A stretch of 64,000 nt of DNA from Bilabrum cf. latius (lineage: Eukaryota), in the NCBI GenBank assembly GCA_965178125.1, contig OZ237744.1, positions 992,001-1,056,000 on the forward strand, read 5' to 3'. This document shows positions 1-64,000 of this stretch, one piece after another. Numbering within the stretch: the first letter of the stretch is position 1; each line of letters begins with the position of its first letter. The translations under genes and the position numbers were made by a program. The notes below the pieces were generated by a model that saw only the letters and a list, made by a program, of their open reading frames with translations, made no database searches and was not told where the DNA came from.

Positions 1-1655
1 CGGGCGGTGCGGCAGGCCACAGAGGCCATCTCCTCCACTGTCGTGAAGGTGACTGCCGACAAGTTTCGGGCACATCGGGCCGCTCGACCCACCCTGGCGC
101 ATTGGGTGCTCTCTGCAGCGCGCTCTTCGGCATCATCTTTCGTCTCTGGCCTCGGTTCAGTGGATCGGATGCTCTTGAGGCCGCTCTTGTCCTCCCATAC
201 CTGCAGTGCCCTCCCGCCCACCTCGACTGCCCTGACACGGGCGAGGCACGCGCACCCCGCTGCATGCGCGGCAGGCGGTACGGTGTCTCTGCCGCGATGC
301 TCGCTGCGGAACAGAGCCCACCAGCTGGGCTCAATGGTGGCGAGCGTCGCGTCTGCCAGGGTGAGCGCCAGAGTCTGCATGCCAAGGAGGGGCACGTGCT
401 CTGAAGACTCCACCAGCTCGATGCACTCGAGGCACGAGGGACCCGGCAGGTCTAGGCGGTCCACCCACAGCGCCGACACGCCTTCCTGCCCTGCCTCGAC
501 GATGGCCTGCGCCCGCCACCCGTTGATCCTGGCCGCGGCAAGGTAGCCCGGCGACATGCCAAGCGCGTCAAGCTCGAGAGCCTGCCTGTACATCCGGAGG
601 GCGTCCTCGCCGGCACCCATCAGTAGCGCGTTGTCTGCCTGCTGCACCAACCCGCGAGCCGCGAACCCAGCCTTCACGTCTCGGCGCCTGCGGAACCTAT
701 CCGACGTCAGCGGACAGACGTCGTACCCTCCGTGCACCACAGCGGCGCAATCCGTCGGGTCCGTCCCCAGGGCCCTGATCCGCTCCACCCTCAGCTCCAG
801 GATGCTCTGCACGAAGCCTGCCAGGACCAGGTGCAGCACCTCGGCGTCTCGCTGCAGGGTCTGTTCCCCAGGGAACTACTGCTGCAGCGCGGCACTGCTA
901 GTGGAGGCACTCCCTGCGCCGGGTGCCCCGCCATCGAGGCCGAATGCGGCGTCCTCCTCCTCAGCGGTCTGCAGCCTGGCTGCCTGGCCGGCGGTCGACT
1001 TGGTGTACTGTGCATATGATATGTAGTCGCTCGTGGGCGGCTGTGCACTGGCTTGCTCCGGGGTTGTGTCCACAACCAGGCAGTGCGGGCGGATGCCAGC
1101 GAGTGCTGCTGGACCTCGGAGCTGCGCGAGGCCGTTCGGACCGGATGGCTCGGAACCATCGGTGTCAAATAGGCGATTTGCGAAGTCGCACGCCCAAGGC
1201 GAAGCGAAAAAGCTGTCAATGGCTGCGTTGAGATCTTTGACGCGGGGAGCATAGCACACGCCAAGCACCCCAATAAAATTGTCCTCCTCTGGCCAAGGAG
1301 CATCCTGAAAAGATGCCGATATAGGGCCAGCAGAAACTGCAGACTTGCCTGCTGATTGTCCGTCTTTCCATTTGTGCAGGAACTTGCATTGCGACTGAAT
1401 CTGTTGCGCAAATCGAGCCGCCATTGTGTGAGTCAACGGGACGAAATCAATCTCCGTGTTCCCCTCAAACCCATTATATTCTGACAGTGCAGGCACTTTA
1501 TCTGGACTCAGCCCTATGTTCTCGTTCGGAAACGTGCCAACTGCATCCAAAAGACGCAAGCACCTGACTGGAATGTCCGACCCAACTGGTACCACCAATA
1601 CTCGGTTTCGAGGGACCCACGAGCGATTCGGCGATTCAGATAACGAGGACTTCAT
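1..1655 (-). CDS. TRAPPC9/Trs120-like TRAPP II subunit (3' end runs off the window)
   Basis: ATG at 1655; one in-frame TAG (876-878), after which the frame stays open toward the window edge. Motifs VLVVPVG, W...FIGVLGV and RGLVQQADNALLMGAGEDALRMYRQALEL resemble the Trs120/TRAPPC9 N-terminal region (recognised from memory). Confidence 0.55.
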
Positions 1656-1915
1656 CAATTGCACTGAACCATTTGCACAGCGGCAGTATGACTGATTTTC
1701 TACGAACGTTTCGTACTTGCCAATTTTGAAGACGAAGCATGAATTATTTCATGATATGACACGTCGGCAAATTTCTCAGTAGCTGTGTGTGGGTTCGTGG
1801 AACAGATTGCCTTTCGTAAGCTGTAGCAGGCTTGCAATCCCTTGAATCCAAGGCTCCGCTGCGGTTCTTCGGGACGCCTGAGGGGGTCAGTTAGACCGGT
1901 GCTGCGGCCTGTTCC

Positions 1916-3343
1916 ATGTCACATGACGAGTCGCAAGAGCTATTATTGGGCGATAAGCTGAGCAAATCAAATGACGATAGTCATTCGGCTCAAACTCCTA
2001 GGGATGCAAATGCATCAGCATCACCGGGTGAATCTCAATCGACGTGCCAGTTCAGCCTCGGTTGTGCAGGCAGATGGGCCTTTCTAATTGTTATATCTGG
2101 CCTTCTGCTTTTTGTATTAATCGATAGTATAGTTGGTAATGATGCCGGCGGGGTACTCCGATCGTTTTTAGCATGGATCAGAGGCCGTAACTTAGCGGTT
2201 GCGGCCGTGGTGTTCGCTCTAGTGTACACAGTGTGCACCGTGCTAGCGATTCCAGGTTCGATTCTTACACTCGGGGCCGGGTTTATATTTACATAGGCCC
2301 TTTCGCCGGTACAGGGCATCGCAGTTGCAAGTGGGACAGTGTTTGTGGGTGCCAGCCTTGGCGCATACTGCTGCTTTTTGCTCTCTCGCGTCATTTTGCG
2401 AGAATGGGCGTCTGATTTCTTCAGGCAATATTCCATCTTGCGCGCAGTGGAACGGGCCATCGAGAAGTATCCTCTCCGTGTCATGTTCCTGCTGCGGCTG
2501 AGCCCCGTGGTGCCCTTCAACGTCCTCAACTACGCCTCGGGCACGCTGCCGCTATCCCACGTCAGCTACGTGCTCGCCATGCTGGGCATGATCCCGGGCA
2601 CCGTGGTATACTGCGTGGTGGGGTCCTACTTGTCTAGCCTGTCCGAGCTGGCCAAGGGAGGAGGCGGTCCCAGCGGCATGGGTCACGAGAGCAGGCGGAG
2701 GCACCGGCGCGCCACGGTGCTCAAGCAGGTGCTCTGGGCAGTGGGGGTGGTTGCAACCGTGCTTTGCCTCGCACTCATCACATGGTATGCCAGGCAAGAG
2801 CTCTCTGCTCAGCTGGAAGAAGAGGCCAGGGAGAGGGAGGAGGGGGCAGGGGTAGAGGCACAGGGGCAGGGGCAGGGGCAGGGTGGCGGCGGTGGTGGTG
2901 GTGGTGGTGGTGGTGGTGGTGGTGGTGGTGTGGGTGTGGGTGTGGGTGTGGTCGCTGCTAGGCACAGTGGGGAGGGGGGAAGCGAAGGGCAGGGGAAGGA
3001 ATGGTCCACTCGAGGGCAGAACGAGGGAATGGGGGGGCGGGCTAGGTCAGCCGAGGAGGAGTCGGAGTCGGAGGGGGGTGGTGCTGGGGTGCGACTCAAA
3101 GTGCACGTTGAGTGGGGGGCTGTGGGGGCGGGCAGTGGGGGCGCCGCGTCGGGCCGGAGACCTACTGCCTCCCGGGCAAGCAGTAGCAGGACGAGCAGGA
3201 GTGGGAGCATGGAGGGGATTGAAGCCGGGGCCATGGGGCATGCTGGGTCTCGAGCGCCGGTGCTTGCGTCGGCGCATGCTGCACTCGTGAGCCGGGGCAC
3301 TGCTTCTGGCAGAGCCAATCGCACCCACGGCAGCTTGCGGTAA
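1916..3343 (+). CDS. TVP38/TMEM64 (SNARE-associated Golgi, VTT domain) membrane protein
   Basis: ORFs 1916-2296 and 2339-3343 are in the same frame, joined through TAG 2294-2296. Motifs IPGSILTLGAG, LLRLSPVVPFNVLNY, GMIPGT; ends TAA; Gly-rich tail. Confidence 0.88.
2883..2950 (+). repeat. (GGT)n and (GGTGTG)n coding microsatellite (poly-Gly, Gly-Val)
   Basis: Direct reading of the sequence. Confidence 0.9.
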
Positions 3344-3576
3344 CAATACATCTTAAAACTGCGTTTAAATTGTCATTAATAGCGGTCGATGAACTGAGTT
3401 GCCTGATCCACAATTCGGTCTGCATTATTGTAGGTAGCGTGTACTTGTAGATGAAGAAAAAGCCAGAGCGAAATGAACCTCGAAAGGCAGATTCAGTGCT
3501 ATTGTCGCGGCTCTTCCGTATCATGCGCGTTAGATTAGAATGTTTATTTATTGTTTCATCACTAGTATCGCTATCA

Positions 3577-4329
3577 ATGGCTGGAAGTCAGCCAGCTACC
3601 GCTACCGTAAAGTATTCGGTCCCTCTTCCGAAAGCTCCGGTAGGATCATCGATTCCTTTCAGCGAGGCAGCGGCTTCTGCTCATTACTAGACGTCTCAGG
3701 CAGCCACTGCAGCAGGCTATAATATTCATTCTCAGTTTGGCCTTAGCTCGCTGGATCCAAGGCTGGCCGGGTGGGGCCACCCAGCAGCACAGCAGTAGTA
3801 TTCGTCTTCGCAGCTGTCAGTGTAGAATGGATATCCGTACGGGACGGGGTACTCACCCATATTTCACCCGAATTCGGTGCCGATGTTCCCTCAGTTGGCC
3901 CAATTCCGAAGCCTGCGGCACGATGCCGATCGAGCTGATGCTGGTGCTGAACGTGGCGGCGGCCCAATGCGCTTTGCATCTGCTCGCTCCACATTGGGAG
4001 TATCCGCAGAGTCTGGATCAAAGGCTACATCCCAGGCCCGATCCGCAAGCGAGGCGGATGCGGCTCTTGCGCAAGCGGAGAAGGTCCTAGCGGAGGCCCA
4101 GAAGGTGAGCCTGTTGCACCCTCAAACTGGGGAGGCCAAGGCAATCTCTGGGTGGCACAGCGCATACCGCCCCGCGTAGATGCGTGTGATGGGCAAGCAA
4201 GCCATTGAGGCGTGGAAAGAATAGCATGCACGGTTCGTGAGCAGGCGAGCGGGGGGCCTTGGCAAGGATGCCAGCGAGGTGAAAGCCCACTCCACGTCAA
4301 AGCAGGGCAGAGAAGAGGCGCAAGAATGA
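3577..4329 (+). CDS. Hypothetical protein, ~250 aa
   Basis: ATG 3577 to TGA 4327-4329 with only TAG interruptions (3688, 3796, 3823, 4177, 4222), one inside a CAG CAG TAG run; fills the gap between neighbouring genes. Confidence 0.6.
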
Positions 4330-4486
4330 GTTTTTGTTGATCCATAGAACTTGTGGTCATTGTTTTTATCCCGCCTGCACACGGAGCGCCTGGCTCCGTG
4401 CAATGGAAATAACCAGATTCTGCACCTTTCAATAGTCTGCTCGCATCCGTTTGGAAGCTGGTGCATAATCCAAAGTCTGGGTTCAC

Positions 4487-7400
4487 ATGTCGTCGCTAAT
4501 GAGCTTGGGTAGCAGTTTTGTAAAGTCAATGACGGCCTCGACACCGAAGCGTGACGAAAATGCGCCTTCTGGTGAAGTCGTCGGCGATCAGAACGACGGC
4601 TCGCCTGAAATTACATTTTTGGTTCAAGGAAAGCACCGAAAGCCAAAAACTCCAGCAGGAGGAGCACAAGGTAAAAGACGAAAGAAACGTGGAAAATCTG
4701 GAAAAATTCCAGGATCAGTGTCCGGCGGGATGGGCACAGGAGAAACGGGAGGGATTCCTGTAGAAGGGACTGAGAGGCCCACAGACTCTTCAAACACCGC
4801 ACCAGGCCACAGAGACACAAGTGGAATTGCCAGAAAGCACACTTCATCAGCAGTTTTTTCGCCTTTGGCCCAGCGGAATGCGAACTCTAGTTCTCCTGCT
4901 CTTGCGTCGGTCGAAGCTAAGGTCGATTCTGGTCTGAAGAAGCGACCGCGCGCATCGCCGCAGCGATCCCAGCATAGAGCGCCAAGGTCTCCAGAAGAGC
5001 ACCTGGCTATGCTCATGTCAAATCCTGTTTCTATGGAAGAAGATCAGGAAGAGTCCGATTCCAAAATGGACGGGGCTGCCTCACAACCCCCGTCAGGCAG
5101 CTCGCAGGCTGCTTTGGCGGCACTAGGCAGCTCCAAAGGCTCCTCGCCGTCCGCACTATCCAACAAGCCTATTGCTAAGGCTAGTCCAGTCAAGACTAGC
5201 AAAGGGGCAGGCCGGAGCTCTGGCGCATCGACCTCTGGGGCCGAGGACGACCATGTGCATCCAGGGCAGGGACCTTCGCCCGTCAAGAGGTCGGTCCGAT
5301 TTGCCCCTGCGGCCGAGATGAAGTCGCCGCCAGGAACAGCAGTGGCATTCAGCGAGGCCCAGTCCACCCCCTTGCCTGCATCGCCCCCGGACGCCCCGTC
5401 GAGCGGGGAATCCGCCCCCGGCAGCGGAAGCAAGAGGCAGAGCAACAACAAGAGCAAGGGGCAGACGGGCATCAGACGGAAGGGTCCCTGGACCCCAGGC
5501 ATCACGCGGGCTAGGAAGATGCAGGCGGGGTCCACGCCGGGAATCGGAATCGGTCTCAAGAAATCGATCGCTGCCAAGAAGTCCCCCTCGTCATCCTCCT
5601 CGCCACAGGGGCAAGCACAAGGAGCCAAGGAACACCCGGAGATCGGCTCTAGTGCTGCCGGCAGCAAGTTCGCAAGCACAAAATCCGTTTCGTTCGGAAC
5701 GAGCGCTACAGAACAGCCGCCTGCCAAGCACGAGACCGGCACCACCGCGGATGGATAGGAGGCCCGTGTGAAGGCGAAAGCGAAGGCAGGCAGGGTGGTC
5801 TCGTTCCGGTTCAGCGCCGGGAAGGCCCCCCTGTCAGGTCGCAAGCGGTCGACCGGTGCATCCATGCCAACACGCAGCACGCCCTTCCAGCCGAGGCCAG
5901 CAACGGCTTCAGGTGGCAGCAGCAGCAGCAAGGACAAGGGCACTGTCGACAGACAAGGAGGATCAGGAGGTGCACCCAGCGGATCCCCAGCCGCCTCGAT
6001 TGCCTCCTCGTCTTCAGCCGGCACCAGCACCGGCACCGGCACCGGTTCTGCTGGCAAGTCTCCGATCAGGGGATCAAGGAGGGCCCGCCCATCGACGGAT
6101 GGAATCTCCATGAAGCTCTTCCACTCTCCCATGAAGGGCGGCGGGGAGAGCAAGAGCAAGAGCGAGAGCGAGGGCAAGGGCATGTGTATGGCAAAGCGGT
6201 CGCCCGCGCAGATGGCTGCAGCTGGGTGCTAGACGTCCCCCGCACTCGCAGAGCAGCAGCCACCCACACGGTCTCCCGGGACCATCGGCGCAGCAGCCGT
6301 CGCCGGCCGCAGACGCAAGGTCCTCGGAGCCGCGGTGGTTTCCCACGGCGCGGGCAAGCAGCACCTCACGCCCCGGCCGCAGCCGGCCCCCACCCCACCA
6401 ACCCCGGAGGTGCAGGTTCGCACGGTGGAGGTGAAGGTGCCCGTGGGGGTCACCGAGGAGGAGGCCGAGTCCAGGGCACGGGCGCGCGCGGAGGAGGCCA
6501 AGAAGGAGGCAGCGCAGGAGGCCGAGGCTGAGATCGCGCGCCTGCACGAGGCCCTTGTGGCGGCACGCAAGTCCTTCGGCCCCTCCGCCATGGAGAAGCT
6601 CCGCAGAGAACACGGGGAGGCCATCGCGACCGTCAAGAGGCTCCGGGGGCAGAGGGACACGTACGCGACTGCCTGCAAGCAGGCGGCCACGAGGATCAAG
6701 GCCCTGGAGGAGAAGGACAAGGAGTCGCAGTCCGCCCTGGCAAAGGCCCGCACCGAGAAAGAGGCAGCCGGGGCCCGCGCAGACCGCGCCACCGAGGAGG
6801 TGACCTCGCTTCGCAGCAAGACGGTCGAGCTGATCTAGGAGAACAAGGGCCAGGAGGAGGCACTCGAGCGGGCCAGGCGGGCGCAGAGCGAGGCCGAGCG
6901 AGAGGCGGGCTCTCTTCGGTCTGAGCTGCAGGCGGCCAGGGAACAAGCAGAGGCCCGCGCGGCGGAGGCTTTGAAGGCACAGGCCGACCAGAAGCGCCTG
7001 ATGGCGGCACTCAAGCAGGCCAAGTCTATGCAGGAGCAGATGGAGGCTAGGTCTAGAGACGAGGCGGGTGCTCTCAGGGAGCAGCTGGAGGCAGCCTAGC
7101 AGTCGGCTGCCAAAGCCCGCGCGGTCGCCGAGGCAAAGGGCAAGGAGGCGGCCGAGGCTGCGAGAGGTGGCGCGGCTCGTGCAGCCGAGCTTGAGGAGGG
7201 CAAGAAGCATGTGGCGGCGCTCAAGGCAAAGTGCGTGGAGATCGCAAAGGGGCTCAAGGCAGCCCGCACACAGGCGGTGGAGGCTGCCAGAAGGGCGGAT
7301 GCCGCGGAGGGCGCGGCGCGGGAGGCGCAGGAGGCGGCCGAGAAGGAGCTTCAGGTGATGCGGGCCGAGGGCGATCGGCTCAAGGTGTAGCTCTTCGACA

Positions 7401-7534
7401 CGGAGAGGGAGAAGAAGGCGGCGCAGGAGGAGCTGGAGGCCATGACGCAGACCAACGAGGAGCTCATGCAGATGCTGGAGGCGCAGGCAGAGGACGGAGA
7501 GGAGGCGGTGGAGGGAGAGCCGGATTTCGTCTGA
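4487..7534 (+). CDS. Low-complexity Ser/Gly/Pro-rich protein with a long C-terminal coiled coil, ~1015 aa
   Basis: Same-frame ORF fragments joined by 5 TAGs; E/A/K/R-rich heptad region at ~6450-7500; ends TGA 7532-7534. Confidence 0.72.
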
Positions 7535-7825
7535 TTCGCAGGTTCTGTTTGAGCACAACCAGGGCTAGGACGAGGTTAACCCCTGGCTCGACCGTGGAAG
7601 AGGATGAGCAGCTGTGGCGCCTCTCTGCCGAATTGACAAGACAAAAGCTGTGCTAAATCAATCCAATCCATTTACATACCTAGGCAGTGCCTGGTCACGG
7701 GGATACGCCCCTGTAGGCCACCGACAGTGGCGCCCGCACCTGTAACCCAGGTACGGGTGTAAAGCAGACCAGGACCGGTCGGTCGCCAAGGCCGGGGAGT
7801 AGGTGACGCGGTGCGAAACCCCAGC

Positions 7826-9941
7826 TCAGCCAAGCTCCGGGATCGGCACCTCCTAGCTCCATAGCTTGTGCACAAACTGGTATAGCCCCGCGGAGACAGA
7901 CACCTTGTAAGGGGTCGGGTTGAGCGGCCTCATGTGGTCCTCGCGCAGGAGCAGCAGCTGGTCGCCCACGTACTTCTTGAGGTCATCCATGGGCGGCAGC
8001 CGGCACCGTCGGCCCGTGGTGCACTCCACCGGCAGCTTGTCCGCCGCGTCCGAAGATACCTCCCCGCTGCCCGCCCCGCTCGCCGCGCCTGTGCCCGACC
8101 CTTCACCCGCCCCTGCGCCCGGCGACTCGCTGGACTCGCTCTTCTCGGCCGCCGCGAGGAACCCCCCGGACTTGTTCCCCAGCCACACGGGGGCCAGCAG
8201 CGGCATCACGAAGGAGGGCGTCACGTAGACCCTCTTCTTCTCGTCGAACGGGTGCCGGCACAGCATCCTGGTGCCCGCCGCGGGTGCTGCCTCTCCCCTC
8301 GCAATGATCACGTCGAGCAGCGCCTGCGAGTCGCGCCCGATCAGGCGGTAGGCCTCCTTGGAGCCCGGGATGGTGACCTTGGCGATGTCCTGGCTGATCT
8401 TGATGCGGGCGGCCCCGTTGACCTCCACCAGCTTGAAGACCATGCCCAGGGCGGGCTGTGCCTGGCAGGTGACCAGGTTGGTCCCGATCCCGTACACGTC
8501 GATCTCGTGACCCTGGTCGTTGAGCGAGTTGAGCACGGCCTCGTTGATGCTGTTCGAGGCCACGATCTTGGAGCTGCCAGCCAAGGACGCACCGGTGGCC
8601 GTGTCTGCCTCCTTCATCATCTTGCGGGCCTCTTTCGAGAGGTAGGCCAGGTCACCGCTGTCCAGCCGGATGCCCCTCGGGGAGTAGCCTTGCTCTGCGA
8701 GCGCCAGGGCCACTGAGAGAAAGTTCGGCACGCCGCTCTGCAGTGTTTCGTACGTGTCCACGAGGGCGAGGAACCCGTCAGGGAAGGCGAGAGCGTACGC
8801 GATAAAGGCCGCGAGCTCGGAATCGCTTGCGCTGTCAAAGCCGAGCACCTGCCTCCAGGCCCACGCGCGGGCGAGCAAGTCCACGGAACCGTCCTCCTGC
8901 TTCGCGAAGCTCTTGCTCCCCGGGGCAACGCTGCAGCCGGCAGAGTCTAGCTTGCTCGAGTCGGGCGCGCCCTCGGCCGGCTTGCCTGGGTGCTCCGGGT
9001 TATGGGCGAGCACCCTCTGCTTCACGTCGTCCAGGGCCGTGTAGGTCGACACAAAAGAGTGCGCGTGCGTGCCGCGCACGTCCATTCCGAAGGTTTTCCC
9101 AGCCAGCACGTTGGAGGTCGCGTCGAAGCCTCCCATGCTCGAGTACCTGGAGGCCGACATGGCTCCGTCGGTGCCTTGCGCGCGGCGCAGGCCGAATTCG
9201 ATCAGCGTCTTGTCCTTGCCTGCGGCCTGCCGGAACCGGCAGGCGTTCGTGGCCATCAGCGACGCAAAGTTCGTGCAATTTAAGAATGGTGTCTCGAGCA
9301 GCTGGCAGACGAGCAAGGGGCCCTCCACGCGAATCAAGGGCACGCGCGGGAAGACCACGGTGCCTTCTGCAACCGCGTGGATTTGCACCTCGGAGCAATC
9401 CACAGTCGCAAGGAATGCCCAGAATTCATCTTCAGCCTTTGGCAACTTTGTCCTGCGGACACTAGGGCAGGGAGAAGACTGCTTGCCACGTGCTGCGCTG
9501 AAGGTGCGATGGGGTGGCAGTTCTTGCTGCGATACTCACCTAAGGTAGTCGATGTCGCTCTTGGTGATGCTAAATGTTTGAACAAGTCGAAGTGCCTGCG
9601 GATGGTACAGTCAGGATTATGCCGGCGGACGGGTTTTAGTGTATTTGCCACCCATCTGAAGGCCACCGTCATTCTCGCATCAAAGCGTACCTCACCTCTT
9701 CAAGTCCACCGAATACGGTGTACTCTCCTTTAAATGGGTTCTTCCGAAAGAAAAGATCAAATACTGCGCGGTCGTTGTGCTTGCCGTTCTTCCAGTACGC
9801 GTATGCCATCGTAATCTGGTACATGTCGGTGAGCAGCGGCGTCAGGAACGAGCTTGTCGGCGGGGCAGCACCGGACGAGTCAACGTCCTCCCTAGTACCT
9901 GCACCACTGGATGCATCAGATTTGCCAGCCACAGCTGCCAT
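7826..9941 (-). CDS. NAPRT: Nicotinate phosphoribosyltransferase; exons 9941-9696, 9595-9540, 9452-7826
   Basis: [74 protein letters not shown]...GCAG introns join in frame. The conserved tail LWS(TAG)EVPIPELG continues past TAG 7853-7855 to TGA. Confidence 0.95.
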
Positions 9942-10174
9942 GAGACGATTTCGGAGCGGATCAAGTGGCGCTGCAGGAACGAGATCCTTGCGCCACAGTG
10001 CAGTAACTTTTCTGGACAGGCGCACGCAGCTCGGCAGTGTGTGGGGCTATGCGCACGCGCATGGTATATGACAAAAAATGGCGGTATGGGTCACTGGATC
10101 GGCGCATGATCGGTTGGAAGTTGAATACCACACTTAAATGCAAGCGACCACCCGTCTCTCCCAAGCAGCACCGC

Positions 10175-11776
10175 TTACTTGATCATTGTCGCCAGCTTGG
10201 CCTCCAGCTCCCTGACACGAGCCTACGATGCTGCAAGGTGGGCTCTCATCCCTTCCATACTATCCCCCACCGATCGCACCCAACCCAGCTCCGCATCCCC
10301 CAGCTGACCACCATGAGCCTGCAGCACCTTCACGCACTCATTGTGCCCGCCCTGCAGAGCTGCCTGCAGTGGGGTCACCAGCTCACCACCAGAGGAGCGC
10401 CCTTTCCTCTCTAGCCCTCCCGCCAGCTTGCCCAGCCTCAGTCGCTTGCCCAGCTCCAGGGGCCTGCCCTCGCTGGCCATCTGAAACACCATGGCTGCGT
10501 CTCTCCGCGCATCAGCTGCCTGTCTCCACGCCGCCAGGCGGTTGGCCTTCCCGCTGAACTGCCGGATGAAGCGGATCGTGGCGTTGAATCGACAGCGTGG
10601 GATGAGGGGCTTTGTCGCGTCCATTGATACCTGGGTGGCGGATTGTTCTGCATCGTTTAATTTATCCTTCCGGGCCCCCGCCTGCAGCAGCAGCCTAGCA
10701 CATTCCTGGTGAGCTTTGCAGGCCGCGACATGAAGAGGGGTGTTACGATGTGGGCCTGGGGCATTCAGATCAGCTCCGCCTGCAATCAACGCATGGGCAC
10801 ACATTCCGTGCCCAAATTCACAGGCCACAAACAAAGGGGTTGCACCTGACTAGGATCGGCGGTCTACGACGGCTCCTGCATCCAGCAACATCTGCACGCA
10901 CTCAGCATGACCATGCACGCATGCGATGTGCAGCGGTACAAAGCCCCCCTGCTGTGCAGCGTTCACATCAGCACCACTTTCGATCAGTACGCGGGCACAA
11001 TCAGTGTGCCCGAACTCGCAAGCAACGTACAGCGGTGTTGCACCGGGCTTTGATCTGCTGTCCACCACTGCTCCTGCGTCAAGCAGCGTGCGCACACAGT
11101 CAATGTGACCCTGCTGACATGCAACAAACAGCGGTACAGAGCCCCCGCGCATCGAAGCATGCACGTCAGCACCACCTTTGATCAGCTAGCGAGCACACTT
11201 TTCGTGCCCAAATTCACAGGCCACATACAGAGGGGTTGCACCGGACTCGGATCGGCGGTCTACGACAGCCCCCGCGTCCAGCAACACAAGTACACACTCA
11301 GCATGACCATGCACGCATGCAGTGTGCAGCGGTACGAAGCCCCCCTGCTTTGCAGCGTTCACACCTGCGCCTGCGTCTGCGATCACCTTCAAGCAACCAG
11401 CGTGTCCATGCTCGGCAAAGCAGTGAACTGGCGCTTCATGTGCACCATTCTATTTGTTGACATCGACGCCGAACTCTACCAGGGTCGACACCACCGACAA
11501 GCCCCCGCACGTCAATTTCGCTACGATGGAGGTGGCAAGTACATCTTGGTCATCGGTTAAACCTTCGAGTGAGGGCAGAGACGCCCAAACCGCAGCATTT
11601 ATAATCGCAGCAATCGATGCACCAACTTACTAGTAGCACTCACCGGCCACATGTAGTAGCGTGTTTCCTCTGTTGTCAGTCGCATGAGCAAGCGATGGAT
11701 CTGATTCCAGCATCATGGCTGCTTGGTCTCTGTTACCTGTTCTCACTGCATGGATTATACTATCTGCACCTTGCAT
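10175..11776 (-). CDS. Ankyrin-repeat protein; exons 11776-11644, 11520-10175
   Basis: DNRGNTLLHVA, GATPLYVACEFGH, GFVPLHIACVHGH, NTPLHVAA repeats; internal 66-aa duplications; 4 in-frame TAGs; ends TAA. Confidence 0.88.
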
Positions 11777-11927
11777 GGTTATATATAGGCCCAGTAGTGC
11801 TCAATAGTCTCGACGTCCAATGTGGTCGGCGTAGCGCCCAGTGATGAATGGCGACAGCCCCTTTCCTCAGCTCCCACTCAACGAATGTCATCGCGTGCGA
11901 TTTGTCCGGATAATCAACCACGCAACA

Positions 11928-13361
11928 TCAGAGTGACGATGATGGCGAGCAGCCCTCCACTGGGAAGATGGTAGAGTCTGTGTGCGACTCCTTCGCGATC
12001 TCCTCCATAAGCTTCACTACTTCGGGGAACTTGGCCGCCACGTCGTTCGTCTCTCCCCGGTCCGCCGTGAGGTTGTACAGCTGAAACGGTTCATCCTTGA
12101 AGAAGCTCACCGCCTTCCACTCACCGTGTCGGATCGCGTGCCCCCACCCCACGCCCTGCCGACCGTCCACCTGCGCCTCCACCTGCGCCTCCGCGCCGTC
12201 GTCGTCCACCACGGGAGGCAGCGGCGTGTCCGAGTGACGAGTGCAGAACTCCCAGTACCGCGGGGGCATCTGCTTCTGCTACACGGGCTTGCCCAGGATC
12301 GTGGGTGCGATCGACATCCCGTCCACGTCGCTCGGGTACGCCGCCGGTCCCAGCCCCGCCAGCTCCGCCACAGTGGGCATAAAGTCCCAGAAAGCGAAGG
12401 GCACGGCGCTGTGGGCCCCCGCGGGCGTGGTGCCGGTCCACCTTGCGATGCCCGGCGACCGCACCCCGCCCTCGTACAGGGACCTCTTGAAGCCGCGGAA
12501 GGGTCCTGCCGAGTCGAAGAAGTGCACGTCGTGCCCGCCCTCGTTGTGCGCCCCGTTGTCACTGAAGAAGAGCACCAGGGTGTTCTCGGCCAGCCCCTCG
12601 CTGTCGATCAGGTCAGCGATTCGCCCCACGTCCCTGTCCAAGAAATTCGCGATCACGCTGGCGTGGTCTCGCTCCACGTCGGGCCAGGAGGAGTTGTCGA
12701 ACTGGCCGTCGGAGGGGACGGGGTTGCCCGACTCGGCGGTGCCCTGCCACCCCCCCGCGTGGGGGTCGGTGTAGCTGAGGTACACGAAGAACGGCGCGGT
12801 CTCCTGGCCCTTGGCAGCGTCGGCCGCCTGTCTCCTCGCCTCCTTTGTCAGGATGTCCACCGTGCGGTTGGTCCACAGATCGTGCGTGAACCTGCACACC
12901 CGCTGGCCCGACGGGGACATGCAGTAGTCCCTCGAGGCGTTCTTGTTCTCCGGGATGTCCAGCTGCTTCAGATACTTCCGGTCTGCGGGCAGCCGCTTTG
13001 TGCCCTGGATCCTCGGGGCCTGCTCCGGGTCGTACATGCTGTCCAGGCCGCCCTCCGTCTCGAAGATGAAAGTGGGGTACATGTTGTGGCAGTTCTTCTG
13101 GTCGAGCTGCCCGTAGTAGTAGTCGAAACCCTTGGCCATGGGGTCCCCCGTGGAGTTCACCCAGCCGAGGCCCCACTTGCCCGTGTGGAAGGTGCGGTAG
13201 CCCGCCTGCTGCGTGAGCATCTCCATGAAGGTGTAGTCCTGGGGCCTCAGCGGGAGGTCGCGGTCGTCCACGTTGTGGTTGCCTCGGATGTAGGCGTGGC
13301 TGCGAGCGACGAGTGTGCAGCGTGCGGGTGTCATCATGGTTGCGAGGCAATGGCAGGAACA

Positions 13362-13397
<36 letters not shown>

Positions 13398-13909
13398 TTA
13401 GCGCAGCAGCAACTCTCGGTAACTCACCCAGTGTGGTAGCCTGTCATGAGCCTGCGAAGCACGACCGATCTTGTGTGGATACATTCTACCTTTCGAGTCC
13501 TCATGCGCGCAAGCAGCCACGAAATCCTAGTAGAAGTAGAAAACTCACGTTCCTCTCGAAGGAGCGCAGACGGCTTCTCCGGCGTAGCTGTCAGTGAAGC
13601 GGATGCCTTCGGATGCTAGTTTGCAGATGTTGCTGGTAGGTATGCGGCCGTTCGGAGAATCAGCCGGCCAGCAGGATGGCTCGCCCACGCCCAAATCATC
13701 TGCCATGATCCAGATACTGCGAAAAGAATCGTTGCAGTGGTCAAGCATCGGGATGCGGGTCAGAGCGCGGTGCAGCTGCGTGACGCGCCACAGTTCAACT
13801 TCCCGTCTCACATGTTTGGGGCGCCGTTCGTTGTCTTCGGGCTAGCAGCAGCAGACATGGACGCCAAGGCGCAAGCGCATGCGGCAAGGTGCGCCAGCGA
13901 TGACCGCAT
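11928..13909 (-). CDS. Secreted/lysosomal formylglycine-type arylsulfatase; exons 13909-13812, 13716-13549, 13451-13428, 13299-11928
   Basis: Signal-peptide-like N-terminus, PNIIWIMADDLG, active-site CAPSRGTLMTG assembled across exons, GKWGLG, SDNG, GFKRSLYEGGVRSP, LYNL..D.GE..DVA; one TAG (12279); ends TGA. Confidence 0.92.
13363..13397. repeat. 35-nt poly-C (poly-G on the transcribed strand) in sulfatase intron 3
   Basis: Direct reading of the sequence. Confidence 0.9.
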
Positions 13910-14013
13910 TGGAGTGCTGTAATGTGCGATCCATGGATACAGCCGCAAGGCCAGCGCTGCAGTGCAGTGCAACTGCTGCAGCACAAGGCAACTTCAAAAG
14001 ATTCGCCATTGCG

Positions 14014-16671
14014 ATGCTTTCGCGGGTACGATTTCCCGGATTTTTGGCAGCATTGGGTTATTGTTATCTGTGGCCGCACGATAGGATTACATGCAGGGAG
14101 AATCATTCCCGTAGGGAGCGCAGGCTCACCCTCGATGAACAAGCAGCATGGATCACCTATCGCCGGCAATGCCGGACACAATACAGCAGGGAAGTGTGCG
14201 ATGTTGCTCCATCTGTTGTTACTATTGAGTGTCGAGGAGCAGGGAGGCACGGTGCGGCCACGGGCTGCGTCGTTGGAAGCGAAGGACTCGTGCTCACAAG
14301 CGCAAGCTGGGTGCAGGAATGTCTGCTTCGCACCAGAGGAAATGGGGAGAGTGACCGTGGGCGCACGAAGAAATTCTGGCTTCGATTCGGGGACGGCCAC
14401 CGCTATGCCACAGAACTAGCCGCGTTCGATCCTGGGGCGGGCCTCGCCCTGCTCCGCGTCGGTACCCGCGAGGACGCCTACCTGACGGACAGCAGCGGTG
14501 AGGGGCTCCGGAGAGATATGATGGGGGATGCAACGGTGAACAACTTAGAGTCATAGCAGGACGCATCGGATGAAGCGATCTAGGCGAGCGCAGAATCTCT
14601 CCGGGCAGCAGTGAGGGTGCTCCGTAGAGACAGGGAGAGGGAGAGGGCGAGGCGCAGCCGTGAAGGCGAGCAGCAGGTCGAGAGCAGCGAGGGGGCAGAC
14701 CGAGGAGGTTGCGAGACTGCGGGCGGCAAACAGCCTCGGGCAGGGCAGGGGCAGGAGAACGACGACATGGGACCAGTGACAGAGAGCGACGTGAAGGAGC
14801 TTGTCCGGATGGCCAGGGCGCACAGGGAGGCCCTAGAAGAGGCGCAGCGGATGCATCGTGACCCGCCAGATGTTCCGCGGGTGCTCGCGCCACTGCTGTT
14901 TCCCGACCAAGAAGCCACCGAACATGGCGATTCATCGAGCCCAGTCTCCGCACGGTCCTTGCTGAGGCGAATACGAGCAGCTTGGGACGGCATCCAGGCT
15001 GGCCTTGTGGTGCCAGCGAAGAAAGCCGCGGGGGAGCTGGCTGCTTCGGCTGACCGTGCTATCGTGCGTACCGTGAGGAAAGTCAGGGGGGCTGAATTCG
15101 ATGACTGGGACGATGACGTGGACAGGGGCGGCGCAATCGAGGCTGGGTCCGGCTCGAGCTCGCCTTCGCGTGTCGTGAATGGCAGGAAGGCCGGCTGGCT
15201 CGAACCGATCCCTCTTGTCCACGGCGACTCTCGCATCACCCAGCAGCTGTCCCGCGTAGGAAAGCCAGATGCCGAGCAGGGTCACAGAAGCGACGGCATG
15301 GCGGGCAGAGGCCGCCCACAGCCGATCGAGGACATGGCCCGTCTCTCTGTGCTGGAGCTGCAAGCGGCCCCGCTGTCGTATCGAGCCGACAACGACAGGG
15401 CGGTGGGCGGCAGCATCCGGGTGGAGCCCGCAGCCGTCGTGGGACCAGAGGTGCTGGCAGCAAGGGCGGCATTGCTTCCAGAGGCAAGGTGTGCTGTGCC
15501 TCCTGCTCGGCTGCAGGTGCAGAGGGGCATCGAAGATGACCCCCTGTCGCGGGCCGTGCAGGCACAGCTAGTCCAGGCTGGCGCAGCAGCCGCGACTAGA
15601 TCTCGGGCAGGGGCAGCATCGTCAGGGCCCGCCCCCGTTGCAGACAACGTCGAGCTGGAGGTGCGTCGGCTGGACCGCGACTGGGACCGGGCCTGTGCGC
15701 ACGTCGCTGACGTCACAGCCGCGGAGCTGCGGCCCGATGCCGTGTTTGGACCAGCCAGGGACGCCGGCACGCGGCCCGTGTACCCTCTCGTGAGCCAGCG
15801 ACCCTCGCTAGACGATGCCAATACAGGACGCAAGTCGAAGTTGATCGCCCAAGCAGACGCGGTCTTGATGCCCTCGGTCTTGACCGAGGAGACTGCGGCG
15901 TGCCTTGAGGCCTCCAACCTCGCCCACGGAACGGAGTCCCAGGCATTGACCCGCGAGCCAAGCGGGTCGCTGGAAGGCACGGCGCGCTCGTCTTCGCTTC
16001 GGGCCGGGGCGAGCGTGGACGCCATCCGGCGGCGGCACCGAGCCCATGGCCGTGCAACTGGTGCCATTACAGCCGACGACTGGCTGCAGCAGGACGACGC
16101 GGAGGACCCGCTGCTTGAGAAGCTGGTGGTGAGCTCGGCGGCGAGGACGGGCCGGCCGGGGGCGAGCCTGCTGTCCAGGGACGGCGAGCTGGTTGGGCTG
16201 GTGACAGCGGGTGCGGGGAGGGCCAGGGTGGCGGTCTCGCTGATGCCGGGGTCGAGGGGTCGTGCGGCGCTGGAGCGAATGCTTGTGCAAGTCCGTAAGT
16301 CTAGTGGAGTGGCAGGCGGGGAGTCGCTGGCTAGTCCCAGGCAGGATTAGGAAGGGGGGGGGCTCGGGGTGATTCAAGCCGGCTGGATGGGGCTGACACA
16401 TGGGGAGGGAGACAAAGAGAGGGAAACAGAGGCGGTTAGGATCCTCCAGCTGGAGAGGCGCGGGGCCGGGCATGGGGCGGGGCTCAGGGCAGGGGACGCC
16501 ATTCTGAGGGCGCAGGGCAGGCCGCTCCGCAGCGTGAGGGCGTTCCGGGCGGCCGAGGCCGCATTTTGCAGCAAAGGCAGCGGAAGCGGGATAATATCCC
16601 TTTCGGTTCGTCGAGCGGTAGGCGATGGTGACGAGGAGACGGTGCTGGTGCGGTGCAGCGGCCGCGTCTGA
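14014..16671 (+). CDS. HtrA/Deg-like trypsin-fold plus PDZ protein, catalytic triad apparently lost, with a large insertion (alternative start 13933)
   Basis: APSVVTI, ATGCVVGSEGLVLTSASWV, AFDPGAGLALLRV, GRPGASLLSRDGELVGLVT and PDZ-like GWMGL...AGLRAGDAILRAQGRPL in one frame through TAGs 14554, 14581, 16348; ends TGA. Confidence 0.72.
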
Positions 16672-16720
16672 ATGCGCAAGGTGCTTTGTTGCTGTACAGT
16701 CACGCACACGCTCCCTGTCA

Positions 16721-17268
16721 TTATCTTCTTCCTTCACGTTCGTCCGGATCGACCTACGGCTTCACTCTTAACGGGATTCTCGCGTTCACGGGCAGCTCCC
16801 CCTTCTGCTTGCTCTCGTCAACCTCGCGCACCTGATTCATCATTGCTTCCTACGTTGCCTAAAATCGGCTGTCTTTCGCCGCTGTCTCGTACAACAAATA
16901 ATTACTTAATGTCATCTCTGCTCTACCCATCAATTCCTTAATCTTGTCAGGGTCCGTCTCTATAGCGCCAGCCTTGAACTACTTCCTTGCCAAGTCCCTC
17001 ATGGCGAACGCTTTCGGGCTCTGCGAGCAATGCTACACCCAAGATGTCGGAGAACTATGCAAACAAACACCCGGTGTTAGCACCTCGATCACCTACTTTC
17101 ATCTCACCGTATCTCCGGCAACATGCCGCACCAGCCTCAAGACATCTCGATACAGCTGCAGTGGCAGTCCGAAATCATAGGCATATGTCGTGTAGCGAAC
17201 CGGTACAATATCACAGACATACTGTTAACAATAAATCTCACTTGAATCGGGTTGCGCCCGGTCGACAT
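16721..17268 (-). CDS. Mitochondrial LYR-motif (Complex1_LYR) protein; exons 17268-17242, 17155-17108, 17020-16721
   Basis: Spliced product MSTGRNPIQLYRDVLRLVRHVAGDTSPKAFAMRDLARK(TAG)FKAGAIETDPDKIKELMGRAEMTLSNY; canonical splice sites in phase; 4 TAGs; ends TAA; absent from the ORF track. Confidence 0.85.
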
Positions 17269-17411
17269 GCCAAAATATGCGACTGCAAACGCGAGCCTCC
17301 AACTCGCAGCTCGACTTCCGGGCTAGCGCTCCAGAACGGCAACTGCTGGCTGGGCTCACGATCCCGGCACTTCCAGGCACCCATGGCCGGCCTTGGTCCG
17401 CACATCGCCCC

Positions 17412-20400
17412 TCAAGAAGCCCGCTTGCCATAAACACGCTCATACATCTTCCGCAGGCCCCCTAGGCTCGCAGGATCGATGCCCGCTCCCTCTCCCTCTC
17501 CCTGGCCGTCCCCGGGCAGCGCCTGCAGCAGCGCCGACAGCCGGCTCGTGTCCTCGGACGAATCGGACTCGGAATCAAACACATCCGACCCACCCCCGAC
17601 CCCACATCCAGCCCCTACCCCTACCCCTACCCCTACCCCTACCCCGCTGTCCCGCGCGCTGGACTCCAGCCCCGACCACGCTGAGAGCTCGGCATCGACC
17701 GCTCGGTCCACTGCAGAGGGCAGGGGGCTCTCAGAGCAGTTGAGAGGAAGGGCGAGGGCACGGGTGCCCCGCGCCGTGCGCTAACGAGCCTCGACGGATT
17801 GGCCGTGGCTACTGGCCCTGGTAGGCTTGTGCCTGCCGGCACTCGTCACATGATTGCTGGAGGCTGGCCGTAGTGCCTTGACTGGACCAATTCCAGGGCC
17901 GGCGGGTCTCGCCTCCTCCTGCTGCTTCACGTCGCCATGGTCATCAGCTGCTTGCAGCTGCATTGGAACTGCCTGGCTGCCTCTGGAGGCAGGCACATCT
18001 CGGTGCATGTCCACTATGCTGCGCCGCTGGCCATGCGCGAGAAGAAGGTCTGCCTTGTGAGGCGACGATAGTGCCCGCCTCAGCTCCTTCGCATCCATCC
18101 GAGATTCTGGATCCGTCGAATCAGCTTCAACTGCCGCACTGCCGTTCTCTGCATTCACTCTAATGGTAGCTTTCGGTTGCGGTTGCGGGCAGTCGGCACT
18201 GGTGCCTGCATCTGGGCCGGCATCTTTCCTGTGAGGCTCCCGGCCCTTTCTGTGCGCTCTCGACGACTGCTCCTCCTCCTCAGCACGTGATGCTTCGCGT
18301 CCTGCACCTGCAGAGCCACGAGGCCTCCTTGGCTTCGAGATGCCTACGGGCAGGATCGGTCCCTGGTCGCCTGCAGACGCTCTTCCAGGACCTCTGACCT
18401 GCCCATGCTGCTGCTGATGCTGCTCCACGCTGTGCAGCTCGATCGGCGCCTGGATCGACTCGATGCCCTCGATGCTGCCTCGTCTGATGCCCCTGCCACG
18501 GGCTGGCTCGCGGTCCGAGCTCAATGGCCGTGGCTGAGGCACTGCGCGGGCGACTGGCTGTGCGCTCGTGGCAGCTTGATGCGAGGCGGAAGAGCCGCTT
18601 CCAGCAAGAATAGGCAGATTACAAGCATTCTCCACGCCGAAGGATCGGCTGTAGGATGCCTGTCTGCTACTAGCAACGGGTTCAGCTACACGGGGGGCAG
18701 ATTCACTCGCAGAATCCTGTCCCACTTTCAGTCTGGACGTTGACGTCGACGGTGGCGCATCAGCAGCCTGCTTGGTAGCAAAGGTAGGACTGTCTGACGG
18801 CACAGCTTTCGCAGGCTTCCTGATCTACTCAGTCATATTGTCGTCCTACAGCGGCTACTACAGAGCGGCTTGCTCGGCTCTAGGTAACTATTGGGCCTGG
18901 TTGAGTCGTTCCCACTGCCGGGCCACAGCTGCAGCAGCGAGCGCAGTTGCTTCCGCCGATTCAGCGGACAGATCTCCCAGTGCCTGTGCGGTAGCAGCAT
19001 CAACACCAGCTGCAGTGAATGTCTCCGCTGCATCACCATTCGGGCCTCCGCGATGGGACTTGCCTGCCAAAGCACGCACAAAGGACTGGGCCCTGGCCCT
19101 GCCCTCGGCCGCAGCTGGCCCAGGCGGCATGTCGACCCTGCTGGCCGACTGTGCGCCAACCGGCGAAGGTGCGCCCACCACTCTGTGCGATGCCTACGGT
19201 TGCTATACACCGTCAGTGGCACTGGCTCCAGCACCAGGCTCTCGCTTGCCAACATGGGCCTTTGGTGTCTGAATCCTAGCCACTTCCACCGCATCTCCGG
19301 TGGGAATGCGAGCGTGCGCCTGAACGCAAGCGGCCCCCTCGCTCGTTCCCACGCGGTGCTCCTCTGCAACTGAGGCCCCGTCCGTCTCTGCGATCGCCAT
19401 GCCGCGCACGGATGGGAGCCCCTCGGCGACCGCGTGGGCCCGACTTGCGGCCACTACGGGAGACTGAACCGCCGTCTGTGCTGCCCAGCCCAGGAGCTTC
19501 CTCAGCCGGTTGTTCTCTCCCTCGAGTGCGGCAGCGCGGCTGGCCTCCCGCTCTGCCCTGGCCTCAGCTGCTAGCCGCGCCTTCCGCTGGTTTGTCTACT
19601 TCTCCTCGGCGGAGTGAAGCTACTTGTACAGCTCTTGTCGTGCTTGCTCATGCTTCCGCTCTCGGGCTTCCGCTCTGGCCAGTCGACGGCGTAAGGCTGC
19701 AATTTCTGTCGACCTGTCTTCCAGCTGGCCTTTTGCAGCTGATAGCTCCTCTGCATCCGTTGCGTGCGTTGCCTTAAGGGCCCGGATCCTGACAGCGAGA
19801 CGTTCCCTTGCTTTCTTTTCGGCTCGCAGGGCCAGCTCTGCCTGCTCGTGGCTGCGCCTAGCCACCTCTATGCTCTTCCGCAGCTTCCGAGTGTGCTTCT
19901 GGTGGCGGCTCTGCTGAGAACGAGCCCGAGTTGCCATCTCGTACAAGGCGTCTTGTCGCATACCCTCCAAGGCGGCCGCGACTGGGACAGCGGTAGATTC
20001 ATCAAGGCTGGCGCGCGCTACGCCGGTGTTTGCAGTGGTGATACGGCGAAGGCGGCGCGCCCTCCCCACTGAGGAAGCCAAGGACGAGCGCACGGAGGAC
20101 GCACGCGAGGCGACACTCCTACTGCTACTGGCTGCAGACCTCGATCGAGCCAAGCGCCGGGGGCTCTATGACGTGCTGACGCGATTCCAAGCTGGTAGTT
20201 GGCGGGACAGCCTTGCGTGCCTGGGTCTAGACCCTGTGGATCGTCCTCTGGGACGGCCTTGTTTAGGCTTTGGCGCCGACCGTGGGTGCGTTCCTGCCGC
20301 AGGGACCCGCTCTTTGCTGCTGCTGCTGCTGCTGCTGTTGTTGTCCTTGGGAGGCGCTACCCCGTGACCCGGCGGGGCGGATGACGCTCTAATGCGAGCC

Positions 20401-21648
20401 CTCGCACCCTTGCGTGTGCCTAACTTGGCTCGACGCTATCTTGGTCTCGTTCTTGTTGACTTGCCGGCCCTCCGCACCGAGTGAGGCGCTGATCGTCTCG
20501 AGCTGTTGCTCCTGCTCCTCCTGCCATTGCAATTGCTCCTGCTAGAGGCTCCACCGGCCCGCCAGCCACGCCCAGCAGAGGCCGATGCAGCCCGCCTCCG
20601 CCTCCATGTCCCACCTGGCGCGACCGCGTCTGGAGTGGAAGCTGAGGCTGCACCCGCGGATCTAGATACAGCAGCTGCCCGCATGGCGCCCAGGTGTCGC
20701 AAGATCGCCCTATCTCGCCGCTGCTGCACCCTAGCAGCTAAAATTAATCTATGAGGAGGCACGCTTGCCTTTGATCTGGCAGGGACGCGGGGCGGCAGTG
20801 GCAAGCGACACCGCTTCGGGCCACGAGAGCCTGCTTGATCGTCAGGAGGCTTGATCGGTACGGAGGCGCTTGCGGCATGGGGCTCCTGTATGCCATTCGT
20901 ATGCTCAATGCAATTTTGCTACCCGAATCCTGCTGAAGTTGCATCTTCCGACTGGGCTGGTACATCGGTTGGAGGTGCAGGCTGGGGCTGAGGCTTGTCT
21001 TGGTCAGCGTGGAGACTATCGGTGCCTCGCCGCGGCTCGATGGATAACTTGTAGCGCTCCTATACCTCTACCTCAGCAGCCGACGCGTCATTCGACTATG
21101 CTAGCCCGTGTTTACTTGCGCACTCTGCGTCTGGTTGTGGCGGTCCGGTTGGTCTGGTTGCCAGACCGTCCGCTCCAACAGACGCGCCACTTCGGCAAGG
21201 CTGGCTCTCACCTGCAGCCTATGATGTAACTTCACGGATATATCCAAGGCTGGCTGAAGTGGATGGAGCGCTCGATGTGCCTTGTGTCGGCAAGGTAGCA
21301 GGGTGATTCGATTCGGTTCCGCCAGCAGGCGTTGCAGGTGCAGCCCGACCCTTCTGCTCATCAGGGTCCACAATATCAAGAGTTGATCGAAGGGCAGCCT
21401 CGGTTTCAGCGACGCGCTGCATTAGTCTGCGACGAAAAATGCATGTCTTTGAACATCTTGGATTCCAGAATCGAAACTGCTTCCTTCGGCATACACGCTC
21501 CTACTTACAATGAGTGCTGCTAGAACTGTACAGAAGATGATGTATCATATGGATACAGCAGGTCTTCCATGTCAGCTGAAAGACTGCTTCCAAATAACTC
21601 CGGCAAACGGCCACCAACGAACGTTCCGGTTCCGAGTCGATGGTCCAT
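17412..21648 (-). CDS. Large low-complexity protein with a central coiled coil (~1380 aa); intron 21508-21427; start 21648 or 21570
   Basis: Exon 21426-17412 (4 kb) has 16 in-frame TAGs and no in-frame TAA/TGA until the end; GTAAGT...CGCAG intron joins in phase. Confidence 0.7.
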
Positions 21649-21842
21649 TGTTCGACGAATCGACGACGATGGAGCTCGGGCCCCGGGGTTGGTCGGATCA
21701 ACTTCAAGTTGATCGGGTTCTTCGTTTGAAGATCCCCAAATTCTGGTAGTGTGGCTAAACCCTGGCGCGGCGTCAATCTCTATGGCACCATTTCGTTGTA
21801 AGCTGTACAATGCACACTGGAGACTGGCAAGGTGATTGTGCC

Positions 21843-23516
21843 TCAGTGCACGCCAGTCATGTGTGTCTTGAGATGGCCTGCCTACCCGAAGCGCTTGCCG
21901 CACACTGTGCACTCGTGATTGCGCTCCCCCAGATGCACGACAGTCATGTGTGTCTTGAGATCACCTGCCTACCCGAAGCGCTTGCCGCACACGGTGCACT
22001 CGTGCTTGCGCTCCCCCAGATGCACGACAGTCATGTGCTTCTTGAGATGGCCTGCCTCCCCGAAGCGCTTGCCGCACACTGTGCACTCGTGATTGCGCTC
22101 CCCCAGATGCACGACAGTCATGTGCTTCTTGAGACTGCCTGCCTCCCCGAAGCGCTTGCCGCACACTGTGCACTCGTGCTTGCGCTCCCCCAGATGCACG
22201 ACAGTCATGTGCTTCTTGAGATTGCCTGCCGCCCCGAAGCGCTTGCCGCACACTGTGCACTCGTGCTTGCGCTCCCCATGATGCACGACAGTCATGTGTG
22301 TCTTGAGACTGCCTGCCTACCCGAAGCGCTTGCCGCACACGGTGCACTCGTGCTTGCGCTCCCCCAGATGCACGACAGTCATGTGCTTCTTGAGATGGCC
22401 TGCCTACCCGAAGCGCTTGCCGCACACTGTGCACTCGTGCTTGCGCTCCCCATGATGCACCGTACTCATGTGCTTCTTGAGATCACCTGCCTACCCGAAG
22501 CGCTTGCCGCACACTGTGCACTCGTGCTTGCGCTCCCCCAGATGCACGACAGTCATGTGCTTCTTGAGATGGCCTGCCTACCCGAAGCGCTTGCCGCACA
22601 CTGTGCACTCGTGCTTGCGCTCCCCCAGATGCACCGTGCTCATGTGTGTCTTGAGATCACCTGCCTACCCGAAGCGCTTGCCGCACACGGTGCACTCGTG
22701 CTTGCGCTCCCCCAGATGCACGACAGTCATGTGCTTCTTGAGATGGCCTGCCTACCCGAAGCGCTTGCCGCACACTGTGCACTCGTGCTTGCGTTGCCCC
22801 AGATGCACCGTGCTCATGTGCTTCCTGAGATTGCCGGCCTCCCCGAAGCGCTTGCCGCACACGGTGCACTCGTGCTTGCGCTCCCCATGATGCACGACAG
22901 TCATGTGTGTCTTGAGATCACCTGCCTACCCGAAGCGCTTGCCGCACACTGTGCACTCGTGCTTGCGCTCCCCCAGATGCACCGACGACTCGTGCCGCCT
23001 CAAGCTCGTCTGGGAGCTCAGCGATTTGCCGCATGTCTCGCAAGTGTACACACGCACGCTTGAGAGTCCGTCTGTGCGTCGTCTCTTCTAGCCTCTGCCA
23101 GAATCAGAGGCCTACTAGTACTCAGTTAGCATTGTGGTACCACTACCCTAGCCTCTGCATCGCTTTCGTCTTAGCGAGTGAGCGATAGGATTCCTTGCTG
23201 CTCTTGCTACGATCGTAAAGCCTCTTCCAGATTGTGCAGCTGATACAGCGTATAGAGAGCTGCCGGACGCCTCAGCGGGAGCTCCAGCTGCCTAATTGCC
23301 GTTTTCTACCGTCACTACATCGCGACTTGGTGGATCGGGAAATGATTCCGTGCCCGAAGCTTGCTGACTTCCTGGCTAAGCACTAGCACGACTACCGCTG
23401 CCCTGCTTACGGCGCTATGACTATGCCTGTGCGTCGCTTTCACTGTCGCTACAGCTGGAATCGCTTACTAAGTCAATCAAGTCAGGCTATGAGCTCCGCA
23501 TGGCTACTTCGTCCAT
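21843..23516 (-). CDS. C2H2 zinc-finger protein A (14 fingers)
   Basis: ATG 23516, one divergent finger, then 13 near-identical 29-aa units ([29 protein letters not shown]); 18 in-frame TAGs and no TAA/TGA until TGA 21843. Confidence 0.88.
21846..22985 (-). repeat. 87-bp coding minisatellite, 13 units (zinc-finger array A)
   Basis: GAAGCGCTTGCCGCAC recurs every 87 nt from 21888 to 22932. Confidence 0.95.
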
Positions 23517-23780
23517 CCGAACTACTGTGTCTCGGCGTGAAACCTGATAATAAATCAATAGAAGCCGATTAAAGCTGGAAAGAGAGGTTTGTGCTATTTA
23601 CGAGCTCTTCGAGTCCCAAGAAAGCCCAGATACAAAACCGAAACTCCGCTGTGAAAATACGCCTGGACAAGAGTCAAGTAGATGTTTAGTGGTTTCCTGA
23701 AAGGAAAATCCGTGGTGTGGCGTCAGCAGTGTGAACCAGCTTACGCGTGGACGGCGCCGCTCCGGGTCATCGCAGCCCAG

Positions 23781-25532
23781 TTAGCCCCTCGATCCCTGCA
23801 GCCTGTCAAACGCCTCGTACGCCCTGAGTGTGCTCGGCAGCACGGACGGCCGCACCATGCGCACCGCGGACTCGAAGTCCCTCGCCGTGATCTTGCGCAG
23901 CGAGGAAGCGTTGATGCTGGCCACCGTGCGCCCCGCCGCCCTCGCAGCCGCCCTGGCGTCGTCCACCGGCCCCCTGGAGGCCTGCTGGCACACCTGCCTA
24001 ATGTCAGAGGCGGAGTACCCCTCCAGCGCGCCCACGATCCGGCCCACATCGGCCTTGCTGATTGCCATGGCCTCCCCCTGCATCATGTGCGCCACCAGTG
24101 CGCGGCGCGAGGCGGGGTCTGGCAGGGGCAGCAGCACGCGGCGGCTGAGCCTCCGCAGCATGGCATCGTCTAGCTCCTGGGGCCTGTTGGTGGCCGCGAT
24201 CACGAACACTCCGTCCCCGTCCCCGGACGACATGCCGTCCATCTGCACGAGCATCTCCGTCTTGAGTCTCCTGGATGCGTCGTTCTCGCCCGCGGATCGG
24301 CTGGACATGAGCGAGTCGATCTCGTCAATGAAGATCACACAGGGCGCCAGCTTGCGCGCGGCGGAGAACAGCGCCCGCACCTGCTTCTCGCTCTCACCTA
24401 CGTACTTGCCCGTGAGCGCAGAGGCGCTGATGCTCAGGAAGGCCGCGCCGCTCTCGGCCGCGAGTGCTTTGGCAAGGAGGGTCTTCCCTGTGCCGGGTGG
24501 TCCGAACAGAAGCACTCCCTTGGGGGGGGCACGGATCCCCCGGAAGAGGGAGGGGTTGAGAAGGGGCTCCACCACGGCCTCAGTGAGGATCCGTTTGGGG
24601 AAGTCCATCCCGGCCGCCATGGACCAGCCCTCCCCCGTCCCCGGGCGCACCCCCGGCTTGGGGTCAACCAGGGCCTGCTCCACCATGGCACGCTCCTCGG
24701 GAGACAGTGCGGCAACCAGCGCCGCGGCGGAGGCAGTGCCACGAGTGGCTGCCAGGGCGTGCCGGGGCTCGGCCTGAGCCTGTGGAGGACCAGCGAGAGC
24801 TGCTCCGCCCCGACCTGAAGCAGCCGCCGACAGCGCGGGAGCGGAAGCGCTACTGCCAGAACCCGGGCTGGTGCCCGCTACATGTGCTCCGGCAGCCGTT
24901 GCCGATGCCAGCGGGGACCCTCCTGCCCCCTGTCCAGATGAGACCGCGCCTACTGCTCCTGCCCCACTGGGGCCCATCATTGGCCACTTGCGCAACGAAG
25001 GCGCCGCGGAGCCATTCGTTACAGCATGATGACTTTGCGTTTTATTTGGAAGGTCATTCGGTGCGCTTGAGGTCCGTGTGGCGACGGGAACGCCAGTCCC
25101 TCCTCGTTGCTAAAGCGCCGTTGCCCCAGCCTAGAGAGCCATGACCGATGATGACCTCGAGGCTATCCCTACGCTTAGATTTGTTGTCTCCACGTCTGGC
25201 GTCCCTTTCAGTGGCCTTGGGCTCACATCTGCTGGGATGGCGCCTCGCCCTGCGCCTCCCAAGCGCGTACGAGCGCTGTGCAGTTTCTTCATCAGGCCTT
25301 CCGCAAACTCAACAGCAGTTGCCGGTGGAATCTTACCGCTCTTCTTGATTCTCTCCAGTTCCTGCAATACACGCTCCAAGCTCTGCTAGAACGAGCTTGC
25401 TGCCGCGGCATAGTCACCCGATGAAACATAGTGCTCTCCCTAGCGATCCAGACTGGCTGATTTTCGCAAGCAGTCTTCACTCAGTACTCCAATATCAGCT
25501 TCATCGCCCTCTGTTGAAGGGCCGGCTCCCAT
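23781..25532 (-). CDS. Spastin/fidgetin-like (meiotic clade) AAA ATPase
   Basis: PPKGVLLFGPPGTGKT (Walker A), IFIDEIDSL (Walker B), SRRLKTE, AATNRPQELDDA, GYSASDI. The frame extends through 4 TAGs to ATG 25532 (MGAGPS); ends TAA. Confidence 0.9.
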
Positions 25533-25702
25533 TAAGCATGTACTGCGCTCTGGATCCTTGCTGGGATTACCGGGCAATTCTATGCAGGTTCGTTGGTATC
25601 GGCGAAGGTTCCATGCTTTGGAGATTTCGGGCCGCCTGAACCGAATCCGACTGTGTGCAACACGTCGTTCCTAGTTTTCGTAGTCAGCTGTCTTTACTTA
25701 CC

Positions 25703-27529
25703 ATGTCATCTGCGGTGGCGTCAAGTCTAGATGATGTGATTGATCTCCTAAGTTCCAGCAGCGAAAGTGAAGAAGAGGAGCCATGCAGCGAAAATTTTAT
25801 GGATTAGGAGAAAAAAAGTTCTCGTGCTGGCTTGGCATCAGGCGTGGATCGCGAGCACATCCGTGTGAGTTCAGGATAGGGATCGTATGCTGTAGGATAG
25901 GTCCGGGTACGCGGCGACAAGAGGGTACAGCTGGCATCGAAGACTGTGGCACCGGTGTCTGTCGCTGCTGGAAAGCCATGTCGGTCACCCATCATGCCTA
26001 GCGGATCCACAGGTCCTGCCAGAATTGTACCATTACGCAGCTCCATCGGACGGAAGCGGGTCCGGGCAGAGTTTGAGGAGGCTTTCGTAGCTACCGATGG
26101 AAAAAGCGAATCTGCAGCCAGAAAAGCTGGGAGCAGAAGTGCAAGGCTTGCCGGCAGTGTGAGTCCAGCAAATCAGTGCAGTGTGTGCGGGAAGATTCTG
26201 TCGAGTGCATGGGCACTACGAAAGCACGTGAGCGCTGTGCATTTGGGGGAGCGCAATCACAAGTGCACAGTGTGCGGCAAGCGCTTCGGGGAGGCAGGCA
26301 GTCTCAAGAGACACATGACTGTCGTGCATCTGGGGCAACGCAATCACGAGTGCACAGTGTGCGGCAAGCGCTTCGGGGCGGCAGGCAATCTCAAGAAGCA
26401 CATGAGTACGGTGCATCATGGGGAGCGCAAGCACGAGTGCACAGTGTGTGGCCAGCGCTTCGGGTAGGCAGGCCATCTCAAGAAGCACATGAGTACGGTG
26501 CATCATGGGGAGCGCAAGCACGAGTGCAGTGTGTGCGGCAAGCGCTTCGGGGCGGCAGGCAGTCTCAGGAAGCACATGAGTACGGTGCATCTGGGGGAGC
26601 GCAATCATGAGTGCACAGTGTGCGGCAAGCGCTTCGGGGAGGCAGGCCATCTCAAGACACACATAAGCGCGGTGCATCATGGGGAGCGCAATCACGAGTG
26701 CACAGTGTGTGGCAAGCGCTTCGGGGCGGCAGGCAGTCTCAGGAAGCACATGAGTACGGTGCATCATGGGGAGCGCAAGCACGAGTGCACAGTGTGTGGC
26801 AAGCGCTTCGGGGCGGCAGGCAGTCTCAGGACGCACATGACTGTCGTGCATCTGGGGGAGCGCAATCACAAGTGCACAGTGTGCGGCTAGCGCTTCGGGG
26901 AGGCAGGCCATCTCAAGAAGCACATGAGTACGGTGCATCATGGGGAGCGCAAGCACGAGTGCACAGTGTGTGGCCAGCGCTTTGGGGAGGCAGGCAGTCT
27001 CAGGACGCACATGACTGTCGTGCATCTGGGGGAGCGCAGGCACGAGTGCAGTGTGTGCGGCAAGCGCTTCGGGGAGGCAGGCAATCTCAAGAAGCACATG
27101 AGTACGGTGCATCATGGGGAGCGCAATCACGAGTGCACAGTCTGCGGCTAGCGCTTCGGGTAGGCAGGCCATCTCAAGAAGCACATGACTGTCGTGCATC
27201 TGGGGGAGCGCAATCACGAGTGCACAGTGTGTGGCAAGCGCTTCGGGTAGGCAGACAATCTCAAGACACACATGACTGTCGTGCATTATGGGGAGCGCAA
27301 TCACGAGTGCACAGTGTGTGGCAAGCGCTTCGGGGCGGCAGGCAATCTCAAGAAGCACATGACTGTCGTGCATCTGGGAGAGCGCAATCACGAGTGCACA
27401 GTCTGCGGCAAGCGCTTCGGGTAGGCAGGCCATCTCAAGACACACATGAGCACGGTGCATCATGGGGAGCGCAATCGTGAGGGCTCGGGGGGGTGCAACA
27501 TGCCAGTGGCGCGACAGGCCGGCTCATGA
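25703..27529 (+). CDS. C2H2 zinc-finger protein B (15 fingers), paralog of A
   Basis: ATG 25703, one divergent finger, then 14 units of 29 aa; 9 in-frame TAGs; ends TGA 27527-27529. Confidence 0.88.
26237..27476 (+). repeat. 87-bp coding minisatellite, 14 units (zinc-finger array B), inverted relative to array A
   Basis: GCGCTT(C/T)GGG recurs every 87 nt from 26281 to 27412; the unit is the reverse complement of the array A unit. Confidence 0.95.
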
Positions 27530-27795
27530 TTCGTGGCCCAGTTCTGCCCTTGCCAGCAGTGCCAGTGGATGCACAGATTCTTCTGCTCGCGTGCCGTAGC
27601 GCACTGATTCGGGCGTGGTTCTTGGGCGAAGCCGCGGTGACTGTGTTGCTTATCTGTGGAGAATACATGAGTCGAGCGACACGCAAACAGGGGCTGGTGT
27701 TGGTAACCCCCAGCATGATGGCCGCGCGGCGCCGCCCGCCGGCACACTGCATCTCGCGGAACATCCTGTTTGCAAACTCTGAATCCCCTAAATAG

Positions 27796-28710
27796 ATGCT
27801 AGCCGACCTGGTGCCCCTCTTCCGAAGACTGAATGTAGTGCTTGCGAGCGGTAGCCCGAGACGGAAAGAGATTCTCACCTAGCTTGGTTTGCGCTTCAGA
27901 ATAATGAAAAGTACGTTCTTGGAAAATCTCGACAAGTCCAAGTACACGCCCGAGACATACTGCCAGACGACGTCAGAGCAAAAGGCCATCGATGTGTGGA
28001 GATTGCTGCCGCCAGGGAGTTGTGACTTGCTGGTGGGATCCGACACCGTGGTAGTCTCTGCCGACGATGCGATCCTGGAGAAGCCGCAAGATCAATCGGG
28101 CGCCATTGATATGCTCTCTGGATTGAGCGGGAAAACGCACCGGGTAGTATCATCAATCAGCATTATCAGTCCAATCGGGGGCATTTGCGATGTTGGCGAA
28201 CCAGCCGATGCCAGTCGTGGCGGCGTGCGCATGCAACGGCTTGAGCCGCAGGCAGCCGCCGAGGACCCATCGGGCGGTGTATGCGCAGGCCCATTGGACC
28301 CATTCACCACGCCCCCAGGCGTGCTGTAGTCCTGGACGTGTTCCACTAAGGTCACCTTCGATGAAATACCCCGTTCGACGATCGAGGCGTATGTGGCAAC
28401 GGGCGAGCCGATGGACAAAGCAGGGGGGTACGGGATCCAGGGCCTGGGTGGTTCCTTCGTCTCAAGCATATCTGGGTGCTATTACACGGTGATGGGATTC
28501 CCGATGCACTCGTTTGCTGCTCGCCTCCGAGCACTTGCTCTGGCGTGGCCGGAGGCAAAGAGGCCCCCTCACGCAGCCGCAGCCCCCAGTGGCACTGGCA
28601 CTGGCACCAGCAGTGCAGGTTCGAAGGATGCCTCCCCGGCAGCGGCAGCGACAGAGGAAGGCGAGGACGAGGGCACTGGCCCGGCTGCCGGTGGCGCGGG
28701 GGGCACATGA
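27796..28710 (+). CDS. Maf-family nucleoside triphosphate pyrophosphatase (ASMTL N-domain-like)
   Basis: VVLASGSPRRKEILT(TAG)LGL, GSDTVV, ILEKP, LSGKTHRV, GEPMDKAGGYGIQG, GCYYTVMGFP; TAGs at 27880 and 28327; ends TGA. Confidence 0.93.
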
Positions 28711-28941
28711 AGGGCGCGACTGTGGACCATGATGCGCCTAGTGTTGGCAGTCCGCGATACTGACAGCACTCGTATCTCTTCTGACCGCGTCACCCTCAGC
28801 TCTCCGTACCCGTGACTTGCACAGAAACATGCCTGGCTGTGTAAAGTCTAGATCTGCTGCCATGTGCGTGCCCCTCCTCCTCAACCGCGCACCTGCATGC
28901 AGTGCACCTGCACGTGCACGTGCACGTGCTCGTGCTCTGCT

Positions 28942-29829
28942 TCAGCCCTGCTTGGTCTTGTTCCTCAATCCATCCACGTATGCCATGACCCTCTCTCTTG
29001 TTCCCTCGTCGTTCAGGACCCTCACCATCCTGTCCACCTCCCTCTCCAGCCCGGCCTGCAGGTGCTTGACAACCTGGGAGCGGTACACGAGCTTCGAGCG
29101 GTGCTGGGGGTCTGGGTGCATGCGCATGAGAGCCTACAGCTCGTCCAAAGCGGCAGAGCGCAGATTCTCGGGCGTGTCGGTGATTCGGTCCACGAGGCCG
29201 ACGCGGAGGGCGTCACTGGAGGAAAGGACCTCGCCGAGCATGACGTGCCGCTCTGCCTGCCGGGTGCCGATACAGGACTCCATCGCGAGAGCAAGCCAAG
29301 GAGGCACCGGAATGCCTACCTAGACTTCATTGAGCCCGATGGTGGATCGTCTCGACACCACCCTGGAGTCGGCGAAGAGGGCCAGCATGCAGCCGCCGGC
29401 AGGGGCTGCTCCGTCTATCTCGGCGACCATAGGCTTGTGCACTCCAGTATACCCGGTGACAAAGAGCTCAAGGACGCTCCGGATAAACTGGTGCTTTCTG
29501 TCCATGTCATCACCCATCACCTCCTTCAAATCCAATCCGGCTGAGAAAATGCCTTCCAAGTCCGACCGAAGGATAATCCCGGCGCAGTTCTTGTCCTACG
29601 AGAGCTGCCGAAGCGTATCACGAAGCTCTTTGCTAGATTCCAGACTCAGAGTGTTTGCGGGCTTGCCCTGCAACACAACCGTAGCCACATTCGAATGTTC
29701 TGGTCCCCAATCGACCCGCGTGAAGTCATTCTAGTATGCCGTACGAGAGAAGCGTCGGGCAAGACTATGATTGGCATTGCAATAAGGCATATTTGCAGAT
29801 GCGATACGCCGAAAAGCCCTTCGAATCAT
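28942..29829 (-). CDS. ECI1: Mitochondrial enoyl-CoA delta isomerase (crotonase family)
   Basis: Arg-rich targeting peptide MIRRAFRRIAS, KPANTLSLE, GIFSAGLDLKE, IDGAAPAGGC, IGLNEV(TAG)VGI, ALRVGLVD; 4 TAGs; ends TGA. Confidence 0.9.
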
Positions 29830-29961
29830 GATTTGAAGCTAGAAGATTTGTCCATTGCTTGTCGTGCGACCAGAGCAGTGCAGTGGAGCCGGCGCCGCGA
29901 CGTCCGGTTCCGCAGTGTCCGTTCGCGCGGAGGGTTTGTGCAACCTTCAAAGCTTTCCACC

Positions 29962-31123
29962 ATGGCAGCCATTGGAGGCACCACAATCGCGGTAAAGAAT
30001 ACATCGTATAAGGCATCCAAAGCCCGTGAGTTCTGCTGTCGCTTCACGTGTTCTGTAGTCCCACTGCACCCTGTACCAGGTAGCTTGCAGTTGCTCTTGC
30101 TTGTCTGTCTCGCAGCCGTGAAGCCATCAAGGGCGACCCGTTCCATGTTTGATATGTCATCGTACCACGGGAAGGAAATCGCTGGCGAGCTGCCGAAGTC
30201 AAGAGCCGCTGGTGGTGCGGCAGACGATGTCGAAATTGCTGCATTCTCAAGCACAGCCCGCCCCCCAACAAAAAGAGTGACGCCGAAAGAGTTTTTGAAG
30301 AAGGGTGGAGGAACAGGTGGGACCACGAGAAGAGATGCTATCGAGAAGGCAAAGGCCATGAGAGAGGGCAAAGCCGATGCTGGAGGCAAGCGAGGCCCGC
30401 CTCCCGCAGGCGCATTCGTCCAGAGGAGCAACCCCCCAAACACGGAATTACGACGGCTTTATGAGCGTGGTGACTTGCCTCTTAGCATTCTTCACCGGGT
30501 TCGAAGGCGGTTGCAGTGGACCATTGAAGTGACTAGGCTGGATTTGTGAGTCGGTAGGTCGGATGCCCCTGCTGCTCCGCTCAAGGACACGCGCTCAATT
30601 ATTCTTCCTACTGATGTGTTCTATTCCGCCTTTATTTTATTTTTTGGGACCACCTTGCAGATTCTACTACCTTCCCGTGTTCATGGACGGCATCCGGGAG
30701 AAGGAAGAGCCTTACTGCTTCATCGCTGAGTCGGGTACGTACGACCTCCTCATGCATTGCCCCGAGTCCAAGATCCTCCCGGTGGTTCCCCTGCTCATCC
30801 TGCCCCTCAAGAGGGCCCTCAACACCAGGGACAAGGAGGTGGTCGTGCGCGCCATTAAGGTCATCCAGGCACTCGTCGGTGCGGGCGAGTACATCGGATC
30901 GGCACTCGTGCCCTACTTCAGGCAGCTGCTCCCCGTCTTCAACCTGTACCTGCTCAAGACCAAGAACCTCGGCGACAAGATTGACTACGGCCAGAGGAAG
31001 CGAGAGGACCTGGGAGATCTAATCCGGGAGACGCTGGAGATGCTGGAGATCGCGGGCGGGGAGGGCGCCATGGTCAACATCAAGTACCTGATTCCCACCT
31101 ACACGTCCGCTGTGTTCGAGTGA
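29962..31123 (+). CDS. PACRG: Parkin co-regulated protein (axonemal inner junction); probable introns 30026-30115 and 30546-30660
   Basis: [82 protein letters not shown]; no TAG; ends TGA. Confidence 0.95.
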
Positions 31124-31283
31124 ATCTGATCGGGTTCGACCGTGCGATATCGTGTTTTTGTGCAGACTATGAAAGAAGTTACGATTCTAGAGGCAGTCAA
31201 GCTGTGTGCATATACTGTCAAGTTGCAATCAACACAATTGCCATATGCGCAGCAATCGTGCACCTCGCCTCTCCTCCATCCCC

Positions 31284-34151
31284 TCAGGCGACCAGGGTGG
31301 TCTTTCTCAGCTGGACACTTGTTCCAAGCTTGCTCATCGCCCTACCGTACATCTGTGTGGCCTCAAGTCGGGCTGCAGATGCCCTTAAACGGCCCGCCAC
31401 GGAAGCACGAGAGCTCGCGAGTAGCTGGGAGGCAGAGGCTGGTACAGATGGCCCCCCTGCCTTGGAGAGCTTTTCATTGTTTTGCACCGACGCAACATCC
31501 CATTCCGTTGGTGTCGTGCTAGTCCCGACTCTGCCCATGTCTGTCGCTGTCGCACCCAGTAAAGAGGCCTCGGGTGTTGGCTGTGCAGGGCCGCCCCAGG
31601 TCCCTGCCAGCAGCAGGTCACGCTGCATGGCGTCCGCGGCCGCCCCGGCGTGGGGGACGTGCAGTGCGGCGTGTGCCCCGGCATAGGAGCCACCTTTCCG
31701 TTGCGTGCGACCTAACTCCATCGTACCTTCACCGTTCACGCCGTAGGTGGCGCCGCCCACACCCCCCGCTTGTTCCCTGGCGGCGGTGGCCCTCGCCAGC
31801 AGTGCCTCCACCTTGTCCGACGGGTCCCATGCTGGCCCCCGCAGCACCGCATGGATTCCCCTCGGCCAAATTGCCCCACTGCCACTGGACTCCAAGAGGG
31901 ACTCCTGTGGGGTCGATGGCAACCTTCTGGAGTCATAAGTAACGATTGCATTGCGGTTTGACGGGAAGCCGGAGTGTTCTTCGGAGCTTGATGCCAGCAG
32001 CCCTGCCTGCACCCTGGCAGCGGCACTATCCAGCATCCCCTTGGCGACGCTGACTACCGGCGTGTCTGTGGAACTTGCCGCCGCACCATCACTAACGTCC
32101 AAGTGCGCTGGATGAGAAGGGCCCGCCCCCCCGTGTGTTCCCTGGCGCAGTTTGCGCGGCTCATGCTCCCGCAGCCCACCGAGGAACGTCGACTTGGCCC
32201 GTAGTCTGTCCAGCTCAGCCCGAAGCCCGGCCATGTCGCTGCCGGCGAACGGGTCGGGCAGGCCAGCAAACCTTCCTTCCTCCGTTGGAAGCTGCGCGAG
32301 GGCGCCCATCCTGCTACTGAGGGCGAGGTCGCCCTCTTTGCCACCCCGCGCGCCCTCCACGGACTCTGAGGACTTGAGTCGCTGAGACTGCGTGTCGTCT
32401 CCAGCCCATCGCCTTCGGTACACGGACCCACCCACCAGAGAAGACGAGGAGCGCGGTGCAGTGGAAGAGCGCCCAAGCTGTTGTTCCCTGGTAGCTGCGG
32501 CCGTGGGCCCCATGGTCATGGAAGCAGACCCATCCGCACTGGCATCCAGCTCGGGCGGCTCCATCTCTCCCATGGCCCCGTCACCGCGCGCCCGTGCCTC
32601 AGCCTGCACACGGTTTCTGTCTCCAGGGGCCCGCCCCCCAGTCCTCACCCTGGGGTCGGGCTTGGGCTCACCCCCGCTGGACATCCCTGACTCGCCCGAC
32701 GAGGCGTACTTCCGCAAGGACCTCCGCTGCCCCCGGAGCGGGAGGCCTCTCCTGGATGCCGCCGTCCTCTTGATGGTATCCTTCGACCTGGACCACTCCT
32801 GCTCGCCCTCCATCTTGGTGTAGCTCCCCGTGGAGGAGAGGTTGGCGGACTGCGAGTGAGCCAGCCACAGGGCCTCCTTAGCGGCTGCACTCGGCTCCGT
32901 TGGGCTGCTCGCGTCACCCATTGAATAGCCCGTAGGTCTCCTCAGCCCCTGCCTTGTTCTCTTGCTGCTCTGGTTCTCACCGCCGCGCACGTGCTCCGAG
33001 CCTGACTTTCCGGTGTTGGCGCTCATGCCCCGCACGATCTCCACTTGTTCCCTGAGCTCCTTCGTGGACACGTAGCCCCTCCGACCCAGCGGATTCAGGG
33101 TGTTGCGTGTAGATGGCACGAAATCATCCTCTTCCTCTTCCTCTTCCTCTTCCTCTTCCTCCGACTCGGGTGCTGGTGCTGGTGCTGGTGCTGGTGCTGG
33201 TGCTGGTGCTGGTGCTGGTGCTGGTGCTGGTGCTGGTGCTGGTGCTGGTGCTGGTGCTGGTGCTGGTGCTGGTGCTGGTGCTGGTGCTGGTGCTGGTGCT
33301 GGTGCTGGTGCTGGTGCTGGTGCTGGTGCTGGTGCTGGTGCTGGTGCTGGTTCCGGCTCCGGTTCTGGTTCTGGCTCCGGTTCATCCCTCGATTCTGGCT
33401 CAGGCTCGGGCTCGGGCTCGGGCTCCTGCTCTTCGTAGTGAAAAAGTGGCTCGTTTTCATACCCATCCTCCCCTGCCATTGCTTTCTGCAGCCTGGTGCC
33501 CAAACCGATGAGCCTCCGCACTACAGCTGCGTCCTCCTGCGCGCGTGCGTGCAGCCGGTGAGCCTCTGTCTGGGCCTCGGCGGCGCCCTGCGCAGCGGCG
33601 TCTGCGCTGCCTCGCAGCTCCAAATCCAGCATCACGGGGGCAAATAAGACTGCGATTGCGTCGGGTCCTATCCTGTTATGCTCCTCATAGCTCGCAGTTC
33701 GCTGTAGCAAAGCGAGAAGCGTGCCTGTGACCTCAAAATCACCTCCACCAAAGTTCTATTGCGCTTCGTTCTGCAACTCCAATGCCAGCCTGACTTCTTC
33801 ATTTGGATTCACACCTGCTAGCCTGGACCATGACACCCATCGAGATCGAATTCTGTCATCGCCAAGCACGGGCAAGTGCCTTCGAAGCAAATCCTTCAGA
33901 CCATCCCCAAGGGCCAATGCTCTGGCTCGTTCCGGCACATCCCGCGGCTAACCACTTTCTATGTATGCTTCGATGGCTTCTCGCTCAGCTGCACTTCCCG
34001 AAGCTCGGAAAATCTCGGGCGTTCTGAGCGGCTCGTCTCCTCTGGATATCAGTGCAGCCATGATTGTAATAGCTCTGCTTCTTTCGTCGCCCGATAAAGC
34101 TGGCAGAACAACTGGCCCTGCATACTACGGTTTCGATCCTCCAAGCCCCAT
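31284..34151 (-). CDS. RhoGAP-domain protein with possible N-myristoylation and a long disordered tail
   Basis: Start MGLGGSKP (34151); TPEIFRASG (arginine-finger-like) and LLQRTASYEEHNRIGPDAIAVLFAPVML; 3 TAGs (34125, 33948, 33756); ends TGA. Confidence 0.75.
33169..33348. repeat. Perfect (GGTGCT)30 hexamer encoding (Pro-Ala)30 in the RhoGAP, flanked by (PE)n and poly-Glu
   Basis: Direct reading of the sequence. Confidence 0.95.
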
Positions 34152-34968
34152 GAATCGATTTGTCAAGGCAAAAATTGGTGAAAAAGTGCAGCACTACCGA
34201 ACGGAAACAGGGTTTCCCGTCTTCATCTTCATTTTGACCCTCTAGCAAAGTGATGTTTGAAACATCAATAGTGTCCTTGCGCAGCTCTTGCCATACGGTG
34301 GTGGCATGATGATATGAATGCACACACAAGTTTCATGGCCACCGCTTTGCTGCGCCATAGCCGATTGATGCTGCCAAAGCTGCAGCGGTGTAGTAGGGAG
34401 GGGGCGTGGGCGGGGCTATCGTGTATGGGGGGGGATGCTGTAGGGGTGTTGGGAGGGGATGTGGGAGGGGCTAGCGTGGGGGGGTGTCGAGGATCATGTG
34501 CTGTGTGGTGGTGCAGAGGGAGGGCTCGTGGATGGGCCGGGACACTGCCAGTGTGGTAGCGGGGCTTGGTGATTGTGGGTAGCGTGACAATGTCCTCACC
34601 GAGCTCAGCCTGTCGAACATAATCACCAAGCCCCGGCGCCATGTACTGTCTCCGTCTACTACAGTGCCATGCCCACTTACAGTTACCGTCTGCACTCCTG
34701 ACAGCCTCATGGCGTATTGTGGTGAAGCCGCATGACGTGTTGTTGTCATGCTGAGGGCTGCAGCCCAGATCCGACGGCGTGCTAAAGGCGTTGAGTGACT
34801 GAGTAGAGATTGTGCGGGGCGCGCTGGGCCGTGGGATCACTCGCGGCCTACAGTGATCGTGTGCCAGCAGCCGGTCGGGGTGACCTTGTGAGATGGAGCG
34901 ATTGCGAGCGAAAACACGATTGGTGGCAGTGGTCGCAGCGACCCGGCCATCTTTTCGAGACCCGCATC

Positions 34969-35422
34969 ATGGCCGCCGTATCCTCAGATTCCGCTTCTGG
35001 AGGGGGTGATCTCGCTATTAAAACCACAACTATCAAGGAGGAGGGGAGGCGAGAGGCTCGAGAGAGTGAGGAAGCCTCTTCTGCGCTGGCTGCAGTAACA
35101 CTGGTGCTCACGCTGCCAGACGGCAAGTCGGAAGAGTTGAGTGTTCCGGGAGGCAACGAAGTTGGGAGAGTCAAACTTCTTCTTGCTGAGAAGTTTGAGC
35201 TGCCTGCAACTACTATCGTGAGCAAGAAGAGTGCGCAGCTGTTTCCGATCCTTCTTGCTGCCACGCCCCGAGGCCAATTGTACAAACACCCTGATACGGT
35301 CGTCGTTCCCGCAGGTTCTAGAGTACAGTGGAAAGCCAATGCTTGACTTTCTGTCGCTTGTAGACCATGATGGCATCGAAGCCGGCGGCAAGGCGGAAAT
35401 CGTCGTGAAAGCCGAAGCTTGA
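34969..35422 (+). CDS. Small ubiquitin-like-fold protein; intron 35218-35314
   Basis: LVLTLPDGKSEELSVPGGNEVGRVKLLL joins VLEYSGKPMLDFLSLVD across a GTGAGC...CGCAG intron in phase; beta-grasp-like pattern. Confidence 0.7.
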
Positions 35423-35779
35423 ATCGGCCGCGCCTCGAATGGTTGAATCAAAACTTTGTTGGAATCAAATGAGTTGAGTAGAGCTCGAGTGGAGTGGCAA
35501 ATGCATATCAGACTCGGACACGAAGATGACACAGGAATCTGCTGCTACTACATTCACAACGATCAACGATACAAACAGCTCCTGCCGCGAGGCAACTCCC
35601 CATTTTCTATGCTCTTCGCTGAACTACGCGTAATTGTTGCGCGCAGTCTTCGCAAAGAACGAGCGAAGCACCCCAATCGGGTCCCAAGGCCGCACGCCAG
35701 AGACGCCCAGCCCCGCCCAAGATATCCTAGCTGATCCATGCCCCAAGGTTCAAGAGGTCACGGCACTCCAGTTGGTCGC

Positions 35780-36973
35780 TCAGAGGCGGCCGCCGGAGCC
35801 CTCAAGGGTCTTGGCATCACCGGTGCCGGCGGCAGCCTTGGCCTCCTCCTCGCGGGCCACCTTGTCTCCGGGCAGCTCCATGGCCGCACCGTCGTGCACC
35901 TCCATGAGCTTGGAGATGTCGAACTTGGGGCGCTTGAGCACCTTCACCTTGCGCACGTACACGTCGTGCAAGGGGAACACCTTGGAGCAGATGGTCGACA
36001 CGCGCTTGGACACGGCGCCCGAGATGAGCTTCTTGGTGAGGTCGTTCAGCGAGCTCTTCTTGCCCTCGTCCTCCATCACCTCCACCATCTTCTTCCGGAT
36101 GGCGCGCACCTGAGAGGCCTGCGCGTACGTGGTCTTGGCTACCTGGTCCTCCTGCCTGTTGGTGAAACCAATGCAGAACATGCGCACGGTGTACCCGTCG
36201 TCGGTCTTCACGTCCACGTTCCCCTCGATCGTCGTCTGCCACTTGCGCATCAGGCCCATGAGCTTGTCGCGCGTGAAATCCATGCCGTAGAAGTTGCACA
36301 TGGCATCCTTGCCCTTCACCTCCTCCACGATCAGGCGCATCTTGCGGAAAGACGTCTCCTCGGACTGGGCGTGCAGGTCGCCCAGGTTGATCTCGAACAC
36401 GCGCCCCTTCATGGCCTCAGTGGCGATGTCTGCGAGGAAATTTCATCACATTATTAAACCATAAGCGCTAGGATGGAGACATGCAGTTGCGCTGCGGCTT
36501 GTGAACGAGCTCTGAAGCGCAGTGGCGGCTGCATCGATCCAAGCATACTCACAAGGCGTACCATCCTTCTTGGTGCCACCGCTCTTGCGCACGGGGGTCT
36601 TGCCAGCAACTCGGTTCCGGAAGATAGCGGGGACCTTCACGTCGTACCAATCCTGCGTGGTCGCGGCAAAGCAGACAGAGAGTGCGGCACCAGATGAGGG
36701 CATTCAGGTGCTTCGGTCCGCTGCCGGCCCAAGCTCGACTTTGAGCAATCAAGCCAACAATTAATGCTAAACAAATTGCAAGCCATGGACTACACGGAGA
36801 CAGCTACAATCCCCCTAGCCAGGGCATGCAAAACCCGGTGCAACAGCAGTTGCAGAGAGACAGGCGGTTCCCAAATTGCACGCTCGAAAGCTCACCTTCT
36901 TCGCGAAGGGGTCTGCCTGCTTCTTCTTGGACCCCTTCTTCTTTCCAAGCTTCTTGTTCTTGCCGATAGCCAT
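35780..36973 (-). CDS. RPS3A: 40S ribosomal protein eS1 (S3a); exons 36973-36896, 36652-~36552 or 36562, 36429-35780
   Basis: MAIGKNKKL...DPFAKK|DWYDVKVP, KGRVFEINLGDL, NFYGMDFTRDKL, KWQTTIEGNVDVKT, FPLHDVYVRKVKVLKRPKFD; the second donor site is ambiguous; no TAG. Confidence 0.97.
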
Positions 36974-37150
36974 GATGTACCGGACCCCAAGCGTGCGGTA
37001 GCCCTTTTCACGATGACTGGTGGCTGCTCCGATCCCTGTCTCCAAAAGTGCACTTTACAAATTTGCCTGCGCGCGGCGCCGACCTGTAGCGGAACTGATC
37101 TCGAACTTTGCAGCAAGACAATACATTCGTGTGACAATGAAGCTATCAGC

Positions 37151-40100
37151 ATGAACGTTGCAGTTGAAACGCAGCCAGATGATAGGCTGGCGCACTATTT
37201 TTGCGTAGTTGGCCTGCCTGACATCATTTTCCCGCTTGGTACCGTGGAGGAGGCGCAGGGGCAACCACCTGCGCATGGAGAGATGCCTATTGCAGATGAT
37301 GACAGCGTAATTGGCGGTGATGCCCATGGTCAGCAAGATAATTCTTCTGGGGCCGGCACTGCACGCCCTGCTGAGGCTGTCGGCGGTGGTAAACGGGTTC
37401 TGACGCGTGACGAAATGATCGCTCGTGCTAAGCGAAGAATATTTAACGTGCCAAGCCACCGCAAGAGGTATCACCCTGTCAGTACTGTGTTTTAGCCACT
37501 ACTTTTAGACCAGTACCCGTTTACGGACTACCCGGACCTGCCTCTCTCGCCCGAGCTGGCACAGTTGTGTTTCCCGGCCGGTGCGCTCCTGGTGCGATCC
37601 AAGTACTAGCCGCTCCCGGTGTTCTTTCAATCGGTTATGGTGGATCAGGAATCGAGAGTCTCGTACGTGCACAGCCTGCACTTCTACGAGAAACTGACGG
37701 ATTCGCAAGCTGCGTGCGTGAACATCGACGCTCCCAGGGTGTCCGCACCGGCTGGCGAGCGTGGCGGTGTCTCGCTGGACAAGACAGCGGGCCACGCCAG
37801 AGACGAAGGGGGCCCTGGGACGGGCGTGTTTGCCCCAAAGTGCGTGTCGATCGTGTCTCGCTGGAACTTCCGCGGGTTCAGGGAGTTCCTCGTGCTGCTG
37901 TACAACCTCAGCCTCAGCCCGCTGCCCTTCCCCCTCGAGAGGATCGTGGGGAACTTCATGACGGAGGTGCCGCTTCCTCCCGCGGGCAGAGTCACCGTGC
38001 AATACATGGTCATGCCGGACACGTCAACCATCAGTTTCTCCCGGCCTGCCCCCAACCGCCGGGTGGACCCTTGGGAACTCGACTACCAGGCCGTGTTCGA
38101 GTGCCTGGACCTCGACAACATCGTGCTGCTGCTGCGCTGCATGCTGGTGGAGCGGGCTGTCATCCTGCACTCCACCCAGTTCTCCATGCTTACCCGCGCT
38201 TCAGAGGTCCTAGTGTCCCTGCTCTACCCCCTCAGGTGGCAGGGGCACTACGTCCCCGTGCTGCCTGCCACCGAGCGGGCGCTCATGCTGCTGGACATGA
38301 TGGGCTTTTACCTGTTCGGGATGCACTCTGCGCGACTAGAGAGCGTCAGGGAGTTCATTCGAGAGGACGTTGTGATCGTGGATCTGGATCGGTGAGAGCT
38401 GAAATGGCCGGCTGTCAATCCCAAGTCTGCACGATCCCTCCCCAAGTCGTGACAGCTTGCTCTGCAGTCGCGCACCATGCACGTTACCATGCGACCAATT
38501 CGGCCAAGTTCTGCACTTCCCCCCCCCTACCATCTCTGTCTCAACAACCCATGTTCGCGTGCACGCACCGCAGAAACATCGTAGAGGTGGACGAAGACTA
38601 CCCCGTCCCTGCACTGCCAGCCAGGGCGCACTCGAAGCTCATGGCCAGCCTGCAGCAGCACGCTGACGTGTTCCGGCGCAGGGGCAGTCACTGGAAGGAG
38701 ATGCAGCTAGCCAATTTCGACTCGGCGTTCCAATTCAGCGCCAGGCCTCAGGACCTGGACGATGCAGACGATGCCGGGCCCTACACGCCTGACTGGGAGC
38801 TGACCAGACACGCCTTCCTGAGGCTGTTCACGGCGATCCTGATAGACTACAAGAGGTACTTGATCCTGCCAGAAGAACAGGCGAGCGGTGGGACCGGGGA
38901 TGCACCGGGGGCTGGCGGCGGGCCGGGTGCTGGGGGCGATTTCGGCAGCCGCCGCCAGCCCAGGTTCGACGCCAAGGGGTTCGTGGAGAACCACTACATG
39001 CCCGATGCGGGCCCGCTGCTGGAGCAGCTGGTGGACACGCAGGCCTTCGCTCAGTTCGTGGACGAGAGGCTGGCCGTGGAGGCCGCCAACTCTGTGGGGG
39101 CCATGGCGGCGATGGCTGCGTTCAGGGGGGGAGGGGCGGGCGGGGCCCGCGGGGGGCAGTTCCAGGAGACTGCCGTAAGCCAGACAGTGGCTGTAGACGT
39201 GCAGTTCTTCCACGAGTGCGTGGAGCAGAAACTGGACCGTGGCCTGACGAGGCGCATCGGGGGCACAAAGACCCTGACTCCCTTCATGGACAGCACAGAG
39301 TTCGACCACAAGAAGACCGTCGTTGCGCTGTAGCCCAACCCGGCCGGCCTGCAGCAGGCAATGATGCAGACGCCGGGAGCCTCCCCCGCCCCTGGTTCCA
39401 CGGCTGCGGTGCCCAAGCCGCAGTTCAGGTACGACCGATTTCCCCTGCTGAACGCTCGCCTGTTTGCAGAACCGCGGGAAGTGCGCACGCACGCCGACAA
39501 GCTGGCTCCCGTGACGGTGGCTGGCATCACTCGAGGCGGTCGCACCCAGGCCAACCGTCTGCTTGGGTTCCGCCCCTCGGCCCATCTGGAGGACATTGAC
39601 GTGTCCACGGAGGTGCTGCAGGAGGGGCTGGCCGTCCGTGCCTTCGAGGCGTGGTTCGTGTCTTTCTCTACTGCCCTCCTCGTGCGATTCGGACCCAAGT
39701 CGGCCCACCGCCTCGCAGACATGGTGCGCGTCATGCTGGGCAGGGACGCGGAGGAGGAGCATCAGGGCAGGGACGGGGACGGGTCCTCGGGCCCTCGCAC
39801 GCCCGTGCCTGGTCAAGGAGGGAGGAGACTCTCCTCTGCCTCTGGAAGGAGGGGCGCCGGCGGCGCGCCCCGCGGTGTGACTCCACTGCAGATCAAGGCC
39901 CCGAACACCTCGCAGCCCGCGAGTCCGGCCACAGAGCACCAGCAGGCCGAGGCCATGCGGTACAGGCTGCCGAGCGATGCAAGCCTCGACGGGCTGGACA
40001 ATGGAGCCGGGGCTGGGGCCAGTGGCACCGCAGGACGGGCCGGCGCCGATGAAGCGGCTGCTGTTGTAGCCGGCCACGTAGCATCGGCTGGGTCGGCGGC

Positions 40101-43100
40101 GGGGGCCGGTGACGGCACACCGGGCCTCAGCAGCACGGACGCACAGGCCCACGGCAGGCGAGGCAGCCTCGCCTCGAGGGCCACAGCGGGGAGCGAGCTG
40201 ACGATGCTGGACAAGGACTTCGGTTCCAGCATCCGCGACCTGCGGTCACTCGCGGAGGCCAGGGGCGTCGAGCCGGAGCTGGGGCCCAGCGTGGGGGTGA
40301 GCGCTTTCGGGCCCAGGGACGAGACCGGCGGTGCTGGTGCTGGCGCTGGACCGGCTGCAGAGACGCCGAGTGGCACCGTTGGTCTGTTCCCCATCTCCGA
40401 GGCCGGGGAGGCGGAAGGTGGGCAGGAGGAGGGGTCGTATGGAGGGCTTGGGGTGCCGGTGCAGCAGCAGCAGCAGCAGCAGCAGCAGGCGGAGGAGGAG
40501 GACCCCGTGGGGGAGGCCATCAGCGTGCTCGAGGACGAGTTTGCTGTGTTTGGAGTCAGGGGCCGGTCCTACTCGAGGACGATGCGAGGGGGCTCGGGGG
40601 ATGCTAGCGGGGAGGTGGGGCAGTCGATCGGGGGCACGGCAGCCGCAGGGCACGCGGCAGACGACGTGCTGCGGGCGGAGGCGGCCCGCGGTGCGCCCAA
40701 CTCACCGCCTTCGGGCAGCAGGTCCTTGCCGCTGACTGTCGAGGGCGGGAGCGCATCGGGCGCAGATCTGGCGCTGACCACCCCGCTGCAGCCCAAGGGC
40801 TCCGCCGCCTCGCTTCCCGGCACCGGCCCCGCCTCCGCTGTGGCTGCCTTATCCGCCATGAGGCCCCGGACCACCTCAGAGGCCGAGCTGCCTCTTGCCG
40901 AGCTGCTGCGGGCCAAGGCACTTGACGGCGCTCTGGGCCGCATCCTCAAGGCCGCCAAGGGCATGCCTCGGGTGACAGCCCGCCGGGCCGCTCTGCCCGT
41001 CCTGCTGCACCACGTGATGACCTTGGCCTTGGAACTCAAGTGCCTCGGTCGGGCCGTCGAGGCTGCCGAGGCGCTGGAGAGGATCGGCCAGCGTCCTGAC
41101 GTTGCCATCAACTACATGCTGCAGGCCGCTGCCCTGGGCGCCGCGGGGGGAGGCGCCACCACGGGCACATCCGAGTCCCTGCGGCAGCGGCTGCAGGCGC
41201 TGGCTAGGCGAGGGTACGACAGACGCAAGGACCGGGCCCTGCGCGAGAGGAAGAGGGCGGAGCAGAGGTCGGCCTCCCACAGGCGAAGGGAGGAGGAGGA
41301 GGAGCGGCAGCTGGCGGCCGACGCGCAGCCACAGCAGCAGAGGAGTTTATTTAGTCGATTCTTTGGAAGGGGTTCTGCTGCAGAGGCTCCGGCGCCCGCA
41401 GCCCCTGCGATACCCGGCGCGGCCACGCCGGGGGCCGCTGGAGACCCAGGCCTCTCGCGGACGCACAGCATGTCCGTGTCGAGCCAGGACCAGGATGACG
41501 CGGGGTCGATCTCGTCCAGCCACGACGCGGGCTCGCTGGACGCGTCCGGGGTGATCTCGCGCGCTTCTAGCGCTGGCGAAGACGACGGGCCCGTGGACGT
41601 GCTGGAGCGGTGGTTCCCCGGGCTGCGGATCGACACGTCGTACAGCAAGTGCAGCGCGTGCGACTCGCAGCTCACCGCCGCCGACGTGCAGTCGGGGTGG
41701 TCGCGCAGCGAGAACTCGTACACGACCGCGTGTCCCTACTGCAGGGGCTTCGGCAGGGACTGGCGTGCCAAGGCGGAGGAGGCCCAGGACAAGTGCATCG
41801 AGATCACGCCGGTGCTGGCGGAGAAGTGGGCGGATGAGTTCAAGGCCAGGCGCAAGTTCCAGAAGAGGCTCGTGGCCAGGATGGCCATCGTCGCTGACGG
41901 TGACATGGCCAATGCGGGCAGGCCGGTCCGGCCCGGTGGACGGCGGCACAAGCACCGGCGGCGGCTGACTGCGGCAAAGTCGCTCTCGTCCGAGCTGGAG
42001 GGGGAGGGCGGGGCCGGTGAGGATGGCCCGGTGGAAGCCTCGGAGGGGGACGTGAAGCGGGGCATATGGGTGGGGGACACGGGGCCCAGCACGCCTCTGG
42101 TGGTGGAGATGCTGTCGCCCTGGGTCGTCCTCAAGTAGCTGAAGAAGTACCTCATGAACGCAGAGGCGGGCGAGGGCAGCGCGGTTGAGTCGCCCACCAT
42201 GCACGCCCATCGACGGCTGTCCATGCGCATGAACTCCACCCGCAGCGCGGGCTCGCTCATGGCTGCCGCCTCAAAGCGGGCAGACGAGGCAGCCGAGAGG
42301 GAGGAGGAAAACGCCCTCGTGCTGCTGCGCGCGGTGCTCGCGTTGCGGAGGCACTCGGCGCCCGTGTTCTGGAACTGCGTCGTGCTCTTCCGGCAGCACG
42401 GGCTGCCCTCGTCACACCTGGTCATGTGCGCCAGTGCTCCCAGTGCTGAGGCGGACGAGTGGCTGGGGCCGCCGCCCGTGCCCGCCGTGTACAGGGGCAG
42501 GCTCCTGCTGCCGGCTGACGGGGGAGAGGCGGAGATGCCGGGCATTCAGGAGGCTCTGCTTGCCGCCGCGGAACCGGCGCCGCGCACGCCAACGGGGTAG
42601 TCCACAGGGGGAGGAGGGGAAGGAGGTAGCATCGGGGAATCGCAGCAGGCCCCCGGCGCTGCGAGCCACCTGAAGCACCGCAGCATTCGGGAGGCCATGC
42701 GGCTGCTGACCAGCCCGACGGTGCGCCGCCTCCTGGTACCCAGGGGCAGGGCGTCTGCTTCCGGCCTGAGCGCGCAGCACTCGCTCTACCAGGGCAGCGA
42801 TGCGGTGGCTCCTCTACCGGCAGAGGCAGAGAGCTCCCAGGCGCAGGGAACAAGCAACGGAAACGCCGTGTCAGGGCAGACAGAGGAGCCCGCGGCCCCT
42901 CGGCACCACCCGTACCAGACTCTGGCCAGCTTGCCCCGATCCGTGTTCAGCTGGAGCTCGGCCGACGTGCTGGCACTGCCGGGTGCTGGCGGCAGCAGGC
43001 TCCCAGCAGGGGATGGTGCATCGCACCCCGGCACACCCACCGGTGCGTCGGTCGCTGGCGCTGGAGCCGGGGCAGCTGTGGCTCGCTCGCCCGCACAGCG

Positions 43101-44007
43101 CGCCAGCAGCTCTCCCAAGCTGCTTCAGTCCCCCCGAGGCTCGACGCAGGCCAGAGGGGGAGGAGGCGGCGGGCAGCCGGCGCAGGCACAAGCAATGGCC
43201 TCGCCCGCGGCTCCCAGCGGGGGGTCGGAGAGTGTGGGTGCTGACACGATGTTCATGGCCAGCCCTCGGTCACCCAGGGGGGGACTGGCAGCTGGCAGCC
43301 AGGGAACAACAGAGGGAACAACGGCGCGCGCACCGGCTCCATAGGGAGCGCATTTCGCTCCGAATCCTCCCGGAGGACGCGGGGGCGCGCCCCCTGCCGC
43401 CCACAGCGGGCACGGGCGCAGCTCCACTGTGATGGTGGGGGGGGGTGCCCTTGAGGTCACGGTGAGCGGGAGGGGCAGCGGGGCAGGGGCCGCTGGCAGC
43501 GGACCGGGAGGGCACCGAGCGTCGAGCTCCATGTCTATCCCCAGCGGGGCTGGTGCTGGACCCAGGGGCGCAGGCGGGATCGGTGTCGGGGCAGTGCGCG
43601 GCGCCGGTGGGTTCCGCATGCGGCTGGGCGATTTCCTGGGCAAATCCAAGGGTGCGGCGCCTTCTGCAGGGGATGCAGGCACGGGGGAGCAGGGGCAGGG
43701 TGCCCGCCTTGGGGGGAACACAGCGGATGTGGCCGGTGGATCCGCCCCGCTAGGTGCGGGAAGCGCGCACGGGCGCGACAACGATGGGCAGGTAGGGGGA
43801 GGGGGCAGGCCGCCCGCTGTGCCTGGGCATTCGAGGATGGGCTCTGTCGCGTCGGTGCAAGGCGTGAGTTCCGCACGGTCGGGGCAGGCAGATATCGCCA
43901 GGGAAGTGACCCCAACTTCCGCGGCGGTGTGGGCGGCGAACCTGGGTGCAGGAGGTGCCGACGCTGACGGCGATGGGGAGATGGGCGGCTCGACTGGACA
44001 GAGCTGA
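37151..44007 (+). CDS. DENN-domain Rab GEF, DENND4-like; intron 38392-38573
   Basis: LAHYFCVVGL, LCFP.G, PKCVSIVSRW, LLYPLRWQGHYVPVLP, DTQAFAQFVDER, plus a DENND4-like C-terminal module (CSAC...GW...YTTACPYC, LSPWVVLK, PVFWN...LPS); 6 in-frame TAGs; ends TGA. Confidence 0.88.
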
Positions 44008-44205
44008 TCGATTTTTTTTGGGAGCATCTGCGAGACTGTCTGGGTTTGGAGGCGCCATTGAAACTATTCGTTTATCTATTCCTCATGATTCTGCGGATTT
44101 TGCACGGAGCCCAAAACCGGAATGCCTACTGCGTGTCAGTGGCTTCCTGGAACACAACACTTCAAAGATTCGAAAGGCTGAAACTCGTACTAGTCGCATT
44201 GCAGC

Positions 44206-46653
44206 ATGGCATTAGTCGATGCGGGACCTCTTGAGGTTCTCACGAAAGATGCAGCATGGCTGTCTGCACCGAGCAGGAGCATATACCAACCGTTCAGCGG
44301 CGCCGTCCTTGTGAAGACCAGAGCGAACACGATAGCATCCAGCGACGTCGCTGTCGGGTAGCACTTTGCACCACTTCTCATGCGGGGTCCGTTTCGGTCC
44401 AAGCTAATCATTGAAGCGCAGTCAAGTCCTGGCACGCACTCTGTTGGTCTGCAGGTACGAGTTGCCTCAGATGTCTGGTCCGCAGCAGTCGCTGTAATCG
44501 ATTCATCGTCAGGGTCTTTCGCCATTCGAATGTTTACCACTAGACCAGATGGGACCAGTGCAACTAAATGCGAGCTGAAGACGGTCCAAACCACTCTTGC
44601 TCCAGGTGCAACTGTGGCCATAGAGTTCTAGTCTCAGTGGAAACCAGCCACCGGTCTCGTATCGTTTGCAGCCCGCGTTGGATCCATGGCTTCTCTTGCT
44701 ACGGTACCATTCCAGCAGCTCGGCACGGAGTCGCTTGGCCGAGGATGGCCGGGTAGCACCGTGGGCGTCGGACCCTGCCTGGGATCGAGCGGGACCGCGA
44801 GCCTGCAGGCCCTTGTCCGTAGCTTCAGGGCCATCAACGATAACCTCAGATCGTTGGAAACATCGATTTCGAAAGCACGGGCCGGGGTGGAGTCCGGCCC
44901 AGCGGATACATCAGCCTCAAGCTCAGTTGCAGTCCGATCATCGGGTGCCACAAGCAGTGGTGACTCTGCCGGCGCAGTGCGAGTTGGAATGCAGCTGCCA
45001 CCCTCCGTGCTTCGACCCGACTCGTTGGACTCGCTGGCGTCCCGATCGCAGCTGGACAGAGCAGGCGTGCAGCTGCTGCCCGCCACGGTGTTCAAGGCCG
45101 GGGCCCACCTGGAGGCCGGTGGGGCGCCTGCACCTGCGGCCTCCCCAAGCCCGGCCCATGGTGTTAGACCAGGGGGAGGTCGCGGCACTCCTGCAGGGGC
45201 AGCGGGCAAGTGCTCTGGCAAGCCCGTGGCATCGGTCACCCTGGGGGGCGGCGGCGAGCACCAGTGGCCGCCAGGCGTCCGGAGGCCGGGGGCACGACCG
45301 ATCGGAGCATCTGTTCCCCAGGGAACAGTGGGACCCTCCGAGGCCGCGATCCAGCGATCCGAGGCCTTGCTGTCAGGGGCCACCGGTCGTCGCCTGGAGC
45401 TGCACGACTTCTACCGGTCTGTCGGCGGCATGGAGCGACCTGGGGTAGAGCAGAGCGGCGGGACACAACGTGCGGGCGGGGACTCGGCCGGCAAGCCGAG
45501 AGATGGCGGCGACTCGGCGGAAAGGTCCGTCTAGCAGTCACGCGACCTCACCATCGACGAGATCCTGGGCTGCATGGACTCGGGTATCACCAGGAAACAG
45601 ACTCGTCCCGGCCCCGGCTTGCGAACGAGGGGCAGCGGCAGCATCCCCGAATCCGAGCTGCCGGTCCCATCGAGCCGGCCATCTGCAGGCGCGCGGGCCG
45701 GTCCATCCGGCGCCGCAGCGGCCGATCCCAGCGGAGGTAGCAGCAAGGGTCCAGGCCTGTTGGGGCCCTCGGACCCGCGCTGGTCGAATCCCGTCCGCAA
45801 CGAGATCCAGCACTCCGTGGTCACTGACCTGGGCTTCCTCATGGACAGGTACAGGAAAGGGGCGGGCGCGGGAGCGGGGACTGGAAGCGGAGATGGAGCG
45901 CTTGCCGTGGGGTCAGTCGCGAGGGGTCTTGAGGCGATGGTGCGGCCGGCGGCCAGCATGAAGGCTTCCAAGGGATCGGGCGCGGCACCTATGGCTGACG
46001 ACGACGAGGATGGTTCTGGCAGTAGCATCAAGGGCGCAGGTAACGCCGTGAGCGTGGAGGGCGGGTCCAGCCAGCAGCCTGCCGGATCGCTCGACAAGGG
46101 CCTGCAGATGCTGCAGCAAGCATTCGCGTCCGGGGCGGGGTCAGGGTCTTAGGCCCGCGGTAGGGACACGCCCATCTGGGGTGCCGAGCATGGCAAGCGC
46201 AAGGGCGGCGTGCACGAATCTGGGGAGACGGGGGCAGGGGCGGGGGCGGGGGGCCCAGCAAAGCCATTCGGGGTGTCCCCGAGCTCGAAGGGAGTTCAAT
46301 CCAGGGGAAGCGATGGGGTAGGAATGCCTCCAGCAGGGTCGGAGGGAATGGTGATGAGCGAGAGCTAGGCAGGCGACGACATCGCCGCAATCATGGCCAG
46401 CATCGCCCGCCGACCGCAGCCCGGGGCAAGTGCTGGCGGTGACCCCAAGCTGGTAGAGGTGCAGGCGGCCGAGGACCAGGACATCCGGGAGCTCCTGCTA
46501 TTCGAGTATGGGGGCAGCAAGGCGATGAAGAGGTCGAGGTTGCCTGGCGGTTGGTCCCTGCATGCGGATGACCTGCAAGCAGGGGGGAGTGTTTAGGTGC
46601 CGCCAGGGCGCGAAGCAGAAGGGACGAAGTCGCCACCGGGCGAAGATATTTGA
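44206..46653 (+). CDS. Hypothetical protein, ~815 aa
   Basis: Four same-frame ORF fragments joined by 6 TAGs, from ATG 44206 to TGA 46651-46653. Confidence 0.62.
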
Positions 46654-46770
46654 TGCTGGCAGGTCTGTGCAGGCGTGCCATGGTTTGGTTTGGAGTCCAA
46701 ACTTTGGACAGAGCAAAAGTGAATCCGAAATCCAGAATCCGGAAGTATGCGTTCAGAGCACCAGCGCAGG

Positions 46771-47320
46771 TCAACCATCGGCGATGAAATCGTCAAGGTC
46801 ACCGAAATCGTCCTCTGACTCCCAGTCGCCCCCTTCGTCCTCGAGGATCCACTGCCGCACGGTGGTATTGCTCGTCAGGCCGGCCGCTCGGCTACGCCGG
46901 ATTTGCCGCAACCGGGCGACGCCGCCCCGGCCCCCACGCCCGCGCCGGCTTCCACGCCCACGCCGACCGCGCCCGCTTGCTATGGCTGCCCCGCGGTCAA
47001 CTAGTCCGATCCCACCCAGTGCTGACGCACCTATCGCGTGAGATCCACCTGCTGCAATGCTGCCTCCTATTGTCGAATCGGCACCGCCAGCTCGCGCAGG
47101 CTGGCTGGTGGCCTGCATACCATCGCGAGAGCTGGCCGGATCTGGTCGTGCGCGGATGCGCCCCCGGCGCTTGGGCCACTTGGAGCACACGGCCAGGGCC
47201 TTGGAGAGCGCAGCGGATGCGGAGGAGAATGCGGCGCTGTGAGTACCCTACGAAGCGCTCAGCTGTGCGATGTCGCCTGGCCGCAAGGCGCCAGAGCTGC
47301 TAGCCGCCCCGCTTGCAGCC

Positions 47321-47352
<32 letters not shown>

Positions 47353-50300
47353 ACTTGAGGTGGGTGCCGGTGGGTGAGGCTGTCCTGATCCTGACGGTCT
47401 GCCTCCCTCTAGTCTTCTAGACAAGGCTGCGGCCGCATCCACAGCGCGGCCCGCCGACTCCAGACACCCTGGCAGACAGTCCCTCTCCGGCTTGGTCTGC
47501 AGCATGCCGATCCCTGCCGTCACCTCTCTGTGGAAATAGACAGAGAGGTGCTGCAGGAGGGACGCAGACAGCGCAATCAGCCTCCTGAGCTCAGCTTCGG
47601 ATTGCGCGTCCAGATCGGCGAGACCGCCATTCGCGAGTCCTTGCATGACCCTACCAAGGGCAGCGCAGATCTGCTCCAGGGAGCCGGCTACGCTGCGCCT
47701 CTGCTGCACAGAGAGCCAGCCCGCCGCCATTGCCGCCACTCTGTCGTACTTGCCCTCGCCGTCCTCTGCAGCCTTGAAGGCGATCGGAGGCAGTGGCGGC
47801 TCCATTGTCGCTCCACCCGCGCCATCGCGATCATCGCCACCGTCCTCGTTATCGCTGTCCGATGCATCCAGCCCAAGCAGGGGTCTAACCCCCGAGGTAC
47901 TCGGTCCCGGGACCGTCCTCGATGGCTCCAGCCCGAGTGCCGCTTCGATCGCATCCGTCGAGACCAGCTTCGGGTTTTGCACAAAGAGAGGGGACAGGGC
48001 CTCCATGGCTGCGAGGAGGCCAGCCAGCTTGGCGGGACACTGGCTGCCAGCCCCGTCACCAGGCGCGTCAACGGTTTCAGGGTCTGGGAATGCTACGTTC
48101 GCAAGACCCCTGACGCACTCAGCGAGACCGGCTAGAGCCGAGGCGCAGCATCGACCCGCCAGTGCAGAGCCCGGGTAGGACCGCTGCACGGACAGCGAGT
48201 GGGGATGCATGGCGGTGGGCAGGTATCCGGACCCCTGCCGCCGCAGCTGCTCTCTCGGTGCCTGCCTGCACGACACCGCCGCTGTCTCTGCCATGAACAT
48301 GGCAGTCTCCACCAGAAATGGGGCGTCAACACTTGCGGCTCCCCGGCTCGCCTCCATCGTGGCGCTGTCCCGCACCAGCTCTATAGCCTCGGCGAGGACG
48401 ACCCCCGACTGCCTGCTGCAGCACAGTGCAAGCCGCCTGCACGCCTGCAGCACGATGAGGCCGCACGACTGCACGGGCCACGCCGCCGCACCAGACTGTT
48501 CATCCAGCTGCCAGTCAGGAGGTTCGTACATCGCGCTGCCATCGGACGGCGCAGTCCGCCTGACCAATTCGGCACCAATGCGCCTGCCGCTGCTCTACTC
48601 AACCGTCCTAGCCGCCGACTTGGGCTGGCTCCGCCGCAGCGACCCAAGAGATCCAAGAACGCTTGATTTCTTCGGCGAAGGCGTTCTCGTGCGCTCAGAT
48701 CGTGCACCGGGATGATCTGCTTGTGCTAGAGCAGAAACAGCCAGCGGTGTTGCCGCCGGCGATGAAGCGGCTCCGCTTGATGATGATCTTGGCGGTGCAA
48801 CTATGGATGGCGCTTCTGCAATGTACGCTCCAATCCATCGCCTTCGGCAGCAATCGACCCAATCAACGGATGGAGCTGTCGCAGACCCCGCGGCGCCATC
48901 CTACAGAGCCCCGCCATCGTCGGGTTCCGCAGCCTCCGTCGCCCGGTGGAGCCGCCACGCCCACCGTATAGTGCTCCTGTAAGACGCCAGCAGCGATTCG
49001 GACACGTTCAGCTAGAAATCGAAAAGAAGAGACCAGGAAAGGAAGCAAGCGATGGTCCCGAAGATGCGCAGCTCTCGCTCGCTCACGTCGGCAGCCAAGC
49101 CGCTTGCCCAGCGTATCAAGCCGGCAATGAGCTGCGTGCAGCGTGACAGGACCGCAGGCTCTGGCTAGTGTCGACTGAACAAATCCATGCGGCCCTCTGC
49201 TTGCACACGTGCCAGCGCTTGGCCCGATTCCGCGAGGGCATGCAGCGCCCACACCTTTGCCTCTAGCACGGCCAGCGTCACCGACTCTGCTTCCATCGCT
49301 AGCTCCATGCTAGCTGCAGCATCCGCTCTAAAGCTTGAGCGAATCTGAGACACCACGGCAGTCGAGAGAGCACCGCCATCCAGGTTGGTGTATGAGGCCA
49401 GCCTGCCACTGAACCTGTCTGACTCTTCAACGCACCGTCGAGGTCCGGAGAACAGAGATTGAAGAAGACCCAGGCTCGCCGATACGCTGCTGGCTGCTGC
49501 TAGCACGTGCGTGGTATCCAGCTGAAGCGCTTCGGCAAGCCGCCTTGCATTTCTGCGCACTCCAATCATGGAATAGTACGGGGCGCGTGTGGATGCTTCT
49601 ATTCCTGCACCTATTCCATCTCTGGGGATTCCTGCTTGCCGCTCTCGCGCGGTCAATTCCTCAGACGAGCGGACAGCCTCCACAAGCACGTGCGCAGCCA
49701 CCCCGCGAGCCGAGTCCAAGCTGTCAGTGTCCCTGCACTGCCTCCTCCACGCCATGGTCCTCGCCCCGCTGGCCCGACCAAGGTCCACCGCAGGGGCTTC
49801 CTCAGCGCCCCCGGTCGCATCAAGCCCCTCCAGCACGCAGGACTCGCACAGTGCCGTCCAGAAGTGCAGCTGGCCGACTGCCTGGTGAAGGGAAGCGGGC
49901 CGTGCGGCACCACCTGAGGTTAGGCTGCTGGCATGTCCCGCATCGAGCAGGCCCAGGGCGCACACCATGTCCAAGATACCGTCGGCCGCCTTAATTCCAG
50001 CCGTTGAAGCCGATGGCTCGCCCTTGGTGGCAGGCTCCCGCCCGATACCGCACGCAGCTGCCAGCCAGGCCGGGTCAGCAGCTCGCATCACCATGTCCCG
50101 CAATACGCGCGCCGCATCTCTGGGATCGCTTGCGCCGTCTGCGTCCCTTGCGCCAATTTTAAATACACCACTGAAATCAAGTTCATAGCGTTGCAAACCC
50201 GACTTATCGCTTGCTTTGCTCCTAATATCTCCAGGTGGTGCCGACTCATCCGCCGCACCGCCGCTGCCTCCTTCAATCGCGCCTCGCCCAGGTGTCAAGC

Positions 50301-51186
50301 CAGGCAGGCCAGTGCAATGAACGATCGAGGCTAGGACCGTGAGACAGGCGCCCACCTAGTAAAGCGTGAGCTCACGCTCGTGCTCGAACGCTGGTACTCC
50401 TGCAGCACTCGGGGCTGAGCCACCCGTCCTTCGAGCACGTTCGTTCCAACTGTCCAGCACGTCACAGCACACGCGCAGGCATGCCAGGCTCGTCGATGCA
50501 ACCGCACAGTCTTTCTATAACATAGCGACTACAGGGAGGTTCCTAGCAAGTCTGAGGCCATCAGCCAAGTCCATTAAGCAGGATGCAGCCGTGTCGCTGC
50601 TAATCAGAGCATCCTTGAACCGAGGACTTCGCGAGGATTTGGCGAGGCACATGCATGCAAACAGCCTAACCAATGTATTCCCAGAATGCTTTGCCAGAGT
50701 CAGCAACGACTGGCGGAGGGAATCAAGCGCGATGTCTCCAAGCGGATGGGCTGGCGACAAGCCATGGGCAGCGACTGCGGCGGCAAAGCACAGCGATAGA
50801 ACGCCCGAACACACATTAGCCTTCGAAACAGTCAATTTGGTGAGGATCATGGTGTCTGACTAAATCTATGTGGCAGCATACCTGCCAATTCTGGCCATGG
50901 AATGCCACGATCCCCTGCATATACAAGTCGACGCTATTGCGCTAACTGCCGCCAGGTGCCCCGCTCTTTGCGTGTCAACCATCCCATCGTTGCCTAAAAT
51001 TGTCTCCGTGATGCGGTAAAACTGCATTGGGGCCACATCAGAAGCCTGTAGCGACAACTATACCCCATCAATAACCCGTTCAAGTTCAACACTCGAATTT
51101 CCTGACTCAACAATGGATTGGTGAGGTTCTTGTGGAGTCTTGGAGAGAGAAGCAGCTACGTCCAATACAATTTCGGATAAGCTCAT
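46771..51186 (-). CDS. Large Ala/Leu-rich, probably alpha-helical hypothetical protein, ~1470 aa
   Basis: Six same-frame ORF fragments joined by 9 TAGs with no TAA/TGA over 4.4 kb; RG-rich then acidic C-terminal motif. Confidence 0.72.
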
Positions 51187-51320
51187 CGAAATAACGACAT
51201 AATGGACTCCAAAGACGGTGCGAGAAGTAAAGGAGCAAACTTGTTGTGCGCTTGTGTGATGAATGTGCAATAAATGAAAGAAGAATGGAGCGACAAATTG
51301 AATGGGCAGCTGCAGATGCG

Positions 51321-53692
51321 TCATGCCATGTCTGGACCACCTTCTTCCTCCTCTTGTCCCTCGTCTGAATCGTCGTCGCCGACCATAGACACCGCTGCGC
51401 TCCGCATCGGGCTGGGCGGCTGGCTCCCATCCCCGGGCATCGAACCTCCAACGTAGCGAGGAGCCTCACTGGAGAACACCATGGAGCCTCCCTCGGAGAA
51501 CAAAACGCTGCCCCCGCGGCTTGGGTACAGCATCGAGCCCGCGTGCATGGACGTTGTGCTCGCGCTCGCCCCACTGCCACTCGCGAGGGTCTCCCGGCCC
51601 GGAGACCAGCGCTGCCTGCTGGTATTACTGGCAGCACCAGTACGATGCACGGCAGCATCGAGGGCCAGCTCACCCAGCGAGCCCTCGCCCTCCATGGGCA
51701 CACTGCCAGAGGCATGTGACCCTGCCCTATCGCCCCCCTCCCCGCCCTCCAGGGATCCGGAATCGGCGCAGAAGGCCTGGCTGCGCAGGGCCCGCCGCCC
51801 CTCCCGTCTGCTTGTGAAAACACTCCCCGCACCACTCCGTGATTCCCCCGCGGCTGTCTATCTCACAGGCTGCGGGCCTGCGCCCCAGAACGGCGGGGGC
51901 GGGGGCATGCCGGTGCCCTTGCGATTACCCTTGCTGTTGCTCGGGTCATCTCTCCCACCCACCCCATTGGAGCCTTTCCCCGGGTTGCTGCTCGCCGCCA
52001 TGCCCCCCCAAGCAGCTGCACCCGCTGCTCCCGCCGCGCCCGAGAAGCTCATCTGCCCCCCCATGCCCAGGCTGGAAGAAAAAGGAACACCCGAGGGTGG
52101 CGCCCCGCCCTCTGTCCAGCTGCTCGAGCGAGACAGCCGGTGCACAGCTGGCAGCGAGGGGGCCTCGCCGCGCGAACGCACGGACTCGCCGGCGCTGGGA
52201 CCGGCTGCGCGACCGAATCCCGCCATGGCACCCCCACAGCTTCCCTCCCGCTCGATGAGCACCTCCTCGGAGGCCATTGAGGCGACTCCCACATCGGAAG
52301 GACACAGCCCCTGCCTTCTCTTCCGGCTCCGAGTTGTGACGATCCCACCGGGGGTTGAAGCACCCATGGATGATGCAGCTGCTGCGGATGTCGCCAGCCG
52401 ATACGCCACACTGTTCCCCCCCTTCCCTTGCTGAGGAGCAGCCGCCACCACCCTCCAACCGCTCGCACCACTGGCATGAGCGTGCCCCCCGCTCGTGGTC
52501 CGTCTCACGCCGTCCTTGCTCCCCTTTGCCCCTGCCACTGCCCCCGTGCTCCTAGGAGCGACGGCCTTTGCCGCACGGATGTCCTCTCGAGTGGCCAGGC
52601 TCAGCACGTCCGGGTGCCTGGGGTTGGCAGCATGCAGCCTCGCGGCCTCGTCCACAATCTCCTTGGGCAGGGAGCACCTGCCGAACAGCTCCTTCTCGTA
52701 CTGGACCAGCTACAGGATGAATCCAGCGTTGGGACGCACGGTCGATCGCACGGATTTGAGCCTGCGCACGGCACCCGCGAGCGACATGCGGTGCTTGCCC
52801 ATGAGATAGGCGAGCACGAGGGTGGAGGACCTCGACCGGCCGGCGAAGCAGTGGACGAGCACGCGGCCCCCGCTCTTGATAGCTCCCGCGATAAAGCTGT
52901 TCGAGCGGTCGAAATGGGAGGATATCCTCTCGGATGTGCGGTCAAGCAGGGGGACGCAAATGTAGTGAAGCTTGTCTTTGAACTAGGGGACCAAGCCATC
53001 GGCGCAAGAAAGCATGTGGGTTATGCCAGCCGCGCGCAGGGCGTCGTAGCTGACTGCCGCCCCCACCGACCCTATGAATACTCCAGAAACAACTTGCATC
53101 GGCGTGCTATCAGACTCTGCGAACCGCGCTACCATTGCACCTGCATTCGGAGACAAGCAACATGGCACGCGCTACCCGTGGATGCAGTGTGGAAACCGAC
53201 CCAAACGCGGCAACCCGCAGCAACCAGACCAAGACTGAGTGACTCGAATATACCATCACGTAAAACACCGAACGATATTAGCAAAAAGCGTGGTTGTCGC
53301 CCCAAAATGGCGGTAGTGAGTGGTCGCGGAAAATCAGCTGCTATGCACCGCCGAGATTAGCAGAGGCGCTCAAGGCTTAGCTCAGCAGGTTTACCGAGCA
53401 GAATATGCACAAGAATCATCAGTAGACTACAAATAAACCGCCAAGGCTTTCAAACATGCAGCAACGGCAACGTGCGACGTCCAATTGGTCAACAAAGCTC
53501 GCTACGTGTACTAGTCTCACTCTTGAGGGCAAGGTTATATATTGCTTCGTCCTGTTGACTCTTCGATAGGGATTTGCCGACTTCTTTTTTGAGATCAAAC
53601 ACCCCAACGAACTCTTTAGGGTGCCTTCGAGGCCGCCTCTATTCACCGCTGCCACTCCGGCCCCTCGCCTGCTGGTCAGTGACCGAGTCCAT
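51321..53692 (-). CDS. Dual-specificity protein phosphatase (MKP/DsPTP1-like); probable intron 53520-53141
   Basis: GVFIGS, GITHML, VLVHCFAGRSRSSTLVLAYLM (CX5R), VRPNAGFIL(TAG)LVQYE; TAGs at 53639, 52983, 52710, 51858; exon 1 is less certain. Confidence 0.9.
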
Positions 53693-53990
53693 CGAAAATT
53701 GTGCCATTCCAGTCTTCTGTATGGCAAGACTTAAATAGTGATCATGATTGGTTCAAACGAAGATGAACCAGGCCGTCTCAAATGCGACGGTGGTTCCAGA
53801 TATAACAGATCGAAGATACTGTTGTTGCCAAGCCGCCGGCGGCGCAGAAAGCGTCATTCATTGGTGGTTCCGGTTTCATTGGTTCCGTATCATTGCGCGG
53901 CGTCTCCCACGGAATTGCGTGTTTTCAGGTTCGCACAAGATTCAAGTCCGAAATAAAAGTATTTATTCGGTACTCGTTTGCACTTCTATA

Positions 53991-54998
53991 ATGTCAGCAG
54001 ATCGGAGCGCCATTGGCGACGAAGAGCTGTACAACCGACAGATTTACGCAATCGGGCGCGATGCCCAGCTTCGACTTAGCAACTCCGCAGTTCTCGTCGT
54101 AGGATGCTCTGGTGCAGGCACTGAGTGTGCCAAGAACTTGGCGTTGATGGGATGCAAGCGAATTCACGTTGTAGACGCTACACCGGCAGCGTCTGATGAT
54201 CTCTCTGCAAATTTCTACTTGAATCCGAGTGACATTGGCAAGCCCAGGGCTTCAGTGTGCGCCCCCAAAGTATCGGAGCTCAATCCGTACGTAGAAGTAT
54301 AGGACAAGTAGTATGGAGTGGACGATTGCGTCGCGAACGTCGATTCCTATCAGGCTGTGGTACTTGCAAATCAGACTGCTCCGACGATCGGAAGAATTGG
54401 CGCAGCTTGTCGCGAAGCAAAGGTTCCAGTCATCGCGGCAGAGCAGCGAGGTACCTTTGGCCGCATCCTATGCGATTTCGGCGCGTAGGTAGAGGTTACG
54501 GATCCCGACGGGGAGGAGCCTGCGCAGCGCATGATCGCGTCCGTTGTGGTTGGCCCCAAAACGACAGTGACCGTGCACGAAGAGGCGCGGCACGGTCTCA
54601 GCAGCGGGGACCTCGTTACATTCAAGGGAATGGAAGGGCCTCTAGCAGGCCTAAACGGCTGCGCCCCGGCCCGCGTGCTCCCAAAGGACGGCTTCGTCGT
54701 GGAAGTGGAGGTTGACACGAGCGGGGAGCAGTTCCGGGGCGAGCAAGTGCCCGGGCGCGGGTTCCTCGTGCAGGTCAAGCCCAGCGCCACGGTGCGGCAC
54801 AGACCCATCGTGGACGTTCTCGAGGACCCCGGAGAGGCCATGCAGCCCACCGACTTTGGTAAGATCGAGCAGCAGGCCCTCCTCCACGGTGCCTTCGCTG
54901 CCCTGCACGAGGGGGGTGGCGTGCCTGCTGCTGGGAATGACGAGGAGGCGGAGGCTGTCGTCCGGGCGTGGAAGTAGCAGCAGGGAACAACTGAGCCC

Positions 54999-55045
<47 letters not shown>

Positions 55046-57521
55046 ATCAGCGGCGGCTGGCGCCGGCAGCGGAGACCCCTCGGCTGGAGCTGTCCCCGGC
55101 GCCGAGGAGTTTGTCCGCCGGTTCGCAAGGACGAGCAGCGGGCACCTGAGTCCGGTGGCAGCGATCGTGGGCGGTGTGGCAGCCCAGGAGGCCGTCAAGG
55201 CCATCAGTCGGAAGAACACGCCCCTCTCCCAGCTGGCGTACTTTGATTTCTCCGAGGCACTGCCCGACGAGCTGCCGCCCGCCGAGTAGCGCAAGCCCAA
55301 GGGAGATAGGTACGACGGCCAGCGGGCGGTGTTCGGCGAGGCCGTGCAGCGGAAGCTGGGCAGCACGCGGGCGTTCCTGGTGGGCGCTGGTGCGATCGGC
55401 TGCGAGGTGCTCAAGTCGTGGGCGCTCATGGGAGTGGGGTGCGGGGAGCAAGGGGGGGGGAAGGGGGGGGCAGGGAGCGCTGCAGATGCCGCATCGGGGG
55501 CCGGCGCAGGCGGCCCGGTCGAATCCACTGAGGGTGATCTCAGCTTCGCTGACGAGGGGTGCGGCCCGGGGGGCATGGTGCACGTGACGGACATGGACCA
55601 CATCGAGAAGTCCAACCTGAGCCGGCAGTTCCTCTTCCGCGCCGGTGACATTGGCAACCCCAAGAGCGTGACAGCCGCGGCCGCCGCCCGTCGCATGAAC
55701 CCCTCGATGCGGGTCAGGGCACACGAGCAGCCGATCGGGGGAACAACGGAGGACTACTTTAGGGCCCCCTTCTGGAAGGGCCTTGACGTGGTGTGCACGG
55801 CGCTGGACAACGTGCAGGCGCGGCTTTACGCGGACACGATGTGCGTGCGCCACCTCCTGCCGATGCTCGAGAGTGGCACCTCGTCCACCAAGGGGAACAC
55901 CTAGATCGTGGTGCCGCACCTCACCGAGAACTACGGGGCACAGAGGGACCCGCCCGCCACCTCCTTCCCCGTGTGCACGGTGAAGCAGTTCCCCGGCAAG
56001 ATCGAGCACACTCTGCAGTGGGCAAGGGAGTGGTTCGAGGAGCACATGTCGCAGGCGCCGAGGGACGCGCAGTCCTACATCGACCGCGGCGACTTTCTCG
56101 AAGAGCAGCGCCGCACTTCTGCTACCTACGAGCCCGTGCTGCACAAGCTGCACGAGAACCTGGGGGCGCGCAAGCCCACGATGCTCAAGCACTGCGCCGC
56201 GTGGGCCAGGCAGCAGTTCGAGCACCTCTTCTCCTCCAACGTGAGGAAGCTCCTGGCGGCATTTCCGCCGGGGCACACCACCAGCAACGGGGTGCCGTTC
56301 TGGTCGGGGCCGAGGCGGTGCCCCGCCCCCGTCGACTTTGACCAGGCTTGCCCCATGCACGTGGATTTCGTGGCGGCTGCCGCGCGGCTCCGCGCAAGTG
56401 TGTATGGGCTCAACCACGGCAAGACGTCGGACGCCGAGTTTGCCGAGTGGGCGGCTGAGGCAGAGGTGGGCCGTTGGAAGGACGGGGCAGGGGGCGGCGG
56501 CGTGCCGCAAATGGCAGCGGACGATGAGGAGCTCAAGCGGCTGGAGGAGGAGAAGAAAAGGCAGGCGGAGCAGGCAGGCGCCGACGACGAGACAGTCGCG
56601 GAGCGGAGGAAGCTCGAGTCCTCGCTGCCCGACCGCAAGATGCTGGCGGGGCTGAAGCTGAGGCCCGTGGACTTTGACAAGGACACGGACCTCCACATGA
56701 CACTGGTGGCGGCTGCTTCCAACCTACGCGCCACCAACTACTCCATCGACACGGCGGACAAGCTCCGGTCCCGGCTCATCGCCGGCCGGATCACACCTGC
56801 CATCGCAACGACCACGGCCATCGTGGTGGGCCTCATCCAGATGGAGCTATACAAGCTGGCACAGGGCAAGAGCCGCGTGGAGGATTACCGCATGGCCTTC
56901 GTGAACCTCAGCGTGCCCTTCTTCTCCGTCACGGAGCCCGCGCCCTGCGAGGGAACAGTGGTCACGCTGCCCCCCGCTGCAGAGTACCAGCCCCAGGGCT
57001 TGGCGCTGCTGCCGCCTAGTAGCGAGGGCACCGAGGCGGAGGGCGACAAGGGGGAGGAGGATGGCTCTCGGCGCTGGCGGTGGACGTTGTGGGACTCGCT
57101 CGAGGTGCAAGGGCCCATGACCCTCGAGGCCCTGCTGGCCTGGCTGCAGGAGCAGTTCGGGTCCGAGCCGGAGATGGTGAACTTCGGGCCCGCGATGCTT
57201 TACGCGTCCTTCCAGATGATGATGATGCCCAAGGAGAAGAAGGATAGGCGGATGCAGTCCACGGTGGTGCAGCTCGCCGAGGAGGTCACCAAGAAGCCCG
57301 TGCCATTCGCCAAGGGCCAGCGGTCCGCCATGGAGCTCATCGTCGGTCTCGAGGACGAGGACCTGGTGCTTCCACCCATCAAGTACATTGTGTCCCAGGA
57401 GGAAATAGTGGCGGCGCGGGCCAACAGGCAGGCGCTCGGGGTGGTGGGCGGTGAGGATGAGGATGGAGAGGGGGAGGCGGCGGCGGGTGGTACCGACGGC
57501 TAGGCGCCCATGCTCGGCTGA
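53991..57521 (+). CDS. UBA1: Ubiquitin-activating enzyme E1
   Basis: LYNRQIY, GTECAKNLALMG, GGVAAQEAVKAIS, RYDGQ, LVGAGAIGCEVLK, DMDHIEKSNLSRQFLFR, KGNT(TAG)IVVPHLTENY, catalytic FPVCTVKQFP, AGRITPAIATTTA; 7 TAGs; first TGA at 57519-57521. Confidence 0.96.
54999..55048 (+). repeat. (TCATCG)n poly-Ser insertion in UBA1
   Basis: Direct reading of the sequence. Confidence 0.85.
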
Positions 57522-57680
57522 TACAAGGCGTGTAAAAGCACGTTTGGCTGCAGGGCTTTGGATGATGCTGTGCGGCTCAAGGACGCGACAGCAACGAACA
57601 CACCCGGTGGGCCATATTTGCACTGATCACACGTCGCGATGAAGACCGTGTTCCCAATCAGTTGACCGCATTCCTTTGCC

Positions 57681-59416
57681 ATGCGGGTACATCGATTCAA
57701 GAGCGCCCGGAAAAATCTCACCTTTTTACGAATTACCTTTGGCGTCGTACCGCCGTACAACGTGAGTTGTAGCTTGTTTGGTGCTGTTTGAGGCCAGACT
57801 GCAGGACTGCAACTGCAGCAGAAAATCTATTTTTTCGCATCAAGATTGCGTCGCAGATAATTCTCGACGGTAATTTTGTCTTTAATGCTGCAAAGTGCAA
57901 CGTTGATGTACAGAGGCAGCTCGCAAAGCTTCTGTACACGCAACGCCTTACGCTGTTCATGACTAAAGCTGCGCTGGACGAGCTTCGAACCGTAGCAGAG
58001 AGCGTTTCGGCCGCGAAGGATGCAGTTGCATTTGCGTTGCGGTCTTGTCTCATTATCGACGTGCGCCAGATGAAGGTAGACCAGCATGAATAGAAAAAAG
58101 CAGATCCTCACGCCCCGCGTCGAAAGCACCGCAAGCGGCGGCGTCTAGAGAGGCAGAGGGCCGAGGAGGGCGGCTCTGAGGCCGATGGATCCGAGCAGAG
58201 CGAAAACGATAGCGACTCGGACGATGGCGACAGCGAAGAGGTCGCAGCAGCGAGGGAGCGGTACTGGTCGATGGTGGACTCAGACCCGTTCGGCGCGATC
58301 ATGGGCTGCATCGGGCCGGTGCCCATCGCCAAAGGGCTGGTAGTGCCACACAGGAAGGAACTAGAGCTCGACGAGGACGATTCAAAGGGTCACAAGCGCA
58401 GTGGTAGGCACGGCTCGGGCCGCTCGGACCCTGGAGAGGTGGAGGGCTTCCAGGGCAGGTCCGCCGGCCCTGTTCCCTCGCGGTGCAGGTGGGCCAGGGA
58501 GATGCCGCGGCGGCCCTTCGTGGCCACCCAGGACTCCAAGCTGAGGAAGAGGGTGAGGCGGTTGCCGGGCGTCCCGCTCCTGCTCATGAACAGGAACGTG
58601 ATGGTGTTAGAGCCCGCCTCGGCGGCCTCGAACGCGGCTGCCCGGGACCAGGTGGCGATCAACCAGGGAGTTGGGGCGGTCGGGGGCAGGGACGGGGGTC
58701 GGAGCGGGGGGCCTGCCACGGGCGGTGCGGGGAGGGTCGAGGGGAGGGGTGGTGCGGGTGCTGGTGCGGGTGCGGGTGCTGGCAGCTCGGCAGGGCCGGG
58801 GCGAGGGGTGCTGGACGAGGAGGACGCCCGGCTCGTGGCTGCCATCGTGTCGTCTAGCGCGCTGCAGCTGCCGTCAGCTGTCCAGATGAAAGGATCAGAT
58901 GTCGAGGGAGAGAGCGAGGATGATGACGAGGGAGGGAGAGAGGGAGGGGGAGAGGGTCCGGGCAGCAGCAGCACCAGTGGGGCCTCCTCCATGGCCGCGA
59001 GTTCCAGCTCCAGCTCCAGCTCCAGCTCCAGCTCCAGCTCCAGCTCCAGCTCCAGCTCGGGTGCAGGGTCGGGTGCGCTGGCCCGAGGCGACGTGTTCGG
59101 TCTACTGAAGGCAGAAGGGGCGACGGCGACCCGCGATGCCTCCGTGGCCTCCAAGGGCTGGTCTGCAGGGATTTAGGCAGCACAGGCGCAGCAGGACGAG
59201 GTGGTGTACCGCAGACGGAAGGCAAAGGGTCCAAACCCCTTGAGCATGAAGAAGAAGCAGCGGAAACCGGCCGCTCCTGGGAAGCGCGAAGCGCGCCCCG
59301 CTCCTGAAGCAGGTGGCGCAGGTGATGACGCAGCCATTGCCGGCAAGAAGCGAAAGCGAAACAGACGAAAGACGAAGTCAAGCTCCAATAGGCAAACGGA
59401 GGAGCTTGGCTCTTGA
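57681..59416 (+). CDS. UTP23: rRNA-processing PIN-domain protein Utp23; intron 57762-57856
   Basis: FGVVPPYN|IILDGNF, FVATQDSKLRKRVRRLPGVPLL, MVLEP.S, RRKAKGPNPLSMKKK; TAGs at 58091 and 59174; ends TGA. Confidence 0.92.
59003..59057 (+). repeat. (TCCAGC)n poly-Ser tract in UTP23
   Basis: Direct reading of the sequence. Confidence 0.85.
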
Positions 59417-59595
59417 GCCTGATCTGGTCATACCGCCGGTTTGGAGCACAAAGCGGATTTGGTCACGCTTCCCAAAGATGGCAAAACCAGGCTGTGAGAA
59501 GGCTAGATTGAGTACAAAACAAAGATCAATTTCGAATCAACGATAGCAAAGAGGCTCTTGCGAGCAATCCCATTCGTTTGATCCCACAAAATGCT

Positions 59596-61071
59596 TTAAG
59601 TCTGTTCGTCCTCCTGGGCCTCCCCGGTTCCCGCGGCGCTAGATCCAGACGAGCGTAGCTGCTGCACCCTCTATCTATCGCGCCTGCCTCGGGCAATTGC
59701 CTAAATGCGAGTTGCGCTTTGCTCCGCTTGCTCTTTCTCCTAGCGGATCTCGGCCACACGATGCCGGTCCTGCCTACCCCGCGCAATCGCCTGGATTCGG
59801 GCAGCCGCGGCCGCCTGCTCTGCATCATCCTTCGCGCCCCCAGCTGCATCCTTCGCGTCCCCAGCTGCATCCCCCGCCGCTTCACCTGCCTTGGCCTTCA
59901 TGTCAGCAACTCGCTGCCGGTCCTGCCTACCCCGCGCAATCGCCTGGATTCGGGCAGCCGCGGCCGCCTGCTCTGCATCATCCTTCGCGCCCCCAGCTGC
60001 ATCCTTCGCGTCCCCAGCTGCATCCTTCGCGTCCTCAGCTGCATCCCCCGCCGCTTCACCTGCCTTGGCCTTCATGTCAGCAACTCGCTGCCGGTCCTGC
60101 CTACCCCGCGCAATCGCCTGGATTCGGGCAGCCGCGGCCGCCTGCTCTGCATCATCCTTCGCGCCCCCAGCTGCATCCTTCGCGTCCCCAGCTGCATCCC
60201 CCGCCGCTTCACCTGCCTTGGCCTTCATGTCAGCAACTCGCTGCCGGTCCTGCCTACCCCGCGCAATCGCCTGGATTCGGGCAGCCGCGGCCGCCTGCTC
60301 TGCATCATCCTTCGCGCCCCCAGCTGCATCCTTCGCGTCCCCAGCTGCATCCCCCGCCGCTTCACCTGCCTTGGCCTTCATGTCAGCAACTCGCTGCCTA
60401 TCACGCTTACCACGAGCGGCAGCCTAGATCTTAACGGCACTTGCTTCTGCTTTACGCTGCTCTTTGATCTCAGTTGCTTTCTGGCGGCCTTGCTTGCCGC
60501 GCGCTGCTGCCTGTATCCTGAGGGCAGCAGCCTCTTCTTCTGCTTTGCTTAAACCCGACTTGGCTTCTGCTCCTGCATTGCGGGCGCCAGCAGCAACATC
60601 CTCCTTGCGCTCTCGCGGGGCATCAGTTGCACCAGTTGCAGTAGCTTTTGCACTCTTGGTTGTATTCGATGCCTTTGACTCCGCGGAATCCACCACTTCT
60701 GCAAAATAGTAGATCTTTCATGCTACCAATGGGTATCATACTGCAAAGCGACGACCTTTTGGACTGGCGGGCACAACCCAGCCTGGCAGCAATGCTGGTG
60801 CATACATGTCTCACTCGAAGCGTGGCCGGCGGCCTGATCGATCATATCATCAGCATGGTCGCCAATCTGCGATAAAATTATATTTTGAGCGGCAATCTAG
60901 TTGCACAACAGCACAGTATAGCTGGCAAAATGCCTTCAACGCACATGTCCGTTCGTTCCACCCAAACATTTAGAGTACCTCTCGCAATCGCAACTCCACG
61001 CCAAGTAATAGCACGCAACACAAACTCACACCACCGGGTGTCACTGGAAGCTTCGACGAAACGCAACCCAT
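59596..61071 (-). CDS. Acylated (MGCVSSK) Ala/Asp/Lys-rich calmodulin-binding protein with 7 IQ motifs; exons 61071-61030, 60866-60815, 60698-59596
   Basis: IQAxARG motifs; two GTGAG...GCAG introns in phase; TAGs at 60424, 59740, 59701, 59671; ends TAA. Confidence 0.82.
59760..60397 (-). repeat. 153-bp (51-aa) tandem repeat, 4 copies, one with an extra 21 nt
   Basis: Near-identical MKAKAGEAAGDAA...ARIQAIARGRQDRQRVAD units. Confidence 0.93.
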
Positions 61072-61193
61072 CGCGGAAGCACTTTATTCTGCAAGAAAAC
61101 CGATCTCGAGCGGATCTCGGTCGCATAATCCGTATTTTCATTGATAGCGTGTAGTTGTGTGCCGAAGGGCAACTCTCACATCATTGGTGCAAA

Positions 61194-63512
61194 ATGGGAA
61201 ATACCGCGCTTGCACCAGACTTTCCTGTCGACAAAGTAGCAGAAATTACTCAAAACGTGCTTGAAATCTTTGCCCCGGTCTATGTTAAGGCTCATGGAAT
61301 AGCAACCGTGCGAAGACTGCACCGGGAGGATGAAGCGGCCAGACTCGGGGCCAGCACGCTTGAAAATCCTGATGGGTTCAAGCTGAAAGCGCCTCCAGTT
61401 GGAACGTAGCCACTTATGATGGGTTACATGGAAAAGCGTGGCGAGGGTGGAGCCGGCTGGAAGAAGCGATTCTTTGTTGCAAGAAATAAGGTTCGGCATC
61501 TTGTCCTTCGAACGCGCGCTGTCCATGGAAATAGTGCCCGAACTGTTGCTCTGTATATTGTGTACTTGGATATTTCGCAGGCTGATAACTTTTGTATCGA
61601 GTATTTCGAATCGAAGGAGATGTCGTCAAAACGTGCAAGCAGAAAGGGTTCTATCGAGCCTTGTGGATACTTGGTCCGCTCGGTCAAGGATGAAGACGAG
61701 GTTAAGGAACACGGAGAGAATGCAATATGCCTGGATCCGAAGGACGGCCGCAGGGTGTGGTACATGCGCTGCGCCACGGCCGAGGACCGCACCGTTTGGA
61801 AGGCAGTCCTCAAGTATAGCGCCAGCCACGCAGAGCCTCCCCTCGGCGACGACCCTGACGCCGCCACTGCATTTCGTGACGCGTACCGAGGGGTTCGCCG
61901 CTCGTTGGGGTTCTGGGGCTATTACCGCGTGGACAAGTGCCAGCAGGACATGCTGTCTGAGCTGTGCGTGGAGCGGTGCAAGCTCCTGGTGAGTCTTGGA
62001 CAACAGTGGTAGGTGCAACTGTCCTAGTGCCACTTCATTTCACAGGTTCCGGGGTGATAAAGAATAGTGTGGCAGCGAGGGGGGCAGATGCTTGTATTGA
62101 CGGCGGCGGCCTGCATGGCCACGTCATGGGTGCCACCTCTCGTCTGACGCCGGCCCACCAGTCGGCGCCTGGTTGCCCAGCGTAGCCTATCCTCTTTTAA
62201 CCTCACCTTTACCGGCGCCTTGCCTCGTATTCTCTTTCTTCCCTCGCAGCTCTTGACAGACGTCTTCGACACCCTGGTGGGCCAGCGCGACGAGGATCGG
62301 ATCAAGGAGGCCGCCATCGCCGAGACGAGGCGGGTGGTGGAGGCCCTCGTCAAGGTGGGCTGGAAGGCAATCAACAAGAGGGCCAACAAGAGGAGGGCCA
62401 CGCTGGGGGAGAGCATCGGGAGCACCCTGGGCACCACCATGCACGACTGGAGCAGTCGCAAGCAGGACATCCGCAAGAAGGTCGAGAGGCACGTCAGGAC
62501 AGCCGCAGTGGAGGTGAACAAGCCAATCCTGGGCAACCTTCTGAGCGCCTACCTCATGCCCGTGTACCGCGCGCACAAGGAGTCCGTGCGGATCTACTGG
62601 ACCAAGATGTCCGGCATCCTGGACCGGGGCCTCAAGGAGAGGGACCTCCGGGCCCTGTTCGAGGACACGAGGTGGGAGGACGGGTCTCTCTGCAGGGCCC
62701 TGTAGATGATCCGAGCACTCACGAGGGGAGAGGTGGGCACGCCGGAGAAGCCAGACCCAGAGCTGGCACTGTGCCTCAGGGACCTGGAGGTGGACCTCCC
62801 CGTCCTCCTCGAGATGATGCACGGGGTGTCTTTGTGGGAGACGGAGCGGGTGCTGGTGGCGAGCCTGCAGGAGAGCGTGGCTCGGGCCATATACTCCTTC
62901 GTTGACATCGTGGAGCACGCCCCCGAGAAGATGACTCCGGAGGCCTGCTTGCACGAGGCCACTCGTCGTCTGATCGACGACTGCAAGGCCCGTGCCAAGA
63001 GGGACATATAGAAGGTACTGCTCATGATCGTGGGCCCGGCGGTGAGGAGGAGGCTCGTGCAGGTGCCGGCCGTGCAGGAGGTGCTCGCCTCTTCCGCGTA
63101 CAGCGCCACCAGACCGCTTGGAAAAGTGCCTCTGGGGCCCGGGGCGGGGATGGATCATGGCTCGGCGGCCAAAGGCGCGGCGAGCGGGGGCGCATCCTCC
63201 TCCTCGTCCGGCGCAGCGTCGGGCTCAGGATCCGGGTCGGACATCGGCAGCAGTGTCCCCGCGCCCGGGGCCGAAACGCCCATGGGCCAGCTGAAGCCCG
63301 GGGGCAGCACTGCCACTGTGGAGCGCGAGCTCAAGGCGCGCATGTACGAGGTGGGCGTGGCGGTGAGCGAAGGCTTCGTGGACGCGGACTGGCTGCTGGA
63401 CGAGGTGATCGAAGAGGACGTGATGGCGGTGCTGCGGGCGGGGACGAACGAGACGATTGACTTGATGCTGAGCCGGCTGAGCAAGCTGCCGGGCAAGCTG
63501 GGCTTCCTGTGA
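61194..63512 (+). CDS. PH-domain protein, Niban/FAM129-like; probable introns 61491-61580 and 61989-62249
   Basis: MGN start, GYMEKRG...WKKRFFV...IEYFE...KGSI...W PH pattern followed by a helical region; TAGs at 61407, 62703, 63009; ends TGA. The Niban assignment is by overall resemblance. Confidence 0.7.
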
Positions 63513-63593
63513 GGGGGGGGAGTGAGGCGCGAGCTTGCTCGTATGGCTTTCCGCGCACATTCAAGGGAGTGTTGTCACTTGCAATCGCGCATA

Positions 63594-64000
63594 TTATGAC
63601 CCAGATCCATCTTCCATAGCTGCAGATCCTGCACTTGCTGCTGCCCCTTCCCCAGCGTCGGTTGCCTTGGCTTCACCTGCTGCTGCTGCTGGACCCTCCG
63701 TCTCGGCGTGCGTCGGAGCCTATCGTACGTAGAGCACGTTGTTGCATCGGATCAGCAGCTCTCCTAGCTTTCCCGCAAATTCACCGTCCAAAAATTCCTC
63801 GGCTTCCTGGAGCTACACGTTCATGTAGCTATCGAACGATGCTAGCTTGCCTGCGAGGCATCGAAAAGGACTAGCTGTCGATCACTCCCAAAGTAGGCAT
63901 AAAGTGGCGCAAGCGGCAGTAAAACGGTTGATCGCGGTGATTCTCACCTCGATACTCGGTACCCCATTTCAATTTCACGGCCACATTCTTGCCTACCAGG
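63594..64000 (-). CDS. SNRPF: Small nuclear ribonucleoprotein SmF (5' end beyond the window); intron 63947-63851
   Basis: [29 protein letters not shown](TAG)[30 protein letters not shown]; ends TAA 63594-63596; absent from the ORF track. Confidence 0.93.

Follow-up and report, generated by a model that had tools for sequence, protein, structure and literature searches.

The stretch of DNA analysed here (the window, 64,000 nucleotides in length) is nuclear DNA with a GC content of 62% and short GT..AG introns, and TAG serves as a sense codon in nearly all of its genes. These genes encode, among others, the E1 ubiquitin-activating enzyme UBA1, a dual-specificity phosphatase (DUSP), SmF, a nicotinate phosphoribosyltransferase (NAPRT), an AAA ATPase, an enoyl-CoA isomerase-like (ECI-like) protein and two zinc-finger arrays; their positions are collected in Table 1. 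An ankyrin gene carries a TAG within the sequence DVNKxN (x, here and below, is the TAG-encoded position).

Table 1. Features of the window, in order of position
Feature	Position	Strand	Details	Evidence
Nuclear DNA, TAG read as sense in almost every gene	1..64000	.		ORF statistics, flank tests, TAG counts, Pfam gene content
NAPRT	7826..9535	-	TAG 7853-7855, eight codons before TGA	Pfam
C2H2 zinc-finger array	21843..23597	-	14 fingers; 18 TAGs, 9 at F-G-x-A-G	Domain and codon reading
Fidgetin-like/spastin-like AAA ATPase	23781..25697	-	TAA stop 23781-23783	Pfam AAA 1.8e-45
Second C2H2 zinc-finger array	25640..27529	+	9 TAGs; CG[x]RF codons AAG (11), CAG (2), TAG (2)
Enoyl-CoA isomerase-like	28942..29946	-	5 TAGs in ORF segment, including 29320-29322 (GLNEVx); TGA stop	Pfam ECH_1 1.2e-41
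PACRG (flagellar protein) exon	30533..31123	+	No TAG; TGA stop	Pfam ParcG 4.1e-56, to profile end 183/183
Ribosomal protein S3Ae (RPS3A) exon	35780..36442	-	No TAG; TGA stop
DUSP	51321..53135	-	TAG 52710-52712 (CTA on the plus strand); TGA stop 51321-51323	Pfam DSPc 1.6e-30
380-nt intron, 5' part of DUSP transcript	53138..53517	-	CT..AC on the plus strand	Joint 53137>53518 in X5, X6 and X7; absent from X1
UBA1	53994..57521	+	Intronless; 7 TAGs, key TAG 55902-55904; TGA stop	Colinearity with human UBA1
IQ-motif repeat protein	59596..60717	-	TAGs 60424-60426 and 59701-59703; TAA stop 59596-59598	Motif alignment
PH-domain gene	61194..63512	+	Three exons; introns 61489-61578 and 61988-62248	Splice joints of X5, X6 and X7
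SmF last exon	63594..63849	-	TAG 63813-63815, second TAG at aa 54; TAA stop 63594-63596	LSM Pfam 1e-13

Six GT..AG introns are retained in the DNA run X1 but missing from contigs of three runs from two studies (X5, X6 and X7). None of the runs is recorded as RNA; the RNA nature of X5 to X7 is deduced from the spliced joints, and X5 is rated 'probably DNA'. Spliced at the RNA joints, the PH-domain gene comprises 656 codons with three TAGs and neither a TAA nor a TGA before the terminal TGA. The spliced SmF frame, in which an intron joint (63849>63947) precedes the last exon, is open, contains two TAGs and ends at TAA. Over the TAGs of the DUSP, UBA1 and PH genes, the X5 to X7 contigs show no letters other than those of the window, with spliced cover of TAG sites coming from X6 and X7 over DUSP and from X7 over the PH gene, and with the proviso that contigs can mask rare variants; the comparison of the DNA run X1 with the window likewise revealed no other letters over TAG sites. 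TAG is present unedited in spliced mRNA: with regard to the check for TAG in transcripts proposed in the first-pass annotation of this DNA, spliced contigs from three runs keep their TAGs unchanged.

TAG, TAA and TGA in the reading frames

The three stop trinucleotides occur 1535 (TGA), 830 (TAG) and 345 (TAA) times in the whole window. Reading frames of at least 1000 amino acids are absent under the standard code, whereas seven appear when TAG is taken as sense, none when TAA is and one when TGA is, although the TGA trinucleotide occurs almost two times as often as TAG; the gain in length obtained with TAG as a sense codon is more than chance would provide. A cross-validated test applied to all frames detected coding character on both flanks of 44 of 828 TAGs, 4 of 1527 TGAs (two of them located at the end of the UTP23 gene) and 0 of 343 TAAs; an earlier flank model had yielded 33 TAGs, 1 TGA and 0 TAAs.

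Altogether, 147 TAGs are spread across 29 stop-to-stop ORF segments. There are 128 past the first ATG and outside the RNA-defined introns, in about 27 genes, and 79 have positive codon-usage scores on both sides; intronic or 5' UTR TAGs are found, for instance, at aa 28 of the DUSP ORF, aa 69 of UTP23 and aa 379 and 384 of the PH gene. TAG makes up about 17% of the Gln-type codons, next to 525 CAG and 143 CAA codons in the ORFs of the window. The only TAG-free segments are those of PACRG (six Gln codons) and RPS3A (four Gln codons in one count, six CAG in another). The first-pass annotation had counted about 125 TAGs in 25 of 28 genes; this number fits the 128 found here, but the TAG-free segments are two and not the implied three. 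Its statement that TAGs are never accompanied by frameshifts holds for UBA1, the sole gene checked for colinearity, which despite its seven TAGs runs colinear with human UBA1 over 1175 amino acids (E 8e-209) without a frameshift. On re-reading of the sequence, all TAG positions cited in that annotation proved correct, and the TAGs placed by it within Gln runs are present (CAGCAGTAG at 3790-3798, and TAG CAG CAG at 54975, corresponding to UBA1 aa 328). Five other metagenome UBA1 orthologues, used as controls, contain no in-frame TAG, TAA or TGA.

The data support the view that UAA and UGA have been retained as stops and that UAA is not an in-frame Gln codon in the window. Among 27 ORF ends, TGA is the terminal codon in 21 and TAA in 6, and the sequence beyond the stop of the six TAA-ended ORFs is low-scoring. 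If the 44 TAGs with coding flanks are scaled by the ratio of CAA to CAG (143 vs 525), about 12 TAAs of this type would be expected; none was seen. The TAA of the AAA ATPase gene coincides with the C-termini of FIGNL1 (aligned to 353/357) and spastin (307/314), and TGA ends match family C-termini in PACRG, where the profile is covered to its end, and in the ECI-like protein. In one contig of a single run (X7), a poly-T loose end at 59513 represents the poly(A) of the minus-strand IQ mRNA; it lies downstream of the TAA, and the next TGA in frame follows further downstream.

The residue specified by TAG

At several conserved sites, TAG occupies a column in which homologous proteins carry glutamine. 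All 119 homologues carry Q in the column of UBA1 aa 637 (KGNTxIVVP), and x aligns with Q both in DUSP (PNAGFILxL; 5/5 solved DUSPs shown) and in SmF (YMNVxL; 5/5 solved SmF chains shown). The seven IQ motifs of one protein use CAG in five copies and TAG in two for their Q codon. The TAG of NAPRT is matched by Q in P0250, the protein of a 98%-identical strain, and the C-termini of the two proteins are identical. UBA1, DUSP, SmF and the IQ motifs thus bear out the earlier claim that TAGs sit at family Gln positions, but two of the sites then listed, GLNEVx of the ECI-like protein and DVNKxN of the ankyrin protein, do not represent conserved Gln columns; in the former, the four solved homologues shown have Q, L, A and T opposite x. 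Most TAGs lie at variable columns, with Q in 1/4 for ECI and 1/4 for Maf.

A metagenome UBA1 orthologue (L001), identical to the window protein at 674 of 918 positions (73%), contains 14 in-frame TAGs but neither TAA nor TGA in 963 codons; a related environmental organism has the TAG trait as well. Opposite these 14 TAGs, the window has CAG five times, TCG three times, TAG once, and AGC, GGC, GGG, ACC and GCC once each. The shared TAG is that of UBA1 aa 637. Not one of the 14 faces a Glu codon of the window, whereas window Glu codons stand opposite L001 Glu codons in 50 of 71 cases (listed classes).

Other comparisons separate glutamine and glutamate poorly or lean towards the latter. In distant homologues, the six TAG columns of UBA1 and NAPRT that can be aligned give summed log-odds of 3.99 for E and 3.42 for Q, which amounts to no separation of the two residues, and a cruder column count ranks E (-17.6) and A (-18.6) before Q (-19.7). 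The TAG at UBA1 aa 432 is aligned with GAG in L001, and its column holds E in 66 and Q in 25 of the 119 homologues. At the F-G-x-A-G position of the zinc fingers, TAG interchanges with GAG and GCG, but in no finger with CAG. Taken as a whole, the alignments support glutamine as the residue specified by TAG.

Decoding of UAG and rival readings

By analogy with other reassigned codes, UAG would be decoded by a dedicated tRNA-Gln with the anticodon CUA, which is one change away from that of tRNA-Gln(CUG) and is unable to pair with UAA. A glutaminyl-tRNA synthetase (GlnRS) that tolerates this anticodon would charge the tRNA, and eRF1 would have lost the recognition of UAG while keeping that of UAA and UGA. 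Stop recognition by eRF1 involves the motifs GTS, NIKS and YxCxxxF, and UAR=Gln lineages elsewhere carry tRNA-Gln(CUA) (PMC5304391). Within the 64 kb of the window, neither a tRNA gene (Rfam gave no hit either) nor genes for eRF1 and GlnRS were found.

That the TAGs are artefacts, namely pseudogenes, errors of sequencing or assembly, or codons removed by C-to-U or U-to-C editing, draws its appeal from the a priori rarity of code changes alone. Errors would have to strike TAG alone, 147 times in segments that TAA or TGA codons bound, and leave UBA1 unshifted; moreover, the DNA run and the RNA-like runs agree with the window at the TAG sites, and the L001 contig shows the same trait independently, so that this explanation has practically no probability left. 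Ambiguous codes, in which a codon other than UAG is both stop and sense, exist in Condylostoma and Blastocrithidia, and UAG might by the same token mean Gln within genes and act as a context-dependent stop for some of them. TAGs close to the assigned gene ends fit this idea: UBA1 has one five codons before its TGA stop, and in SmF a TAG directly follows the Sm fold and is succeeded by 41 low-complexity codons. Yet the codon-usage score of this SmF tail is positive, readthrough occurs at the NAPRT TAG that lies eight codons before the end (P0250 has Q and the same last eight residues), and no gene whose homology ends at a TAG was found among those aligned with homologues; we therefore judge such an ambiguity to be very unlikely. 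A table 6 code, with UAA and UAG both read as glutamine, UGA as the sole stop and in-frame TAA rare from GC richness, is in keeping with TAA being the scarcest stop triplet and with the prevalence of TGA at ORF ends, and it is by far the commoner variant (PMC5304391). It conflicts with the lack of TAAs flanked by coding sequence, with the low-scoring sequence after the TAA-ended ORFs, with a TAA placed where proteins of the AAA family naturally end, with an IQ mRNA that ends ahead of any further in-frame stop, and with the failure of TAA as a sense codon to add any ORF of at least 1000 amino acids, and we regard it as exceedingly improbable.

The same slight chance is accorded to a sense codon for glutamate or another residue instead of glutamine. 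UAG=Glu and UAG=Leu codes do occur in other protists (PMC11687900), and the distant-homologue scores, UBA1 aa 432 and the TAG/GAG interchange in the zinc fingers are in favour of glutamate; against it stand the three invariant Gln columns, the TAGs at the Q that defines the IQ motif, the Q of the nearly identical NAPRT, and the L001 TAGs that never face Glu. The last alternative concerns only the decoder: the code would be the same, but UAG would be read, after its loss by eRF1, by a near-cognate and perhaps altered tRNA-Gln(CUG). The missing tRNA gene is uninformative in a window of 64 kb, although it points in this direction; suppressor tRNAs were reportedly not found in the ciliates Hartmannula or Trochilia (PMC11687900), and tRNA-Gln mediates near-cognate readthrough in standard-code organisms (PMC13192750). 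The share of TAG among Gln-type codons and its use at invariant sites of catalytic domains call for efficient decoding, and the presence of a tRNA-Gln(CUA) in the other UAR=Gln lineages also speaks against near-cognate reading, which we hold to be unlikely. 

We consider it highly probable that the window is nuclear DNA of a flagellate, GC-rich and with introns, in whose cytoplasmic code UAG has undergone a full reassignment from stop to glutamine, with UGA as the main and UAA as the minor stop; the flagellate is probably a stramenopile related to bicosoecids. NCBI table 15 has this pattern, and the code proposed in the first-pass annotation (TAG read as Gln, TAA and TGA kept as stops) is upheld by the Gln columns, the flank test and the ORF lengths.

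Lineage and comparison with known codes

Sequence comparisons indicate that the organism is probably a relative of the marine flagellate Cafeteria and a bicosoecid-related stramenopile. In the UBA1 tree, the window protein is sister to that of Cafeteria roenbergensis (SH-aLRT 98), inside a clade with Bicosoecida sp. (SH-aLRT 99), and the NAPRT tree gives the same sister (SH-aLRT 95); both are single-gene trees from a short search with few non-stramenopile rows, and odd composition was flagged. The best named matches of RPS3A belong to mixed lineages, and its nearest relatives are metagenome proteins (91% and 83% identity). With these caveats of single genes and composition bias, the position next to Cafeteria, far from Iotanema and the ciliates, agrees with the earlier suggestion of an independent reassignment. 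The table 15 pattern is already known elsewhere, and a UAG=Gln change is rare in kind; no description of a UAG=Gln nuclear code in stramenopiles was found in the literature searched.

The metamonad Iotanema spirale (Fornicata) reads UAG as Gln and keeps UAA and UGA as stops (Panek et al. 2017, PMC5304391). It shares the codon table of the window, in which UAG alone has moved to Gln, decoupled from UAA, and would by analogy be expected to share the mechanism, a tRNA-Gln(CUA) together with an eRF1 weakened for UAG. In contrast to the probable aerobic stramenopile flagellate studied here, Iotanema is anaerobic, and UAA is its primary stop, whereas UGA prevails in the 62% GC window; the evidence there consists of transcriptome data, here of genomic DNA and spliced transcripts, to which a related second organism is added. 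UAG=Gln has also been described for the phyllopharyngean ciliates Hartmannula sinica and Trochilia petrani, in which this UAG-only change was likewise deduced from conserved Gln columns; UAA is fixed there as the preferred stop, in contrast to the UGA of the window (McGowan et al. 2024, PMC11687900). The window further differs from ciliates in its spliceosomal introns of 90-380 nt, its GC richness and its Cafeteria neighbour in two gene trees. Table 6 codes, known from hexamitin diplomonads, many ciliates, oxymonads, Dasycladales/Cladophorales and Amoeboaphelidium (PMC5304391), have the step of UAG from stop to Gln in common with the window, in which UAA is unchanged.

Cafeteria roenbergensis (Bicosoecida), the sister in both trees, represents a lineage of GC-rich heterotrophic stramenopile flagellates like the organism studied here, although the identities to the window proteins are only 41% (UBA1) and 55% (NAPRT). 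Under standard-code annotation, the public proteins of C. roenbergensis reach full length, and the TAG change therefore appears to be absent there. Cafeteria is a classic host of giant viruses. It is conceivable, albeit rather doubtful, that free-living stramenopile flagellates related to bicosoecids and using UAG=Gln form a clade so far overlooked, with at least two members that recur in public runs under several organism labels, and that it comprises the putative missing hosts of TAG=Gln giant viruses. Code 15 is known from gut phages (PMC9523058), and giant-virus MAGs with alternative codes, code 15 included, are contained in GVMAGs V2 (PMC13524828). These viruses use the same table as the window, which differs from them in that the change concerns the nuclear code of a cellular, free-living eukaryote and not a viral genome.

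UAG as a sense codon in the window

When TAG is translated as sense and the products are compared with Pfam, the 64-kb window (GC 59-71%) exhibits a eukaryotic nuclear gene set of an ordinary kind: a VTT-domain protein, nicotinate phosphoribosyltransferase (NAPRT), an ankyrin protein, a sulfatase, a trypsin/PDZ protein, a LYR protein, two C2H2 zinc-finger arrays, a fidgetin/spastin-like AAA ATPase, Maf, an enoyl-CoA isomerase-like protein (ECI), the flagellar protein PACRG, a RhoGAP, ribosomal protein S3Ae (RPS3A), a DENN protein, a dual-specificity phosphatase (DUSP), UBA1, UTP23, an IQ-repeat protein, a PH-domain protein and SmF. Scans of the window for tRNA genes and for Rfam families both gave no hit, and GlnRS, eRF1 and a tRNA-Gln(CUA) are absent among its genes. 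Many of the genes contain poly-Ser, poly-Gly or (PA)n tracts; these and further features are located in the table.

Coordinates of features in the window
Feature	Position	Strand	Remark
C2H2 zinc-finger array	21843-23597	-	about 14 fingers
C2H2 zinc-finger array	25640-27529	+	about 14 fingers
RhoGAP gene	31284-34493		example of a gene with such tracts
RPS3A	35783-36442	-	
DENN-protein tail	37447-44007	+	71% GC; long, of low complexity, rich in Ala/Gly/Ser/Pro
Region found in runs of other labels	52000-61999		
Skipped segment	53138-53517		X5-X7 contig joints
Skipped segment	57762-57856		X5-X7 contig joints
Depth peak	58675-59341		summed contig depth about 3090
Poly-T loose end, IQ mRNA	59513	-	one X7 contig
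IQ-motif protein	59599-60717	-	tandem repeats of about 51 residues with almost the same protein sequence, AARIQAIARGRQDRQRVADMKAKAGEAAGD...
Depth peak	60009-60675		summed contig depth 334-392
Skipped segment	60699-60814		X5-X7 contig joints
PH-domain protein	61194	+	apparent start MGNT..., perhaps a signal for N-myristoylation; no Pfam hit for the C-terminal 420 residues
Skipped segment	61489-61578		X5-X7 contig joints
Skipped segment	61988-62248		X5-X7 contig joints
Skipped segment	63850-63946		X5-X7 contig joints

The first-pass annotation had proposed that TAG is read as glutamine in these genes while TAA and TGA terminate translation, the pattern of NCBI table 15, in which UAG alone is reassigned to Gln. 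Its underlying observation is confirmed, since all TAG sites that it named are present in the window sequence as described. The stop-to-stop ORF segments contain 147 TAGs in 29 segments; 128 of these lie past the first ATG and not in RNA-defined introns, in agreement with the approximately 125 in-frame TAGs originally counted, and 79 of the 128 have a positive codon-usage score on both sides. Only PACRG and RPS3A are free of TAG, and they possess just 4 and 6 Gln codons, respectively. No ORF of at least 1000 amino acids exists under the standard code or when TAA is taken as sense, while seven appear when TAG, and one when TGA, is so read; as a trinucleotide, TGA is nearly twofold commoner in the window than TAG (1535 versus 830).

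In this GC-rich window, sense and antisense frames could not be told apart by GC3, and a self-trained codon-usage score was therefore used as the coding filter, later in a cross-validated version in which a model learned from one half of the window scored the other half. Coding character on both flanks was found for 44 of 828 TAGs, 4 of 1527 TGAs and none of 343 TAAs (33, 1 and 0 in the earlier version without cross-validation). In UBA1, no frameshift accompanies the seven TAGs, as also claimed initially: the protein aligns colinearly with its human counterpart over 1175 residues (E 8e-209). Five other metagenome UBA1 orthologues, of 673-1006 codons each, contain no in-frame TAG, TAA or TGA.

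The amino acid inserted at UAG

TAG occupies strongly conserved residues at four positions. In UBA1, the TAG at amino acid 637 (KGNTxIVVP) corresponds to a column that is Q in 119 of 119 homologues; the TAGs of DUSP (PNAGFILxL) and SmF (YMNVxL) correspond to Q in five of five solved DUSPs and five of five solved chains, respectively, among the matches listed; and the Q that defines the IQ motif is encoded within one repeat protein by CAG in five copies and by TAG in two. Close relatives constitute the cleanest test of TAG identity. A Logan-assembly protein 98% identical to the window NAPRT (P0250) has Q opposite a window TAG, and the two proteins have their last eight residues in common, so that by this comparison the TAG near the end of NAPRT is read through. 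The metagenome contig L001 (2892 nt, GC 60.5%) encodes a UBA1 orthologue, identical to that of the window at 674 of 918 aligned positions, in a single open frame with 14 TAGs and neither TAA nor TGA. The window codons opposite these 14 TAGs are CAG (five), TAG (one), TCG (three, in a poly-Ser tract) and AGC, GGC, GGG, ACC and GCC (one each).

Glutamate is the amino acid against which this assignment has to be weighed. The majority of the TAGs occupy variable columns; Q is found in only one of four homologues at the TAG columns of both ECI and Maf, E outnumbers Q (66 to 25) at that of UBA1 amino acid 432, and one TAG of the window UBA1 faces GAG in L001. For UBA1 and NAPRT, the summed column scores of distant homologues, calculated with approximate amino-acid background frequencies, do not separate Glu from Gln (E 3.99 versus Q 3.42), and a cruder score on the same proteins put E at -17.6, A at -18.6 and Q at -19.7. 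Because the distant homologues are non-separating and such contrary sites exist, the call is based on the invariant columns together with the close relatives. These lead us to reject Glu: the invariant columns are Q, P0250 has Q, and none of the 14 TAGs of L001 stands opposite a Glu codon of the window, whereas 50 of 71 window Glu codons (listed classes) stand opposite Glu codons in L001. Glutamine, as first proposed, is thus the reading that these sequence comparisons support.

The two zinc-finger arrays, placed divergently, flank the AAA ATPase gene and consist of near-identical 29-residue units. The variable position in F-G-x-A-G is encoded by TAG 13 times, by GAG eight times, by GCG six times and never by CAG. 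This pattern does not speak for Gln. In view of the lack of CAG, TAG may be the Gln codon that these young repeats favour.

Transcripts and termination codons

Fourteen public sequencing runs from nine studies contain all or part of the stretch, and none of them is recorded as RNA. Contigs of four (X1, X5, X6 and X7) were aligned to positions 44001-64000. Those of X1 have no joints at introns, as expected of DNA, while those of X5, X6 and X7 (two studies) omit six short segments with the ends GT..AG, or CT..AC for minus-strand genes, and therefore derive from spliced RNA, a nature that we infer solely from these joints. Spliced contigs cover the TAGs of DUSP (X6 and X7) and of the PH gene (X7), and those of the intronless UBA1 are covered by X5 and X6 contigs that look unspliced, in each case with no other letter. 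When the PH gene is joined at its junctions, it comprises 656 codons, of which three are TAG, and has no TAA or TGA other than the terminal TGA. The TAGs are therefore kept in the mature message and not edited away, although contigs may mask rare variants; the presence of TAG in RNA, a check suggested by the first-pass annotation, is thereby established for DUSP and the PH gene.

The two peaks of summed contig depth both fall in bins that hold simple Ser/Gly/Ala-coding repeats and are hence probably the result of repeat cross-matching, not a copy-number signal. Runs with most of the stretch 52000-61999 bear at least four different organism labels (A-D) across four studies, and small shares of it also occur in runs labelled 'protist metagenome' or 'algae metagenome'. 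Sequences of this organism are present in runs filed under other organisms, and other cultures may often contain it as a cobiont or contaminant.

Among 27 ORF ends, 21 are TGA and six are TAA. If UAA also encoded Gln, as in NCBI table 6, and were used at a share like that of CAA (143 CAA versus 525 CAG in the window), the 44 TAGs would predict approximately 12 TAAs that have coding flanks; the observed none of 343 leads us to reject this code, as does the TAA of the AAA ATPase, which lies four residues past the last aligned residue in a family whose members end alike (FIGNL1 is aligned to residue 353 of 357, spastin to 307 of 314). Furthermore, the poly-T end of the minus-strand IQ mRNA marks its poly(A) tail, at a site 83 nt beyond the TAA and ahead of the next in-frame TGA. 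TAA and TGA as the stops are hence supported. Pseudogenes or assembly error as the source of the TAGs were considered and rejected; RNA editing is rejected since the spliced contigs carry the TAGs unaltered, and programmed readthrough of single genes is rejected since there are far too many TAG sites.

Placement of the organism and comparison with other variant codes

The best matches of the window UBA1 are stramenopiles at about 40% identity, none closer than 43%, with Bicosoecida sp. in the top cluster; the best named match of NAPRT is Cafeteria roenbergensis (55%). In a quick maximum-likelihood tree of UBA1, the window and its relative are sister to Cafeteria (SH-aLRT 98), nested in a clade with Bicosoecida sp. 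(SH-aLRT 99), and in that of NAPRT the window is sister to a clade containing Cafeteria (SH-aLRT 95). It should be noted that both are single-gene trees with few outgroups and a short search, in which the window, L001 and Cafeteria are flagged for unusual composition; the placement on the Cafeteria side is thus provisional. RPS3A has metagenome relatives at 91% and 83% (P0121 and P0122); its other matches, at no more than 59%, are of mixed taxonomy and uninformative for placement. Judged from these sequences, at least two or three related species are present in environmental data, and the lack of close UBA1 relatives versus the presence of such relatives for the TAG-free RPS3A would be the effect expected of standard-code gene calling, which would fragment nearly all genes of the organism.

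We regard the organism as a new lineage whose variant code is of a known type; the code is well supported at the DNA, RNA and comparative levels. Genomic DNA is available for it, as are spliced transcripts and a second, related organism. Nuclear code changes are rare, and, to our knowledge, reassignment of UAG only, decoupled from UAA, is found in few eukaryotes, namely in Iotanema, in a rhizarian and in some phyllopharyngean ciliates. Full-text searches of the main texts of openly accessible papers yielded no nuclear code change in a stramenopile or bicosoecid, and the sole bicosoecid paper matching the search terms concerns a mitochondrial genome. If the placement holds, the organism would represent a further independent origin of UAG-only reassignment, the first in stramenopiles, and the first in a GC-rich genome with UGA, not UAA, as the main stop. 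Cafeteria serves as host to the giant virus CroV, and a Cafeteria-related flagellate is thus a plausible and concrete candidate for the kind of host used by TAG=Gln giant viruses.

As UAA remains a stop, we suggest that the decoder would be a tRNA-Gln with the anticodon CUA, one change from tRNA-Gln(CUG), accompanied by a GlnRS able to accept this tRNA and by an eRF1 with weakened UAG recognition; all three changes would be directly findable in the full assembly. The same mechanism has been argued for Iotanema by Panek et al., with the eRF1 substitution T32G in the GTS motif (PMC5304391). A code with UAG=Gln and with both UAA and UGA as stops is described for Iotanema spirale (PMC5304391), for viruses (PMC13524828), and also for phages. 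The ciliates Hartmannula sinica and Trochilia petrani are reported to have this code as well, with UAA as the preferred stop (PMC11687900); in the window, in contrast, UGA is the main stop (21 of 27), a case that, if the placement holds, would bear on models of stop-codon capture.
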